Counted from the stretch's first letter, positions 1 to 64,000 are shown. The stretch: DNA of 64,000 nt from an uncultured Planctomycetota bacterium (GCA_963849325.1 CAWKHF010000010.1:1-64000); one strand, 5' to 3'. The notes: generated by a model from the letters alone, not told the origin. Numbers and translations are program-made.

Positions 1-950
1 GTCGATCACTTCCTGACTCAGCAAAGTGCGCAGGGCGTAGACGCCGGCGGCGATGGCAACGGCCCACACCAGCCCGCCCACGCCGCTGGAGTAGAGTTGG
101 CCCATGCTCTCGTCATCGAGGAGCATGGCGAACAAGAGGTAAGCGAGAAAGGCCACCGTGGCCGAGATCCCCGCCGAACCGAAGGGCAGCATGGTCATGA
201 TGCTGGAGGCGATGCCCCAGGCGCGCGACTCCAGGTTCTGCATTTTGACCGCCCCCATGACGGCGAGGCCGTTGTAAATCAGCATCAGGAAATAGAAGCC
301 CGCGACGACGCTGTTCCGGATGGCGATTAACTTCGTCTGTGCCTGGATGTCGGCCATCTCCTCCGGCGTGACGTCCTTGCGTTCCTTGGGAGGGGTCTTG
401 TTCTTGACGCCTGCCTTTTTGTAGCGCTCTTCCAGGAAATCCGTGTGATCGACGAGATACTCCTGGAAGATGAAAGGCCAGATCGCCACGCAGAAGATGA
501 CGATGTCCAACAGGGCACTGATGCCGCCGATGAGCATCAGGTAGTTGGACGGCTTGACCACGGCCCCCTGGGCCGGGCCGCGTAAGTCCTTGATCGACAT
601 GTCCGGCGCGTACTCGATGTGCGGCTTGTCTTCCTCCTCTTCCTTCTTTTCCGAGACGTAGCCGTAGACGCCGCCGCCCTCGTCGTCGTCGTCGGTTTTC
701 TTCTTGGCTTCCGGGGCAACGGACTTCTTGACGCCGCCCTTTTTGATGCCGCTCTTCTTGGGGCCGGCCTTCTCCTTCGGCCCGGCCGGCTTCGCCTTGC
801 GCGGCGCTCCGCTTCCTCGTCCGCCCCGAGACCGGGTGACGTGAACGTGTTGCCGCACTTGGGGCACTTGACCTTTTTGCCGTCGGGCACCGGCTTGGCG
901 GGCTTCAAAACCGAGTTGCAATCGGGACAGGTGATGCGGGATGACGCCAT
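1..950 (-). CDS. Zinc-ribbon (CxxC...CxxC) N-terminal membrane protein; frameshifted near 790-810 and running off the window edge
   Basis: N-terminus MASSRITCPDC...VKCPKCGNTF, then a Lys/acidic linker; hydrophobic segments continue in another frame to position 1 (...VAIAAGVYALRTLLSQEVID). Confidence 0.65.
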
Positions 951-986
951 GATGGTACGCCCTGGAAGAATTGCGAAGGACCAACA

Positions 987-1023
987 AGCCCGGAGCGCGA
1001 GCGACGGGTTCTCCCCTGTCGCT
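987..1023. repeat. Partial copy of AGCCCGGAGCG palindromic repeat
   Basis: agcccggagcgcgagcgacggg...cctgtcgct matches the left arm of the elements at 2147 and 61268. Confidence 0.5.
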
Positions 1024-1039
1024 AGTAGATCATGCTATC

Positions 1040-2135
1040 CTATGTCTCCGGCTTCCGCCAGAGTGTAACCACGGCCGGCTGACCGAGTACGCGGACGCTT
1101 AGCGGCCGCCGCGCTTCCCAACCGACCGTCCGGACCGCCGCCCGCAGCGCCGCCGCCGCACTGACGAGGAGTACCGCTTGTCCACCCGGCCGCAGGACGC
1201 GGTCGTACTCGCGCAGCATGGCCGCGTAGAGCGGCCCGACCTCCTCGGGACGACTCATCTGCTTGCCGAAAGGCGGGTTCGACACGATGCGATCGACCTC
1301 GGCGGAGGCCAGCGGCAGACAAGTGGCGTCCCAGTGGGCCAGCAGGGAAGGGCCGAGGCGGCGCAGGTTGACGGCGGCGGCGCGGACGGCGCCGAGGTCG
1401 AGATCGCCGCCCCAGACCGGCGAACCATCGCCGCGCATTTGTGCCGCCGCGGCCAGTCGTTCCGCCAGCAGGGTGCCGGCGCCGCACATCGGATCGAGGA
1501 CGACGTGGCGCGGGCGGATCTCGGCCAGGCGAATCATCGCCGCCGCGATGGTTGGCCGCAGCGACGCCGGCCGGTGCTCCAGCTTGTAGGTCCGGTGTCG
1601 CATCTCGCGGTCGGACAGGCGCAGGCCGCACACCGCCATCGCTCCATGAATGGTCAGCCAGAACTCGACGGCGGCGTTGTCCTCGGCCGGCCGCCAACTC
1701 TCCGGCACCTGGCCCGTCAACCCCTGCGCCAGCGCCTGCCGTGCGTCGCGGCGAAGGTAGCCATGTCGGCCCTCCATCTGGGTGACGAGACGGTACGTCG
1801 GCCGGCCTTTCGGCTTGGGACGCAGGGCGTGATGCAGGCGCAGAAGGTTGGCCCAGTCAGCGTCGCGGGCCGTCCAACGGCGAATGCGCTCCAGGTCCTC
1901 GGCCCGATGCGTCAGCTGATCGGTGCCCCAGGCGAACAGGAACACGTCCTCCGTGGTGCGTAAGCTCAGCAGCCGGTCGTCGATTGGCTGTACGCGGAAG
2001 ACGACGAGGCCGGGTCCGATCTTCTTGACCTCGCCGCCGAGGTCGCGTTCGATCTCCTCGGCGGCGATCGGCTCCAGACCGGGATGGACCACGGCATAAC
2101 AGGGAGGCAGGGAGGGCTGCGCGCGAACGAGACAT
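1040..2135 (-). CDS. THUMP-domain SAM-dependent RNA methyltransferase (Trm14/RlmL-like)
   Basis: HPGLEPIAAEEI N-terminus, PASLRPTIAAAM, VLDPMCGAGT (SAM motif I), IVSNPPFG (motif IV). The true start is probably ATG 2135 with a 1-nt indel, because the ORF extension to 2227 runs through a palindromic repeat. Confidence 0.85.
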
Positions 2136-2146
2136 CGATAAACCCC

Positions 2147-2202
2147 ACCAGCCCGGAGCGTCCGCGACAGGTGCCGACCCGTCGCGGACGCTCCGGGCTG
2201 GT
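2147..2202. repeat. Palindromic (REP-like) repeat
   Basis: accagcccggagcgtccgcgac / gtcgcggacgctccgggctggt are perfect inverted arms. Confidence 0.85.
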
Positions 2203-2215
2203 CCGGATGCTTCTC

Positions 2216-2243
2216 TTGCACGAACAACTGCTCCCGTTATACT
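2216..2243 (+). promoter_or_regulatory. Candidate sigma70 promoter for the TPR/alpha-CTD gene
   Basis: TTGCAC-16 bp-TATACT in GC-rich DNA, about 55 bp upstream of the start. Confidence 0.45.
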
Positions 2244-2296
2244 AACAATTTCCCCTAGGGGCCGACGAAGACCGCGATTTCACGGGAGAGCGTTGC

Positions 2297-3634
2297 ATGG
2301 TGGAGCCGATGCTGATCGATTTGAAAGCCTTGCTGGTCGAGCGCGAAGATTGCGACGCCGGCACGGTGTCGAAGCTGCGCGAGGCGCTGGCCCAGGGCGG
2401 CACGCAGTACCGCACCCTGCGCGACGTGACGGAGGCGATCAAGAAGAAGATCGAAGCCTCCTCCGGGGCGGCGGCCAAGCGCTGGCACCTCAAGCTCGGC
2501 ATCGCCTCGTTCTTCCTCGGCTACATGCAGCAGGCCGCCGACCACCTGCGCCAGTCCGAAGGCGCCCTGGCCAACTTCTACCTCGGCCGCGCCCTGGCCT
2601 CGCGTCACGAGTTCGACGACGCCCTCAAGGGCTACGACAAGGCCGAGAAGTCCGGTTACAACGCCAGTCAGGTGCAGTTGCAGCGGGCCGGCATCTACCG
2701 TCAGAAGGGCGATCTGGCCCAGGCCCGCGCCATCCTCGGCAAGCTCGGCGACCTGGCCAGCCACAGCGCCGAGTATCACTACCAGATCGCCAGCTGCCAT
2801 CTTGCCGAGGGCGAACGCCTCCGCGCCGTCGAACATCTGGAGAAGGCCGAGAAGTTCGACCCAACGCATACCGGCGCGCTGTTTCAGTTGGCCCACGCCA
2901 ATGACCTGGCCGGCAACGACGACGAGGCGATCGGCTTTTACGAGCGCTGTCTGAAGCATCCGCCGGTAAACGTTGGCGTCCTCAAGAACCTCGGCGTCCT
3001 CTACGAAGACCACGAAAAGTACGACAAGGCGGTCGAGTGCTATCGCCGCGTTCTCGCCTCCGACCCGACCGACGAGCAGGCCCGCCTCTTTCTCCGCGAT
3101 TCGCTGGCCTCGCAGACCATGTACTACAATCCCGAGGAAGAGCACGCCTTTAGCCGCTTCAGTCAGGTGCTGGAGATCCCCGTCACCGATTTCGAGTTGT
3201 CGGTGCGCAGCCGCAATTGCCTGAAGAAGATGAACATCAAGACGCTGGGCGACCTGACGCGCGTCAGCGAGCAGCAGTTGCTCAGCAGCAAGAACTTCGG
3301 CGAAACGTCGCTGGAAGAGATCAAGGAGATGATGACGACCAAAGGGCTGCACCTGGGGCAGTCGCTGGAGGAAGGTGCGCAAAATGATCTGCGCTTCCGC
3401 CCGCAGCAGCAGCTGAGCGAGCAGGAGCAGGCCGTGCTCAACAAGCCGGTCAGCGACCTGAACCTGTCGGTTCGCGCCCGCAAGTGCATGAACCGCCTCG
3501 GAATCAATACGCTGGGCGACCTCGTCAATCGGACGGCGGACGAACTGCTGGAGTCGAAGAACTTCGGCATGACGTCGCTGAGCGAAGTCCGCGAAAAGCT
3601 GGCCCAGTACGGTCTCACGCTGCGCGGAGATTGA
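2297..3634 (+). CDS. TPR-repeat protein with two C-terminal RNA polymerase alpha-CTD domains
   Basis: Multiple TPR helices, then PVTDFELSVRSRNCLKKMNIKTLGDL...KNFGETSLEEIK and PVSDLNLSVRARKCMNRLGINTLGDL...KNFGMTSLSEVR, both matching the RpoA-CTD pattern. No alpha-NTD. Confidence 0.9.
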   Translation: MVEPMLIDLKALLVEREDCDAGTVSKLREALAQGGTQYRTLRDVTEAIKKKIEASSGAAAKRWHLKLGIASFFLGYMQQAADHLRQSEGALANFYLGRALASRHEFDDALKGYDKAEKSGYNASQVQLQRAGIYRQKGDLAQARAILGKLGDLASHSAEYHYQIASCHLAEGERLRAVEHLEKAEKFDPTHTGALFQLAHANDLAGNDDEAIGFYERCLKHPPVNVGVLKNLGVLYEDHEKYDKAVECYRRVLASDPTDEQARLFLRDSLASQTMYYNPEEEHAFSRFSQVLEIPVTDFELSVRSRNCLKKMNIKTLGDLTRVSEQQLLSSKNFGETSLEEIKEMMTTKGLHLGQSLEEGAQNDLRFRPQQQLSEQEQAVLNKPVSDLNLSVRARKCMNRLGINTLGDLVNRTADELLESKNFGMTSLSEVREKLAQYGLTLRGD

Positions 3635-3645
3635 TCGAACAACTC

Positions 3646-3727
3646 ACCACGGAAAACACGGAACACACGGAAAGAAGACAACAGATTGTCTTGGTCTTCT
3701 TTCCGTGTGTTCCGTGTTTTCCGTGGT
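3646..3727. repeat. Inverted array of ACACGGAA-type short repeats; likely terminator hairpin
   Basis: accacggaaaacacggaacacacggaa / ttccgtgtgttccgtgttttccgtggt are perfect inverted arms just after the stop codon. Confidence 0.8.
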
Positions 3728-3744
3728 CCTGAGGAAATGCGACC

Positions 3745-4563
3745 ATGTCTACCGCGCTGATCGAGCAGTTGCAGTCCGCTCGCGTCTACGATCTGGAACA
3801 GCCCCGTTTCGCCGGCATGCCGATTCACGAAACGCACCGGCCGGGTTACTTCTACGCCTTGCATCGCCGCCACCGCGACACCTTCCATCCGGAGGAAAAC
3901 GGCCCACGTTCCGGCGCCTCCGGGGTGCTGAACATGATGGAGCACAGCGGCACCCATATCGATGCCCTCTCTCATCAGGCGTGCAACCTGCGCTTGCACG
4001 GCGACGTGGCCATCGAGGACGTGGAAACGCCCTTCGGCTTCCGCCGCCTGGGCGTCGAGACGGTTCCGCCACTTCTGCGCCGTGGGGTGCTCCTGGATGT
4101 GGCCCGCTGGAAGGACCAGGATCGATTGCCGCCCAAATACAGCATCTCCAGCGAGGAACTACAAGGCTGCGCCGCGGCCCAGCAAGTGGAGGTGCGTCAC
4201 GGCGACGTGTTGCTGGTACGAACCGGCTTCGCGGCGTTGTGGCACGATGAAGCGGCTTACCTCCATGCGGCGGGCGTGGCGAAGTCCGGCAGTCTATGGG
4301 CCGCCGAACGCGGCGTCGTCGCCGTCGGCGCCGACAACATGGCCTGGGACGTCCCGGGCGAGCGCGACCCGGAATCCGGCGCCACCTTGTTCGCTCATTT
4401 CTACCTGCTGCCACAGAAGGGTATTTACATCATCGAAAACCTGAGCCTGGAAGAACTGTCGCGCGATCGGCAGTATCTGTTTGCGTTCGTTGGCATCCCG
4501 ATGAAGTTGAATGGGGCCACGGGGTCGCCGTTGCGGCCGCTGGCGCTGGTGCAACCGGGATGA
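3745..4563 (+). CDS. Cyclase-family metal hydrolase (kynurenine formamidase-like)
   Basis: EHSGTHIDA metal motif, GDVLLVRTG, IYIIENL, GATGSPLRPLA. Confidence 0.9.
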   Translation: MSTALIEQLQSARVYDLEQPRFAGMPIHETHRPGYFYALHRRHRDTFHPEENGPRSGASGVLNMMEHSGTHIDALSHQACNLRLHGDVAIEDVETPFGFRRLGVETVPPLLRRGVLLDVARWKDQDRLPPKYSISSEELQGCAAAQQVEVRHGDVLLVRTGFAALWHDEAAYLHAAGVAKSGSLWAAERGVVAVGADNMAWDVPGERDPESGATLFAHFYLLPQKGIYIIENLSLEELSRDRQYLFAFVGIPMKLNGATGSPLRPLALVQPG

Positions 4564-4588
4564 TCGTCTGGATCATCCGGATCCCTCG

Positions 4589-4861
4589 CTAGGATCGTGA
4601 TACTTCTCGCGCCTTCCTTGTCCAAGAGGGGGAAGGATCGGCAAGGACGTGCCTATCCTGTTCGTCCCGGATGTGTTCCCACAAGCGGTAAACGTCCACC
4701 GCATCCAGACCGCGGACCTTGGCGGCCAGGGCCGGAGAGTCCGCCAGGCGCACGTCCAGGAAGCGGCGTAGCAGGACAAGCAACCCGGGCGATGCTCGTA
4801 CCCAACGGCAGGCGTCCACGATGCGGGCCAGTTCACGACCCGTAAGCCCTAAGTCTACCAT
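4589..4861 (-). CDS. Small hypothetical protein
   Basis: ATG at 4861 preceded by AGAGGAGG Shine-Dalgarno; about 90 aa, no recognisable motif. Confidence 0.45.
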   Translation of the reverse strand: MVDLGLTGRELARIVDACRWVRASPGLLVLLRRFLDVRLADSPALAAKVRGLDAVDVYRLWEHIRDEQDRHVLADPSPSWTRKAREVSRS

Positions 4862-5090
4862 TGTCGCCTCCTCTGCCGGCACAATCGGAATCGGTGCAGG
4901 CGAAGCAAGAGACAAGACTGCAAGTAACGGGCCGTGTGCGGAGGAGTATGGGCGATAATCGGAGGCGGAGTATCGCTCAGGAGGCAAATCGGGCCTTTCG
5001 CCATCCGGCTGAGGTTGGCCGTTCGACGCCATTCGCCGCCTGGATAGAATAATCAAGCGGCCGATTGGACCAGGGATTGTTCCCCGAACA

Positions 5091-6374
5091 ATGGAGTCTG
5101 TCATGGTCTCGACCCCACCGGGCAAGCAGGGATTCGTCGAGGACGTCGAAATTCAGGGCCACATCATCGATTCGCTTCTGCTGCCCAAGGTGCTCGACGA
5201 GATCCTCACGCACGGCGGCTCCTACGTCCTCAAGGACATCCGCATCGGCCAGCGGCAGGCCGACCCCAGCCACGCCCGCATCGAGGTCCGCGCCGACAGC
5301 AGCGAACGGCTGCGCGACATCCTCGACGCCATCCACGACCACGGCGCCGCCCCCGTCGCCGTCCGCGATTGTCAGATCGTGGCCGCCGACATGGACGGCG
5401 CCTTCCCCGAGCATTTCTACAGCACCACCAACTTCCGCACGCAGGTCCGCCTCGGCGGCGAATGGATCGACGTCGAGGACCAGGAGATGGACTGCGGCAT
5501 CCTCGTCGATGCCGAGGGTACGGCCGCTCGCTGCGTCCCCATGACGGACGTGCGCGTCGGCGATCGCATCGTCGTCGGCCGGCACGGCCTGCGCGTCTTT
5601 CCGGCCGAGACGACGGCGCGATCGAACCTGTTCGAGTTCATGGCCAGCCCGGTCTCCAGCGAGAAGCCCAAGGGCGTCACCGTGCGCGAGATCGCCGCCG
5701 CCATGAAGCGGACGAAGGCGGCCGGCGAGAAGATCCTGGCCGTGCTCGGCCCGGCCGTCGTCCATACCGGCAGCGTCGAGCACATCAGTTACCTGATCCG
5801 CGCCGGCTATCTCAACGTGCTGTTCGCCGGCAACGCCCTGGCCACGCACGACATCGAGCAGGCGCTGTACGGCACCAGCCTCGGCATTTCGCTGGAGCGC
5901 GGCCTGCCGATGGCGGAGGGGCACGAGCATCACTTGCGCGCCATCAACACGATGCGGCGGCTGGGCGGCATCCGCCGGGCCGTCGAGCGCGGCGTGCTCA
6001 CGAGCGGCATCATGTACGAATGCGTCCGGCACGACATCCCGTTCCTGCTGGCCGGCAGCATCCGCGACGATGGCCCGTTGCCGGAGGTCGTCACCGACGT
6101 GCTGGAGGCGCAGCGGCGCATGCGCGAGATGATCCACGGCGTCGGCTTCTGTCTGATGGTCGCCACCATGCTGCACTCGATCGCCACCGGCAACCTGCTG
6201 CCGGCGTGGGTCAAGGTGGCGTGCGTGGACATCAACCCGGCGACCGTGACCAAGCTGACCGACCGCGGCAGCATCCAGACCGTCGGCGTCGTCACCGACG
6301 CCGAGCCGTTCCTCCGCGCTCTGGTCGCGGAATTAAAAAATGAACCACGGATGAACACGGATGAACACGGATGA
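5091..6374 (+). CDS. TIGR00300-family protein (LOR/SDH-like; ArgZ/AgrE C-terminal ornithine cyclodeaminase-like)
   Basis: GHIIDSL, FYSTTN, MDCGI, FEFMASPVSSEKP, GNALATHDIE, GSIRDDGPLP, TMLHSIATGN, KLTDRGS. Confidence 0.9.
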   Translation: MESVMVSTPPGKQGFVEDVEIQGHIIDSLLLPKVLDEILTHGGSYVLKDIRIGQRQADPSHARIEVRADSSERLRDILDAIHDHGAAPVAVRDCQIVAADMDGAFPEHFYSTTNFRTQVRLGGEWIDVEDQEMDCGILVDAEGTAARCVPMTDVRVGDRIVVGRHGLRVFPAETTARSNLFEFMASPVSSEKPKGVTVREIAAAMKRTKAAGEKILAVLGPAVVHTGSVEHISYLIRAGYLNVLFAGNALATHDIEQALYGTSLGISLERGLPMAEGHEHHLRAINTMRRLGGIRRAVERGVLTSGIMYECVRHDIPFLLAGSIRDDGPLPEVVTDVLEAQRRMREMIHGVGFCLMVATMLHSIATGNLLPAWVKVACVDINPATVTKLTDRGSIQTVGVVTDAEPFLRALVAELKNEPRMNTDEHG

Positions 6375-6375
6375 A
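6346..6375 (+). repeat. Tandem CACGGATGAA x3
   Basis: Three direct 10-mers forming the last codons and stop of the upstream gene. Confidence 0.75.
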
Positions 6376-6434
6376 CGCAGACTGTATAGTAACCCAAGAG
6401 ACTCTCTGCGGATGATCGATGCGCGGGAGGTCCC

Positions 6435-8763
6435 GTGAGCAAGAAGAAGCACCAACACCGCCAAACCTCGACCTTCTCGCCGGCGGACCTGCAACCGCGC
6501 ATCGATCGCGCGACTCGGGAGGGTCGCTTCCAACAAGCACTCGACCTCGCCAAGCAACTGCACAAGCACGAACCGACGCCGGCCCATCTCGAATTGCTCA
6601 AGGACGTTTACCTCGGCCGCGCCCGCCAGCTGCGCGGCCAGGGACAGACGCGCGACGCACTGACGATCCTCGATGTGGCCCTGCGGCTGGACGAAACAAC
6701 ACCGGCATGGCTCGAACGGGTCGCCGAGGAGTTGGCCCTGTGCGGCGACGTCCGCCGCGCCCTGGCCCTGACGGACACGCTGACGGATGCGGCCGGCGCG
6801 AGCCGAATCCTGGGCCACGCGGCCGATGCCGCCATGCAGCACGAATCGGCCCATCGCGCCGCCCTGCCGCCGGCGCTGCAAGCGGACTGCGAGCGCATCA
6901 TCCGGGCTTTTACCCAGGTCGAGTCCGGCCAGGACGACGCAGCCCGCGAGACGCTGCAAGGCATCGGCCTGCGCTCGCCCTTCCTCGAATGGAAACTCCT
7001 GCTGCGCGGCCTGCAAGCGTACTGGCACAACGACGATGTCCGCGCCCTGGAGAACTGGCAGCGCCTCAGCCCGGAGCGCGTGCCGGCGCGACTGGCCGCG
7101 CCGTTCCGCTTTGCCATCGATTCGGCCTTCCGGGCCGCCCAGCCTCCGGCCACGCAGAACGCCTTGCAGAAGCAGATCGACCGTGTGCAAGGCTCGGCCC
7201 TGCTGCCGTCCCTGCGCACCCTGCGGGCGACCCTGGCCGACAAGCACAAGCTGGCCTCGGCCTTCCGCCAGGCCGAGACGCTGCTGCCGGCCCTGCGTCA
7301 GGAAGCGCCGCACCTGCTGCCGCGCCTGGCCTCATGCTTCTACTGGGCCATCCTCGAAACCGGCCCCGATGACGTGCTCCGCTATCAGCGCGTCTTCGGC
7401 AAGCCGCCGCACGATCCGAACTTCAACCGCCTGCACGCCCTGGCCTACGAGAAGGGCGACGACCTCGAGCAGGCGCACGCCTACTGGCAGAAGTACGAAC
7501 GAGAGATCGCGGCCCATCCGGAGAGCTGGCCAGGCGATCAAGCGGCCCACGCTCGCGCCCTCATCTGGCAGCGCATGGGCACCAACGCCGCCCGCATCCC
7601 CGAGCCGCGCCGGGGGCAACGACGCCGGAGTTTCGATCTGTTCGGGGAAGATGAGCCGCAAACGCCTCTGAAGCCCCCCGCCGAGAAGTGTTTTCTCCAC
7701 AGCCTGGAGTTGTCCCCCGATCTGCTCGAAACGCACGAGGCCTTGCTTCGACACCATTTGGAAGCCAAGAGAGAGGGAAAGGCGGAGAAGACAGCTCGAC
7801 AACTCCTCCAGCACTTTCCCGAACACGTTCCGACCCTGGAGTTGCTGGCCGATCTGCGACGGAAGCACGGCGACCATGCGGAGTCTTTGCAGCTGATCCA
7901 GAAAGCCTTGCAAGGCAATCCGCTCGATCGCCGTCTCCGGCGCAAGGTCAGCGATGCTTACCTCATGCTCGCTCGCGGCCACGTCGAGACCGGTCGCTTC
8001 GAGGAGGCTCGCCAAGCCTTTCAATCTTCTCTGGACCTGAGCAGCGGCTCGGACGCCGGCATGATCCTGGCCCACTGGGCGGCGTGCGCAGTTCAAGGCC
8101 GACGACGCGGCCAAGGCGGAGGAGTTGGTACGGCAAGCGCTGGCCCGCACGGATGCGCCGGTGGGCATCGCCTATCTGCTGCTGACCGAGGTACTTCGTT
8201 TTAAGCTCGATCGCGCTCTCAAGACGCGCTTCGAGCAGGAACTGAAGGATGGCCTGGCCGCGCCGACAGCCTCCGGCGCCGTCTTTCTGACGCGCATCCT
8301 GGCGGAGCTACACACGGGCGACGTCAAATACATCGGCCAGAAAGGCCACGCCCAGAAAGTCCTGTCGTACATTCACAAGGCCCGCAACCTGGATTTCACC
8401 GAGCCGCAGCTGGAAGAACTCTGCCAGAACCTGCTCGATCTGGAGTCCTATCCCAAGGCGCGACGCTTCGCCGACTTGGGAGAAGAACGCTATCCGGATA
8501 GTCCGTTTTTTCCCTATTTGCACGCCCTGGCCTGGATCCGGCAGGAAGGGCGCCGCTTGCAGCCCTATCAGGTGGTGCCTTTGCTCCAGCGAGCGCAGCG
8601 TCTGGCACAGGCGCGACCGTCGGGAGAACGCCGCGACCGTCTGCTGGCGGACATCGAGAAGCACCTGCGCGAACAGAACCCCTTCGACCTCGATTTCCTC
8701 GGGCGTCTGTTCGACATGGGCGACCTCGGCGACGCCTTCGCCGAGGCGGATGATGACTGGTGA
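6435..8763 (+). CDS. Large TPR/alpha-helical protein (frameshift near 8090)
   Basis: ORFs 6435-8204 and 8125-8763 join into one helical-repeat protein; first gene of the chaperone operon. Confidence 0.75.
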
Positions 8764-8775
8764 AAGGGAAGTCGC

Positions 8776-9069
8776 ATGGACGATCCTCACGCCGTACTCG
8801 GTTTGCCGTCCGACTGCGACGATGAGAACATTCGTCGTCGTTACCTGGAGTTGGTACGGCAGTTCTCGCCGGAGCACCATCCTGAGAAGTTCGCCGCCAT
8901 CCGCGCCGCTTACGAGCGTCTGCGCGACCGCAACGCCCGCGTCTACTATCGCCTCTTCGAGGCGGGCAAGAAAGAAACCGTGGATGCTCTCGTGGAGGAG
9001 TATGCATGTCGGAGTCCTCGCCGCCGGGTATCTCTTTCGACGCTCCTGTCCCTGCTGCGCAAGCCTTGA
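8776..9069 (+). CDS. Small J-domain protein with non-canonical HPD motif
   Basis: DPHAVLGL...IRRRYLELVRQFSPEHHPEKFAAIRAAYERL follows the J-domain pattern, with SPE in place of HPD. Confidence 0.85.
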   Translation: MDDPHAVLGLPSDCDDENIRRRYLELVRQFSPEHHPEKFAAIRAAYERLRDRNARVYYRLFEAGKKETVDALVEEYACRSPRRRVSLSTLLSLLRKP

Positions 9070-9887
9070 CGCCCGACGCCGTGGCTGCCGTGCTCGCCGA
9101 TTTTCATGCCTGGCTGACGGCCCTGTCCGCACCAGCCGAGGAGGAGACGCCGCCCCCGGCGAGGACCGCGAGCGTCGATCTGCACACGCTGCTGGGTCAG
9201 TTCCTGGCGGTACGGCAGGAGGTCAACCTGCAAACGCGGGCAGTGCGAGCGCAGCAGGAGCAGAACGCCGAGACGCTGCGCCAGCTCGCCGCGGCGCTGG
9301 ACGCGCTGCGTCAGAGCCAGGCACGGGCCGAACAGGAACGGCAGCAGGTGGAGGAACAGGCGAGCCGGCCTTTGCTGAAAACGCTGGTGGATCTGTATGA
9401 CGCGCTCGCCCTTGCCGGCCGCGAGACCCAGCGCCTGCGCGAAACCTTCGAGCCGGCCCTGGAACCGCTCACTTCCGCGGGGTCGGCCGAGGCGGAGCCG
9501 CTGCCCTCTCCCGCGCCGCCTTCCTTCTGGGCGAGATGGTTCGGCCCCTCCGCGCCGGACGCGGCGGAGATCGAACGACGCGCGGCACAACGCCAGGACC
9601 AGTTGCAGGCGCGACACGAGCGCGAGGCGCGCGTTCGGCAGACGCTCGCGTCACTGGTGACGGGCTATACAATGAGCTTGCAGCGCGTGGAGCGGGCGCT
9701 GCGGCAACACGGTCTGGAAGCGATCCCAACGATGGGACAACGTTTCGATCCCGAACGAATGGAAGTGCTGGAAGCCGTCGCCGACAGCGGCCGGCCGGCC
9801 GGCGAGGTGATCGAGGAAGTGCGCCGCGGCTACCTGTGGAGCGGGCGCGTGTTCCGCTACGCGCAGGTACGGGTGGCCAAGGGATGA
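9006..9887 (+). CDS. grpE: GrpE-family nucleotide exchange factor (extended)
   Basis: Coiled coil, then GQRFDPERMEVL...GEVIEEVRRGY...RVFRYAQVRV; directly upstream of Hsp70. Confidence 0.85.
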   Translation: MSESSPPGISFDAPVPAAQALTPDAVAAVLADFHAWLTALSAPAEEETPPPARTASVDLHTLLGQFLAVRQEVNLQTRAVRAQQEQNAETLRQLAAALDALRQSQARAEQERQQVEEQASRPLLKTLVDLYDALALAGRETQRLRETFEPALEPLTSAGSAEAEPLPSPAPPSFWARWFGPSAPDAAEIERRAAQRQDQLQARHEREARVRQTLASLVTGYTMSLQRVERALRQHGLEAIPTMGQRFDPERMEVLEAVADSGRPAGEVIEEVRRGYLWSGRVFRYAQVRVAKG

Positions 9888-9907
9888 GGATTGGGACTTC
9901 GCGGATG

Positions 9908-10040
9908 CAGTGATCGCCATTAGGCGTTGAGCACATTCGATCGTGGGCATCGACCTGGGGACTACCAAGATGACGAATTCAGTGATGCCGCAAGGCGTTG
10001 GTTCCAATCTCATCGTGGGCATCGACCTGGGCACCACCAA
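9908..10040 (+). repeat. Diverged 72-bp-period duplication of the Hsp70 5' end
   Basis: atcgtgggcatcgacctggg is identical at 9940-9959 and 10012-10031; cagtgat and aggcgttg are also repeated upstream of each. Confidence 0.85.
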
Positions 10041-11822
10041 CAGCGAGGTCGCCCTGGTGCGCGACGGCCAACCTGTCGTCTTCGCCGAGGACGAGGATCC
10101 GATCCTGCCCTCATTCGTCGGCCTGTCCGAAGATGGCCGGTTGCTGGTCGGCAAGGCGGCCCGCAATCAATGGGTGCTGGCCCCGGAGCGGACCGTCAAG
10201 TCGATCAAGCGCAAGATGGGCCAGGACGTAAAGGTCCGGCTCGGCGAGCAGGAATATCGGCCGCAGGAAATCTCGGCCATGATCCTCAAGGCGCTGCGCG
10301 ACCGGGCGTCGCGCGAGCTGGGCGCGACGGTGAGCAAGGCGGTCATCACGGTGCCGGCCTACTTCAACGACGCCCAGCGCCAGGCGACGCGCGAGGCGGG
10401 CGAGCTGGCCGGTCTGGAAGTGGTGCGCATCCTCAACGAGCCGACCGCCGCGTCGCTGACCTACGACCCCGCCCAGCGCGAGCTGCGGCGCATGCTCGTC
10501 TACGACCTCGGCGGCGGCACCTTCGACGTGTCCATCGTGCAGGCCCAGGAAGGCGTCGTCGAGGTGCTGGCCAGCCACGGCGACACGCAACTCGGCGGCG
10601 ACGACTTCGACGACCTGCTGCTCAACCTCGTCTGCGATCGCTTCCAGCAGGAACACGGCATCGATCTCCGCGCCAGCCTGGTGACACGCGCGCGCGTCCT
10701 CCGCGCCGTCGAGGCGGCCAAGCGCCATCTCTCCGTATCACCCCTTCGCGCGCCTTGAGGAGGAGTTTCTCGCCGAGAAGGACGGCCAGGCGCTGCACCT
10801 CAACCTGGAGCTGACGCCGCGAGGAGTACGAGACGCTGATCCAACCGCTGCTGGACCGTACCATGGATTGCGTGCAGCGGGCGCTGGACGACGCCAACCT
10901 GATCGCCTCGGCCATCGACAAGGTGGTGCTGGTCGGCGGCAGCACGCGGACGCCGCTGGTCGGCCGGCTGCTGGAGGAACGACTCGGTCAGCCGGCGCAC
11001 CAGGAGGTCAACCCGGATCTGTGCGTGGCGATGGGCGCCGCCATCCAGTCGGCCATCATCGCCGGCGCCGACGTCGGCGCCGTGCTGGTGGACATCACGC
11101 CGCACTCGCTGGGCATCAAGTGCGTGGACAGCCAGCACGGTTTTCCGTTTGAGTACCACTTCGCGCCGATCATCCACCGCAACACGGCCCTGCCCGCCTC
11201 GCGCAGCGAGGTCTTCTACACCTTCCACGACAATCAGACCGAGGTCGAGATCGACGTCTACCAGGGCGAGAACGAGCGACGTCCGCCGCAATCATCGCGT
11301 CGGCCGCTTCATGGTGCAGGGTCTATCGCGCGTGCCGTCCGGCAATCCGCTCGTCGTGCAGCTCGACCTGAACCTCGACGGCATTCTGAAGGTGTCCGCC
11401 CGCGAACGGGCCACAGGGCTGCAAAAGCAGGTGGTCATCGAGAACGCCTTGGCCCGCTTCGAGCGCGAGGAGCGCGACCAGGCCCGCGAACGTCTCGAAC
11501 AGCTGTGGGCGCTGCCGGGCGGCGAGAATGGCTATGAGGAAGACGAGGACGAACTCGGCAACGGGGTGGACGAAGTGGGCGAGGACGAACTGCCGAGCCT
11601 GGCGCCGGGGCCGCGCGAAGGCCAGCGCGAGGCCGTGCAGGCGCGGGCGCTTCTGGAGAAAGCCGAGCGTCTTCTGGAGCGCACGCAGCCGGAGGACCGC
11701 GCCGAGGTCGAGCGTCTCATGACCAAGGTGCGCACCGCCCTGACCGATCGTCAGTGGGACAAGGTGACGGCGGCCTGCAACGAGCTGGCCGACACGCTGT
11801 TTTACCTGGAGGACGTTCTGAG
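9970..11822 (+). CDS. dnaK: Hsp70/DnaK-family chaperone, secondary paralog (indels near 10735, 10815, 11277)
   Basis: IVGIDLGTTNS, AVITVPAYFNDAQRQATREAG, RILNEPTAA, YDLGGGTFDVS, LGGDDFD, VLVGGSTRTP, VDITPHSLGI, DNQTEVEIDVYQGE. Confidence 0.9.
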
Positions 11823-11826
11823 CGTC

Positions 11827-12141
11827 ATGCGCTGTCCGGTGTGCAAGGCCGACAACGTCCAGGGGCCGCAGTGCCGTCGCTGCAAGGCGGACCTCGGACT
11901 GCTGTTCGAGCTGGAGGCGCAGCGGCGACGGGTGCTGACCCAGGCGCGACGCTGTCTGCGGCGCGGCGACGGACTGGCGGCAGCTCGTTACCTTGAGACG
12001 GCGGACTGGCTGCGCGGCGATGAGGAATCGCGGCGTCTGTCGGCGTTGGCTTTTCTTCTGGAACGCGATTTCGCCGGGGCGTGGGCGTCCTATCAGCGTT
12101 GGCGCACGGTGCAAAGGGGAGACGCGAACGGCCCTTCGTAA
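11827..12141 (+). CDS. Zinc-ribbon plus TPR-like small protein
   Basis: MRCPVCKADN...CRRCKADL followed by helical repeats. In frame with the Hsp70 tail as assembled, but probably a separate gene. Confidence 0.65.
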   Translation: MRCPVCKADNVQGPQCRRCKADLGLLFELEAQRRRVLTQARRCLRRGDGLAAARYLETADWLRGDEESRRLSALAFLLERDFAGAWASYQRWRTVQRGDANGPS

Positions 12142-12156
12142 CTCTTCCCCGCTGCA

Positions 12157-12216
12157 GCGAATAACTCGGCGACGGGCACGGGAAAGCGGGGCCAATGCTG
12201 GCAAGCCTCTTGGCGA
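12157..12216 (-). pseudogene. Relic of the 3' end of the Uma2 gene at 12967-13536
   Basis: 12157-12198 matches 12971-13012 at 35/42 nt by hand alignment; it translates HWPRFPVPVAELFA versus HLPGFRVHVAELFA. Confidence 0.75.
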
Positions 12217-12237
12217 AATATCGACGTCAACCGCGTG

Positions 12238-12906
12238 TCACGGAGGGCCGGGAAGCGGCAGTGTCGGCCGCTGCGACATTTGCTGCCGAACCCACGCTCG
12301 GAACTGGCGCACGAGCGCGGCATCATCGGTCTGCCCACACGGAGCGAGGAAGGGAGGCAGGTCCGCGGACGCCAGCTGCGGGAAGGACAGACTGTTGGGC
12401 CGCACGGCGTACGTCCCGGTCTCCAGGATGTGGAAAGCAATTCCTCCGCTGTTCAGACGCCAGACTTCGGGCACGCCCAGGACGGCGTAAATGCTCATTC
12501 GGTCGAGGGAGCTGCTGGTGATATCGACCTCGACGGCCAGATCCGGCGGTGGATCGGTGCGCAGATCCAGACGGCGTTTGCCCCGCAGACGCGGCGCGTT
12601 GGCGATCCAGTAGCAATTGTCAGGCTCCAGACCGCGACTCTTCCGCCGTCGCCGCAAGGTGACGGAACCACCGAGTCGGCAGGGTAAGTTCAACTCCTCA
12701 ATGAGCACGTCAATGAATCGCCCCAACAATCGGCCGTACTCTTCGTGCTCCCAAAGCGGGCTCATGATTTCCAGCGTTCCTCGATCGTAGGTGAGGCGAA
12801 ATCCCCGCCGCGACGCAAAGGCACGCAGAAGGCGGCCATAGAGACGCCAATCGATGTCGCGCAGCACGGCCAACCGAGGGCCAGCCATCGGAGCAGCCGT
12901 GGACAT
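12238..12906 (-). CDS. Uma2-family (DUF820) PD-(D/E)xK endonuclease-like protein
   Basis: RLTYDRGTLEIMSP, GLEPDNCYWI, PPPDLAVEVDITSSS, YAVLGVPEVWR. Confidence 0.92.
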   Translation of the reverse strand: MSTAAPMAGPRLAVLRDIDWRLYGRLLRAFASRRGFRLTYDRGTLEIMSPLWEHEEYGRLLGRFIDVLIEELNLPCRLGGSVTLRRRRKSRGLEPDNCYWIANAPRLRGKRRLDLRTDPPPDLAVEVDITSSSLDRMSIYAVLGVPEVWRLNSGGIAFHILETGTYAVRPNSLSFPQLASADLPPFLAPCGQTDDAALVRQFRAWVRQQMSQRPTLPLPGPP

Positions 12907-12966
12907 GAGACCTATCTCCGTTCTCGTTCGGGCGGTGGAATGCGGGTGCGACAGGATCAGGCCGGC

Positions 12967-13536
12967 TCAGGCGAACAACTCGGCGACGTGTACGCGGAAG
13001 CCGGGCAAATGCGGTTCGCCGGACAACTCCTGGCGGACGTTGACCGACTCCGGTTCCTGATCGGGACGGTAGATGGTCACCGTGCGGTCGTGCGGATCGA
13101 CGATCCAAACCAGGGGCACGCCGGCCTCCCGATACTGGTCGATTTTCTCGTCGATTTCCTCCACGGTATTGCTGGGCGACAGGATCTCCACCGCCAGCAC
13201 AGGCACTCCGTCGATCAACGTGGTATCGTCGGGCTGTTGCGCCGCCACTTCGGCGGAGACGTACAACACGTCGATGCCAACGGTGGTATCCGGATCGCGC
13301 GTCAAGCGCACGCCCGCCTCGCCACCCAAGACGGACCCGCGCGGCAGGGGCTGCTGGTCCAACCAGGCATCCAGAACGTGTCCGACTCGAATCATGGCCC
13401 GGCTGTGCCAGCGATTGCGATAGGTCATCGGCTTCTCCCGCAACTGACCGCGGATCAGCCAGCGCTCGACGCCGTCGTCGGGCAGGGCCAGCAGCTGCTC
13501 TGTTGTCATTAGGCTTGTCGCTTGCGTCGCGGTCAT
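12967..13536 (-). CDS. Uma2-family endonuclease-like protein
   Basis: MTTEQLLALPDDG, GVPVLAVEILSPS, KIDQYREAGVPLVWIVDP, LPGFRVHVAELF. Confidence 0.92.
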   Translation of the reverse strand: MTATQATSLMTTEQLLALPDDGVERWLIRGQLREKPMTYRNRWHSRAMIRVGHVLDAWLDQQPLPRGSVLGGEAGVRLTRDPDTTVGIDVLYVSAEVAAQQPDDTTLIDGVPVLAVEILSPSNTVEEIDEKIDQYREAGVPLVWIVDPHDRTVTIYRPDQEPESVNVRQELSGEPHLPGFRVHVAELFA

Positions 13537-13549
13537 GTTTAACCTCCCT

Positions 13550-13942
13550 TCAATCGAACAGACCCAGTTGCAGCCGTGCTTCCTCGGACATGCGGCTCAT
13601 CTCCCACGGTGGCTCCCAGACGAGTTCGACCTTGGCGGACGTGACACCGGGTACGGCCTGCACCTTGTTCTGCACGTCGGCGGGCAGGGCGCCGGCGACG
13701 GGACAGGCGGGACTGGTCAGCGTCATGCGGATGGCCACGGCCCCCGAGGGATCGATGTGCAGATCGTAGATCAGCCCCAGTTCGTAGATATTGACCGGAA
13801 TCTCAGGGTCATAGCAGCTGCGCAGAGCGGCGAGGACGCGCTCTTCGAGACTGGCGTCCGCATCGGCGGAGGGGACAGGCGGCGGTGAGGACTGGTCACC
13901 CTCCAGGGGCAGGGAGAGGCGCTGACGGGGTTGGTCGTCCAT
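13550..13942 (-). CDS. sufT: DUF59 Fe-S cluster assembly protein (SufT/PaaD-like)
   Basis: DPEIPVNIYELGLIY, MTLTSPACPVA, VWEPPW, MSEEARLQLG; last gene of the suf operon. Confidence 0.88.
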   Translation of the reverse strand: MDDQPRQRLSLPLEGDQSSPPPVPSADADASLEERVLAALRSCYDPEIPVNIYELGLIYDLHIDPSGAVAIRMTLTSPACPVAGALPADVQNKVQAVPGVTSAKVELVWEPPWEMSRMSEEARLQLGLFD

Positions 13943-13954
13943 CGTGGGGGTCTC

Positions 13955-15724
13955 TCATTCCTTGCGGCCGGAGAGCGTGGCCGCGAACTGACGGATGCGC
14001 TGAACCATCGCGGCCAGGCCGTTGCGGCGGCCGAGCGTCAGATGCTGGTCCAGCCCGAGGCGCGCGAAGAAACCCTCGATGTCGAACTCCAGGATGTCTT
14101 CGGCCCTCTGGCCGGAGTAGAGGCGCTGCAACACGGCGATCAGGCCGCGCACGAGGTCGGCGTCGCTGTCGGCCAGGAACTCGACCACGTCGGTGCTGCC
14201 CGGACGCTTCCGCGCCGACAGGAACACCGTGCTCTGGCAGCCGCGGACACGATTGGCCTCGGTGCGGAATACGTCGGGCAACGCCGGCACCTCCTCGCCG
14301 CGATCGAGCAGGTACTGATAGCGCTCGACCCAATCGTCGAACAATTCGAATTCCTCGGCCAGTTCGTCGGCGGCGGCTTGCGGACTGTCGGCGGCGGCGC
14401 GCGGGTAGGCCGGTTCGGCGACCCTTGCGGACGCCGTGGGTTGGTGTTTCGAGGCGGCGCCGGCGAGGATGTCGCGCAGCGCATCGATGAAGCAATCGAC
14501 CTCCGCCATCGTGTTGTACATCGCAAACGAGGTGCGCGTCGTGCCGGGGATGTCGAAGCGGTCCATCACCGGCTGGCAGCAGTGATGCCCGGTGCGGACG
14601 GCGATGCCTTCCAGGTCGAGCTTGGTGCCGATGTCCAGCGACGCCATCGGCGGCTCCTCGATCACGAACGAGATCACGGCCGTCTTGTGCGGGGCGTTGC
14701 CGATCAGGCGCACGCCGGGCAGTTGCTGCATCTTTTCGGTGGCGTAACGCAGCAGCGCCTCCTCGTGGGCCGCGATCCGCTCCAGGCCGACCGACTGGAC
14801 GTAATCGAGGGCGGCGCCCAGGCCGACGGCGCCGGCGATGTGCGGCGTGCCGGCCTCGAACTTGCTCGGCAGGTCGGCATACGTCGTCTTGGCGAACGTG
14901 ACCGATTTGATCATGTCGCCGCCGCTCTGGTACGGCGGCATGCGCTCGAGCAGATGCGCCTTGCCGTACAGCGCGCCGATGCCGGTCGGGCCGTAAATCT
15001 TGTGACCGGACAGGACGAAGAAATCGCAGTCCAGCTCGCGCACGTCAATGGGCAAGTGCGGCGCCGATTGGGCGCCGTCGAGCAGCACCAGCGCGCCGCG
15101 GGCATGCGCCAACTCGATGACGCGCCGAACCGGGACGATCGTGCCCAGCGAGTTGGACACGTGGACCACCGACACCAACCGGGTGCGATCGGAGAGTAGC
15201 TTTTCATACTCGTCGAGGAGGAATTCGCCATCGTCGCTGATGGGCACGACGCGCAGCACGGCCCCGGTCTGCTCGCAGAGCATCTGCCAGGGCACGATGT
15301 TGGAGTGATGCTCCATCGTCGAGACGACGATCTCGTCGCCGGCGCGGAGGTTGGGCCGGCCCCAGCTGTGGGCGACGAGGTTGATGCCCTCGGTGGCGCC
15401 GCGGACGAAGACGACCTCGCGAGCTTCGGCGGCGCCGAGAAAGGCGCGGACTTTCTGCCGCGCCTCCTCGTAGGCGCGGGTGGCGCGTTCGCCGAGCAGG
15501 TGAACGGCGCGGTGGATGTTGGCGTTGTCGTGGCTGTAGTAGTGCTGCAAGGCGTCGAGCACCGCCCGCGGCTTCTGCGTGGTGGCGGCGTTGTCCAGGT
15601 ACACCAGCGCTTGACCGTGGACCTCGCGGCGGAGAATGGGGAAGTCTTCGCGGACGTGCATCACGTCGAAGCCTCCAGATGGAACGGAGCGTCGCGGGGC
15701 CACGGGGGTCGGATGAATGCTCAT
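13955..15724 (-). CDS. sufS: Cysteine desulfurase SufS fused to SufE
   Basis: YLDNAATTQKP, EHHSNIVPWQ, SGHKIYGPTGIG, RTGHHCCQP, then SufE domain DWVERYQYLLDRG...VRGCQSTV...ADSDADLVRGL...RRNGLAAM in one uninterrupted ORF. ATG at 15724 overlaps the sufD stop. Confidence 0.93.
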   Translation of the reverse strand: MSIHPTPVAPRRSVPSGGFDVMHVREDFPILRREVHGQALVYLDNAATTQKPRAVLDALQHYYSHDNANIHRAVHLLGERATRAYEEARQKVRAFLGAAEAREVVFVRGATEGINLVAHSWGRPNLRAGDEIVVSTMEHHSNIVPWQMLCEQTGAVLRVVPISDDGEFLLDEYEKLLSDRTRLVSVVHVSNSLGTIVPVRRVIELAHARGALVLLDGAQSAPHLPIDVRELDCDFFVLSGHKIYGPTGIGALYGKAHLLERMPPYQSGGDMIKSVTFAKTTYADLPSKFEAGTPHIAGAVGLGAALDYVQSVGLERIAAHEEALLRYATEKMQQLPGVRLIGNAPHKTAVISFVIEEPPMASLDIGTKLDLEGIAVRTGHHCCQPVMDRFDIPGTTRTSFAMYNTMAEVDCFIDALRDILAGAASKHQPTASARVAEPAYPRAAADSPQAAADELAEEFELFDDWVERYQYLLDRGEEVPALPDVFRTEANRVRGCQSTVFLSARKRPGSTDVVEFLADSDADLVRGLIAVLQRLYSGQRAEDILEFDIEGFFARLGLDQHLTLGRRNGLAAMVQRIRQFAATLSGRKE

Positions 15725-16989
15725 GCGTCCTCCTCGCCGGACTCGGCCGACGGCAGATGATGCGCCTCCAGCAAGCTCCGCTCCAACTCCTGGCGCACCT
15801 TCGCCACCTGGATGCGGCTGACGATGTCGTTGGCGAAGGCGTAGGTCAGCAGGCTGCGCCTCGGCCAGGCCGACGCCGCGCGCCGCAGGTAAAAGAGCGA
15901 CTCGGCGTCGAGTTGGCCGACCGTGGCGCCGTGCGTGCATTTGACGTCGTCGGCGTAGATCTCCAGCTGCGGCTTGGTGTTGATGGTGGCGTCGTCGGAC
16001 AATAGCAGCGTCTGATTGGTCTGCTTGGCGTCGGTCTTCTGGGCGTCCTGGCGGACGTAGATTTTGCCGTTGAACACGCCGCGCGCCTTGCCGTCGAGGA
16101 TGCCCTTGTACAGCTCATGGCTGGCACAATGAGGATAAGCGTGATCGATAAAGGTGTGGTTATCGACCAATTGTTGTCCGCCGGCTTGATACAGACCGTT
16201 GAGCGTGCATTCGCCGCCTTCGCCGTCGAAGACGGCGTTGATCTCGTTGCGGACCCATTGTCCGCCCCGCGTGACGGCGTGCGACGAGAAATGGGCGGCG
16301 CGGCCGAGTTGCACCTGCATGGTCGCCTGGTGGAACGCCCGATCGCCTTCGCGCTGCACCTTGTAATGATCGACGACGGCACCAGCGCCGACGACGATTT
16401 CCGTCACGGCATTGGTGAGGTACGGATGTCCCAATGGACCACTATAGCTTTCGACCAACGTCACCTGACTCTTCTCACCCACGACAACAAGGCAGCGGCG
16501 ATGCCAAGCGTGGGGCACTGCCGCAGTGCCAGCGTGGAAATCGAGAAGGATCGGTTCCTCAATCACCGCGCCCGGCGGGAGGTACACGAAGACGCCGTTG
16601 CGGAGAAAGGCCGTATTGAGGGCGGTGAAGGGGTGTTTCTTCCAGTCGGCATGGCGCGCCAGGTGCGGTTCGACGAGGGCGGCATGCTTTTGCATGGCCT
16701 CGGCCAAATCGCAGACGAGGACGCCCTGGGGCCGTTTCGGAGCGTGGAACGAGTACGAGACGGCCGCCGGATCCAGCGGCGCCGGCTCGAACGGCACCTG
16801 CGCCAACGGGGCGACCGGAGTGAAGCGCCATTCCTCGTCGCGCGGGCCGGGGAAACCCAACTCGACAAAGCGCGCGGCGGCGGCCTTGCGCAGTCGATGC
16901 ACAGCCGGCGTGCCGGCGGCGGACAACTCGCGCTCCAGCCGCTCGAAGGCGGCGAGATAGGTGTTCTGTCGTTCGATCACTTCCGTCAC
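15721..16989 (-). CDS. sufD: Fe-S cluster assembly protein SufD
   Basis: DEEWRFT, FTALNTAF, YKGILDG, FNGKIYV, AQKTDA, TKPQLEIYADDVKCTHGATVG. Short garbled stretch near 15860-15885 suggests compensating indels. Confidence 0.93.
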   Translation of the reverse strand: MTEVIERQNTYLAAFERLERELSAAGTPAVHRLRKAAAARFVELGFPGPRDEEWRFTPVAPLAQVPFEPAPLDPAAVSYSFHAPKRPQGVLVCDLAEAMQKHAALVEPHLARHADWKKHPFTALNTAFLRNGVFVYLPPGAVIEEPILLDFHAGTAAVPHAWHRRCLVVVGEKSQVTLVESYSGPLGHPYLTNAVTEIVVGAGAVVDHYKVQREGDRAFHQATMQVQLGRAAHFSSHAVTRGGQWVRNEINAVFDGEGGECTLNGLYQAGGQQLVDNHTFIDHAYPHCASHELYKGILDGKARGVFNGKIYVRQDAQKTDAKQTNQTLLLSDDATINTKPQLEIYADDVKCTHGATVGQLDAESLFYLRRAASAWPRRSLLTYAFANDIVSRIQVAKVRQELERSLLEAHHLPSAESGEEDA

Positions 16990-17006
16990 GGCTGCTTCCT
17001 CGCTGC

Positions 17007-17771
<765 letters not shown>

Positions 17772-17808
17772 TATTCCTTCTCTTGCAGTTACCTCACTTA
17801 CTTCCCGA

Positions 17809-18060
17809 TCAGATGCGCTCCACCCAAACAATCGTTACGAGGCGGTCGTCCGGGCTGACGGTGAAGGTCATAGCCAGCGGCCGATCAATGAGAACGCGCC
17901 GACCATTCTTCGCCCGCCCTTTTTGGTCGGCATCTCGCAAGAGGCTTTGCTCCATTCGATTCGCCGCATCGGCAACCGCCTGACGATCCAAAGCCTGATT
18001 CCAGAGGTTAGCCAACTCATCCTCCGCGTCCGGGATCCAATTGACGGTATACCTCATCAA
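17809..18060 (-). CDS. RelE/ParE-superfamily toxin-like protein (cassette C)
   Basis: MRYTVNWIPDAEDELANLW N-terminus, 83 aa, 4-nt overlap with the upstream small gene. Confidence 0.65.
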   Translation of the reverse strand: MMRYTVNWIPDAEDELANLWNQALDRQAVADAANRMEQSLLRDADQKGRAKNGRRVLIDRPLAMTFTVSPDDRLVTIVWVERI

Positions 18061-18314
18061 GGCGTCTCCCGGGACCGAAGGCGCCGCATGATTTCCTCTA
18101 GCGACACGCCCTTTCCCGCTTGCGCCTTTAGACGACGTTCCACTTCCAAGGGATCGAATAACTTCTCGGCCTTTTCGTACAGCGCCAGTTCTTCCGCTGA
18201 GACCAACGGGGTGAAGTGTCCCAATACCTTACCGTTGACATCGCGGAGTTCCACAGTCTCCAGGACGCCCCGCAGGTGGTCGCAAAATTCCGCATCGATG
18301 GTCAAGTAGTTCAT
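18057..18314 (-). CDS. Putative antitoxin (cassette C)
   Basis: MNYLTID...VELRDVNGKVLGHFTP...GVSLEEIMRRL; GGAGAGG RBS; paralog of the next two antitoxins. Confidence 0.65.
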   Translation of the reverse strand: MNYLTIDAEFCDHLRGVLETVELRDVNGKVLGHFTPLVSAEELALYEKAEKLFDPLEVERRLKAQAGKGVSLEEIMRRLRSRETP

Positions 18315-18358
18315 GGTCCTCTCCAGGATCGGACTTATCGGGCGTTCACCTTCCCGCT

Positions 18359-18414
18359 GCCGCGCGGCGTTTCCTTGTGGTCTACTCGGGTGTGCGGTTA
18401 TTGATTTCGAGCAT
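18359..18414 (-). pseudogene. Relic of the sufC 5' end
   Basis: 45/57 nt match to 17715-17771 with one gap; reads MLEINN-HTRVDHKETPRG versus SufC MLTINNLHARVDDKEILRG. Confidence 0.85.
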
Positions 18415-18435
18415 CGCGTTGATCTCAACATTTCG

Positions 18436-18687
18436 TCAGTTCATTCGCCGAACTTGCATGATCCGCACCATGCAATCCCCCGGATCAACGTGAAAGAGGT
18501 ATTCCAGAGGATCGTCTCGGTACGTGCGAAAGATACCGCGCGGGTTCCCCTTCGTGTGGGCATCATTCGCTAACGCGCTTTCGATCCGGTTCGAGGCATC
18601 GGCAACCGCTTGTTGATCCGTAGCTCTATTCCAGATGTGCGCCAGTTGGTTTACCGCGGTCTTATTCATGACGACCGTGTATTTCAT
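18436..18687 (-). CDS. RelE/ParE-superfamily toxin-like protein (cassette B)
   Basis: MKYTVVMNKTAVNQLAHIWN...DQQAVADASNRIESAL; ATGA overlap with its antitoxin. Confidence 0.65.
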   Translation of the reverse strand: MKYTVVMNKTAVNQLAHIWNRATDQQAVADASNRIESALANDAHTKGNPRGIFRTYRDDPLEYLFHVDPGDCMVRIMQVRRMN

Positions 18688-18941
18688 CCCTGAATCGCGC
18701 CAGCGCGGATTTGCTTCCAAGCTTCCGCAAGGCTAAGACCCTGGTCACGCTCTTCAGCCAAGGTTCGCTCTGCTTCGGCCAGGTCGAAGTGCTTCGCAGC
18801 ACGTTCGCTCTTGTCGATTTCGTCCGCGAACACGGGCGTAAACCGACCTATCACCTTGCCATTGACATCCCGGATCTCGGCTGGCTCCATTATGCCAGCC
18901 AGTCGTTCCAGCAGTTCTTGATCCACGGTCAGATAGTTCAT
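18684..18941 (-). CDS. Putative antitoxin (cassette B)
   Basis: MNYLTVD...AEIRDVNGKVIGRFTP...GLSLAEAWKQI; acidic, 85 aa. Confidence 0.65.
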   Translation of the reverse strand: MNYLTVDQELLERLAGIMEPAEIRDVNGKVIGRFTPVFADEIDKSERAAKHFDLAEAERTLAEERDQGLSLAEAWKQIRAGAIQG

Positions 18942-18953
18942 GGCTATTCCCCG

Positions 18954-19027
18954 TTATCCCACGCTGCCTTCCAAACTCACCCCGAGCAGCTTCTGCGCCT
19001 CGACGGCGAATTCCATCGGCGGATTCA
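18954..19027 (-). pseudogene. Displaced duplicate of the sufB 3' end
   Basis: 66/74 nt identical to 19559-19632; encodes the identical [25 protein letters not shown]. Confidence 0.95.
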
Positions 19028-19279
19028 GGACTTCACCCGATAGACCTGCAAGATCCTCGCCAGGCAATCAGCCGGAAGTACCTCGAATGCCACAACCAAA
19101 GGCGGTGCTCGAAAAAAGTAGATCCCTCCAAACGAGCGGCCTTTGCGATCGGGATCGATACCTAATTCCCGGTCGATGAGGTTAGCTGCATCCGTGACCG
19201 CCTGACGATCCAAGGGCTGATTATAGATGCGCGCCAGTTCATTGCGCGCGGCGGGCAGCCACGTCACGGTATATTTCAT
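19025..19279 (-). CDS. RelE/ParE-superfamily toxin-like protein (cassette A)
   Basis: MKYTVTWLPAARNELARIYN...DRQAVTDAANLIDREL; ATGA overlap. Confidence 0.65.
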   Translation of the reverse strand: MKYTVTWLPAARNELARIYNQPLDRQAVTDAANLIDRELGIDPDRKGRSFGGIYFFRAPPLVVAFEVLPADCLARILQVYRVKS

Positions 19280-19530
19280 CCGGGATGCTCCAACGCACGG
19301 AGATAATTCAATACTTCTTCCGTCGTATGTCCCCGTTCTTTGGATGCCGCACGACGTTTCAATTCCTCCAGATCGAACTGCGCGATGTCCTGCTGATAGA
19401 GCATGTCTTCGGCTCGGCCTGCGGGCGTAAAGTAGCCCAAGAGGTTACCCTCTTCATCGCGGATTTCCGCTGCCTCCTTGATGGGGGTCAAGAAAGCCTG
19501 GACAACATCATTCGCAGTCAGAATGGTCAT
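19276..19530 (-). CDS. Putative antitoxin (cassette A)
   Basis: AEIRDEEGNLLGYFTP...GHTTEEVLNYL; 84 aa, acidic. Confidence 0.65.
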   Translation of the reverse strand: MTILTANDVVQAFLTPIKEAAEIRDEEGNLLGYFTPAGRAEDMLYQQDIAQFDLEELKRRAASKERGHTTEEVLNYLRALEHPG

Positions 19531-19558
19531 GGCGCCGCTCCCCTTCCACCCCTTGCAG

Positions 19559-21010
19559 TTAGCCCACGCTGCCTTCCAAACTCACTCCAAGTAGCTTCTG
19601 CGCCTCCACCGCGAATTCCATCGGCAGGTTCAAAAACACCTGCTTGCAAAAGCCATTGACGATCATGTTGACGGCGTCCTCGGCCGACAGCCCGCGCTGC
19701 TTGCAGTAGAAAATCTGGTCCTCACCAATCTTCGACGTGGACGCCTCGTGCTCGACCTTCGCCGTGGGGTTCTTGACCTCGATGTAAGGAAACGTGTGCG
19801 CTCCACAGCGGTCGCCCAGGAGCAGCGAATCGCACTGGCTGTAGTTACGCGCGCCGGTCGCTCCCTTCTGCACTTTCACCAGGCCGCGGTAGGTGTTCTG
19901 GCCGTTGCCGGCGGAGATGCCCTTGGAGACGATGGTACTCCGCGTGTTCTTGCCGATGTGGATCATCTTCGTGCCGGTGTCGGCCTGCTGCTTGTGATTG
20001 GTCAGCGCCACCGAGTAGAACTCGCCGACCGCGTCGTCGCCCTGCAGGATCACGCTGGGATACTTCCAGGTAATGGCCGAGCCGGTCTCCACCTGCGTCC
20101 AGGAGATTTTCGAGCCTGCGCCGCGGCAGGCGCCGCGCTTGGTCACGAAGTTGTAAACGCCGCCGCGCCCTTCCTTGTCGCCGGGATACCAGTTCTGCAC
20201 CGTCGAATACTTGATCTCCGAGCGCGCGCCGACGGCGACCAGTTCGACGACGGCGGCGTGCAGCTGGTTCTCGTCGCGCATCGGCGCCGTGCAGCCTTCC
20301 AAATAGCTGACGTACGCGCCTTCCTCGGCGACGATCAGCGTGCGCTCGAACTGGCCGGTGCCGGAAGCGTTGATGCGAAAATAGGTGGACAACTCCATCG
20401 GACAGCGCACGCCCCTGGGGACGTAGCAGAACGAGCCGTCGCTGAAGACCGCCGAGTTGAGGGTGGCGAAGAAGTTGTCGTTGTACGGCACCACCGAGCC
20501 GAGGTACTTGCGCACCAACTCCGGATGCTCGCGCACCGCCTCGGAGAAGGAGCAGAAGATAATGCCCAGCTCGGCCAGCTTGCCCTTGAAGGTCGTCGCC
20601 ACCGACACGCTGTCGAAGACGGCATCGACGGCGACGCCGCTCAAGCGCTTCTGTTCGTCCAGCGAGATGCCCAGCTTCTCGAAGGTGCGGCGCAGCTCCG
20701 GATCGACTTCATCCAGGTTGTTGAGCGTCTTCTTCGGCTTGGGGGCCGAGTAGTAAATGATGTCCTGGTAGTCGATGGGCGCGATGCGCAGCTTGGGCCA
20801 CCAGCGCGGCTCCTGCATCGTCTGCCAGTGCCGGAACGCTTTCAGCGCGCAATCCAGCAGCCAATCCGGCTCGCGCTTCTTGGCGGACAGGAGGCGAATG
20901 ATGTCCTCGTTGAGACCGCGCGGCAGCGTCTCGGCTTCGATGTCCGTCACGAAACCGTGCTGATATTCGCGGTTGGCGAGTTCCTGAATCGTATGGGTCG
21001 CGGTCGTCAT
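19559..21010 (-). CDS. sufB: Fe-S cluster assembly protein SufB
   Basis: [72 protein letters not shown]. Confidence 0.97.
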
Positions 21011-21044
21011 CGTGTTCCCTGTGCTGGGGTCTCAACCTGAATCC

Positions 21045-21563
21045 TTATCCGCGGGCCGCCGAGCCGAGCGTCAGCAAAGTGCCCAGCGACTCGACCGGCT
21101 CGGCCTGAAGATGAGCGTGCAAGCGCTCGGCGATTTGTTCCTGACTTTGCAGCAAATCGGCGAGCGTGACCCGATCGAGGAGATGTCGCATCCACTGTTC
21201 GAGGGTCTGCCAGATGACGCGCAGGGTGCAGCCGTCATTGTGGACGCAGGCGCCGCCGTTGTCGGGGCTGGCGTGGCGCTCGCAATAGGAGGGATCCTCG
21301 AAAAGCGGCTCGCCCAGCGCGCGCATGACCTCTCCCAAACGTACCTCGACGGCTGGCCGGGCCAGGTGATACCCTCCCATCCGGCCGCGCACACTGCCGA
21401 TGAACCCGCTCTGCCGTAGCACCGACAGCAGCTTGGCGACATACGGCGGCGACAGCTTCTCGGCTTCCGCAATCTCCGGGATGGTGAGGGCCTGTCCGTC
21501 GCCGGCACGGGCCAGGCGCAGCAGACAGCGTAATCCATACTCTTCCTGGGCTGTGATCTTCAT
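21045..21563 (-). CDS. Rrf2-family transcriptional regulator of the suf operon
   Basis: MKITAQEEYGLRCLLRLA, SVRGRMGGYHLARP, three Cys (YCERH, GACVHNDGC). Confidence 0.92.
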   Translation of the reverse strand: MKITAQEEYGLRCLLRLARAGDGQALTIPEIAEAEKLSPPYVAKLLSVLRQSGFIGSVRGRMGGYHLARPAVEVRLGEVMRALGEPLFEDPSYCERHASPDNGGACVHNDGCTLRVIWQTLEQWMRHLLDRVTLADLLQSQEQIAERLHAHLQAEPVESLGTLLTLGSAARG

Positions 21564-21601
21564 GCGCCTCTCCCCCGCCATGCGGTGATGCTCTACTCGT
21601 C

Positions 21602-21629
21602 ATTGTACTTAACTGTACTCTTTTGTCAA
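21602..21629 (-). promoter_or_regulatory. Sigma70 promoter of the Rrf2-suf operon
   Basis: On the minus strand TTGACA-16 bp-TACAAT in an AT-rich patch, about 40 bp upstream of the Rrf2 start. Confidence 0.7.
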
Positions 21630-22010
21630 CAATTAACCGCCTCCAGCCCCCTTGCCTGGATTAACCTCTATTCCTTATCTTGAAAGGACTTAAGCAAGAA
21701 ATGAACGACAGGGATCGACGGAAGACCCTTCTCGGCGAGCCGTGTCCGGTGTGCGGCCGGCGCCTGTGGTGGTTTCCTCTTTCTTCGTAGTGAAATCCAG
21801 TTGAAACGGCCAGGCAACGGGAGGAGGACTGCAACCGAGAAGCGATGGCCCGCTCAAATTCCGATGATCCTCATTTGGCGCACGCTGCGCCGAATGGTAC
21901 GATCATTCGGTGAGGCCCACGGCGTCCTCCGCCCGCGCAGGAAGAGCGCGCCGGCGTCCGGCAATCCTATCCTTCGGTCTCGGCGGCATTCGGTGCCAGG
22001 AGGTTTGTGC

Positions 22011-22478
22011 GTGATCCGCATCAAGAAGATACTCTATCCGACGGACTTCTCATCCTATTCCAACCAGGCGTACTTCCACGCCATCACCCTCGCCGAGAAC
22101 CACGGAGCCAGCCTGACGGTTTTGTTCGTCTACAACTCCGACGGCACCACCACGCCCGGCTCGCAAGGCGATGAACTGGCCGACCGCTCCTACTGGCAGG
22201 GCCAGCTGGAGCAGATTCGTCCGGTGGATACGCGTATTCCGGTTACGCACGTCTTGCTGGAGGGCGATCCGGCCAGTGAGATCGTGCGCTACGGCCGGGA
22301 TGCCGGCGTCGATCTGATCGTCATGGGCACGCACGGCCGTACCGGCGTCGAACGCCTGGTGCTGGGCAGCGTGGCCGAGAAGGTGCTGCGCGACGCTTCC
22401 TGTTCGGTGCTGGTGGTCAAGCTGCCGCGCGGTCAACCCGTCACCACTCGCGGCGATGTCGCCGTGGCCGCCACTTAA
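22011..22478 (+). CDS. Universal stress protein
   Basis: [23 protein letters not shown]...[10 protein letters not shown]...SVLVV; GTG start with AGGAGG RBS. Confidence 0.93.
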
Positions 22479-22483
22479 AAAAA

Positions 22484-22571
22484 GGGAATAGGGAATAGGG
22501 AATAGGGAATAGAGAAGAAGAAGCCTCTTCCCTCCACCCTATTCCCTATTCCCTATTCCCTATTCCCTATT
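22484..22571. terminator. Inverted heptamer arrays (GGGAATA)4 / (CCCTATT)5; probable bidirectional terminator
   Basis: Fills the gap between two convergent stop codons; the arms are complementary. Confidence 0.75.
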
Positions 22572-23527
22572 TCACGGGCTGGTATCGCTGGAGCCGAGAA
22601 CGGAGTCCTCCCACGCCTTGCCGGCGAGGACCTGATTGTCCCAGTTGACGAAGATGTCGTCGCCGCGAACGCCGGCGTTGCGGTTGGTGCGCCAGTCCAC
22701 ATGGCCACCCAGGAAGAGGACGTTCTGACCTCGACCGCCGTGGTTGGCGCTGTTGAGCTGGCGGAGCGATTCGACGCGATCGGCCATCAGCGGCAGAGTA
22801 TCGCCGGAGTCGCTGCGTAAGCCATGATGCCCGGCCCCATCGCGGTAGCCCAGGGTATAGGCGTAATCACCCGCCAGCTGACCGGCGTCTCGGCGAAACG
22901 CTTCCGGCTCGTTCTCGTACAGCTCCTCCAGCTCACGGACGGATCGACTTGAGGGTGCGTGCGTCCCCGCGCCGGACACACTACGGATACTTGCGGACTG
23001 AGCATCCCGTTGTCGCGGAGGACGGGTACGAAGATGCCGGCGACGCTGCGTGGCCCCTTCTCCTCCACGCGAGGGAAGTCGCCATCGTGGCCGACGCAGT
23101 ATCCGCGCAAGCCCTCGCCAATCAGTCGCAGGTTGTTGGCGCATTCCAGTCGAGAGACGCGGTCGCGCCACAGATGGACCAGGGCGGAGGCGCCGACGCC
23201 GCCGAGGACGACGAGCAACAGGGCGGCCACCAGGACGTTGGGGCGTCGGCCCCAGCGCCGCATGGGGAGGACTCTTTGTGAGCGCGGCGGCGGCGGAGCG
23301 GGCGGCAGTTTATGGCACTGATGCTCGGCGATACGGGCCAGCGTCGAGAGGACGAGGCCGGACGGCGGCTCGGGCGTGTCCGCGTCGGCGGCCAGAGGCG
23401 CCAGGGCGCGCTCCATCAGCTTCAGCCGCGCCCGCAACTCCGGCGAGCTTTGCAGCGACGCCTCGACTTGCTGCTGCGTCTCGTCGTCGAGCGACTTTAG
23501 CAGATAACCGACCAGATTGTCGTCCAT
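22572..23527 (-). CDS. Membrane anti-sigma factor with DUF1559/H-X9-DG-like C-terminal domain (indel near 22955)
   Basis: MDDNLVGYLLKSLD anti-sigma-like N-terminus, one TM helix, ECANNLRLIG, NHGGRGQNVLFLGGHV; coupled to the ECF sigma gene. Confidence 0.75.
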
Positions 23528-23531
23528 CGGC

Positions 23532-24149
23532 TCACACTTCAAACAAGGAGGGCGATTCGCTCCACGCTTCCTGGAGTTTGTTCAGGGCGGCATGTAGCCG
23601 GGATTTCACGGTGCCGACGGGGATGCCCAGGATGTCGGCGATCTCGCGGTACTTCAACCCCTGGTAGTAGGCCAGGATCACCACGTCGCGCAGGAAGTCG
23701 GGCAAGCGATCGACGCCGGCGCGAACCTTCTCCTTGCGTTCCTGCGCCGAGACGTTTTCCAGCGGAGCAGGCCCACGACCCTCCAGGGTGTCCAGCAAGT
23801 TGCGCAGCTCGCCGTCGGCGCCCTCCTCACGCTTCTGCTCCAGGCTGAGGACCTGGTGGCGCGCGTTCCGCCGCAGGGCGTCGATGGCCTGGTGGGTAGC
23901 GATGGTGTACAGCCAGGGCCGCACCGGCCGTCCCTCTTCATACTGGCCGCTTTTGAGGTGCAGCTGCAAAAACGTGTTCTGAAAAACGTCCTCGGCCAGG
24001 TTGCCGTCTCCCAGGTAACGCCGCAAGTAGCCGTACAATTCACGCTCGTAACGGCGAAGCAGCACGCCGAACGCTTCCGTCTGGCCGCGGCAATAGCGGA
24101 CCAGCAGATCCTCATCGGAGCAGGCAGTGAGGGGGTCCGGAAGCTCCAC
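23532..24149 (-). CDS. ECF sigma-70 factor
   Basis: SDEDLL, AEDVFQNTF, RPWLYTIA, GLKYREIADILGIPVGTVKSRLH. Start uncertain (24149 or 24176). Confidence 0.93.
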   Translation of the reverse strand: MELPDPLTACSDEDLLVRYCRGQTEAFGVLLRRYERELYGYLRRYLGDGNLAEDVFQNTFLQLHLKSGQYEEGRPVRPWLYTIATHQAIDALRRNARHQVLSLEQKREEGADGELRNLLDTLEGRGPAPLENVSAQERKEKVRAGVDRLPDFLRDVVILAYYQGLKYREIADILGIPVGTVKSRLHAALNKLQEAWSESPSLFEV

Positions 24150-24278
24150 GTTCTCTCTGTTGTTGCTACGGGGCAAAGGCCACGACGGTTCGCCGCGCTC
24201 GCGTTCCCACGGACGTTCATGTGAACGAAAAAGCGAAAGACTGTCAAGCGGGCAAAGCGGATTGTGGCCGCCGTCTCT

Positions 24279-24485
24279 CTAATCGAGCCGAGGGTAGGCG
24301 TCGATCACCTCGCGCGGGCCGGCAAACTCGTTGGCCGGCAGTCGTTCCAGCGCGGCGACGACGTCGTTGGGCGCCCCGTTCTTGCGCACCGCGTGGATGA
24401 TGTCGTCCTTGTGAGCCGGGAATTCAATGCCCTGCAGAAAACTCAGGATGTTCGCATCGCTCTTGCCGCCAGCCAGACGTTCCAT
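24279..24485 (-). CDS. DUF2795-family small protein
   Basis: FLQGIEFPAHKDDII...GAPNDVVAALERLP; GGAGG RBS. Confidence 0.8.
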   Translation of the reverse strand: MERLAGGKSDANILSFLQGIEFPAHKDDIIHAVRKNGAPNDVVAALERLPANEFAGPREVIDAYPRLD

Positions 24486-24668
24486 GACTTCCTCCTTTGC
24501 GGATCAAGTGACTCGGTACGCAGGTAACTTACTCCGAGAGGGCCGAAGCCGGGCGGGGAAATGGGGGCAACTGCCATGCCGGCTTCGTCACCGCGCAGAC
24601 GGCACAATGCTTGCAACCAAGAGAACAGGGTGCCGTGCTCGCGGTGTCCGTCGGAGGGAGGATTTATT

Positions 24669-25133
24669 ATGAGTTCCGCCATGAAACTGCAATCGGCGAT
24701 GGCACGCGGCCCGCACGTCCCTCCGGATCAAGCCCTTCCTTTCACTCCCGCCGCCTACGTGTTGCTGCTCCAGGGGGCGTATTACTTCCTCACCGGCGTC
24801 TGGCCGCTTCTCAGCATCGACACTTTTCAGATGGTCACGGGTTCCAAGACAGACCTCTGGCTTGTCGATACGGTGGGGGTATTGATCCTGGTCATCAGCC
24901 TGGCCCTGCTGGCTGGTGCCTGGCGGCGCCGGGCCACGGCGGAAGTGGTAGTCCTGGCGGTGTGCAGCGCGGTGGCCCTGACAGCGGTTGATGTCGTGTT
25001 CGTCGCCCGCGACGTGATCGCCCGCATCTACCTTCTTGATGCCGCCGCCGAGATGGTGCTTCTCCTGGCGTGGGTCGCAGCCCTCATCATCGATGCGCGG
25101 ACGCGCTGGAAGCGATCCGCTCCCTGTCTGTGA
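24669..25133 (+). CDS. Four-TM hypothetical membrane protein
   Basis: [13 protein letters not shown]...KTDLWLV...IYLLDAAAE; hydrophobic helices; GGAGG RBS. Confidence 0.7.
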
Positions 25134-25261
25134 ACCTGGGCCGGGACGAACATCGGAAAACGGCTCGAATTGCTTGCACCTTCCTCCGCAGCCTTTACAA
25201 TCAATTCATCGGTTCCTGCCTCAGCGTCCTCGCGCAGCCGCGGCCTGTTTTCGCCGGACAC

Positions 25262-25711
25262 ATGGGGTTCCTCGTCAATCGTTACTGGCAAATGCTGTTC
25301 GGCGCCGGCCTGGTGCGGACGGTCGAGGACTTCGGCGCGCAGGGCGAATGGCCGACTCATCCCGAGCTACTGCAAGCGCTGACGCTGATGAACGACGTGA
25401 CCTACGTGGAAGCGTCGCGCGTTCTGGCGCAGCGCGTGCTTGCCGAAGGCGGAGCGACGCCCGAGCAGCGTCTGACGCGGATGTTCCGACTGCTGACCGC
25501 CCGCAATCCGCGGCCGGCGGAACTGGCGATCTTGCGTGCGAACCTGGATCAGCAACTGGCACGCTATCGTCGGGATCGGCAGGCGGCGGTCCAGCTCATC
25601 CGCACAGGCGAGGCCGCACGCGAGGAGAAGCTGGATGCGGCCGAGTTGGCCGCCTATACCGCCGTCGCTAACCTTCTTCTCAATCTGGATGAGACGATCA
25701 CGAAAGAATAA
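25262..25711 (+). pseudogene. Truncated, internally deleted DUF1553 (planctomycete PSD1) gene fragment
   Basis: [33 protein letters not shown] joined directly to QALTLMND...[12 protein letters not shown]-terminal domains missing. Confidence 0.75.
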
Positions 25712-25731
25712 GAGCTACCAGCCCCAATCCC

Positions 25732-25794
25732 TCGGAGCCCGCAGCGTCAGCGAGGAGAGTACAGAGCTTCCCTCGCTAACGCTGCGGGCTCCGA
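25732..25794. repeat. Palindromic (REP-like) repeat
   Basis: tcggagcccgcagcgtcagcgagg / cctcgctaacgctgcgggctccga. Confidence 0.8.
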
Positions 25795-25870
25795 CTCCGA
25801 TCGTCAACCGTTGGATCGTAGACAAATCTCCATCCGTTTTCGCTCTTCTTCTGGTGAGGGCGACGGAATC

Positions 25871-26398
25871 ATGCTCAGGCCCGCAGACGACCCATTGATC
25901 CGGGGCCTCGCCGAGGGGCGAGAGGAGGCGTTTGCCGCGCTCTACGATCGCTTCGGTCCCTCGTTGTTTCGGGTCGCCCTGGCCGCCTTGCGATCACCGC
26001 ACGACGCCGAAGACGCGGTGCAAGAGGTGTTCGTCGGCCTGGTGCGGGCGCGACGGCGCTTGCCGCAGGTCGAAGACTTGCGGGCTTACCTGTTCGCCGC
26101 GCTTCGCCATGCCGTCGCCCGGCTCGCCGCCGACCCAAAGCGGACACGTTCGTTGTCGCCGGAAGAACTCGTCCAGCTTTCCGCTGGCAAGACGGCCGGC
26201 GTGGATTGCGAGCAGTCGGCGCAGCTGGAGCGAGCCTTGCGGATGTTGCCGACCGAACAGCGCGAGGCGGTCGCCCTCAAGATCGATGGCGGTCTGACCT
26301 TCGCCGAGATGGCCGCCGTCCTCGGCATCAGCGCGAACACGGCGGCGAGCCGCTACCGCTACGCTTTAGAGAAACTGCGTACCATCCTGGAGGTGTGA
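25871..26398 (+). CDS. ECF sigma-70 factor
   Basis: AFAALYDRF, DAEDAVQEVF, LPTEQREAV, GLTFAEMAAVLGISANTAASRYRYAL. Confidence 0.9.
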   Translation: MLRPADDPLIRGLAEGREEAFAALYDRFGPSLFRVALAALRSPHDAEDAVQEVFVGLVRARRRLPQVEDLRAYLFAALRHAVARLAADPKRTRSLSPEELVQLSAGKTAGVDCEQSAQLERALRMLPTEQREAVALKIDGGLTFAEMAAVLGISANTAASRYRYALEKLRTILEV

Positions 26399-26399
26399 G

Positions 26400-26828
26400 G
26401 TGATGAATCCTTCCGATCTCCCTCGGGAGCTGGCCGATCTGGAACGCCAGTTGGCCGAGCGCGCCGTCCCGAAACCGACCGAGGCGTTTCGCCGGCGCGT
26501 GCTGACGGCCATGCGAACCGATCGCGCTCGTCCGGACGGCTGGCGCTTCGCGGCCGCCCTGGTGGCGGCCGTGTTGCTATGTCTCAACCTCGCTCTGAGC
26601 CTGGCGAACCATCGGGCCTGGTCCCCGGTAGAGGGGGACAAGGATGGAGATGTCGAAACCGGCGTCCGCGAATTGAGACAAGAAAACCCTGATTTGTCCG
26701 AAGAAGAAGCCTATCAGGTTGTGGTCCTCCGCCGAACGGCCCCCTCTCTGGCTGCTGTGGCGGCCTTGCCGTCGTCGCCAGACGAGATTTTCTCGTGGGA
26801 ACGGAGCGCGTCATGGGATACGCCTTGA
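26400..26828 (+). CDS. Single-TM putative anti-sigma factor
   Basis: Directly follows the ECF sigma; LERQL...P...FRRRVL, then a TM helix. Confidence 0.6.
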   Translation: MMNPSDLPRELADLERQLAERAVPKPTEAFRRRVLTAMRTDRARPDGWRFAAALVAAVLLCLNLALSLANHRAWSPVEGDKDGDVETGVRELRQENPDLSEEEAYQVVVLRRTAPSLAAVAALPSSPDEIFSWERSASWDTP

Positions 26829-28485
26829 TCTGGATCGAAGGTCTGGCGGCGATGCTCCTTCTGACGGCCGTGTCCGCCTCCTACTCGGCGCACCGCCAAC
26901 GCCGTTGGGGGCAGCTCGTCCTGCCGCTACTGGCCATGCTTCCGGTCGCTCTTCTGGCCGCCGCCCTTACCTGGGTGACCGCCATCCTGAAGTTTCATTA
27001 CCACGGTCTCATTCCCCACGACTGGTTCGTCTACACCTTCGCATGGACGATTGCCTTCCTGGCCGGCGCGACGGTGCTGTTTTCTCGTGGCTTGAGGCGG
27101 ACAGGAGCAGAACCAATCCCTCCGGTCCAAACCTGGCCGCGAGGCCGATTGGCTCTCGCGCTGGCCGGAATGATGGTCCTGTTGGCCATCACCCTATCCA
27201 ACATGGACCTGGCCATGAAAGTGCGCTTGGCCGAGACACGGATCGAGGCCGGCGCCGTCTTGTTGGCGATGAAGCCGTCCTCGGTCGCCGACAAGGACAA
27301 TGCGGCCTCTCTCTATAAGGAGGTGTTCGCCGCCCTTCCCCCGCTTGAGCGCTTGTCTCCGCGCTGGAAGATGGAGAATAACAAGGAGAACCAAACCGAT
27401 AATTGGGACTTACCCGGCCCGTTCGTGGATCAGTACGATTGGCGGGACAAGCAGTGGAAAGAGTTTCTCCACGGCCAGGAGCGGACCTTGACCCTGCTGC
27501 GAAAAGCGGCGTCGAAACCGGCTTGTCACTTCGCCGACGACGATTTATCGGCTTGGCTCGAAGGAGCGAGTCTGCATTATCCGCCGAACTTCTGGCAGCC
27601 TTTTTCCCAGGCTTCGCGGCTGCTGTCCCTGGATGCCCGCGTTCGGGCCGCGGCCGGCGATACGCACAGGGCCGTGGAAGACATCGCCGCCATCCTCGCC
27701 ATGGCCCGCCACGATTCCAACCTGAGAGTGGAGAAAGAAGGGTGGGACACGCTGGCGGACGTTCTCCATTTGTCCCTGCCGTCCCCCGAGCAGTTGGCCA
27801 CATTGTCCCGGGTCGAGGGCGAAGCCTATCTGCGGCGATTCCCGCGTACTCAGGCCGGCTACGCGCTGAGGATCTTGGTCATGCTGTCGCCCGAAGGGGA
27901 GTCGTATCGGTCCTGGGACATGACGCGCGAGTTGCCTTTTCTCCACCGCCGAGGGCAGCCCAAGCCGGAGGGATATGACACTCCCTTCTGGTTCGAGGCC
28001 ACAATCGGTCCCGTCTGGCGCGTTTATCTCGCACCGGACGATCTGCTGTTCATTCACCGTTCGCTGAAGGAATGCCGGGAATCCCTCCAGGCGCGGAACG
28101 GCCCCTCTTCAGCGATTGGCAAGAATTGCAGCAAGCGCTGGAGGGTCAACCCGGCGGCTCATGGTACATGAGCACCATGAAACCGCGTCTGAGGGGAACG
28201 GCCCGATGGGCCTGCGATGTGATGACGCTCCGTCAGCTTGCCCGCCTCGCCATCGCCCTCACGATCTACAAGGCCAAGCACGGCCACTATGCGGACCAAC
28301 TCGAAGACCTGACGCCGGCCTTGCTGAACCGCTTGCCCCGCGACCCGTGGGATGGCGGCCCGTTGCACATGATGCGGACGAACAAGGGCGTTCGTCTCTA
28401 CACCGCTCGCAACGGCCAGGACGAACCGATCCTCTTGCCGGATACGACGGCGCAGCGACGAGACGTGGTTTTCCGACTGCCGTAA
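26813..28485 (+). CDS. Membrane protein with C-terminal GspG/pseudopilin-like motif (indel near 28090)
   Basis: N-terminal TM helices; DNAASLY; C-terminal LARLAIALTIYKAKHGHYADQLEDLTP...LPRDPWDGGPL. Confidence 0.65.
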
Positions 28486-28532
28486 CGATTGCCGTCTTGT
28501 CGGTTCGTGCGATCGTCGTTACCGTGGCGGTC

Positions 28533-28946
28533 ATGAATTCCGACGCACCCGTCGCTGGGCGACGCGCTGCCTCGCGCCTGGCCTCGTTTCGTTACGCCTT
28601 CGCGGGCTGGTGGTACGTCCTGCGTAGCCAACGCAACGCCTGGATTCACGCAGTCGCTTCCCTCGCCGTCATCGCCGTCGGACTTTGGTTGCGGTTGGGG
28701 CGGATCGACTGGGCGCTTCTCATTCTGACCGTCGCGCTGGTGTGGGTGGCCGAGTTCGTCAACACCGCCGTCGAGTCCGTGGTGGACCTCTTATCGCCGG
28801 ACCTTCATCCGCTGGCGAAAGTCGGCAAGGATGTGGCGGCAGCGGCCGTCCTGATCGCCGCTCTGGCCGCGGTTGTGGTGGGCCTGCTCCTTCTCGGCCC
28901 GCCGCTGTGGGCACGAATTCAGTTCGGAGTTCTGTTCCTCGTTTAG
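28533..28946 (+). CDS. dgkA: Diacylglycerol/undecaprenol kinase family
   Basis: SFRYAFAG...SQRNAWIH...AEFVNTAVESVVDL...HPLAKVGKDVAAAAV. Confidence 0.9.
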   Translation: MNSDAPVAGRRAASRLASFRYAFAGWWYVLRSQRNAWIHAVASLAVIAVGLWLRLGRIDWALLILTVALVWVAEFVNTAVESVVDLLSPDLHPLAKVGKDVAAAAVLIAALAAVVVGLLLLGPPLWARIQFGVLFLV

Positions 28947-29002
28947 CCGCGACGCGCAGCGGAGCGCGGCTGCCGCGCTCCGCTGCGCGTCGCGGCTAAA
29001 CG
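28940..29002. repeat. Long perfect palindrome, family shared with 51057-51124
   Basis: cgtttagccgcgacgcgcagcggagcgcgg / ccgcgctccgctgcgcgtcgcggctaaacg; lies between convergent genes. Confidence 0.9.
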
Positions 29003-29009
29003 AAATTAT

Positions 29010-29951
29010 TCAAGATAATGGTGTTAGCAAGGACTTCATGACGGCCTGGCTGCCAAGGGGATGCCACTGGCCCCACCATTTGAGAAAGCGTCGCCGTTCC
29101 TGCGGTAGCCGCCGCTGGTGCGAACGCAGCAGCTGATCGATGCCGGGCTGAAGCCGCGGCCAGGCCGTCGCGCAGGTGCGGCGCAGGCTCTCGCGCAGGG
29201 AGGCAAGCCGGCCCGCGGCCACGTGGCTATCGTTGGCCCGACCGAGGATTTCTTGCAACTGCTCGATGCGCGGATACAGTTCGCCGCGGAACGTCGGATC
29301 GAAGCAGTCGGCGAACACTTCCATCGCGTAGCGCAGCCGCTTGCCGGCGATGCGCACTTGATGGAGCTGAGCGTAATCCGCGAGGTCGCCGAGCGCGGCC
29401 CGTTCGAGGCCTTGCAGTCGCTCGAACAGCATCGGCCGGGCGAGATCCACCAGGATGGACGGATTGCCCGGAGCGGGTCGGATCGCCTCGATGGTGCGGG
29501 CGAGGAACGTCTCGAAGGTGGCCCCCTGCTCCTCGTAGACCGTTTCGAGCTGGGCGTGTGCGGCGGTGCGCTGGCCGACCGCGTAGCCGATGAGAAAATC
29601 CAGTCCGGCGCGATGGCGGGCGTCCGCCTCCGCCTCGCGCGCGAGCAGGTCGGCCAGAAAGACATCCCAGTCGCGGGCGGCGCCGGCGGCGCGACGCAGT
29701 TCGCGCAGGCGTCGCCGCCCCTTGCGGTACGCCTTGGCCGGCAGGCAAGCGGCGAAGAGACGCAAGGCGGCGTCGGCGCGGCGCGTGCCGACGCGCAGCT
29801 GGTGGACGTATTCGATGTCGCGATCTGCTTCCAGGGCGGCGCGGGGCAGATTATCCTTCACCACTTGCAGGCGTGCGAACAGGACGTGCCGCGCCGCCTC
29901 GTCCAGCGGGCTATCCGGTTTCAGATCGTTGATCCATTTCCCATCCGACAT
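29010..29951 (-). CDS. CHAD-domain (polyphosphate-binding) protein
   Basis: VHQLRVGTRR, GAARDWDV, LHQVRIAGKRLRY, LQEILGRAND. Confidence 0.92.
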   Translation of the reverse strand: MSDGKWINDLKPDSPLDEAARHVLFARLQVVKDNLPRAALEADRDIEYVHQLRVGTRRADAALRLFAACLPAKAYRKGRRRLRELRRAAGAARDWDVFLADLLAREAEADARHRAGLDFLIGYAVGQRTAAHAQLETVYEEQGATFETFLARTIEAIRPAPGNPSILVDLARPMLFERLQGLERAALGDLADYAQLHQVRIAGKRLRYAMEVFADCFDPTFRGELYPRIEQLQEILGRANDSHVAAGRLASLRESLRRTCATAWPRLQPGIDQLLRSHQRRLPQERRRFLKWWGQWHPLGSQAVMKSLLTPLS

Positions 29952-29960
29952 GGACGATTC

Positions 29961-31811
29961 TCAATGTCCGTAAAGTCCGGTGATGCTCGCTGACTGCTCG
30001 CGCTGATGCAGCCAGGACGCGACCTCGCCGGTTTCGGCGGCGAGTTTCTCGACCTTCTTCCGCTCGTCGCGCAGCGCCTGGGCCACGTCGCCGGGAATGG
30101 GTGCGTACATCGTCTCCAGTTCCTGGCCGATGCGCTGCTCCAGGCGGCGACGGAACTCGCCGCGGATGGCCGGCCAGCGCAGTGGTAGCACCAGTGTAAT
30201 GAGCAGATGCAGAATGACCAGCACAATCAAGAGGACGATCAACGGCAAAAGCGCGTCGGCCGGGTGGAGGACGGCGTTCTCCGCCGTCGGGTTGAAGTAG
30301 CGCCATAGCAGGACGATCAGGGCGGCCAGCAGGGCGACGGGCGGCACCCAGTTGCCCAGCCAGACGACGACGGCCTGCGTGACGCGGCGCAGGCCGGTCG
30401 GCCGGGACCACTCCTGCTCGACCTGCTGGAGTACCTCGTTGAGAATGCCGGCGTAGCGCTGCCGCCAGTCCAGGGCCGCGCGCGACTCCATCGGCTCGTT
30501 GAGGACGTCGAGCGGAAAGCCCTGATGGTCGGCCTCGACGAGCAAGCGGTTGGACAGCGCCTTGCCGCGGGCGTCGAGGTGGCGATTGCCGGCCACGTCA
30601 CTGCATGCCTTGGTGAAGGTCGAGAGGTCCCAGTGGGTCGGCGTCTCAATGGTGCTGGATGAGCGTGGCATGAACGGAATGCGGTCGCGCAGCGTGCTGC
30701 CGACGTACTTGGCGCGGGTGAACAGGTGCAGATACCAGGCCATGATGCCGTGAAAGCGGCGCTGTTCCTCCAGGGCGAAGTGGTGCTCGATCTCGCGCTG
30801 ATAGGGTTCGAGCGTGTTGAGGAGGACGTCGCTGGTGGCGGCGGCTTCCTCGGTCAACGGCCGGACCCAGGCGGCGCGGGTACGCTCGGCGATGTCCGTC
30901 AGGTCCGGCGGGCTGGCGGCGGCCAGTGCCTGCTGCATGTGTTGCAACAACTGGCTGACGCCGCGCGCCTTGATCGCCTCGATCTCCAGGCGTGTCAGGC
31001 CCATTTCCAGCCAGTCCGTCAATTCGCGGAACTGCTCGCCCTCCGGCAATTCGGCCGGCGGAGCGCCGTTGCTCGACACGCGATCGACCCACAACTGAGC
31101 GCAGGTGCGGAAGAGCAAGGGCGACTCGAAGCCCTCGGCTTGCAGGTCGCGCCGCAAATCTTCGTCGGGCCGCACGCCACTGTTGCCCTGGTGCAGACAG
31201 CGGTCCCACTTGTTGAGGACGAAGGCGAAGGCGCGGCGCTGGCGCTGCTGCAAAAACAGCTCCCAGCCGAGCCGATCGTGATACTTCTCCTGCGAGCCGA
31301 CATAGAGGACGATGTCGGCCACCGGCAGCAGGCGCAGGAGTTTGTCGCGGTTGCTCAGGTCGTTGCTGTCGAGGTCCGGCGTATCGACGAGGACTTTTTG
31401 TTCCAGGGCCGGTCGATCGTGCGGGGCGAGCCGGCAGTGGCGCAGGGCGGGGTCGAGCCGGTCGGGCTTGATCGACTGATGATAGTACACGACCGGGTTG
31501 CGCGTGGTCGGGCGGGCGAACGATGCCTGGGCGATGGAGCCGCCGGCCAGGGCGTTGAGCAGGGTCGATTTGCCGACGCCGGTTCCGCCCATGAGCATGA
31601 TGACCAACAACGGCCGATCCACGTCCAGCGCCTCGGCCTGGCGGCGCAGGTCGATGGCCACGCCCTCCAGGGTGGCACGGTTAAGGGTCGAGAGGGGATA
31701 GCGGTGAGGGACATCGAGCCAACCGCGCAGGCCGCGTTCCAGTCCGAGCAGTGCCGGCGACAGCGTTCGCAGTAGAGGAGCGCTATCGGTTGTCGTTGCC
31801 GCATCGTTCAT
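29961..31811 (-). CDS. Membrane-anchored TRAFAC GTPase (Era/dynamin-like)
   Basis: GGTGVGKS (G1), RPTT (G2), DTPD (G3), NKWD (G4), helical region, two C-terminal TM helices. Confidence 0.85.
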   Translation of the reverse strand: MNDAATTTDSAPLLRTLSPALLGLERGLRGWLDVPHRYPLSTLNRATLEGVAIDLRRQAEALDVDRPLLVIMLMGGTGVGKSTLLNALAGGSIAQASFARPTTRNPVVYYHQSIKPDRLDPALRHCRLAPHDRPALEQKVLVDTPDLDSNDLSNRDKLLRLLPVADIVLYVGSQEKYHDRLGWELFLQQRQRRAFAFVLNKWDRCLHQGNSGVRPDEDLRRDLQAEGFESPLLFRTCAQLWVDRVSSNGAPPAELPEGEQFRELTDWLEMGLTRLEIEAIKARGVSQLLQHMQQALAAASPPDLTDIAERTRAAWVRPLTEEAAATSDVLLNTLEPYQREIEHHFALEEQRRFHGIMAWYLHLFTRAKYVGSTLRDRIPFMPRSSSTIETPTHWDLSTFTKACSDVAGNRHLDARGKALSNRLLVEADHQGFPLDVLNEPMESRAALDWRQRYAGILNEVLQQVEQEWSRPTGLRRVTQAVVVWLGNWVPPVALLAALIVLLWRYFNPTAENAVLHPADALLPLIVLLIVLVILHLLITLVLPLRWPAIRGEFRRRLEQRIGQELETMYAPIPGDVAQALRDERKKVEKLAAETGEVASWLHQREQSASITGLYGH

Positions 31812-31956
31812 GGCGTCTCTTCCGTCGGACGGCCCTCTCCGCCGTGTCCTTCATCCTACTTCGGCCAAGCGGACCTCGGTAGCTTCTTTATACCGCTTTG
31901 CGCACCGCCGTCTCCTTACAAAAACGCATAAATAATCGTTCTCCCAACTGGCTCTG

Positions 31957-32102
31957 AGAGTCTGTCCGGTAAGCCCCTCTCCCCCGCTTCGGGGGAGAGG
32001 GGTTGGGGGTGAGGGGGAGAGAAACTCGCGGAAAGCGCACCCCCTCACCCCAACCCCTCTCCCCCGGAGTACCGGGGGAGAGGGGCTTTCGGGACAGACT
32101 CT
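31957..32102. repeat. Composite inverted repeat built from CCCCTCTCCCCC...GGGGGAGAGGGG units (MITE/REP-like)
   Basis: Outer arms agagtctgtcc / ggacagactct enclose two inverted hairpin units; the same unit occurs at 54039-54083. Confidence 0.8.
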
Positions 32103-32130
32103 GAGACGCAAACAGCTCCGCGCACCTCCG

Positions 32131-32159
32131 TTGGTCTTCCGGTGTCCGTCATCTATAAT
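32131..32159 (+). promoter_or_regulatory. Candidate proS promoter
   Basis: TTGGTC-17 bp-TATAAT, 34 bp upstream of the ATG, which has an AGGAG RBS. Confidence 0.55.
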
Positions 32160-32193
32160 CGCACCAACGCGAACCCTGGATCCAGGAGACGAC

Positions 32194-33708
32194 ATGGCCG
32201 CCGAGAAGATCACCCCCCGCGCCAAGGATTATTCGCAGTGGTACCTGGACATCGTCAACCGCGCCGGCCTGGCGGAAAACTCCGACGTGCGCGGCTGCAT
32301 GGTCATCAAGCCGCACGGCTACGCCATCTGGGAGAAGATGCAACGGGCGCTCGATCGCCTGTTCAAGGACACCGGCCACGTCAACGCCTACTTCCCGCTG
32401 TTCATCCCCAAATCGTTTCTGGCCCGTGAAGAGCAGATGGCCGAGGGCTTCGCCAAGGAGTGCGCCGTCGTCACGCACCACCGCCTCAAGGCCGTGCCCG
32501 GCGGCGGTATCGAGGTCGATCCGGAGGCGAGACTCGACGAGCCGCTGATCGTCCGGCCGACCTCCGAGACGATCATCTGGAACACCTACCGCACCTGGGT
32601 CCAGAGCTACCGCGACTTGCCGCTGCTCATCAACCAGTGGGCCAACGTGGTTCGCTGGGAGATGCGGACGCGGCTGTTCCTGCGCACGGCCGAGTTCCTC
32701 TGGCAGGAGGGCCACACCGCCCACGCCACGCAAGCGGAGGCCGAGGAGGAGACGCGGCGCATGGTCGAGGTGTATCGCACCTTCGCCGAGGAATGGATGG
32801 CGATGCCGGTGCTGGTCGGTCCCAAGAGCGAGGGCCAGAAGTTTCCCGGCGCCGTCTACACGCTCTGCATCGAGGCCCTGATGCAGGACAAAAAGGCTCT
32901 GCAAGCGGGCACGAGCCACTTCCTCGGCCAGAACTTCGCCAAGGCGTTCGACGTGAAGTTCCAGGACCAGCAGGGCAAGCTCGAATACGCCTGGGCGACG
33001 AGCTGGGGCGTGTCCACGCGGCTCATCGGCGGACTCATCATGACGCACAGCGACGACCAGGGCCTGGTGCTGCCGCCGCGTCTGGCGCCGATTCACGCCG
33101 TCATCGTGCCGATCTTCAAGACGCCGGAAGAGAAGGTCGCCGTACTGGAGGCGGCCCACAAGCTGGCTGGCAGCATCCGCGAGCTACCGCTGCGGGAATG
33201 GCTCAACTACGAGCCGGTGACGGTCAAGGTCGATGACCGCGAGCAGTATCAGCCGGGCTTCAAGTTCAACGAATGGGAGCTGAAGGGCGTGCCGGTGCGT
33301 GTCGAGTTGGGTCCAAAAGACCTCGCCAAAGGAGCTTGTGTGCTGGCGCGCCGCGATCTGCCGGGCAAGGAGGCGAAAGAGATGGGCGTGCCACTAACGA
33401 CGGCGGCGGCCCGCATCGGCGAAATGCTCCAGGGCATGCAAACCGCCTTGTTCGATCGGGCGCGCAAGTACCGCGACGAGAACACGCACGAGATCAATTC
33501 CTACGACGAGTTCAAAAAGATGATCGAGGAGCCGGGTGGTTTCCTGCTGGCTCACTGGGACGGCACGCGCGCGACGGAGGACCGCATCGCCGCCGAGACG
33601 AAAGCGACCATCCGCTGCATCCCGTTCGATCGCAAGGAGGAAACGGGCAAGTGCATGGTCACGGGCCAGCCGTCGGAGGGGCGCGTGGTGTTCGCCAAGG
33701 CGTATTAA
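32194..33708 (+). CDS. proS: Proline--tRNA ligase, archaeal/eukaryotic type
   Basis: [51 protein letters not shown]-terminal FAKAY. Confidence 0.97.
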
Positions 33709-33829
33709 AAAGCGATCTTGCTTCGTCGAAATCCTGTGGTTTTCGGGCGAGCGAGGTCGCATCGGCGCCCCGAATACTTTTCCTCGGGGCGCTTTGCTGA
33801 CCGAATGCCTTTGCGAAAACATGAACTAG

Positions 33830-33964
33830 GGATTTGTCGATACCAAGGGACGGATTTGGATAAAGGACCGAGCCCACGCGGGCGATCCGGACCATTGGGA
33901 CGTGCAAGAAGACGGCGGCAAGAAGTATTTCCGAGTCGATCCGAACGGTAATCTGCTGCCCTAG
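33830..33964 (+). pseudogene. Polymorphic-toxin-like C-terminal tip fragment (not in the supplied ORF track)
   Basis: Hand translation GFVDTKGRIWIKDRAHAGDPDHWDVQEDGGKKYFRVDPNGNLLP-stop; probably continues upstream through a 1-nt indel at about 33830. Confidence 0.55.
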
Positions 33965-34008
33965 CACATTATCGCTATTCGGGGACCATCGCAGCAAGGG
34001 AGTAGGAG

Positions 34009-34467
34009 ATGCCTGTGCAGAGAAAGCAGCGGGGACAACCCGAAAACGATAACGAGGATCTTGGCCTGATGGCGAACGGTTCTTCGGGCGACTGGGAGGT
34101 TGCCGTAGACGAGACCACAAAGGGACCGGATCGCTGGTTTGTCCAACTCGAAGGTCCGTCGGTCTGCTTTTCGTTTGAGGTTCCTTCACCCGAGATGATT
34201 CCCAGGGCACTCGACTTCCTCGGCGGGCCCTCATCGTCCAAGGGGCCATATGCTGGGTTTCCCGCGGAGAACGGCTCGTTGGTCCTTGGCAAGCACCGAC
34301 AAACTCCCGTGATTCTTGTCCGAGACGATGAGTACAAGGGTCGCTTTTTCCTCGTGATAGGGCAAGAGGCTGATGTCGTTGTGCGCTTCACGATTGCAGG
34401 GCAGGACTGGAAGGACATCCAAGAGGCACTTCGTCAAGCGACGGAAGACCTTGAAGATGAGGACTAG
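34009..34467 (+). CDS. Acidic hypothetical protein, candidate immunity protein
   Basis: GGAGTAGGAG RBS, atypical (AT-richer) codon use, directly downstream of the toxin-like tip. Confidence 0.65.
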   Translation: MPVQRKQRGQPENDNEDLGLMANGSSGDWEVAVDETTKGPDRWFVQLEGPSVCFSFEVPSPEMIPRALDFLGGPSSSKGPYAGFPAENGSLVLGKHRQTPVILVRDDEYKGRFFLVIGQEADVVVRFTIAGQDWKDIQEALRQATEDLEDED

Positions 34468-34497
34468 GGCCGACGCCATGAACTCGGCGCCGACGGC

Positions 34498-34547
34498 TCG
34501 CAAGAAGGAAGCCGACATATGCAGACATGGTCACGGGCCAACCATCG
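34498..34547 (+). pseudogene. Relic of the proS 3' region
   Basis: 38/46 nt match to 33630-33675 plus a 4-nt insertion, including an exact catggtcacgggcca. Confidence 0.65.
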
Positions 34548-34715
34548 CAACCCCGCTCGCCAGAGTCTCGACAGAGCAAGGCGATCTCCGAGCCAGCAAC
34601 TCGGAGGGCCGGTGGCGGGTCTTTCGGCCCGTCGTCGGCCCTCCGAGTTGCTGGGGACACCTTCTCTGGCCCGCCGACCTACACCTACTGGCGCGCCGTG
34701 TGAGCTTGGCCCGGT

Positions 34716-37126
34716 TCAACGGAACGGAGGGGATGTGCCAAAAAATGGGGACGCTTCTGACAAGTCCTTGTCAATCAAACAATGGCGCGGAATATCGATT
34801 GGATGCGCGTCCCCATTTGGCCCTGTGATCGCCGCCCTCACCAGCCATTCGACGTGGGGATGGCCATCTGGTGCAGCGTCCAGCGGCAGGCGGCGCGGAT
34901 CGACAGACTCCGGATCGGCCAGGCCATCGAGCAGGATGGTCCGATGACTCGGGTCGCCGCTGCCGAGCTTGGCCAGGGCCAGGGCGGCATTGCGGCGCAC
35001 GACCGGCGACAGCGATCGTTCTCGACGATAGTCCGGCCAGCGCCTGCACGAAGGCGACTCGATGCAGGCCGGGGTGGACGCGCTGCAGACGATACAGGCT
35101 CGTCTCCAGTTCCAGCGGCGGCGCATCCGGCCGGCGCAGGATCGCCAGGTCGAGATCGAGCGTGGCGCGCGAGTAGGACGCCGCAGTCCATGACCTTTTG
35201 CGCGCCAGGTCCAGCGCGGCCAGCAGCGAGGCGAAGACCGGAGACAGACCGTTGGGGATGTCCGTCTGCATTTGCTGGAGCATTTGCCGCTGCTCGGCCA
35301 CCTGGATGTCGGTCAGGGTGCCGCTGCCGGCGTCGAAGAGCAACTCCTTCAGGCGCTCGTCCAGCAGCGTCATCAAGCGCGGCAGCGACGTGTCCGGGGC
35401 GAAGAACTCCGCGCCCAGCCCCTGCTCGATGAGCGAGAGCAGTTGCACTTTCAGGGCACGGACGCCGCGCGCCAGGGAGCGCACCAGCTCCAGCGGCGTG
35501 CGTTGATGGCCGGACGCGACCAGCTCGCGCATCAGCCAGCGCGTGTTGCTGCGGGCCAGGTCTTCGAGGATGGCGATGGCGAAGGCGCGCGTCTCGTCGC
35601 GGTCGAGCGGCGGTCCCGGCAGGCCGGAGCGCAGCCAGTCCAGCGTCCAGCCCAGGTCCACGTCCGTGCTCAGTGGCGCCAGCGCCGCGCGGACGCGCTC
35701 TTCCACCTCGGCGAACGGCAGCCGGCACTTGGTCGATTCGCGGAACAGCGCTTCGAGCGTGGAACTCTTGACGCCGCCCCAGTTGAGGGCTTGGCCGGGC
35801 AAATAGAGAATGCCTAGGCGGTGCAGCACGTCCTCGACGTGCGGGACAACGGCGTTGTTGGCCCCCTCGGCCACCAGCTTGACGCGCAGCCGCTGGGCCA
35901 CGGCCGCGTCGATCACGTTGGGGATGGCGGCCGGGATGAAAACGTCCGCCTCCTGCACGATCAACTCTCGGCTATCGGGACCGCGGAAGCCGGGCCGGGC
36001 CGCATCCGTCGTCGGTCGGCGCGGCGACCCACAAAGCATCCACGGCGCCGGCGTACTCGACGATGGGGCGACGCGCGGCGCGGAGGCGCAGCAGGGCGGG
36101 TACATCCAGACCCTCCGCCCGATAGACGGCTCCGAACTCATCGGCCACTCCCGCGATCTGAAATGATCCCGCCGGCGTCTCCTCGGTCAGCAGTCGGGCC
36201 ACGGAGCCGCCCACGTCGCCGAAGCCCTGGATGAGGACGCGGATCGGCCGGCGCTCGGCGAGTCCGTAATGGGCCATGCCCGGATGGCGCAGCGCTTCCT
36301 GCAGCGAGGCGGCCACGGTTCGGCCGGTCAACTCCCAGGCCTGGTGCGGAAAGCCGCCCGCCTCGGCAGCCAGGCCGGTGACAGGCGGATGCTGGCGGAT
36401 GCCGCGTACCGCGCCGATCTCCCGCGCCGCCGCATCGACCCAGGCCATCTCCTCTTCGCCCATGCGCATGTCCGGCCCGCCGATGTAGCGCTGCGACAGC
36501 ACGCCGGCCAGCACCGACGAGGCCGCCCAGCGCTCCAGCGCCGTCCGTTTCTCCGCGGTGCCGACCGGGCCGTTCGTGTAGTAGCGCACGCCGCCCTTTG
36601 CCGAGGATGAAGAGCGACATGCCCAGCGCGCCGAACAGGGCGGTCACGGCCTGGAAGTGCGTCCCTTCCTGCACGAGGATCGTTTTGCCGCCATCGAAGG
36701 GCACTTCGCCGAACGGGTTCTTGTCGTGCATGGCCTCGGCCAGGCGGATCACTTCATCGAGCAGCCGCGTCCGCGCCGGCGAGGCGGCCGACCGCGCCGC
36801 CATCGGTGTAGCACAGCCGCCAGGCGGCCTCGCCGATGCGGTTATCGCCCTCGAAATAAGCTGGATGGACGCGGGCGTAAAAGAGGACCGTCACCGGCAG
36901 CCGCCGCTCCAGGCGCAGCGGCTCGAAGGCGTTGGTGCCGGCCGCATCGTCGAGCAGATCGAGCGCTTCGCGCCGGCCGTTCCTCCGCCGGCAACAGCTC
37001 GGCGAAGTGCTCCAGCGCCGTCCAGCACTTCGTCCGCGCCGCTCGCGCAGAGAGTGTGTCATCCACTCGTTCGGCCGAGAGCCGAAATTGCTTGCGCATC
37101 CTCGGCAGCACGCTCTCTGCTTGCAT
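34716..37126 (-). CDS. Divergent Glu/Leu/Phe/Val dehydrogenase-like protein with helical C-terminal extension (several indels; end uncertain)
   Basis: Across frames: EVIRLAEAMHDK...PFDGGK, YIGGPDM, VLIQGFGDVG, DVFIPAA, KLVAEGAN, LNWGGV, then HEAT-like SPVVRRNAALALAKLG. Confidence 0.7.
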
Positions 37127-37129
37127 GAT

Positions 37130-37705
37130 CGACTCCACACTCCGACCGGATCGTCGAACGATCTTCGACCGGACAGCGCCTGGTCCAGTCGCTCCAGCAG
37201 TTCTGCCGCCCGTGGCGGCGAGGTCGGCGCTGCCGTCCGACCCCTTCGGCAACCCCCCGAGCACCGGCACGCACGCGGCCAGGTAACTCCGCAGCTCCGT
37301 GAGCAGGCGTTGGCGTTCGACGAGGTGATCGTAGGCGGCGCAGGCCTGGCGCAGCACGCTCAGCAGCTCGTCGGGATCCCACGGCTTGGTGATGTAGCGA
37401 TAGATGTGTCCCTCGTTGACGGCGTCGATCACCGCCTTGATGTCGGCGTAGCCGGTGAAGACGATGCGGATCGCCTGCGGGTACTCGCCCTCCACGCGAT
37501 GCAGCAGCTGCACGCCGGTCATGCCCGGCATCCGCTGGTCCGTCATGATGACGTGGATCGGATGCTGCTTGAGGACTTCGATGGCCTCCGCTCCGCTCTC
37601 GGCGGTGTGGACCTCGAACTCCCTGCGCAGCAGGCCGCGCAGCGAGAACAGGATCTCCGGCTCGTCGTCCACCAGCAGAATCGAATGCTTGGTATTCTCG
37701 GCCAT
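37130..37705 (-). CDS. Response regulator receiver protein (3' end obscured by indel)
   Basis: ILLVDDE, IMTDQRMP, IVFTGY, YITKPW. Confidence 0.85.
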
Positions 37706-37719
37706 CGCTGTTTCTCCTC

Positions 37720-38973
37720 TCAACCTGGTGATGGCGCCGCCGTCCCACGCGGCGGCCGCAAGGGCAGCCGGATGCGGAACAGCGTGCCGCGCCCGACCTC
37801 GCTCTCGACCTCGATCGTCCCGCCATGATCGCGGATGATCCCGTAGCTCACCGACAGGCCCAGGCCCGTGCCCTGGCCGACCGGCTTGGTGGTGAAAAAC
37901 GGATCGAAAATGTGCGGTAAATGTTCCGGCTTGATGCCGCAGCCGTTGTCCTGGATCTCGATGGCGACGCCGCCGTCCGCGACCTGTCTCGTCCACCCGC
38001 GTGCGCACCTCGATGACGCCGCCCTTCGCCGACGCCTGGATGGCGTTCAGCAGCACGTTGAGGAACACCTGATTGATTTTGCCGGGATGACACAGGACCG
38101 GCGGCAGCTCGGCGAGGGAGGTCCGCAGATCGATCGCGTTCTTCTTGATCTCGTGGACGACGATCTCCAGGGTGGATTGCAAGTGCGGCGTTGAGGTCGG
38201 CCTCCTTGAAGTCGGCCTCGTCCAGCCGGGCGAAGTCGCGCAGGTTCTTGACGATGTCGCGGACTGCGCTTGAGTCCGTCCAGCGAGCGCTCGAACAGGC
38301 GCGGCAGGCTGTCGCGGATGTAGGGCAGGTCGATGTCCTCCTCCATCCGCTCGGCCTCGGCGGCCAACTCCGGGGCGACGCTCCGCAGACGGTCGCGCCC
38401 TTCGCGGTACTTGTCGAGCACTTGCAGGGCGGCCGGCACGTCGCGGCGCAGCACGGCGAGGTTGTTGGCGACGTAGGCGATGGGATTGTTGATCTCGTGG
38501 GCCATGCCGGCGGCCAGTTGGCCCAGGCTGGCCAGCTTCTCGGTCTGCACCAGCGCCGCCTGCGCCTCGCGCAGCGCCCGGTTCTGCGCCGCCAGCGCCT
38601 GCTCCAGCTCGATGATGCGCTCGCCGGCGCGGAGCGCACGCGCAGCTCGCCGCGGTCGAACGGCTTGGTCACGAAATCGTTGGCGCCGACTTCCAGCCCC
38701 TCGATCACGTCCTGCTTCTCCGACTTGGCCGTCAGCAGAATGATGTACACGTAGGCCCCGGTCGGCCGCGCCCGGATGTGGCGGATCAGTTCCAGGCCGT
38801 CCATCTCGGGCATGACCCAATCGCTGAGGACCAGCGGAAAGTCGCTCTCCTGAAAGAGCCGCCAGGCGGCGGCGCCATCCGGGGCCGCGACGACCTCGAT
38901 GACCCCATTGCTGCAGGTAGCTTTGCAGCAGATGACGGGAGACCGGTTCATCCTCGGCGATCAGGACTTTCAC
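37720..38973 (-). CDS. Receiver-histidine kinase hybrid, NtrB-like (indels)
   Basis: VLIAEDE, LSDWVMP, EKLASLGQLAAGMAHEINNP, NQVFLNVLLNAIQA; G-boxes in other frames. Confidence 0.88.
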
Positions 38974-38994
38974 GATCACCTCCGCAGACGGAGT

Positions 38995-39024
38995 CGTTCG
39001 CGGCTTCGCGCGAAGCCGCGAACG
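38995..39024. repeat. Short perfect palindrome, family shared with 46192-46223
   Basis: cgttcgcggcttcgcgcgaagccgcgaacg. Confidence 0.75.
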
Positions 39025-39031
39025 ACCGAGA

Positions 39032-39949
39032 TCACAGCCGCCGTCGTTTGACCAGGACGATTTCGTTGCCCTTGTCGTTGTGGCGTACCTCGTCCATGAA
39101 CGTGCGGATGAGCAGCAGTCCGCGGCCGCTGACCTTCTCCAGGTTGGCCGGGTCGGTCGGGTCGGGCAGGCGCGTCGGGTCGAAACCCGGACCCTCGTCG
39201 CGGATGATGTAGCGCGCTTCGACGGGCGATTCGCGGGCGCGGACGTGGACGCGGCGATCGGCGTAGGGCTTGCTACGACGGCGTTCTTCCAGCAGCCGGC
39301 GATAGGCCTTCTCGTCGCGTCTCGCGCAGCTCGGAGTTGACCTCCAGGTTGCCGTGGTACATGGCGTTGAGGAGCGCCTCGCTCAGGGCCACCGTCACGC
39401 GCAGCCGCTCGTTCTCGGGGCAGCACTTCAAGCGGCGCAGGTTCTCGCAGACATGGCCGATCAAGCGCCGGGATCAGTGCCGGATCGTTGTCGAGCATGG
39501 AACTCGGTCTCGGTTCGCGTCAGGCACTCCATCAGGCGCTGCTGGCTGCGCTCGGCGGTGCTGAGGCGCAGGACTTCCTCGACGGTCTCCAGCAGGTCGC
39601 GGGCCAGGTTCTGCTTGGGAACGTAGCTGGCCGCTCCCTTTTGCAGGGCCTGCATGGCGATCTCCTCGCTGCCGTGCGCCGTCATCAGCACGACCGGCAA
39701 GAGCGGATAGCGACTGCGGAGGGTCTCGACCAGTTCCAGGCCGTTCATGCCGGGCATGACCATGTCGGTCAGCACCAGGTCCGGCGCTTCGCGCTGCATC
39801 ATCTCCAGCGCTTCCTCGCCGTCGGCCGCTTCGAGGACGCTCAGGCCGGTGCGGCATTCCAGCGCCTCCAGGCCCGGCCGGCGTTCGAGCAAGCCCCGGG
39901 CCAGGACTCGATCCGTCCGGGTGTCATCCACAACAAGGATCTTCGCCAT
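39032..39949 (-). CDS. Receiver domain fused to RsbW-like (HATPase_c_2) Ser/Thr kinase (indels)
   Basis: ILVVDD...LTDMVMP...MTAHG...YVPK, then VALSEALLNAMYHGNLEV and a DEGPGFD / GRGLLL region. Confidence 0.85.
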
Positions 39950-40036
39950 GAGTTTCTCCTTGCGGGGCGGGCACGGCGTTGTGCCTGCCGCCCGGAACTC
40001 GACGGAAGGATGAGCGGGACGAGCCGTCCCGAACCC

Positions 40037-43206
<3,170 letters not shown>

Positions 43207-43210
<4 letters not shown>

Positions 43211-44538
43211 AAGCCTCTCCCGATGCCTGGCCTCTGTCGCCGTTGGCCGGTTGAGCAGCAGCTTACATCGGTCCCGGCGGGTATGCAAGCCGCTTGCGGG
43301 TGTTTATCCGAGCCTGAAGCGTAAGCGAAGAAGAACGCTCTTCGCTTACGCTTCAGGCTCGGACAAATACCCGCCAGCGCCGGCAGCGTGAGCGTGAACG
43401 TCGTACCCCGACCGAGCGTGCTGGCCACGTCCACGCTGCCGCCGTGCATGCGAACGAACGCCCGTACCAGGCTGAGGCCCAGCCCCAGCCCGCGCCGGCC
43501 GAACTCGAACTGTCCCGAGGCATGCCGCGACACGTCCACGTTCGGTGAAGAACGGCTCGAAAAGGTGCGGCAGATTCGTCCGCCGCGATGCCGATGCCGC
43601 TGTCGCGGACCTGGAGACGCACGACGCCATCGTCGCGCCGGCCGACTACCTCGATCGTACCCGCCGTCGGGCGTGAACTTGATGGCGTTGATCAGCAGGT
43701 GGTCGAGGCAGATGCGGATCTTGCCGGCTTCGACTTCCATGGTCCCCAGGTCGGGAGCGAGGTCGACGACTGAGCTGTTGGCGGCGCTGCTCGACGAAGG
43801 GACGGACGTCCTCGACGGCCTCGCGCACCAGGGCGGCAGCGTCGGTGGGTCGCCGGTCGAGCGGCCGCTCGAAGCGGCCGGCCTGGAGCATTTGCAGCAG
43901 CTGTTCCACCAGCCGGTGCAGGCGCTGCCCCGCCTGTCGGATGCGTCGGAACCACTCCGCCGTCGTGCGCGTTCAGTCCCGGCATCCGCAGGGCCAACTC
44001 GGGCAGGGCGAGCAGGATGGTCAACGGCGTCCGCAATTCGTGGCTGGCCACGCGGATGAACGCCTCCTTCAAGGCGTTGGCCTGCCGCAGCTCGGCGTTG
44101 GCCTGCTCCAGCTCCTGGTTCTTGCGTTGCAGATCGTCCAGCAGACCGCTGGCGTTCCTGCAGCAGGTCGTACTGTTCGCCGGCCTGGTGCAGGACGGTC
44201 AGCAACTCGTCGGGATCCCACGGCTTGCTGATGTAGCGATAGACGTGGCCCTCGTTGATGGCGTCGATGACGGCCTTGATGTCGGCGTAGCCGGTGAACA
44301 GCAGACGGATGGCGTCGGGCCGATCGCGGCGGACGCGGCGAAGGAACTCGATGCCGCTGATGTCCGGCATGCGCTGGTCGGTCATGACGACGTGGACTGG
44401 CTGCTCGTGCAGCAGGCGCAGACCATCCCGAGCGCGGGTGGCGCCGAGCACGCGGTACTCGCGGCGCAGCAAGTCCTGCAAGCTCTGCACCACGTCGGGT
44501 TCATCATCGACGACCAGAAGCGTGTGACGCCGGACCAT
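43207..44538 (-). CDS. Receiver-histidine kinase hybrid (indels)
   Basis: LLVVDDE...MTDQRMP...[31 protein letters not shown]; the stop overlaps the next ATG. Confidence 0.88.
43296..43374. repeat. Long palindromic repeat inside the 3' end of the kinase ORF
   Basis: tccgagcctgaagcgtaagcgaag / cttcgcttacgcttcaggctcgga with extended imperfect arms. Confidence 0.85.
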
Positions 44539-44651
44539 GACTCCAAGCTCCGCCGAGGGTTGACAGTCGCCGCCACGGCTGGAACACTGAATAGTATTAT
44601 CCCCCGTCGCCGCCTCGGATGCTAGAGTCTGTTCCGGGAGGCCGTCGCGCC

Positions 44652-45105
44652 ATGCACGGGTTGACGACTGCCTCTGCTGGATCGAGCCTGCCGCATCTTT
44701 CTGGAACGGGCTTACCCGGAGGGAGGCCCCTCGGTCCCGCCCGTCAGCACAGCCTACCTCGGTCTCCACGCTGATCGGCCGCTGGAGTCGGTGCTGGTCC
44801 CGCCGTTGTGCCAGCCGTTGTTCGACCGCGACGGCGGCCTCCGCGGCTACAGCCTGCGCCTGGGCAGTGCTTTCCACCCCCACCTCAAAATGCAAATCGT
44901 GAGCCACGACCACGACGACTGCGTCTTCAGTGTCGATACGCACGACACGCTCTCTCTCGAACCCCGCGACCCGGACTCGCCGCGCTGGGACCGGTTTCAG
45001 ACGATCAATCGACGCCTCAAGGAAGAGATCGAACGCGCCTGGGAGGAGGCGGGACTGCTGACGTTCAACGCCCTCTTGCGGCGCGAGCTGGGGCGAAAAG
45101 GATAA
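44652..45105 (+). CDS. Hypothetical protein (indels near 5' end)
   Basis: ATG with GGGAGG RBS; coding-like C-terminal part GYSLRLGS...HPHLK...VDTHD...NRRLKEEIERAWEEAGLLTF. Confidence 0.65.
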
Positions 45106-45114
45106 GGCCAAACC

Positions 45115-45166
45115 GAGCCGCGACCGTTAGGGAGCGGGGAACACCGCTCCCTAACGGTCGCGGCTC
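45115..45166. repeat. Palindromic (REP-like) repeat
   Basis: gagccgcgaccgttagggagcgg / ccgctccctaacggtcgcggctc, perfect arms. Confidence 0.85.
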
Positions 45167-45310
45167 CGACGGGCGGGGACAACGCGACCTCCGCGGTCGC
45201 CATTGTGGATTTGTCGTGGAGATAGTTGACGCCTCGGGCGCCGGCGGTTACGGTGGAATATAGCCCCCTATCCGGGTTCATCTCCTCCGAAGGCTCAGGG
45301 AGGTCCTCTC

Positions 45311-46174
45311 ATGTCTGTCCCTCGCTGGTTCCAACGCATCCTCGAGTATCATCGCGTGCCGTATCAGGAACACTCGCATCCGCCGGTGTTCTCGGCCTCT
45401 CACCTGGCGCACGTCGAGCACGTCACCGGCCGCCGCGTGGCCAAGGTGGTATTCGTCAACGCCCGCAACCATCCGATCATGGTGGTGCTGCCGGCGATCG
45501 CGCGCCTCGACCTGGACCGCGTCAAGGCGGTGCTGGGCGAGCCGGAGCTGCGCCTGGCGACCGAGGCGGAGATCGTCGGCTGGTTCAAGGGCTGTGAGCC
45601 GGGCAGCGTGCCGCCGTTCCGCCTGCGGAACGACGTGCGCGTCCTCATGGACCGCGAGCTGGCGCACCTGGGCCGCATCGTCCTGCCGGCCGGCGCTCCG
45701 GACGTCGCCATCTCCGTGCGTTTCCGCGACTGGTATCGCGCGGTTCGACCCGGCGTCGGCCGTTTCGCCGCCGGCGGCGACGGCCGGGCGATGAACCGGG
45801 AGGCGCCGGTCCTCGTCGTCGAGGACGAGACGGAAACGAATCAGTTGCTCTGCGAGTTGCTCCAGCGTGAGGGGGTCGTCTGCCAGGGCGTCGAGGAAGG
45901 CGGACAAGCACTCGCCGCGGCCGTGCAAGCTCGACCGGCGGCCATCCTTCTTGACCTTATGCTGCCCGATATGTCCGGTTTGGAGATGGTGCAACGGCTG
46001 CGGTGCGAGGGTTCGCTCAAGCGCATCCCGTGGATCGTGCTGACCGCCCTGGACGATGACGCTTCGCGCCAGCGCGTTCAGGAGCTGGGCGCGGATGCGT
46101 ACCTGACGAAGCCGCTGCAGCCGCAGACGCTGGTCGCCGAGGTGCGCGAGCTTCTGGCCGAGGCGAATGCTTGA
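45311..46174 (+). CDS. YbaK/ProXp-like aminoacyl-tRNA deacylase domain fused to a receiver domain
   Basis: H.PVFSA..LA, VAKVV, LRLATEAEI, CEPGSVPPF, then VLVVEDE, ILLDLMLPDMSG, IVLTA, YLTKP in one ORF. Confidence 0.85.
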   Translation: MSVPRWFQRILEYHRVPYQEHSHPPVFSASHLAHVEHVTGRRVAKVVFVNARNHPIMVVLPAIARLDLDRVKAVLGEPELRLATEAEIVGWFKGCEPGSVPPFRLRNDVRVLMDRELAHLGRIVLPAGAPDVAISVRFRDWYRAVRPGVGRFAAGGDGRAMNREAPVLVVEDETETNQLLCELLQREGVVCQGVEEGGQALAAAVQARPAAILLDLMLPDMSGLEMVQRLRCEGSLKRIPWIVLTALDDDASRQRVQELGADAYLTKPLQPQTLVAEVRELLAEANA

Positions 46175-46191
46175 CAAACGATCCCGCGACA

Positions 46192-46223
46192 TCGCTTGCG
46201 GCTTCGCGCCAAGCCGCAAGCGA
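46192..46223. terminator. Palindrome between convergent genes
   Basis: tcgcttgcggctt / aagccgcaagcga. Confidence 0.65.
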
Positions 46224-46225
46224 CA

Positions 46226-47692
46226 TCAACCCTTGATGACGCCGATCGGCCGCATGCGCGCCACCTTGCTGCGACAGTCCCGCCTGATCGACAACCTCAA
46301 CCACGTCATCGACGTTCTTGTACGCCTTGGGCTGTTCCTCCGCGAGACCCTTTCGGCTCTGCGACCGAGCGATGACGCCGCGCGCCTCCAGCTCCTTGTC
46401 GATGCGGCGGCCGGCGGCGTCCTTGACGGAGGCGGTACGGCTCATGGCCCGACCGGCGCCGTGACAGGTGGTGCCGAACGTCTTCTCCATGCTGCCGGGC
46501 TGGCCGACCAGCACCCAACTGGCTCGGCCCATGTCGCCGGGGATGATGACCGGCTGGCCGATCTTGCGATACATCGCCGGGACTTCGGGATGTCCCGGCG
46601 GGAAGGCGCGCGTCGCGCCCTTGCGGTGGACCCACACCTTCTTGCGCTTGCCGTTGACGACGTGCTCCTCGAACTTGGCGATGTTGTGGCAGACATCGTA
46701 GACGAGGTTCATCTGCAATTCCTGCCACGAACGGCCGAAGACGGCCGCGAACACCTCGCGGGCCTGCTGCATGAGCAACTGGCGATTGCACCAGGCGAAG
46801 TTCGCCGCCGCTCGCATGGCGGCGATGTAGCGCTGTCCCTCCGGGCTGTCGACCGGGGCGCAGGCGAGCTGCCGGTCGGGCAGGTCGATGCCGTACTTCT
46901 GCGGTGCGTTGCGCAGCATGGGCCAGGGCGTCGTCGCAGACCTGATAGCCCAGGCCGCGCGAACCGCTGTGGATCATGACGCACACCATGTCCTTCTCCA
47001 GTCCCATGACCCGCGCCGCCTCCTCGTCGAAGACGTGATCGACGATCTGCACTTCCAGGAAGTGGTTGCCGGAGCCGAGCGTGCCGCACTGCTCGGCGCC
47101 GCGCGTCAGGGCGTGATCGCTGACCATGTCCGGGTCGGCCCCGTCGAGCCGTCCCTCCGCCTCGGTATGCTCGATGTCGCCCGGCGTCGCCAGGCCGCGG
47201 CCGAGCAGGTAGCGCGGCCCTCTGCGAAAGGATATGATGCAGCTCCTTTTTGTCGAATTTGTAATGTCCCGAACGGCCGACGCCGCTGGGCACGTTGCGG
47301 AACAGCTCTTCCACCAGCGTGCGCAGGTGCGGCTTGACGTCGCGGTAGAAAAGGTTCGAGCGGACCAGGCGGACGCCGCAATTTATATCGTAGCCCACGC
47401 CGCCGGGGGAGATGACGCCGCCTTCATCCGGGTCGGTGGCGCAGACGCCGCCGATGCAGAAACCATAGCCCCAGTGAATGTCCGGCATGGCCAGGCTGGC
47501 GTACTGGATGCCGGGCAGGAAGGCGACATTGGCCACCTGTTCCGGAGCTTGATCCGCCATGAGTTGCGCGAGCAGGCGCTCGTTGGTGAAGATCAGACCA
47601 TCAACGCGCATGCCCGGCTTGTAACTCTTGGGGATGCGCCAGCAGCAGGCGTCAACCTGTTCCAGCGGCCCCCGAAAGGTGTCCTTGCCCAT
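46226..47692 (-). CDS. rtcB: RNA-splicing ligase RtcB (indels near 47220, 46920, 46270)
   Basis: MPDIHWGYGFCIGGV, VGYDINCG, GTLGSGNHFLE, MIHSGSRG, HNIAK, VHRKGATRA, CHGAGR, AEEQPKAYK. Confidence 0.95.
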
Positions 47693-47705
47693 GAGTCGTG
47701 CCCTT

Positions 47706-48116
47706 TCAAATGTCCACGATCAATTCCGCCAACCAACCGTCCGCGTCCGGTTCGACGCGCAGGCCGTGATAAGTGATGGCCTTCACTTCGTTCGCCAGGT
47801 GGTGCCGGGCGCGGTCGAGCGGTTCGCCCCAGGCGCTGCCCTGCAGGCCGTCGTCGCCGATCCGAACCTCGAAGCGAGACAGCAGCAAATGCTCGGCGTC
47901 GAAGTGATACAGCAGCTCCTTCAGCCAGTCGAACAGCAGGTAATCGCGGTCCTTCCCAGCGATCGTCACGTCCAGCTGGCGGACGGGCGCGACCGTGTCG
48001 ATGTCCTCGACGAGGGTAGCGAACAAAGCTCGCGCCGCCTCGGCGAACAGCGTGTTCAGGTCGGCCGCCCGGATGCGCAAGCCGAGGTCGGCCGTGTGGT
48101 CGAAGGTCTCGTACAT
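47706..48116 (-). CDS. Archease
   Basis: YETFDHTADLG...EVKAITYHGL...IVDI; directly upstream of rtcB. Confidence 0.95.
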   Translation of the reverse strand: MYETFDHTADLGLRIRAADLNTLFAEAARALFATLVEDIDTVAPVRQLDVTIAGKDRDYLLFDWLKELLYHFDAEHLLLSRFEVRIGDDGLQGSAWGEPLDRARHHLANEVKAITYHGLRVEPDADGWLAELIVDI

Positions 48117-48298
48117 ATTAAGATGCTACCGCACCGCGCCAGGCGACGATAGACGGCAGACACGGCAGACGGTCCCCAAGTTCGCGGTTCGTGTGAGGAC
48201 CGTTTCGGGGTGTTTGGATTTCCTTGGCAGCGTCCGCATCCTTCGCGTACAACAAGGACGAACCTGAAACCCGTGGCCCCGACTCGGAGGAATGTTCG

Positions 48299-49525
48299 AT
48301 GCGACCGAAGCCGATCATCCGCGGAGCTTGCTTCCTTGCCCTGACTCTGGCCGTCCTGGCACCGACCGTTCGCGCCCTCGATTCCACGGACTTCGACAAG
48401 TCCAAACTGGCCCTCATCGGTTCGCGCATGCAGCGCTTCGTGGACGAGCAGCAAATTGCCGGCGCTGTCACCGCCGTCGGCAACGCCCAGAGCATCGTCA
48501 GCCTGGAGGCGGTCGGCAGTCTGCGTCTCGATTCCAAGGAGGCGATGCCGAAAGACGCCCTGTTCCGCATCGCCTCCATGACGAAGCCCATTACCGCCAC
48601 GGGTATCCTCATCCTGGCCGACGACGGCAAACTGTCGGTGGACGATCCGGTCGAGAAGCACCTGCCGGAGTTCCGCGGCCAGATGCTGGTGGCCGAGCGC
48701 ACGCCGGATCGGTTGACGCTGAAAAAGCCGCCGCGGCCGATCACCTTGCGCGACCTGCTGACGCATACGTCCGGCCTGCCGGGCTATCCGCCGGGCCTGG
48801 GCGACCTGTATCGCCGACGCAACCGGACCTTGGCCGAGTCCATCCTGGCGGTCTCGCAACGGCCGTTGGAGTTCGAGCCGGGCAGCCGTTGGTCGTACAG
48901 CAATTCCGGCATCGACACGCTTGGCCGCGTCATCGAGGTAGCGTCCGGGAAAGATTACGAGACGTTCCTGGCGGAGCGCATGTTCGCGCCACTGCGCATG
49001 AAAGACACGACGTTTCGGCCGAACAAGGAACAGTTGCGCCGCCGCGCCGGACTGTATGGCATCAAGGACGGCAAACTGGTCGCCGCCCCCGATGCGTTGA
49101 TCGGCCCGCCGGAGAACATGCGCCATCCGATCCCGGCGGGCGGGTTGTACTCGACCGGGGCCGACATGGCGCGGTTCTATCGCATGATGCTCAACGGCGG
49201 CGCCCTCGACGGCGAGCGGATTCTGTCGGCGGCGAGCGTCAAGGCCATGACCAGCGTGCAGACCGGCGAGTTGAAGTGCGGTTTCACGCCGGGCATGAGT
49301 CATGGCCTGGGCTTCGCCGTGGTGCGCCAGCCGCAGGGAGTGACGGCGATGCTGTCGCCCGGCTCGTTCGGTCACGGCGGCGCCTTCGGGACGCAGAGCT
49401 GGGCCGACCCCAAGCGCGGCCTGTTCGTCATCCTGCTCATCCAGCGCACCGGCCTGCCCAACTCCGACGCTTCGGAAATGCGGAGGGAATTGCAGCGCCT
49501 GGCCGTCGAAGCGGTCAAACGCTGA
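48299..49525 (+). CDS. Serine hydrolase, beta-lactamase family
   Basis: Signal peptide, FRIASMTK (SxxK), LLTHTSG, WSYSN, FGHGGAFGT. Confidence 0.92.
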   Translation: MRPKPIIRGACFLALTLAVLAPTVRALDSTDFDKSKLALIGSRMQRFVDEQQIAGAVTAVGNAQSIVSLEAVGSLRLDSKEAMPKDALFRIASMTKPITATGILILADDGKLSVDDPVEKHLPEFRGQMLVAERTPDRLTLKKPPRPITLRDLLTHTSGLPGYPPGLGDLYRRRNRTLAESILAVSQRPLEFEPGSRWSYSNSGIDTLGRVIEVASGKDYETFLAERMFAPLRMKDTTFRPNKEQLRRRAGLYGIKDGKLVAAPDALIGPPENMRHPIPAGGLYSTGADMARFYRMMLNGGALDGERILSAASVKAMTSVQTGELKCGFTPGMSHGLGFAVVRQPQGVTAMLSPGSFGHGGAFGTQSWADPKRGLFVILLIQRTGLPNSDASEMRRELQRLAVEAVKR

Positions 49526-49625
49526 TCGTTCGGGCAAGACGGCGCGTCCATTCATCCCCTTCTCATGGGCGCTGTGCTAGCCTGATCTGCCGATTTCCCC
49601 TTTGCTTGAAGAGAAGGATTCCGCC

Positions 49626-51026
49626 ATGAATCGGAAGTGGCTCGTTGGAGGAGTGTTCGCCGTTGCTGGCCTGACGGTCGCGGCGCGGGCAGGGGATTGG
49701 CCGCAGTTCCGAGGACCGAACAGCATGGGGCTGTCCGAGGAAAAGCAGCTACCGAGCGAATGGAGCACCACCAAAAACGTCCGCTGGAAAAAGAAGCTGC
49801 CCGGCTATGGCTGGTCTTCGCCCATCGTCTGGGGTGACAAAGTGTTTGTCACCACGGCGGTCTCCGACAAGCAGACGAAGCCGGCGGGCTTCGGAGGACG
49901 CGGCGGCTTCCGTCCCGGCGGTCGATCGGAGGAACGCCCGGAAGGCGGGCAAAGCGAACAGCCGATGCGTCCGCGCGGCGGCCGCGGCGGCCGCAGCCGA
50001 ACGCCCGACATTGTCTATCGCTGGGAGGTCTACTGCCTCAACCGCACCAATGGCGAAGTGCTGTGGAAACAGGTCGCCGCCGAGCACAAGCCGGCCATCC
50101 CCATCCAGCGCGCCAACACCTACGCCACGGAAACGCCCGTGACCGACGGCGAGCGCATCTACGCCTATTTCGGCATGACCGGCGTTTACTGTTACGACTT
50201 CAACGGGAAACTTCTGTGGAGCAAGGATCTCGGCGCCTATTCGATGCAGATGGGCTGGGGCACGGGCAGTTCTCCGACGCTGGACGGCGACCGGCTTTTC
50301 ATCCAGTGCGATAATGAGGAGAAATCGTTCCTGGCGGCGCTGGACACGAAGTCCGGCAAGGAACTATGGCGGGTCCCACGTCCGGAACGATCGTCGTGGT
50401 CCACGCCGTTCGTGTGGAAGACGAAGAATCGGACGGAGCTGGTGGCCTGCGGCAATGGCCGAGTGCGTTCGTATGATGTGGCGACCGGCAAGCAACTCTG
50501 GGAACTGGGCGGCCTCAATGGCCAGGCCAACGCCACGCCGGTGGCCGGCGACGACATGCTCTTCCTCGGCGTGGGCCGACGGGGCAGCCGGCCGTTGTTC
50601 GCCGTGCGTGCCGGCGCCTCCGGCGACATCACCCTGAAGGAAGGCGAGGAGTCCAACGTCGGCGTCGCCTGGTTCCGCCGCCAGGCCGGACCCTCGATGG
50701 CGTCGCCGCTGTACCAGGACGGCTATTTGTACGTCCTCGAAGAGAACGGCGGCATGTTGAGCTGCTACAACGCTCGTACCGGCGAGCCGGCCTACAGCCG
50801 CGAGCGTCTCCCGCAAGCGCGCGGCTTCACGTCGTCGCCGTGGGCTTACGACGGCAAAATCTTCTGCCTCGCCGGCGACGGGCAGACGTTCGTCGTCCAG
50901 GCCGGGCCGACATTCAAGCTGCTGGGCACCAACACGCTCGACGAGATGTGCTGGTCGTCGCCGGCCGTCGCGCACGGCGCCCTGATCCTCCGCGGCGTCG
51001 ATCACCTGTATTGCATCCAGAAATGA
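49626..51026 (+). CDS. PQQ-like beta-propeller (BamB-like) secreted protein
   Basis: DWPQFRGP, GWSSPIVWG, TPVTDGERIY, repeated G..LW blades. Confidence 0.9.
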   Translation: MNRKWLVGGVFAVAGLTVAARAGDWPQFRGPNSMGLSEEKQLPSEWSTTKNVRWKKKLPGYGWSSPIVWGDKVFVTTAVSDKQTKPAGFGGRGGFRPGGRSEERPEGGQSEQPMRPRGGRGGRSRTPDIVYRWEVYCLNRTNGEVLWKQVAAEHKPAIPIQRANTYATETPVTDGERIYAYFGMTGVYCYDFNGKLLWSKDLGAYSMQMGWGTGSSPTLDGDRLFIQCDNEEKSFLAALDTKSGKELWRVPRPERSSWSTPFVWKTKNRTELVACGNGRVRSYDVATGKQLWELGGLNGQANATPVAGDDMLFLGVGRRGSRPLFAVRAGASGDITLKEGEESNVGVAWFRRQAGPSMASPLYQDGYLYVLEENGGMLSCYNARTGEPAYSRERLPQARGFTSSPWAYDGKIFCLAGDGQTFVVQAGPTFKLLGTNTLDEMCWSSPAVAHGALILRGVDHLYCIQK

Positions 51027-51056
51027 GAATCTATTTCAAGAGGCGTTTGCGGCCCT

Positions 51057-51124
51057 CGTTTCGCCGCGACGCGCAGCGGAGCGCGGGAGTATTCCCGCGC
51101 TCCGCTGCGCGTCGCGGCTAAACG
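51057..51124. repeat. Long palindrome, family shared with 28940-29002
   Basis: gccgcgacgcgcagcggagcgcgg / ccgcgctccgctgcgcgtcgcggc; lies between convergent genes. Confidence 0.9.
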
Positions 51125-51140
51125 AATGGCGACGGAGTTC

Positions 51141-53444
51141 TTAACCCGCCTCCTCCGTGGCGCCGCCGCGCACGGCGGCCCACTGCTCCGGCGTGTACAG
51201 CACTTCGCGGGCATTGCTGCCGTTGTAGCCGCCGACGATGCCGTCCTCGGCCATGAAATCGATCAGCCGCGCCGCCCGTCCGTAGCCGATGCCCAGGGCA
51301 CGCTGCAACAGCGACACGCTGCCGCGCCCCTCGCGCAGAATGATCTCGATGGCCGGCTCGTACAGATCGTCATTGCGGCTGCGCAGACGATCGCTCAGCG
51401 AGCCGCCCTGCTCGCCGACTTGCAGCTGCATCAGCTCCGGCGCGTAGCACGGCTCGCACTCCAGGCAGGCGACGACATCCTGGATTTCCTTGTCGCTGGC
51501 GTAGGTGCCCTGGGCGCGGATCAGGTCGCTGGTGCCCGGCGGCAAAAACAGCATGTCGCCCTTGCCCAGCAGCTTGTCGGCGCCCATCTCGTCGAGCACG
51601 ACGCGGCTGTCCGACTTGTTCGTCACCTTGAAGCAGATGCGCGACGGCAGGTTCGACTTGATCAGGCCGGTGATGACGTCCACGGTCGGCTTCTGCGTGG
51701 CCACGACCAGGTGGATGCCCGCCGCCCGCGACTTCTGGGCCAGGCGGATGATGTGGCCCTCCACCTCCTTCTTCATCTGCAACATCAGGTCCGACATCTC
51801 GTCGATGACGATGACGATGTACGGCATGTGCCGGGGAATGCGCTGGCGCTCCTCGTCGTCCTCGGGCTGGACGCGGCGGAGGACTTCATCGGGCTTCAGC
51901 TCGTTGTAGCCGGCGATGTTGCGGACGCGGGCGCGGCGAAGCAGATCGTAGCGCTCCTCCATCTTGTCCACCGCCCAGGCCAGGATGGCCTCGGACTTTT
52001 TCATGTCGGTGACGACCGGGTGCATCAGGTGCGGGATCTTGCCGTACACGCTCCAGCTCGACGCCGCCCTTGGGATCGATCATGATCATCTTGACCTCGT
52101 CGGGCCGGCGGGTCATGAGGATGCTCAGGATGATGGTGTTCAGGCAGACCGACTTGCCGGTGCCGGTGGTGCCGGCGATGAGCAGGTGCGGCATGTCGGC
52201 GAGGTCGTGGACGAGCGGCCGGCCCTCGCTGTCCTTGCCGAGAAACAGCGGCACCTTGAACTTGCGCGACCTTCTTGGCCGAGGCCAGGAGGACTTCCTT
52301 GAGGCGGACGTCGGCGCGGCAGCTCGTTGGGCACCTCGATGCCGACCGTGTTCTTGCCGGGGATCGGCGCCACGATGCGCACGCTCGGCACCTTGAGGTT
52401 CAGGGCGATGTCGTCGGCCAGGCGGGTGACCTTGTTCACGCGCAGGCCGGTCTCCAGGGCGATCTCGAACTGCGTGATGACCGGCCCGGTGTTGATGCCG
52501 ACGACGCGGACGTTCAGGCCGAAGTCGGTGAAGGTCTTCTCCAGCAGCGCGGCCCGATCGCGCAGCTGTTCGTCGTGCTCGCTGTAGTCGAACGGCCGGG
52601 CGTCCTCCAGAAGGGTCAGCGCCGGCAGCTCGTAGTCGGCGAAGCGCTCCTGGTCGGACACGGCGCTGACCGCCGCCTTCCGCCGCGCGGGGGCGAACAG
52701 GTGCGGCCCTTGGGGGTCGTGACCGGCGATCTCGTTGTGATGGTGAATGGGGATGATGGAGGGATTGGCCGGCCGGTCCTCCTCGGCGACTTCGGAGGGT
52801 GCGGGTTCTTCCGCTTGTTCCGAGTCTTCCGGTTCCTTCGCTACTGTCGTTCGGACGATGGTCGGCGACGATAGCGTTCGGGAAGTAGGACGTTTCGCGG
52901 CCGTGGCGGAGATGCCCAGGTTGACGCGGAGACACCACCAGAGTAGGCGCCCCAGACGTAGTAGGAACGTATCCAGGCTCAGGATCACGCCGAGCAGGAG
53001 GCAACTACCGAGAAGGAGATACTGGCCCGCCGGCCGCAGCGAAGCATTCAGGATCTCGTTCAACCAGGCTCCCAGGCTACCGCCCGGTCCCAGGGGCGGA
53101 GGGGCGCCCGGAGGGACGAGCGCCGGCCAGCGTTCGGCGAACACGGTCGCACAGGGAACCAGCAGCAGCCAGCCGATCGACCGCAACGACCAACTCAGCC
53201 AGCTCCGCCGAAGTATCAGCCGGGCCGCGACGACGAACCAGCCGGCGAGGAAGACGTAAACGGCGACGCCCAGCGTTAGCCGCAGCTCATGGGCGATGCC
53301 GGCGCCGAGAGGACCGAGACGATTGCGTGACGTGCCGGACACGTCGGCCGGAGCGGAATCGAGTACGCTGAGAGTCAGGAGCAGGCCGCCACCCAGAAGG
53401 ATGCACGCGGCCAGGTACAGACGCCAGTGGCGACGATCCGGCAT
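51141..53444 (-). CDS. ftsK: DNA translocase FtsK (indels near 52320, 52270, 52055)
   Basis: N-terminal TMs, [58 protein letters not shown], gamma domain [21 protein letters not shown]. Confidence 0.95.
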
Positions 53445-53572
53445 GGAGAGACTCCGAGGGGTTCGGGCCGCTTGCGGCTGGAGGCGCCCTGACACGGCGC
53501 GTCCCTCTCCATCGTCCCGCCGTGGCGGCTTCATCTAGGAAAAAAACGAGGTTGTTTCTCGATCGGGGCGTC

Positions 53573-54027
53573 ATGTTTCACATCGCACTGCTGGAACCGG
53601 AAATCCCGCCCAACACCGGCAATATCATTCGCCTGTGTGTGGCCACCGGCGCGACCCTGCACGTCATCGGCCGTGCCGGCTTCCCGCTCGGCGAGCGCAC
53701 GGTGCGCCGCGCCGCCGTCGATTACTGGGACGAGGTAGACTTGCACCGTCACGCCACGCTCGAAGAGTTCGAGTCCAGCCGCGCGCCGGTCGCATGTTCT
53801 GTTTCAGTGCCCGGGCGTGTACTCCCTACACGCGCGCGGCCTATCAGGCAGGCGACACGCTGTTGTTTGGCAGCGAATCGACCGGACTGCCGACTTCCGT
53901 GATCGCGCGCTACGGCGACCGCGCCTTGTGCATCCCCATGCCAGGCGGCAAAGTCCGCAGCTTGAACCTCGCCAATGCCGTCGGCATTGTGCTCTACGAG
54001 GCGCTGAGACAGGTTCAGGGCTGGTAA
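53573..54027 (+). CDS. trmL: tRNA (cytidine(34)-2'-O)-methyltransferase (indel near 53780)
   Basis: PEIPPNTGNIIRLC, RRAAVDYW, LLFGSESTGLP, IPM...RSLNLANAV...YEALRQ. Confidence 0.92.
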
Positions 54028-54038
54028 ACGCTTTTCCT

Positions 54039-54083
54039 CCCCCTCACCCCCAACCCCTCTCCCCCGCTTCGGGGGAGAGGGGG
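54039..54083. repeat. CCCCTCACCCCCAACCCCTCTCCCCC...GGGGGAGAGGGG repeat unit
   Basis: Same unit as in 31957-32102; just after the trmL stop. Confidence 0.8.
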
Positions 54084-54188
54084 GATGCGCGGGTTCACTG
54101 CATCTCAAGGACGTGCGAGCCGATAAAGAATGGCGAACGCGAGGGCGCTCCCAGCTCCCCTCGCCGTCTCGGAGGCCGTGAACCGCGC

Positions 54189-54482
54189 ATGAGCACCGTT
54201 GTTTGTCTGCCTACGCTCGACGTTCTCCGCGAGCATGTCCGAAAAATCCTGTGCGCCCACGATCAGCTCGACCCCGAGCAGACGCCCATGCACCAGGCCG
54301 TCATCACGCGCTCGGGCCGGCCCTGCGGTCTGTTCTTCCAGGTGCAGGGGCCGCGCATGGTCAAGACCTATGCCGTGTGGGCCGGCGAAGAAGATCGCAT
54401 TCTCTTTTACGACTCCAACGGCCAGCGCTTCGCCGAGGTGCGTCTCAGCGAGGCGCCGGACCCACGCAAGTTGGCCGCCTGA
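54189..54482 (+). CDS. Hypothetical protein
   Basis: 97 aa with host-like codon use (RSGRPCGLFFQVQGPR...AVW...ILFYDSNGQRF). Confidence 0.7.
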   Translation: MSTVVCLPTLDVLREHVRKILCAHDQLDPEQTPMHQAVITRSGRPCGLFFQVQGPRMVKTYAVWAGEEDRILFYDSNGQRFAEVRLSEAPDPRKLAA

Positions 54483-54745
54483 GCAGCTGCTGCCTCTTTC
54501 TCGCCACGTCGCAATTGTTTGACCCCAACGGACGCTCGCCCATTCGTTCCCTTCCGGTTCCGCATTACCGTGGGTGAATTTGCCCTCGGTCCCGCCTCCT
54601 CGCGCCCACGGTCTCGTTCCCATGCTAGGCTTGCGGAATGAGGACAGGCGTCACGCCTGTTCCCTCCGCGTTGGTCCGCCCTGCAACGGAGCAGGGCCGG
54701 CGGTCCTCCCGCCGCGACCACTCGCCTAGCCGCGAAGGATCAATC

Positions 54746-57789
<3,044 letters not shown>

Positions 57790-57808
57790 CGGGGAGGCGA
57801 AGGAGCCT

Positions 57809-58416
57809 ATGCGTTCGCCACGTTTCTTCTGGCTGCTCGGCGTCCTGTGGGTGGCGTCCCTCGCGGGGGGCTGGTTCGCCCTGCTGCGGCATCAACTTAC
57901 GCCGGGTTCGCCGGGGCGCGTGCCCGAACGCTGGCCGGCGGACAGCGCGCTGCGGCTGGACGGCGAGCGACCGACGCTCGTACTCTTCGCGCATCGGAAC
58001 TGTCCCTGTACGCGGACCACCCTCGGGGAGTTGGAACACATTCTGACGCACGCTTCGAGGCGGGTCAGCGTCCGGGTTGTCCTGTTGGCGCCCTCGGATG
58101 CACTGTCGGATCGCGTGGGCGGGGACATCGAGGCGCGAGCGCGGGCGCTGCCTGGAGCGGAGGTCGTGGTCGATTCGGACGGCGCCGAGGCACGGCGATT
58201 TCACGTGCGCATTTCGGGGCACGTCGTCCTGTACGGCGCGGACGGCCGCTTGCGTTTCGGCGGCGGCATCACGGACGGACGCGGACACGCCGGAGAAAGT
58301 GAGGGCCGGCGTGCCGTGCTGGCCTGGTTACAAGAGGGGATCGCGGAGCGGTGTACCGCTCCGGTATACGGCTGCTCCCTCTTCACCGACGAAGAGGATG
58401 CGGCGGAGGAACAGAC

Positions 58417-58429
<13 letters not shown>
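57809..58429 (+). CDS. Membrane-anchored thioredoxin-like protein (RedB-like)
   Basis: TM helix, [40 protein letters not shown]. Confidence 0.65.
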
Positions 58430-60704
<2,275 letters not shown>

Positions 60705-60787
60705 CGCTCAGCCCTTTGGGTCCGGCCGTCGGATTTGCTAGAATACCAGGCATTCTCGTCCCGAAACGTGGAGGAGGTGTCCGGAGT

Positions 60788-61253
60788 ATGTGTCCGTTGC
60801 GCCGCGTCGAGGATCATCGAGCTGGTTCGTCCGCCCTGGGCATTCTGGTGCCGCCGGGCCGGCACTCGTTCTTGATTGTCCGGCCGCGAGCACTGTCCTG
60901 GGATCTGCTGCTGCTCCGCTCGGAGGACGCCGCCGTTTTCCGCGACCTGCACCGCGACGAGGCGGGCGCCATCGCCCAGCAGTTGTATCACGCGCTGGCG
61001 GATACGCCCGGCGGCACGACCATTATCGAGGAAGTTGCTTGCCCAGATGGGCACGGCTTCTGGGTACGCGCCCGCGTGGGGACGTTCGCGCTCTTGCTGT
61101 GCGGACGGCAGCCGGGCCGGCCGTATCAGCCGTTGATTTTCTCGGACGTGGAAGCGGCCCGGCAAGCGGCCGAGCAGACTGCGCGGAATCCTCATTCCCC
61201 GGCCGGATGTCGAGCAGGAAGTGTATCTCAATACTCGCCATTTCACGCGCTAA
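60788..61253 (+). CDS. Hypothetical protein (indels near 3' end)
   Basis: ATG with GGAGGAGG upstream; coding-like ORF ending QEVYLNTRHFTR-stop in another frame. Confidence 0.55.
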
Positions 61254-61267
61254 GGAAGTATTTCCTC

Positions 61268-61324
61268 ACTAGCCCGGAGCGCAGCAACGGGCAGACCAAC
61301 CCGTCGCTGGCGCTCCGGGCTAGT
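61268..61324. repeat. Palindromic repeat (AGCCCGGAGCG family)
   Basis: actagcccggagcgc / gcgctccgggctagt. Confidence 0.8.
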
Positions 61325-61346
61325 ATTTTTGAAATAGACCGCGCAC

Positions 61347-61835
61347 ATGCCTTACACTCCCATCCTCGCCACGCTGGGTTACATCCTGTCGCCGGACGGC
61401 CGGCGCGTTCTGCTGATCCATCGCAACCGTCGCCCGGACGATCCGCACTTCGGCAAGTACAACGGCCTGGGCGGCAAGATCGATGCGGGCGAGGACGTGA
61501 TAGCTTGCTTCCGCCGCGAGGTCCGCGAGGAGAGCGGGCTGGAGTGCGACGAACTGGTGCTCCGCGGCACGGTCAGCTGGCCTGGCTTCGGCAAATACGG
61601 AGAGGATTGGTTCGGCTTCGTTTTCCGCGTCGATCGTTTCCACGGCCAACCTCTCGCCGGCAATGCGGAGGGCAGCCTCGAATGGGTCGAGGTGGCGCGC
61701 GTGCTGGAGCTGCCGCTGTGGGAAGGGGATCGCCACTTCCTGCCCCTGGTCTTCGAGCGCACGGAGCGACAATTCCACGGCGTCATGCCTTATCGCGATG
61801 GACGTCCGGTCTCTTGGAGTTACAGCCTGTTGTGA
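61347..61835 (+). CDS. NUDIX hydrolase, 8-oxo-dGTP diphosphatase-like
   Basis: KYNGLGGKIDAGE...REVREESGL Nudix box; LPLWEGD. Confidence 0.92.
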   Translation: MPYTPILATLGYILSPDGRRVLLIHRNRRPDDPHFGKYNGLGGKIDAGEDVIACFRREVREESGLECDELVLRGTVSWPGFGKYGEDWFGFVFRVDRFHGQPLAGNAEGSLEWVEVARVLELPLWEGDRHFLPLVFERTERQFHGVMPYRDGRPVSWSYSLL

Positions 61836-61847
61836 ACCGGGCCGACT

Positions 61848-63923
61848 TCACTTCAACGCCGCCTCCGCCGCCTCGACGCCGACAAGCGGCGCCTGACAGG
61901 TGAAGTTCTGACAGACGTAGGTTGTAACCGTCCCCTGGCCGGTCTTGCCGGCGAGCAGCGGCAGCATCTCTTCCAACTTTTTATCATCTGAACCTGGGGC
62001 TTTCAGGGCCACGACGCAGTTGGGGCGGAACGAGGCGCAGGAGGAGGCGCAAGACGCGGCGCGTGTCCTCGGAAGCTGGGTCGCCGACGACCGCAATCTC
62101 TTGGACCGGTCCCAAATGGAAATCCAGGGCGAGGAGCATCTGTCCCGCCGCCAGCGGATGCGCCGCCAGTAGTCCGCGATACAGCCGCAGCGTCGTCTCC
62201 GCCTTCTCTTGCAGGTCCATGCGGCCAGTCAGTTTCACCAGCCGCAAGAGAGCCGTCACGGCCATCGAATTGCCGGACGGGATGGCGTTGTCGTGGGGAT
62301 CCTTGCCGCGTGCGATCAGCGACTCATGATCGCGTCCGGTGTAGAAGAAACCACCGTCGGCCGTGTCCCAGAACTGATCGATCATCGTCTCGGTCAGGTC
62401 CAGCGCCGTCTCGATCCAGCGCGGCGCGAAGGTCGCCTCGTACAGCGACACCAGGCCGTCGAGCAAGAACGAATAATCTTCGAGATAGGCGTTCAGCTTC
62501 GGCTCGGAACCGGCGCTCCAGGTGCGCAGCAGCCGGCCGTCCTTGGTGCGCAGGCGCGTGAGAAGGAAATCGGCGGCGCGGGCGGCGGCCTCGGCGTAAT
62601 CGGGGCGGTCAAGTACCTGCGCTGCCTGGGCCAGCACGCCGATCATGAGGCCATTCCACGAGGTCAGCGCCTTCTCGTCCCGTCCAGGCCAGACGCGCTG
62701 GCTTCGCACCTCGAAGAGCTTGCGCCGACAGACATCGAGTCGGCGCGCAGGTCCGGCTCGCTTCGTCCGTGGAGACGTGCATACTGGGCGAACGTCTTGA
62801 CGCGATGGAGGATATTCTTGCCATCTTCCCAGTTGCCTTCCGGCTCGATGCCGTAAACGACGTTGAAGAGTTCCGCGTCCTCTCGGCCGAGGATCTGCTC
62901 GATCTCCGCCGCCGACCAGACGTAGAACTTGCCCTCCTCGCCCTCGCTATCGGCGTCAAGCGTGCTGTAAAAAGGACCGTCGGGACTGGTCATCTCGCGC
63001 AGCACCCAACCCAGGGTCTCCTCGACGACCTCGCGGTAGAACGGCTCGCCGGTGGCCTGGAACGTCTCCAGGTAGCAGGGCAGGAGCAGGGCGTTGTCGT
63101 ACAGCATCTTCTCGAAGTGCGGCACGAGCCAGCGTTCGTCCGTACTGTAGCGAGCGAAGCCACCGCCGAGGTGGTCGTAGATGCCCCCCCGCGCCATGTG
63201 GTCGAGGGTGACGCGAACCATCTCCAGGGCTTGCGGGTCGTCGAAGCGCCGCCAGCAGCGCAGCAGCAGGCGCAGGTCCATCGGATGCGGAAACTTGGGC
63301 GCCTGTCCGAAACCGCCGTGCCGCGAATCGAACGCCCGCGATAGACCGCTCAGCGCCTGCCGCAACAGCGTGGCATCGAGTTCGCCTTCCTCGGCTTCCA
63401 GCCGGCCGAAGTCCTGCAAGTGTCCCGTGATCTGCGCCGCCGCCTCGTTGACCTCGGCGCGGCGCGTCTTCCACACTTCCGCGATGTGCAGCAGCAGCCG
63501 CTTGAAACCGGGTCGGCCATAGCGGTCGTCCGGCGGGAAGTAGGTGCCGCCGGTGAAGGGGCGCAGGTCCGGCGTCAGAAATACCGACATCGGCCAGCCG
63601 CCCGAACCGGTCAGCATCTGCACCGACGCCATGTAAATCTGATCGAGGTCCGGCCGCTCCTCTCGATCAACCTTGATGCTAACGAAGTAGTCATTGAGGA
63701 TTTGGGCGATCTCTTCATTCTCAAAACTCTCGTGCTCCATGACGTGGCACCAGTGACAGGCCGAGTAGCCGATGCTGAGGAAGATGGGCCGGTCGAGCCG
63801 CTTCGCCCGCTCCAGCGCTTCCGGTCCCCAGGGAAACCAGTCCACGGGGTTATGGGCGTGCTGCCGCAAGTAGGGGCTGGTTTCGTGGCTGAGCCGGTTG
63901 GTGAAGGTTGCGTGCTCGGACAT
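61848..63923 (-). CDS. YyaL/SPATA20-family thioredoxin-domain protein (DUF255; indels near 62730, 62040)
   Basis: [70 protein letters not shown]. Confidence 0.93.
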
Positions 63924-64000
63924 GGTTCATCTCCGCGGGCGGCGCGATCGTGCTCCCTCCTAGCATGTTATGAAACTCGGCCCTCGATGCGGGGAAGGGT

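Follow-up and report, generated by a model that had tools for sequence, protein, structure and literature searches.

A 64,000-nt stretch of DNA from an uncultured Planctomycetota bacterium (GCA_963849325.1, CAWKHF010000010.1:1-64000; hereafter the window) contains four gene ends that are each present twice, as a live copy and as a diverged relic with small accessory genes between them. We consider this layout to be probably the product of insertion with long target duplication, extended here to toxin-antitoxin (TA) cassettes that homologous recombination then spread and stacked. The process seems to be a form of integrase-free gene addition, already known for restriction systems, that in this case spreads by ordinary recombination.

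The four diverged gene-end copies reported in the first-pass annotation were all recovered:
19558-19632 versus 18953-19027, minus strand: duplicate pair 1, sufB 3' end; 75 nt, 89% identical, ungapped, repeat family D2.
17714-17771 versus 18358-18414, minus strand: duplicate pair 2, sufC 5' end; 57 columns, 45 identical, one 1-nt gap, repeat family D6.
12962-13012 versus 12148-12198, minus strand: duplicate pair 3, Uma2 3' end; 51 nt, 78% identical, repeat family D3.
33630-33675 versus 34498-34547, plus strand: duplicate pair 4, proS 3' region; 50 columns, 38 identical, one 4-nt gap.
Their gapped local scores (sufB 58, sufC 32, Uma2 29, proS 24) all exceed the 99th percentile, 20, of a null in which 1393 gene termini (150 nt) were aligned to same-strand 1.5-kb segments 30-60 kb distant. 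The fraction of the null reaching each score was 0.0022 for at least 24, 0.0014 for at least 29, 0.0007 for at least 32 and 0/1393 for at least 58. The proS pair, which ends 33 nt before the stop codon and is broken by an indel, is the weakest, with about 0.3 chance matches expected at its score given the roughly 140 termini in the window. The duplicate pairs are real and non-random, and they bracket the content originally described, namely cassettes A and C, a second Uma2 gene and two ORFs after proS. Genes were called with a rough purpose-made caller. Several genes are split across reading frames in the assembly, so single-base indels in the relics may be assembly errors.

The most elaborate arrangement lies between sufB and sufC, where three cassettes and two relics are stacked:
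17007..17771, minus strand: sufC (Pfam ABC_tran), with the live copy of pair 2 in its first 57 nt (17714-17771).
17809-18314, minus strand: cassette C, with C1 (18057-18314) and C2 (17809-18060).
18358..18435, minus strand: sufC 5' relic, a copy of the sufC start (18358-18414) plus a 21-nt spacer upstream.
18436-18941, minus strand: cassette B, paralogous to A and C, with B1 (18684-18941) and B2 (18436-18687).
18953..19027, minus strand: sufB 3' relic, an intact 24-codon frame with stop codon, 89% identical to the live end.
19025-19530, minus strand: cassette A, with antitoxin-like A1 (19276-19530) and RelE/ParE-fold toxin-like A2 (19025-19279).
19559..21010, minus strand: sufB (Pfam SUFBD_core, E 7.6e-80), whose last 24 codons and stop (19558-19632) are the live copy of pair 1.
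The A1 and A2 genes overlap by 4 nt (ATGA). In a Foldseek search against the PDB, the AF2 model of A2 (pLDDT 93.8) matched the RelE2 and RelE1 toxins best (TM 0.81, rmsd 1.6), and the ParE_toxin profile gave weak matches in 9 of 17 members of the cassette family (best E 7.5e-5). The three cassettes are old paralogs and, by sequence and the A2 model, putative RelE/ParE-fold TA pairs; they are members of one TA family and not random arrivals. In-situ tandem duplication of a gene end plus cassette by unequal crossing-over, with divergence of the cassettes afterwards, would fit three paralogs spaced regularly, about 600-640 nt apart. However, the cassettes share only 34-48% protein identity (tblastn), and for each of them another species has a match at the DNA level (76-86% over the part that aligns), which makes them far older than the 89%-identical sufB relic. 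As the inserts at uvrB, rlmL and proS moreover have no local paralog, we regard such an origin as highly improbable.

Cassette B sits between the two relics, and its ortholog is the sole cassette in the relative G003, as that of cassette C is in G006; the latter also adjoins sufC in G005. The spacer and MLEI-type start of the sufC relic match the B-to-sufC junction of G003 and G001, unlike this genome's own MLTINN-type sufC start. With a sufB end on one side and the allele-B spacer and G003/G001-type sufC start on the other, the B module and its two relics look like a pasted piece of an allelic locus. The sufB relic begins on the A2 stop codon and differs from the live end at 8 positions (7 synonymous, 1 non-synonymous). 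It is 89-91% identical to the sufB ends of other species and 88% to its own; since it spans only 75 nt and is about equally near several species, no donor lineage can be named. One could also read the locus as an assembly artefact, in which allelic bubbles of co-occurring strains (sufB-A-sufC, sufB-B-sufC and sufB-C-sufC) were concatenated via their common flanks, the more so as the genome is probably a metagenome assembly with several frame-broken genes. This is scarcely credible, because the junctions recur in independently assembled species (the A-relic junction in G009, uvrB in G007, sufB relics in G005 and G017) and because the sufC relic is no live allele, given its 1-nt deletion and, within the 36-nt block that aligns, 5 non-synonymous changes among 6 differences.

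Empty-site alleles, for which the first-pass annotation had proposed a comparison with relatives, do occur: at uvrB in three genomes of the same genus, and between sufB and sufC in 6 of the 31 genomes compared, mostly fragmented metagenome assemblies, where the spacer measures 35-53 nt. In 21 of the 31 the spacer is filled (466-2301 nt) with varying TA modules, its contents including RelE/ParE-like pairs, HicAB, DUF3990 modules and PP2C-like genes, and the TA family of cassettes A, B and C occupies it in at least 13. Judged from these sequences, the spacer is a family-wide landing pad for cassettes. Gene-end relics were present in 4 of the 31 spacers; besides this genome (G000), sufB-end relics occur in G009, G017 and G005, the last being 89 nt long and 98% identical to the live end. 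G000 and G009 have an identical junction between the A2 stop and the relic, but the genes beyond it differ. Sequence states are common to both relics in their 5' parts, while the 3' part of the G009 relic carries G009's own synonymous states, a mosaic suggesting that the relic may serve as a homology arm. The mosaic argument depends on a handful of sites, and the common junction could also reflect one ancestral event followed by downstream changes.

The claim of a general, repeated process holds across the genome. A scan for gene termini with a second, out-of-frame copy at 150-3000 nt returned 39 pairs, compared with 1 at 10-13 kb and 1 in the 20-23 kb control; at 80% identity or more there were 13 near pairs against 1 and 1. 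Further clean sites were found at uvrB, rlmL and acrB, at an FGE-sulfatase/LRR gene that has a PIN toxin as passenger, and at a PRiA4_ORF3 gene with a ParB-Dam methylase. The scan and the counts of synonymous and non-synonymous differences also bear out that both 5' and 3' ends are used and that relic decay is unequal. In the relics of sufB, uvrB and rlmL the coding end is intact, and most differences from the live end are synonymous (uvrB 8 synonymous to 1 non-synonymous, rlmL 7 to 4). Elsewhere the counts were 4 to 8 (acrB), 3 to 10 (PRiA4), 1 to 4 (C7_282k) and 1 to 4 (C10_327k), and the differences at these four sites, at sufC and at Uma2 look, from their sequences, like plain decay. When repeats of at least 85% identity were pooled (n=7), 30 of 54 differences were synonymous, where random changes would give a fraction of 0.16-0.28. 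This excess is modest (P = 0.015 against a generous null of 0.40) and strong at three sites only, all housekeeping genes.

At uvrB the origin of the two copies can be followed. The relic, with a tail of ...RRKR and stop, is colinear together with its downstream DNA with the empty-site genomes G006, G002 and G005. The live end has the tail ...RKRSSEPKG and stop, as in G007, G008 and G004; this C-terminal tail is that of the other cassette-bearing genome. Over the last 90 nt of uvrB, identity to G006 and G002 drops from about 0.9 to 0.71 and 0.70, while identity to G007 stays at 0.86. As the relic matches the empty-site allele and the live end has another lineage's tail, a replacement terminus appears to have travelled with the cassette. 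Grouping of the live end with a donor lineage, as opposed to a gene body that follows the species tree, is already indicated at uvrB.

These observations bear on a simpler account, pure duplicative insertion, in which a long target-site duplication forms at insertion, for example when breaks are widely staggered or repair switches template; the two copies would then both be native, with every difference due to later decay and no foreign terminus involved. It leaves unexplained the nearly all-synonymous differences in the intact sufB (7/1) and uvrB (8/1) relic frames, the different tail and identity drop at the live uvrB end, and the foreign-type sufC start and spacer of the B module. It is the simplest reading of the decayed acrB, PRiA4, Uma2 and sufC relics, in which non-synonymous differences dominate, of the 98%-identical sufB relic of G005 and of a 229-nt duplication in G007 described below. 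As a complete explanation we judge it distinctly unlikely. At the Uma2 site the features are:
12148..12198, minus strand: Uma2 3' relic, 51 nt, 78% identical, score 29.
12238..12906, minus strand: Uma2-2 (Pfam Uma2, E 9e-21), inserted between Uma2-1 and the relic.
12967..13536, minus strand: Uma2-1 (Pfam Uma2, E 4e-26), whose 3' end (12962-13012) is the live copy of pair 3.
Uma2-2 is only distantly related to Uma2-1 (weak local protein alignment), and the 3'-end repeat has at most 2 copies genome-wide. The relic still reads ...PVPVAELFA but has lost its stop codon, with 4 synonymous and 6 non-synonymous differences.

The proS site provides information on the first arrival of a cassette:
32194..33708, plus strand: proS (Pfam ProRS-C_1, tRNA-synt_2b), with the live copy of pair 4 (33630-33675) inside the gene.
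33814..34460, plus strand: a 647-bp mobile cassette comprising the end of a 77-aa ORF and a 152-aa ORF, with an 87% identical copy in G007.
34498..34547, plus strand: decayed proS 3' relic (score 24, one 4-nt indel), in which MVTGQPS can still be read in one frame.
The 77-aa and 152-aa ORFs gave no match in Pfam or NCBIfam, so that the toxin-tip/immunity label of the first-pass annotation gained no support, and the GC3 of the cassette is 0.55 compared with 0.885 for proS. In G007 the cassette lies at a different, unrelated gene, bracketed by a 229-nt duplication of that local gene; it is absent from G007 proS and from the G000 ortholog of the G007 target gene. As the same cassette is found at two genes, each with a local duplication, the first arrival appears to duplicate the local target. 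The target in G007, a hydrolase gene, is not restored: it continues from the left repeat into the insert and finishes with a new tail. Similarly, the proS relic stops short of the stop codon and no copy of the proS tail follows it, a misfit to a simple A-B-insert-B-C layout; the region downstream of proS has no synteny in relatives. The first-pass proposal that modules arrive carrying a replacement terminus is therefore upheld in part: it has direct support at uvrB and fits sufB (7/1) and rlmL (7/4), but a pre-packed terminus fails for the first arrival, where the local end was duplicated each time.

The same cassette tells against small circles as the sole vehicle, i.e., a non-replicating circle of cassette plus one gene-end copy that enters by a single RecA crossover (Campbell type) and leaves by recombination between the repeats, a variant put forward in the first-pass annotation. 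A circle carrying a proS end cannot duplicate an unrelated gene, and, as the whole uvrB relic including its 5' part is native-type, the crossover there would have to fall at the very edge of homology. Circles would otherwise yield the same end product as our preferred reading, predict a fixed cassette-relic junction with different downstream genes as in G000 and G009, and could be excised through direct repeats of 50-230 nt; the invade-amplify-release cycle proposed for restriction systems with long flanking repeats, as given in excerpts of Furuta et al. 2010 (PMC2853133), also counts in their favour. Overall we hold circles alone to be possible but unlikely.

In agreement with the original description, Pfam scans of window ORFs (27 at E <= 0.01, 4 more, and 48 at E <= 1e-5) detected no integrase or transposase family, and no att motif common to the junctions was found. 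The sufB-sufC spacer contains no inverted repeats of 12 nt or more and no attC-like repeats. The cassettes are co-oriented with the host gene and tightly packed against it, and their low GC3 (0.55-0.67 versus 0.80-0.89 for host genes) is a foreign composition. A site-specific recombinase whose gene lies elsewhere, of the integron or tyrosine-recombinase kind and acting on attachment sites within gene ends, would suit such integron-like, same-orientation arrays, and the genome has 17 Phage_integrase (tyrosine-recombinase) matches. The nearest of these, by coordinate comparison, is at least 14 kb from any cassette site, however, and repeats of 46 to 229 nt that copy whichever gene is local, with neither attC-like inverted repeats nor a common junction motif, make this very unlikely. 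Genes for ComEC and DprA are present in the genome; both occur in non-competent bacteria as well.

In order to rationalise these observations, we hypothesise that insertion with long target duplication and subsequent homologous recombination would proceed in three steps. In a rare first step, a cassette would arrive at or just within a gene end, and 50-230 nt of that end would come to flank it on both sides. In the second, which is supported at uvrB and would apply by extension elsewhere, DNA consisting of gene end, cassette and gene end would recombine into any relative that has the gene, one homology arm being the gene body with its live end and the other the relic. Such an event would be the counterpart, for linear DNA, of a single crossover of the Campbell type: the recipient gene would stay in working order with a partly foreign terminus, and its own terminus would be shifted downstream as the relic. 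Arms only 50-100 nt long and diverged by 10-15% should recombine inefficiently, which counts against this explanation. In the third step, since most passengers are TA pairs, a clean allelic exchange that replaces a resident pair should be selected against, as the antitoxin would go with it; additive events should survive and cassettes therefore stack, and the sufB-sufC spacer would turn into a family-wide landing pad. Being on the sense strand and separated from the host gene by a few bases, the cassettes may be readable from the host transcript, as their layout suggests.

Restriction-modification systems are the closest known parallel; Nobusato et al. (2000, Gene 259:99) reportedly described their insertion with long target duplication. 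In the portions of the later accounts drawn on here (Furuta, Abe and Kobayashi 2010, PMC2853133; review by Mruk and Kobayashi, PMC3874152), a small insert without mobility gene likewise lies between direct repeats exceeding 30 bp, long and of variable length, that align to a single copy at the relative's empty site and often span a start or stop codon while the target gene stays intact. Those portions suggest that the DNA-breaking property of restriction systems drives the event (PMC2853133, PMC3874152), a driver that cannot be general, as the passengers here are RelE/ParE-type and PIN TA pairs, Uma2, a ParB-Dam methylase and other ORFs rather than restriction-modification pairs. Furthermore, unlike in those cases, a single spacer accumulates cassettes throughout a bacterial family. 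The two copies can also stem from different lineages (synonymous differences, uvrB tail swap), which suggests that homologous recombination took over the spread once the first insertion had occurred. Type VI secretion (T6SS) effector-immunity modules, for which displacement, stacking and homology-facilitated illegitimate recombination have been proposed, share other features according to parts of Kirchberger et al. 2017 (PMC5361080), which also cites orphan Rhs/CDI toxin-immunity arrays: modules enter beside a conserved upstream sequence acting as homology anchor, older modules are shifted downstream and not lost since loss is harmful, and arrays of related modules accumulate without an integrase. 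The T6SS anchor lies within the toxin gene and the old effector does not survive, as far as those parts describe it (PMC5361080), whereas in the present genome unrelated housekeeping genes (sufB, sufC, uvrB, rlmL) provide the anchors, cassettes are retained whole, and each event leaves a duplicate of the end of the housekeeping gene.

Homology-facilitated illegitimate recombination was reportedly described in naturally transformable bacteria by de Vries and Wackernagel (2002), Prudhomme et al. (2002) and Meier and Wackernagel (2003). Those works are cited in parts of PMC5361080 and in the abstract of PMC3240628. As in our case, foreign DNA is added through a homologous crossover within a conserved gene, combined with a join at another place; by our own reasoning, a duplicated gene end would result if the second join fell inside the anchor region. 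The difference is that the second join here may itself be homologous, between relic and gene end. Integron arrays and integrase-less attC clusters consist of compact, same-orientation, apparently promoterless cassettes, often toxin-antitoxin pairs, that are expressed from outside. The stacked cassettes described here are alike in compactness, orientation, apparent lack of promoters and frequent TA content; in place of attC hairpins and a nearby IntI gene, however, their separators are copies of the ends of the neighbouring housekeeping gene.

All four duplicated gene ends that the first-pass annotation had described in the window were recovered by gapped alignment, each consisting of the copy that still belongs to an intact gene (the live end) and a diverged second copy (the relic).

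Gene-end duplicate pairs in the window, with best local alignment scores
19558-19632 (live) and 18953-19027 (relic), minus strand: 3' end of sufB; 75 nt, 89% identity, ungapped; score 58
17714-17771 (live) and 18358-18414 (relic), minus strand: 5' end of sufC; 45/57 columns identical, one 1-nt gap; score 32
12962-13012 (live) and 12148-12198 (relic): 3' end of a Uma2 gene; 51 nt, 78% identity; score 29
33630-33675 (live) and 34498-34547 (relic): 3' region of proS; 38/50 columns identical, one 4-nt gap; score 24

Chance similarity was gauged with 1393 randomly drawn gene termini (150 nt) compared with same-strand 1.5-kb segments 30-60 kb distant, which gave a 99th percentile of 20 for the best local score and a fraction of 0.0022 scoring 24 or more. 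The proS pair is the weakest of the four, with about 0.3 chance matches expected at its score among the roughly 140 termini in the window, and the peptide MVTGQPS is still readable in one frame of its relic. Situated 46 nt past the proS relic is a hairpin (34593-34654; 27-nt arms, 89% complementary, 8-nt loop) that could be a terminator moved from its place or one more dispersed palindrome; sequences like it are present elsewhere in relatives.

Two of the pairs lie in the suf operon, which runs on the minus strand through an Rrf2 regulator, sufB, three two-gene cassettes (A, B and C), sufC, sufD, sufS-sufE and a SufT-like gene, followed by two Uma2 genes. The order between the flanking genes is sufB, cassette A, the sufB-end relic, cassette B, a 21-nt spacer with the sufC-start relic, cassette C and sufC. 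In each cassette an upstream gene of 84-85 aa (antitoxin-like; A1, B1, C1) overlaps by 4 nt (ATGA) a gene of 82-84 aa (toxin-like; A2, B2, C2). Neither gene of any of the three has a Pfam or NCBIfam match above threshold, Pfam ParE_toxin yields sub-threshold matches in 9/17 members of the toxin family, and the toxin alignment, run as an HMM against PDB sequences, returned chance matches only. Because profile searches gave no placement, the toxin was placed by fold: an AlphaFold2 model of A2 built on 17 relatives (pLDDT 93.8) found 35 PDB matches at E <= 0.001 with Foldseek, mostly RelE, ParE, YoeB and HigB toxins, the best with a TM-score of 0.81 and an rmsd of 1.6 Å. A2 is thus predicted to adopt a RelE/ParE fold and, by fold and two-gene layout, we class the cassettes as predicted type II toxin-antitoxin (TA) pairs.

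Protein identity among cassettes A, B and C is only 34-48%, and for each of them another species has a counterpart that still aligns in DNA (76-86% across the aligned part). The three lineages must therefore predate by far the sufB relic with its 89% identity, and the same figures speak against an origin of the array by tandem duplication in place. Scanning with a single cassette A protein detected two loci in genome contigs, one a 41%-identical copy, and two in metagenome contigs, one with the arrangement seen in the same-genus relative G007, and neither scan added a new junction. Further RelE/ParE-like pairs occur in the genome under study (G000) at C5:1093453-1093928, C3:165059-165549 and C6:82655-83181, co-directional between other genes, one of them between genes that, from their translated starts, look like ThiF/MoeB-type and class-V aminotransferase genes. 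No gene-end relic was detectable at these three pairs (flank scores of 19 or less).

The process had been proposed to be general and repeated, and the genome-wide count agrees with this. We scanned the 8.16-Mb genome (14 contigs; genes from a simple, rough codon-usage caller) for ungapped direct repeats with one copy at a gene terminus, including at least 30 nt inside the gene, and the other beyond the same terminus, not in the same frame of a called gene and with no more than two genome copies. The 30-nt and two-copy filters were added after unfiltered scans had been dominated by the units of a CRISPR-like array, by repeat proteins and by REP-like palindromes. At 150-3000 nt spacing 39 gene-terminus pairs were found, and the control distances of 10-13 kb and 20-23 kb gave one each; with identity restricted to at least 80%, the numbers are 13, 1 and 1. 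In a gapped scan 123/5671 termini scored at least 24 where about 12 were expected, a count that still includes neighbouring paralogs.

Further gene-end duplications in the genome under study
uvrB 3': repeat 73-80 nt, 88%; insert of 67-aa and 167-aa genes
RlmL-type methyltransferase 3': repeat 99 nt, 89%; insert of 94-aa and 97-aa genes
FGE-sulfatase/LRR gene 3': repeat 72 nt, 94%; insert of three small genes including a PIN toxin
acrB-type gene 3': repeat 85 nt, 86%; insert without a called gene
PRiA4_ORF3 gene 5': repeat 88 nt, 84%; insert of a 202-aa gene and a ParB_N-Dam methylase

Pfam and NCBIfam gave no match for the antitoxin-like partners, the ORFs of the proS cassette, or the rlmL, uvrB and C7 cassettes. 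The GC content at third codon positions is 0.55-0.67 in cassettes and 0.80-0.89 in host genes.

For three independent cassettes the first base of the relic falls on the stop codon that closes the cassette's last gene, or no more than 1 nt away from it: sufB-A (window 19025-19027), uvrB (C12, around 796102-796107) and FGE-PIN (C5, 91777-91779). These junctions are tighter than random joins would give, and at sufB-A and uvrB the cassette stop codon overlaps the first relic bases by 3-4 nt. A larger version of the duplicate pattern is found on C9 (37000-40000; L003), where a Uma2-like gene has its 3' half in two copies, separated by about 450 nt of other sequence, and two called ORFs agree in all of their first 60 residues. 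Among the dispersed repeats, a REP-like palindrome of about 30 nt that starts CGTTTAGCCGCGACGCG stands directly after many stop codons (about 590 matches genome-wide; 28937-28969 and 51054-51086 in the window), and a second palindromic family starts TCCGAGCCTGAAGCGTAAGCGAAG. Both families dominated the control matches of the repeat scan, those of the unfiltered scan being mostly REP-like. The CRISPR-like array is located outside the window on C1 (about 439,800-449,600) and has several dozen copies of a 37-nt repeat with a period of about 72-75 nt.

The window had also been described as lacking a recognisable integrase or transposase, which holds for the window ORFs scanned against Pfam (27, then 4 more, then 48): no such family is among them. 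The nearest Phage_integrase match is outside the window at C10:80385, and of the genome's 17 tyrosine-recombinase matches none comes, by coordinate comparison, closer than 14 kb to any cassette site. A search of 17700-19650 for inverted repeats of at least 12 nt, lying within 150 nt, found none. The sufB-sufC array therefore differs from an integron cassette array, whose attC inverted repeats and IntI integrase are both missing here. A Ku gene was not found in this 84.7%-complete genome; genes for ComEC and DprA are present, though their presence alone is no proof of competence.

The spacer between sufB and sufC was compared in 31 genomes, comprising the genome under study, nine same-genus relatives (G001-G009) and others from the family and order, a sample of mostly fragmented assemblies. 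Empty alleles exist: in 6/31 genomes, all of a neighbouring family, the spacer is 35-53 nt long with single gene ends. It measures 118-255 nt in 4/31 and 466-2301 nt in 21/31. The same RelE/ParE-like pair family occupies it in at least 13/31 genomes, each having from one copy to three or more; G002 and G022 have HicA-HicB (and G035 a HicB-like ORF), G005, G004 and G008 a DUF3990 gene with a small partner, and PP2C-like genes and others, judged by eye from translations, are present elsewhere. Gene-end relics are found in the spacers of 4/31 genomes.

Spacer content between sufB and sufC in selected relatives
G006: cassette C only
G003: cassette B only
G007: cassette A and a different pair
G009: cassette A, sufB-end relic, 113-aa gene
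G005: DUF3990 module, sufB-end relic (89 nt, 98%), cassette C
G017 (another genus): pair, sufB-end relic (51 nt, 84%), another pair
G001 (L018): 118 nt, last ~19 codons of a B-type toxin and the allele-B spacer

In G001 the cassette has thus been lost by internal deletion, not by precise excision. Since empty alleles, turnover of content and recurring relics coincide here, the sufB-sufC spacer is a landing pad. In another relative, G023, the match to sufB is broken into two segments separated by about 1.1 kb (L034, C36:24700-30400; query 26-720 and 717-1464), which suggests interruption by an intein or an insertion.

In order to rationalise the origin of the relics, we turned to the kind of differences that separate them from the live ends. 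A relic decaying in place would be expected to change at all codon positions. The last 24 sufB codons specify the same peptide in 9/9 same-genus relatives compared, and the sufB relic, free of indels, encodes it as well except for one change at the 5' edge; relic and live end differ at 8 positions, 7 of them synonymous and at the third codon position. Among random changes in the relic segments the synonymous share is 16-28%, and we adopted a generous null of 40% that allows for synonymous drift in the live copy.

Differences between relic and live end, synonymous/non-synonymous
sufB: 7/1
uvrB: 8/1
rlmL: 7/4
FGE: 2/2
acrB: 4/8
PRiA4: 3/10
C7_282k: 1/4
C10_327k: 1/4
sufC: 1/5
Uma2: 4/6
C10_121k: 6/6

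Pooled over the seven repeats of at least 85% identity, 30/54 differences are synonymous (P = 0.015 against 0.40), the excess being strong at three housekeeping genes (sufB, uvrB and rlmL) and absent at older or less conserved sites. The substitution pattern points to relics being foreign or displaced coding ends. The sufB relic is 88% identical to the genome's own sufB end and 89-91% to those of G004, G003 and G001; assignment to a single donor was set aside, 75 nt being too short and 88-91% identical to the sufB ends of four species. Likewise, each rlmL copy keeps its own stop codon and the tails differ, and the relatives' tails are too variable for the native copy to be assigned.

At uvrB the two copies can be told apart by lineage. 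The site is empty in G006, G002 and G005, where a Uma2-like gene directly follows uvrB, and a cassette occupies the same junction in the genome under study and in G007, whose relic is short by 60 nt. In the genome under study the relic, with its tail ...RRKR*, and the DNA downstream are colinear with the empty-site genomes, and the live tail ...RKRSSEPKG* is of the type of G007, G008 and G004. Over the last 1.5 kb of uvrB the gene is closest to those of G006 and G002 (about 0.9), and in the final 90-nt window identity to these drops to 0.71 and 0.70, with 0.86 kept to G007, indicating a recombination break near the 3' end of the gene. The native uvrB terminus is accordingly the displaced copy, and the terminus of another lineage arrived with the cassette.

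Related signs of exchange were observed in the suf array. The 21-nt spacer and MLEI-type start of the sufC relic match the junction of cassette B with sufC in G003 and G001, and the live sufC has the MLTINN start and cassette-C-type spacer of G006 and G005. Together, the sufB end, cassette B, spacer and sufC start are colinear with the single-cassette locus of G003 at 76% identity, so that the B module has the appearance of an allele pasted in. The genome under study and G009 join the A2 stop codon to the sufB relic at exactly the same point, and beyond the relic stand cassette B in the former and an unrelated 113-aa gene in the latter. The two relics share states in their 5' parts, and the 3' part of the G009 relic has the synonymous choices of G009 itself. 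Such a pattern would arise if a unit of sufB end, cassette A and relic had recombined with a naive sufB end, the crossover on the right lying within the relic. The shared junction may alternatively descend from one ancestral event followed by changes downstream, few sites in the two relics being informative.

How a cassette first reaches a gene end is addressed by the 647-bp unit that follows proS (33814-34460), which is 87% identical to a copy at a different locus in G007. That copy follows a nucleoside-hydrolase-like gene or domain and is bracketed by a 229-nt direct duplication of the 3' part of that gene (score 171, about 87%), with an in-frame stop in the downstream copy; the host gene is not restored, running into the insert and ending on a new tail. 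The ortholog of the hydrolase-like gene in the genome under study (C2:243070-246708) is without the cassette, whose sole match in this genome is the one at proS, and proS in G007 has neither cassette nor relic downstream, in a region that is not syntenic. By this comparison, one cassette has landed at two unrelated genes, each time duplicating the local gene end. The homologous G007 fragment is also short and has no large toxin gene attached, which does not bear out the earlier reading of the proS ORF as a toxin tip.

A Campbell-type circle carrying a cassette together with a gene end would deliver both in a single crossover, but a circle with fixed homology, or a cassette with a ready-made terminus, cannot explain first arrivals, since the same 647-bp cassette duplicates the local end at two different genes. 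The first-pass proposal that a module brings a replacement terminus for its target consequently stands at uvrB, with its foreign live tail and native relic, and fails for first arrivals.

We favour, as the more probable account, a route in two steps. In the first, a cassette would be inserted at a gene end in a rare duplicative event, that is, an insertion with long target duplication. In the second, the resulting unit of gene end, cassette and gene end would spread among relatives by ordinary homologous recombination, with the gene body and live end as one arm, the relic as the other, and either linear DNA or a Campbell-type circle as the substrate. Such spread would explain why live ends can be foreign, why differences are synonymous only, why junctions are shared by loci with different neighbours, and how the B allele came to be pasted in, and we take these comparisons as evidence for homologous recombination of TA and other cassettes after their insertion. 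Stacking rather than replacement would be expected for addictive TA pairs. More speculatively, and with somewhat less than even confidence, we hypothesise a recombinase-free mobile element that uses duplicated ends of housekeeping genes as portable homology arms and is carried by the host's RecA across species into the corresponding gene irrespective of the downstream DNA; the relic would then be a working part rather than a scar, and addiction would lead to pile-up and to family-wide landing pads in essential operons. If the two-step route holds, small selfish modules can cross species without a mobility gene, essential operons can carry variable TA arrays, and an out-of-frame short copy of a neighbouring gene's end would offer annotators a signature of recent gene gain.

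Some genes in the window are broken. An Hsp70 gene (9943-12141, plus strand), beside GrpE and a DnaJ-domain gene, is split over three frames, positions 1-269, 311-442 and 454-559 of the Pfam HSP70 profile falling in separate ORFs, and FtsK (51141-53444, minus strand) and a Glu/Leu/Phe/Val dehydrogenase-like gene (34771-36589, minus strand) each fall into two pieces. Either the assembly contains indels at these genes or they are pseudogenes, and single-base indels in the relics may therefore be assembly errors, which leaves the substitutions and the duplications themselves unaffected. That the duplicate structures are artefacts of assembly is unlikely because the same junctions occur in the assemblies of other species.

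Insertion with long target duplication has been described since 2000, is unexplained, and has been tied to restriction-modification and DNA breaking. In the accessible text of Furuta, Abe and Kobayashi 2010 (PMC2853133) it is defined for restriction-modification systems as an insert of less than 20 kb that carries no mobility gene and lies between direct repeats longer than 30 bp, where the repeats align to one copy at the unoccupied site of a related genome and do not belong to a multi-copy element; in many cases a repeat covers a start or stop codon, which leaves the target intact, and the authors suggest DNA breakage by the restriction system and a life cycle of invasion, amplification and release. 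The anatomy here is the same. Repeats exceed 30 bp (75, 57, 51 and 46-50 nt in the window, 72-99 nt at other sites of the genome and 229 nt in G007), single-copy empty sites exist in relatives at uvrB and sufB-sufC, and the inserts of 0.5-1.9 kb are without integrase or transposase, with each repeat present in no more than two genome copies. The difference is in the passengers, which are not restriction-modification genes but RelE/ParE-fold or PIN toxin-antitoxin pairs, a Uma2 gene and unassigned ORFs, together with one orphan ParB_N-Dam methylase. Since passengers other than restriction systems share this anatomy, a restriction-specific cause is unlikely to be general for such insertions.

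Among the titles and abstracts listed by the literature searches, and in the accessible text of PMC3874152, we found no account of long target duplication around TA cassettes and none of a TA hotspot between sufB and sufC. For the second step and for cassette stacking, the closest analogy we found is the stacking of T6SS effector-immunity genes, for which homology-facilitated illegitimate recombination is proposed in the available text of Kirchberger et al. 2017 (PMC5361080). Compared with these systems, the anatomy of restriction-system insertions is now seen for TA and other small cassettes at ten or more sites of one genome, and what bears on mechanism is that the copies of a repeat can differ in lineage, that one cassette occupies two targets, and that shared junctions adjoin different downstream DNA.
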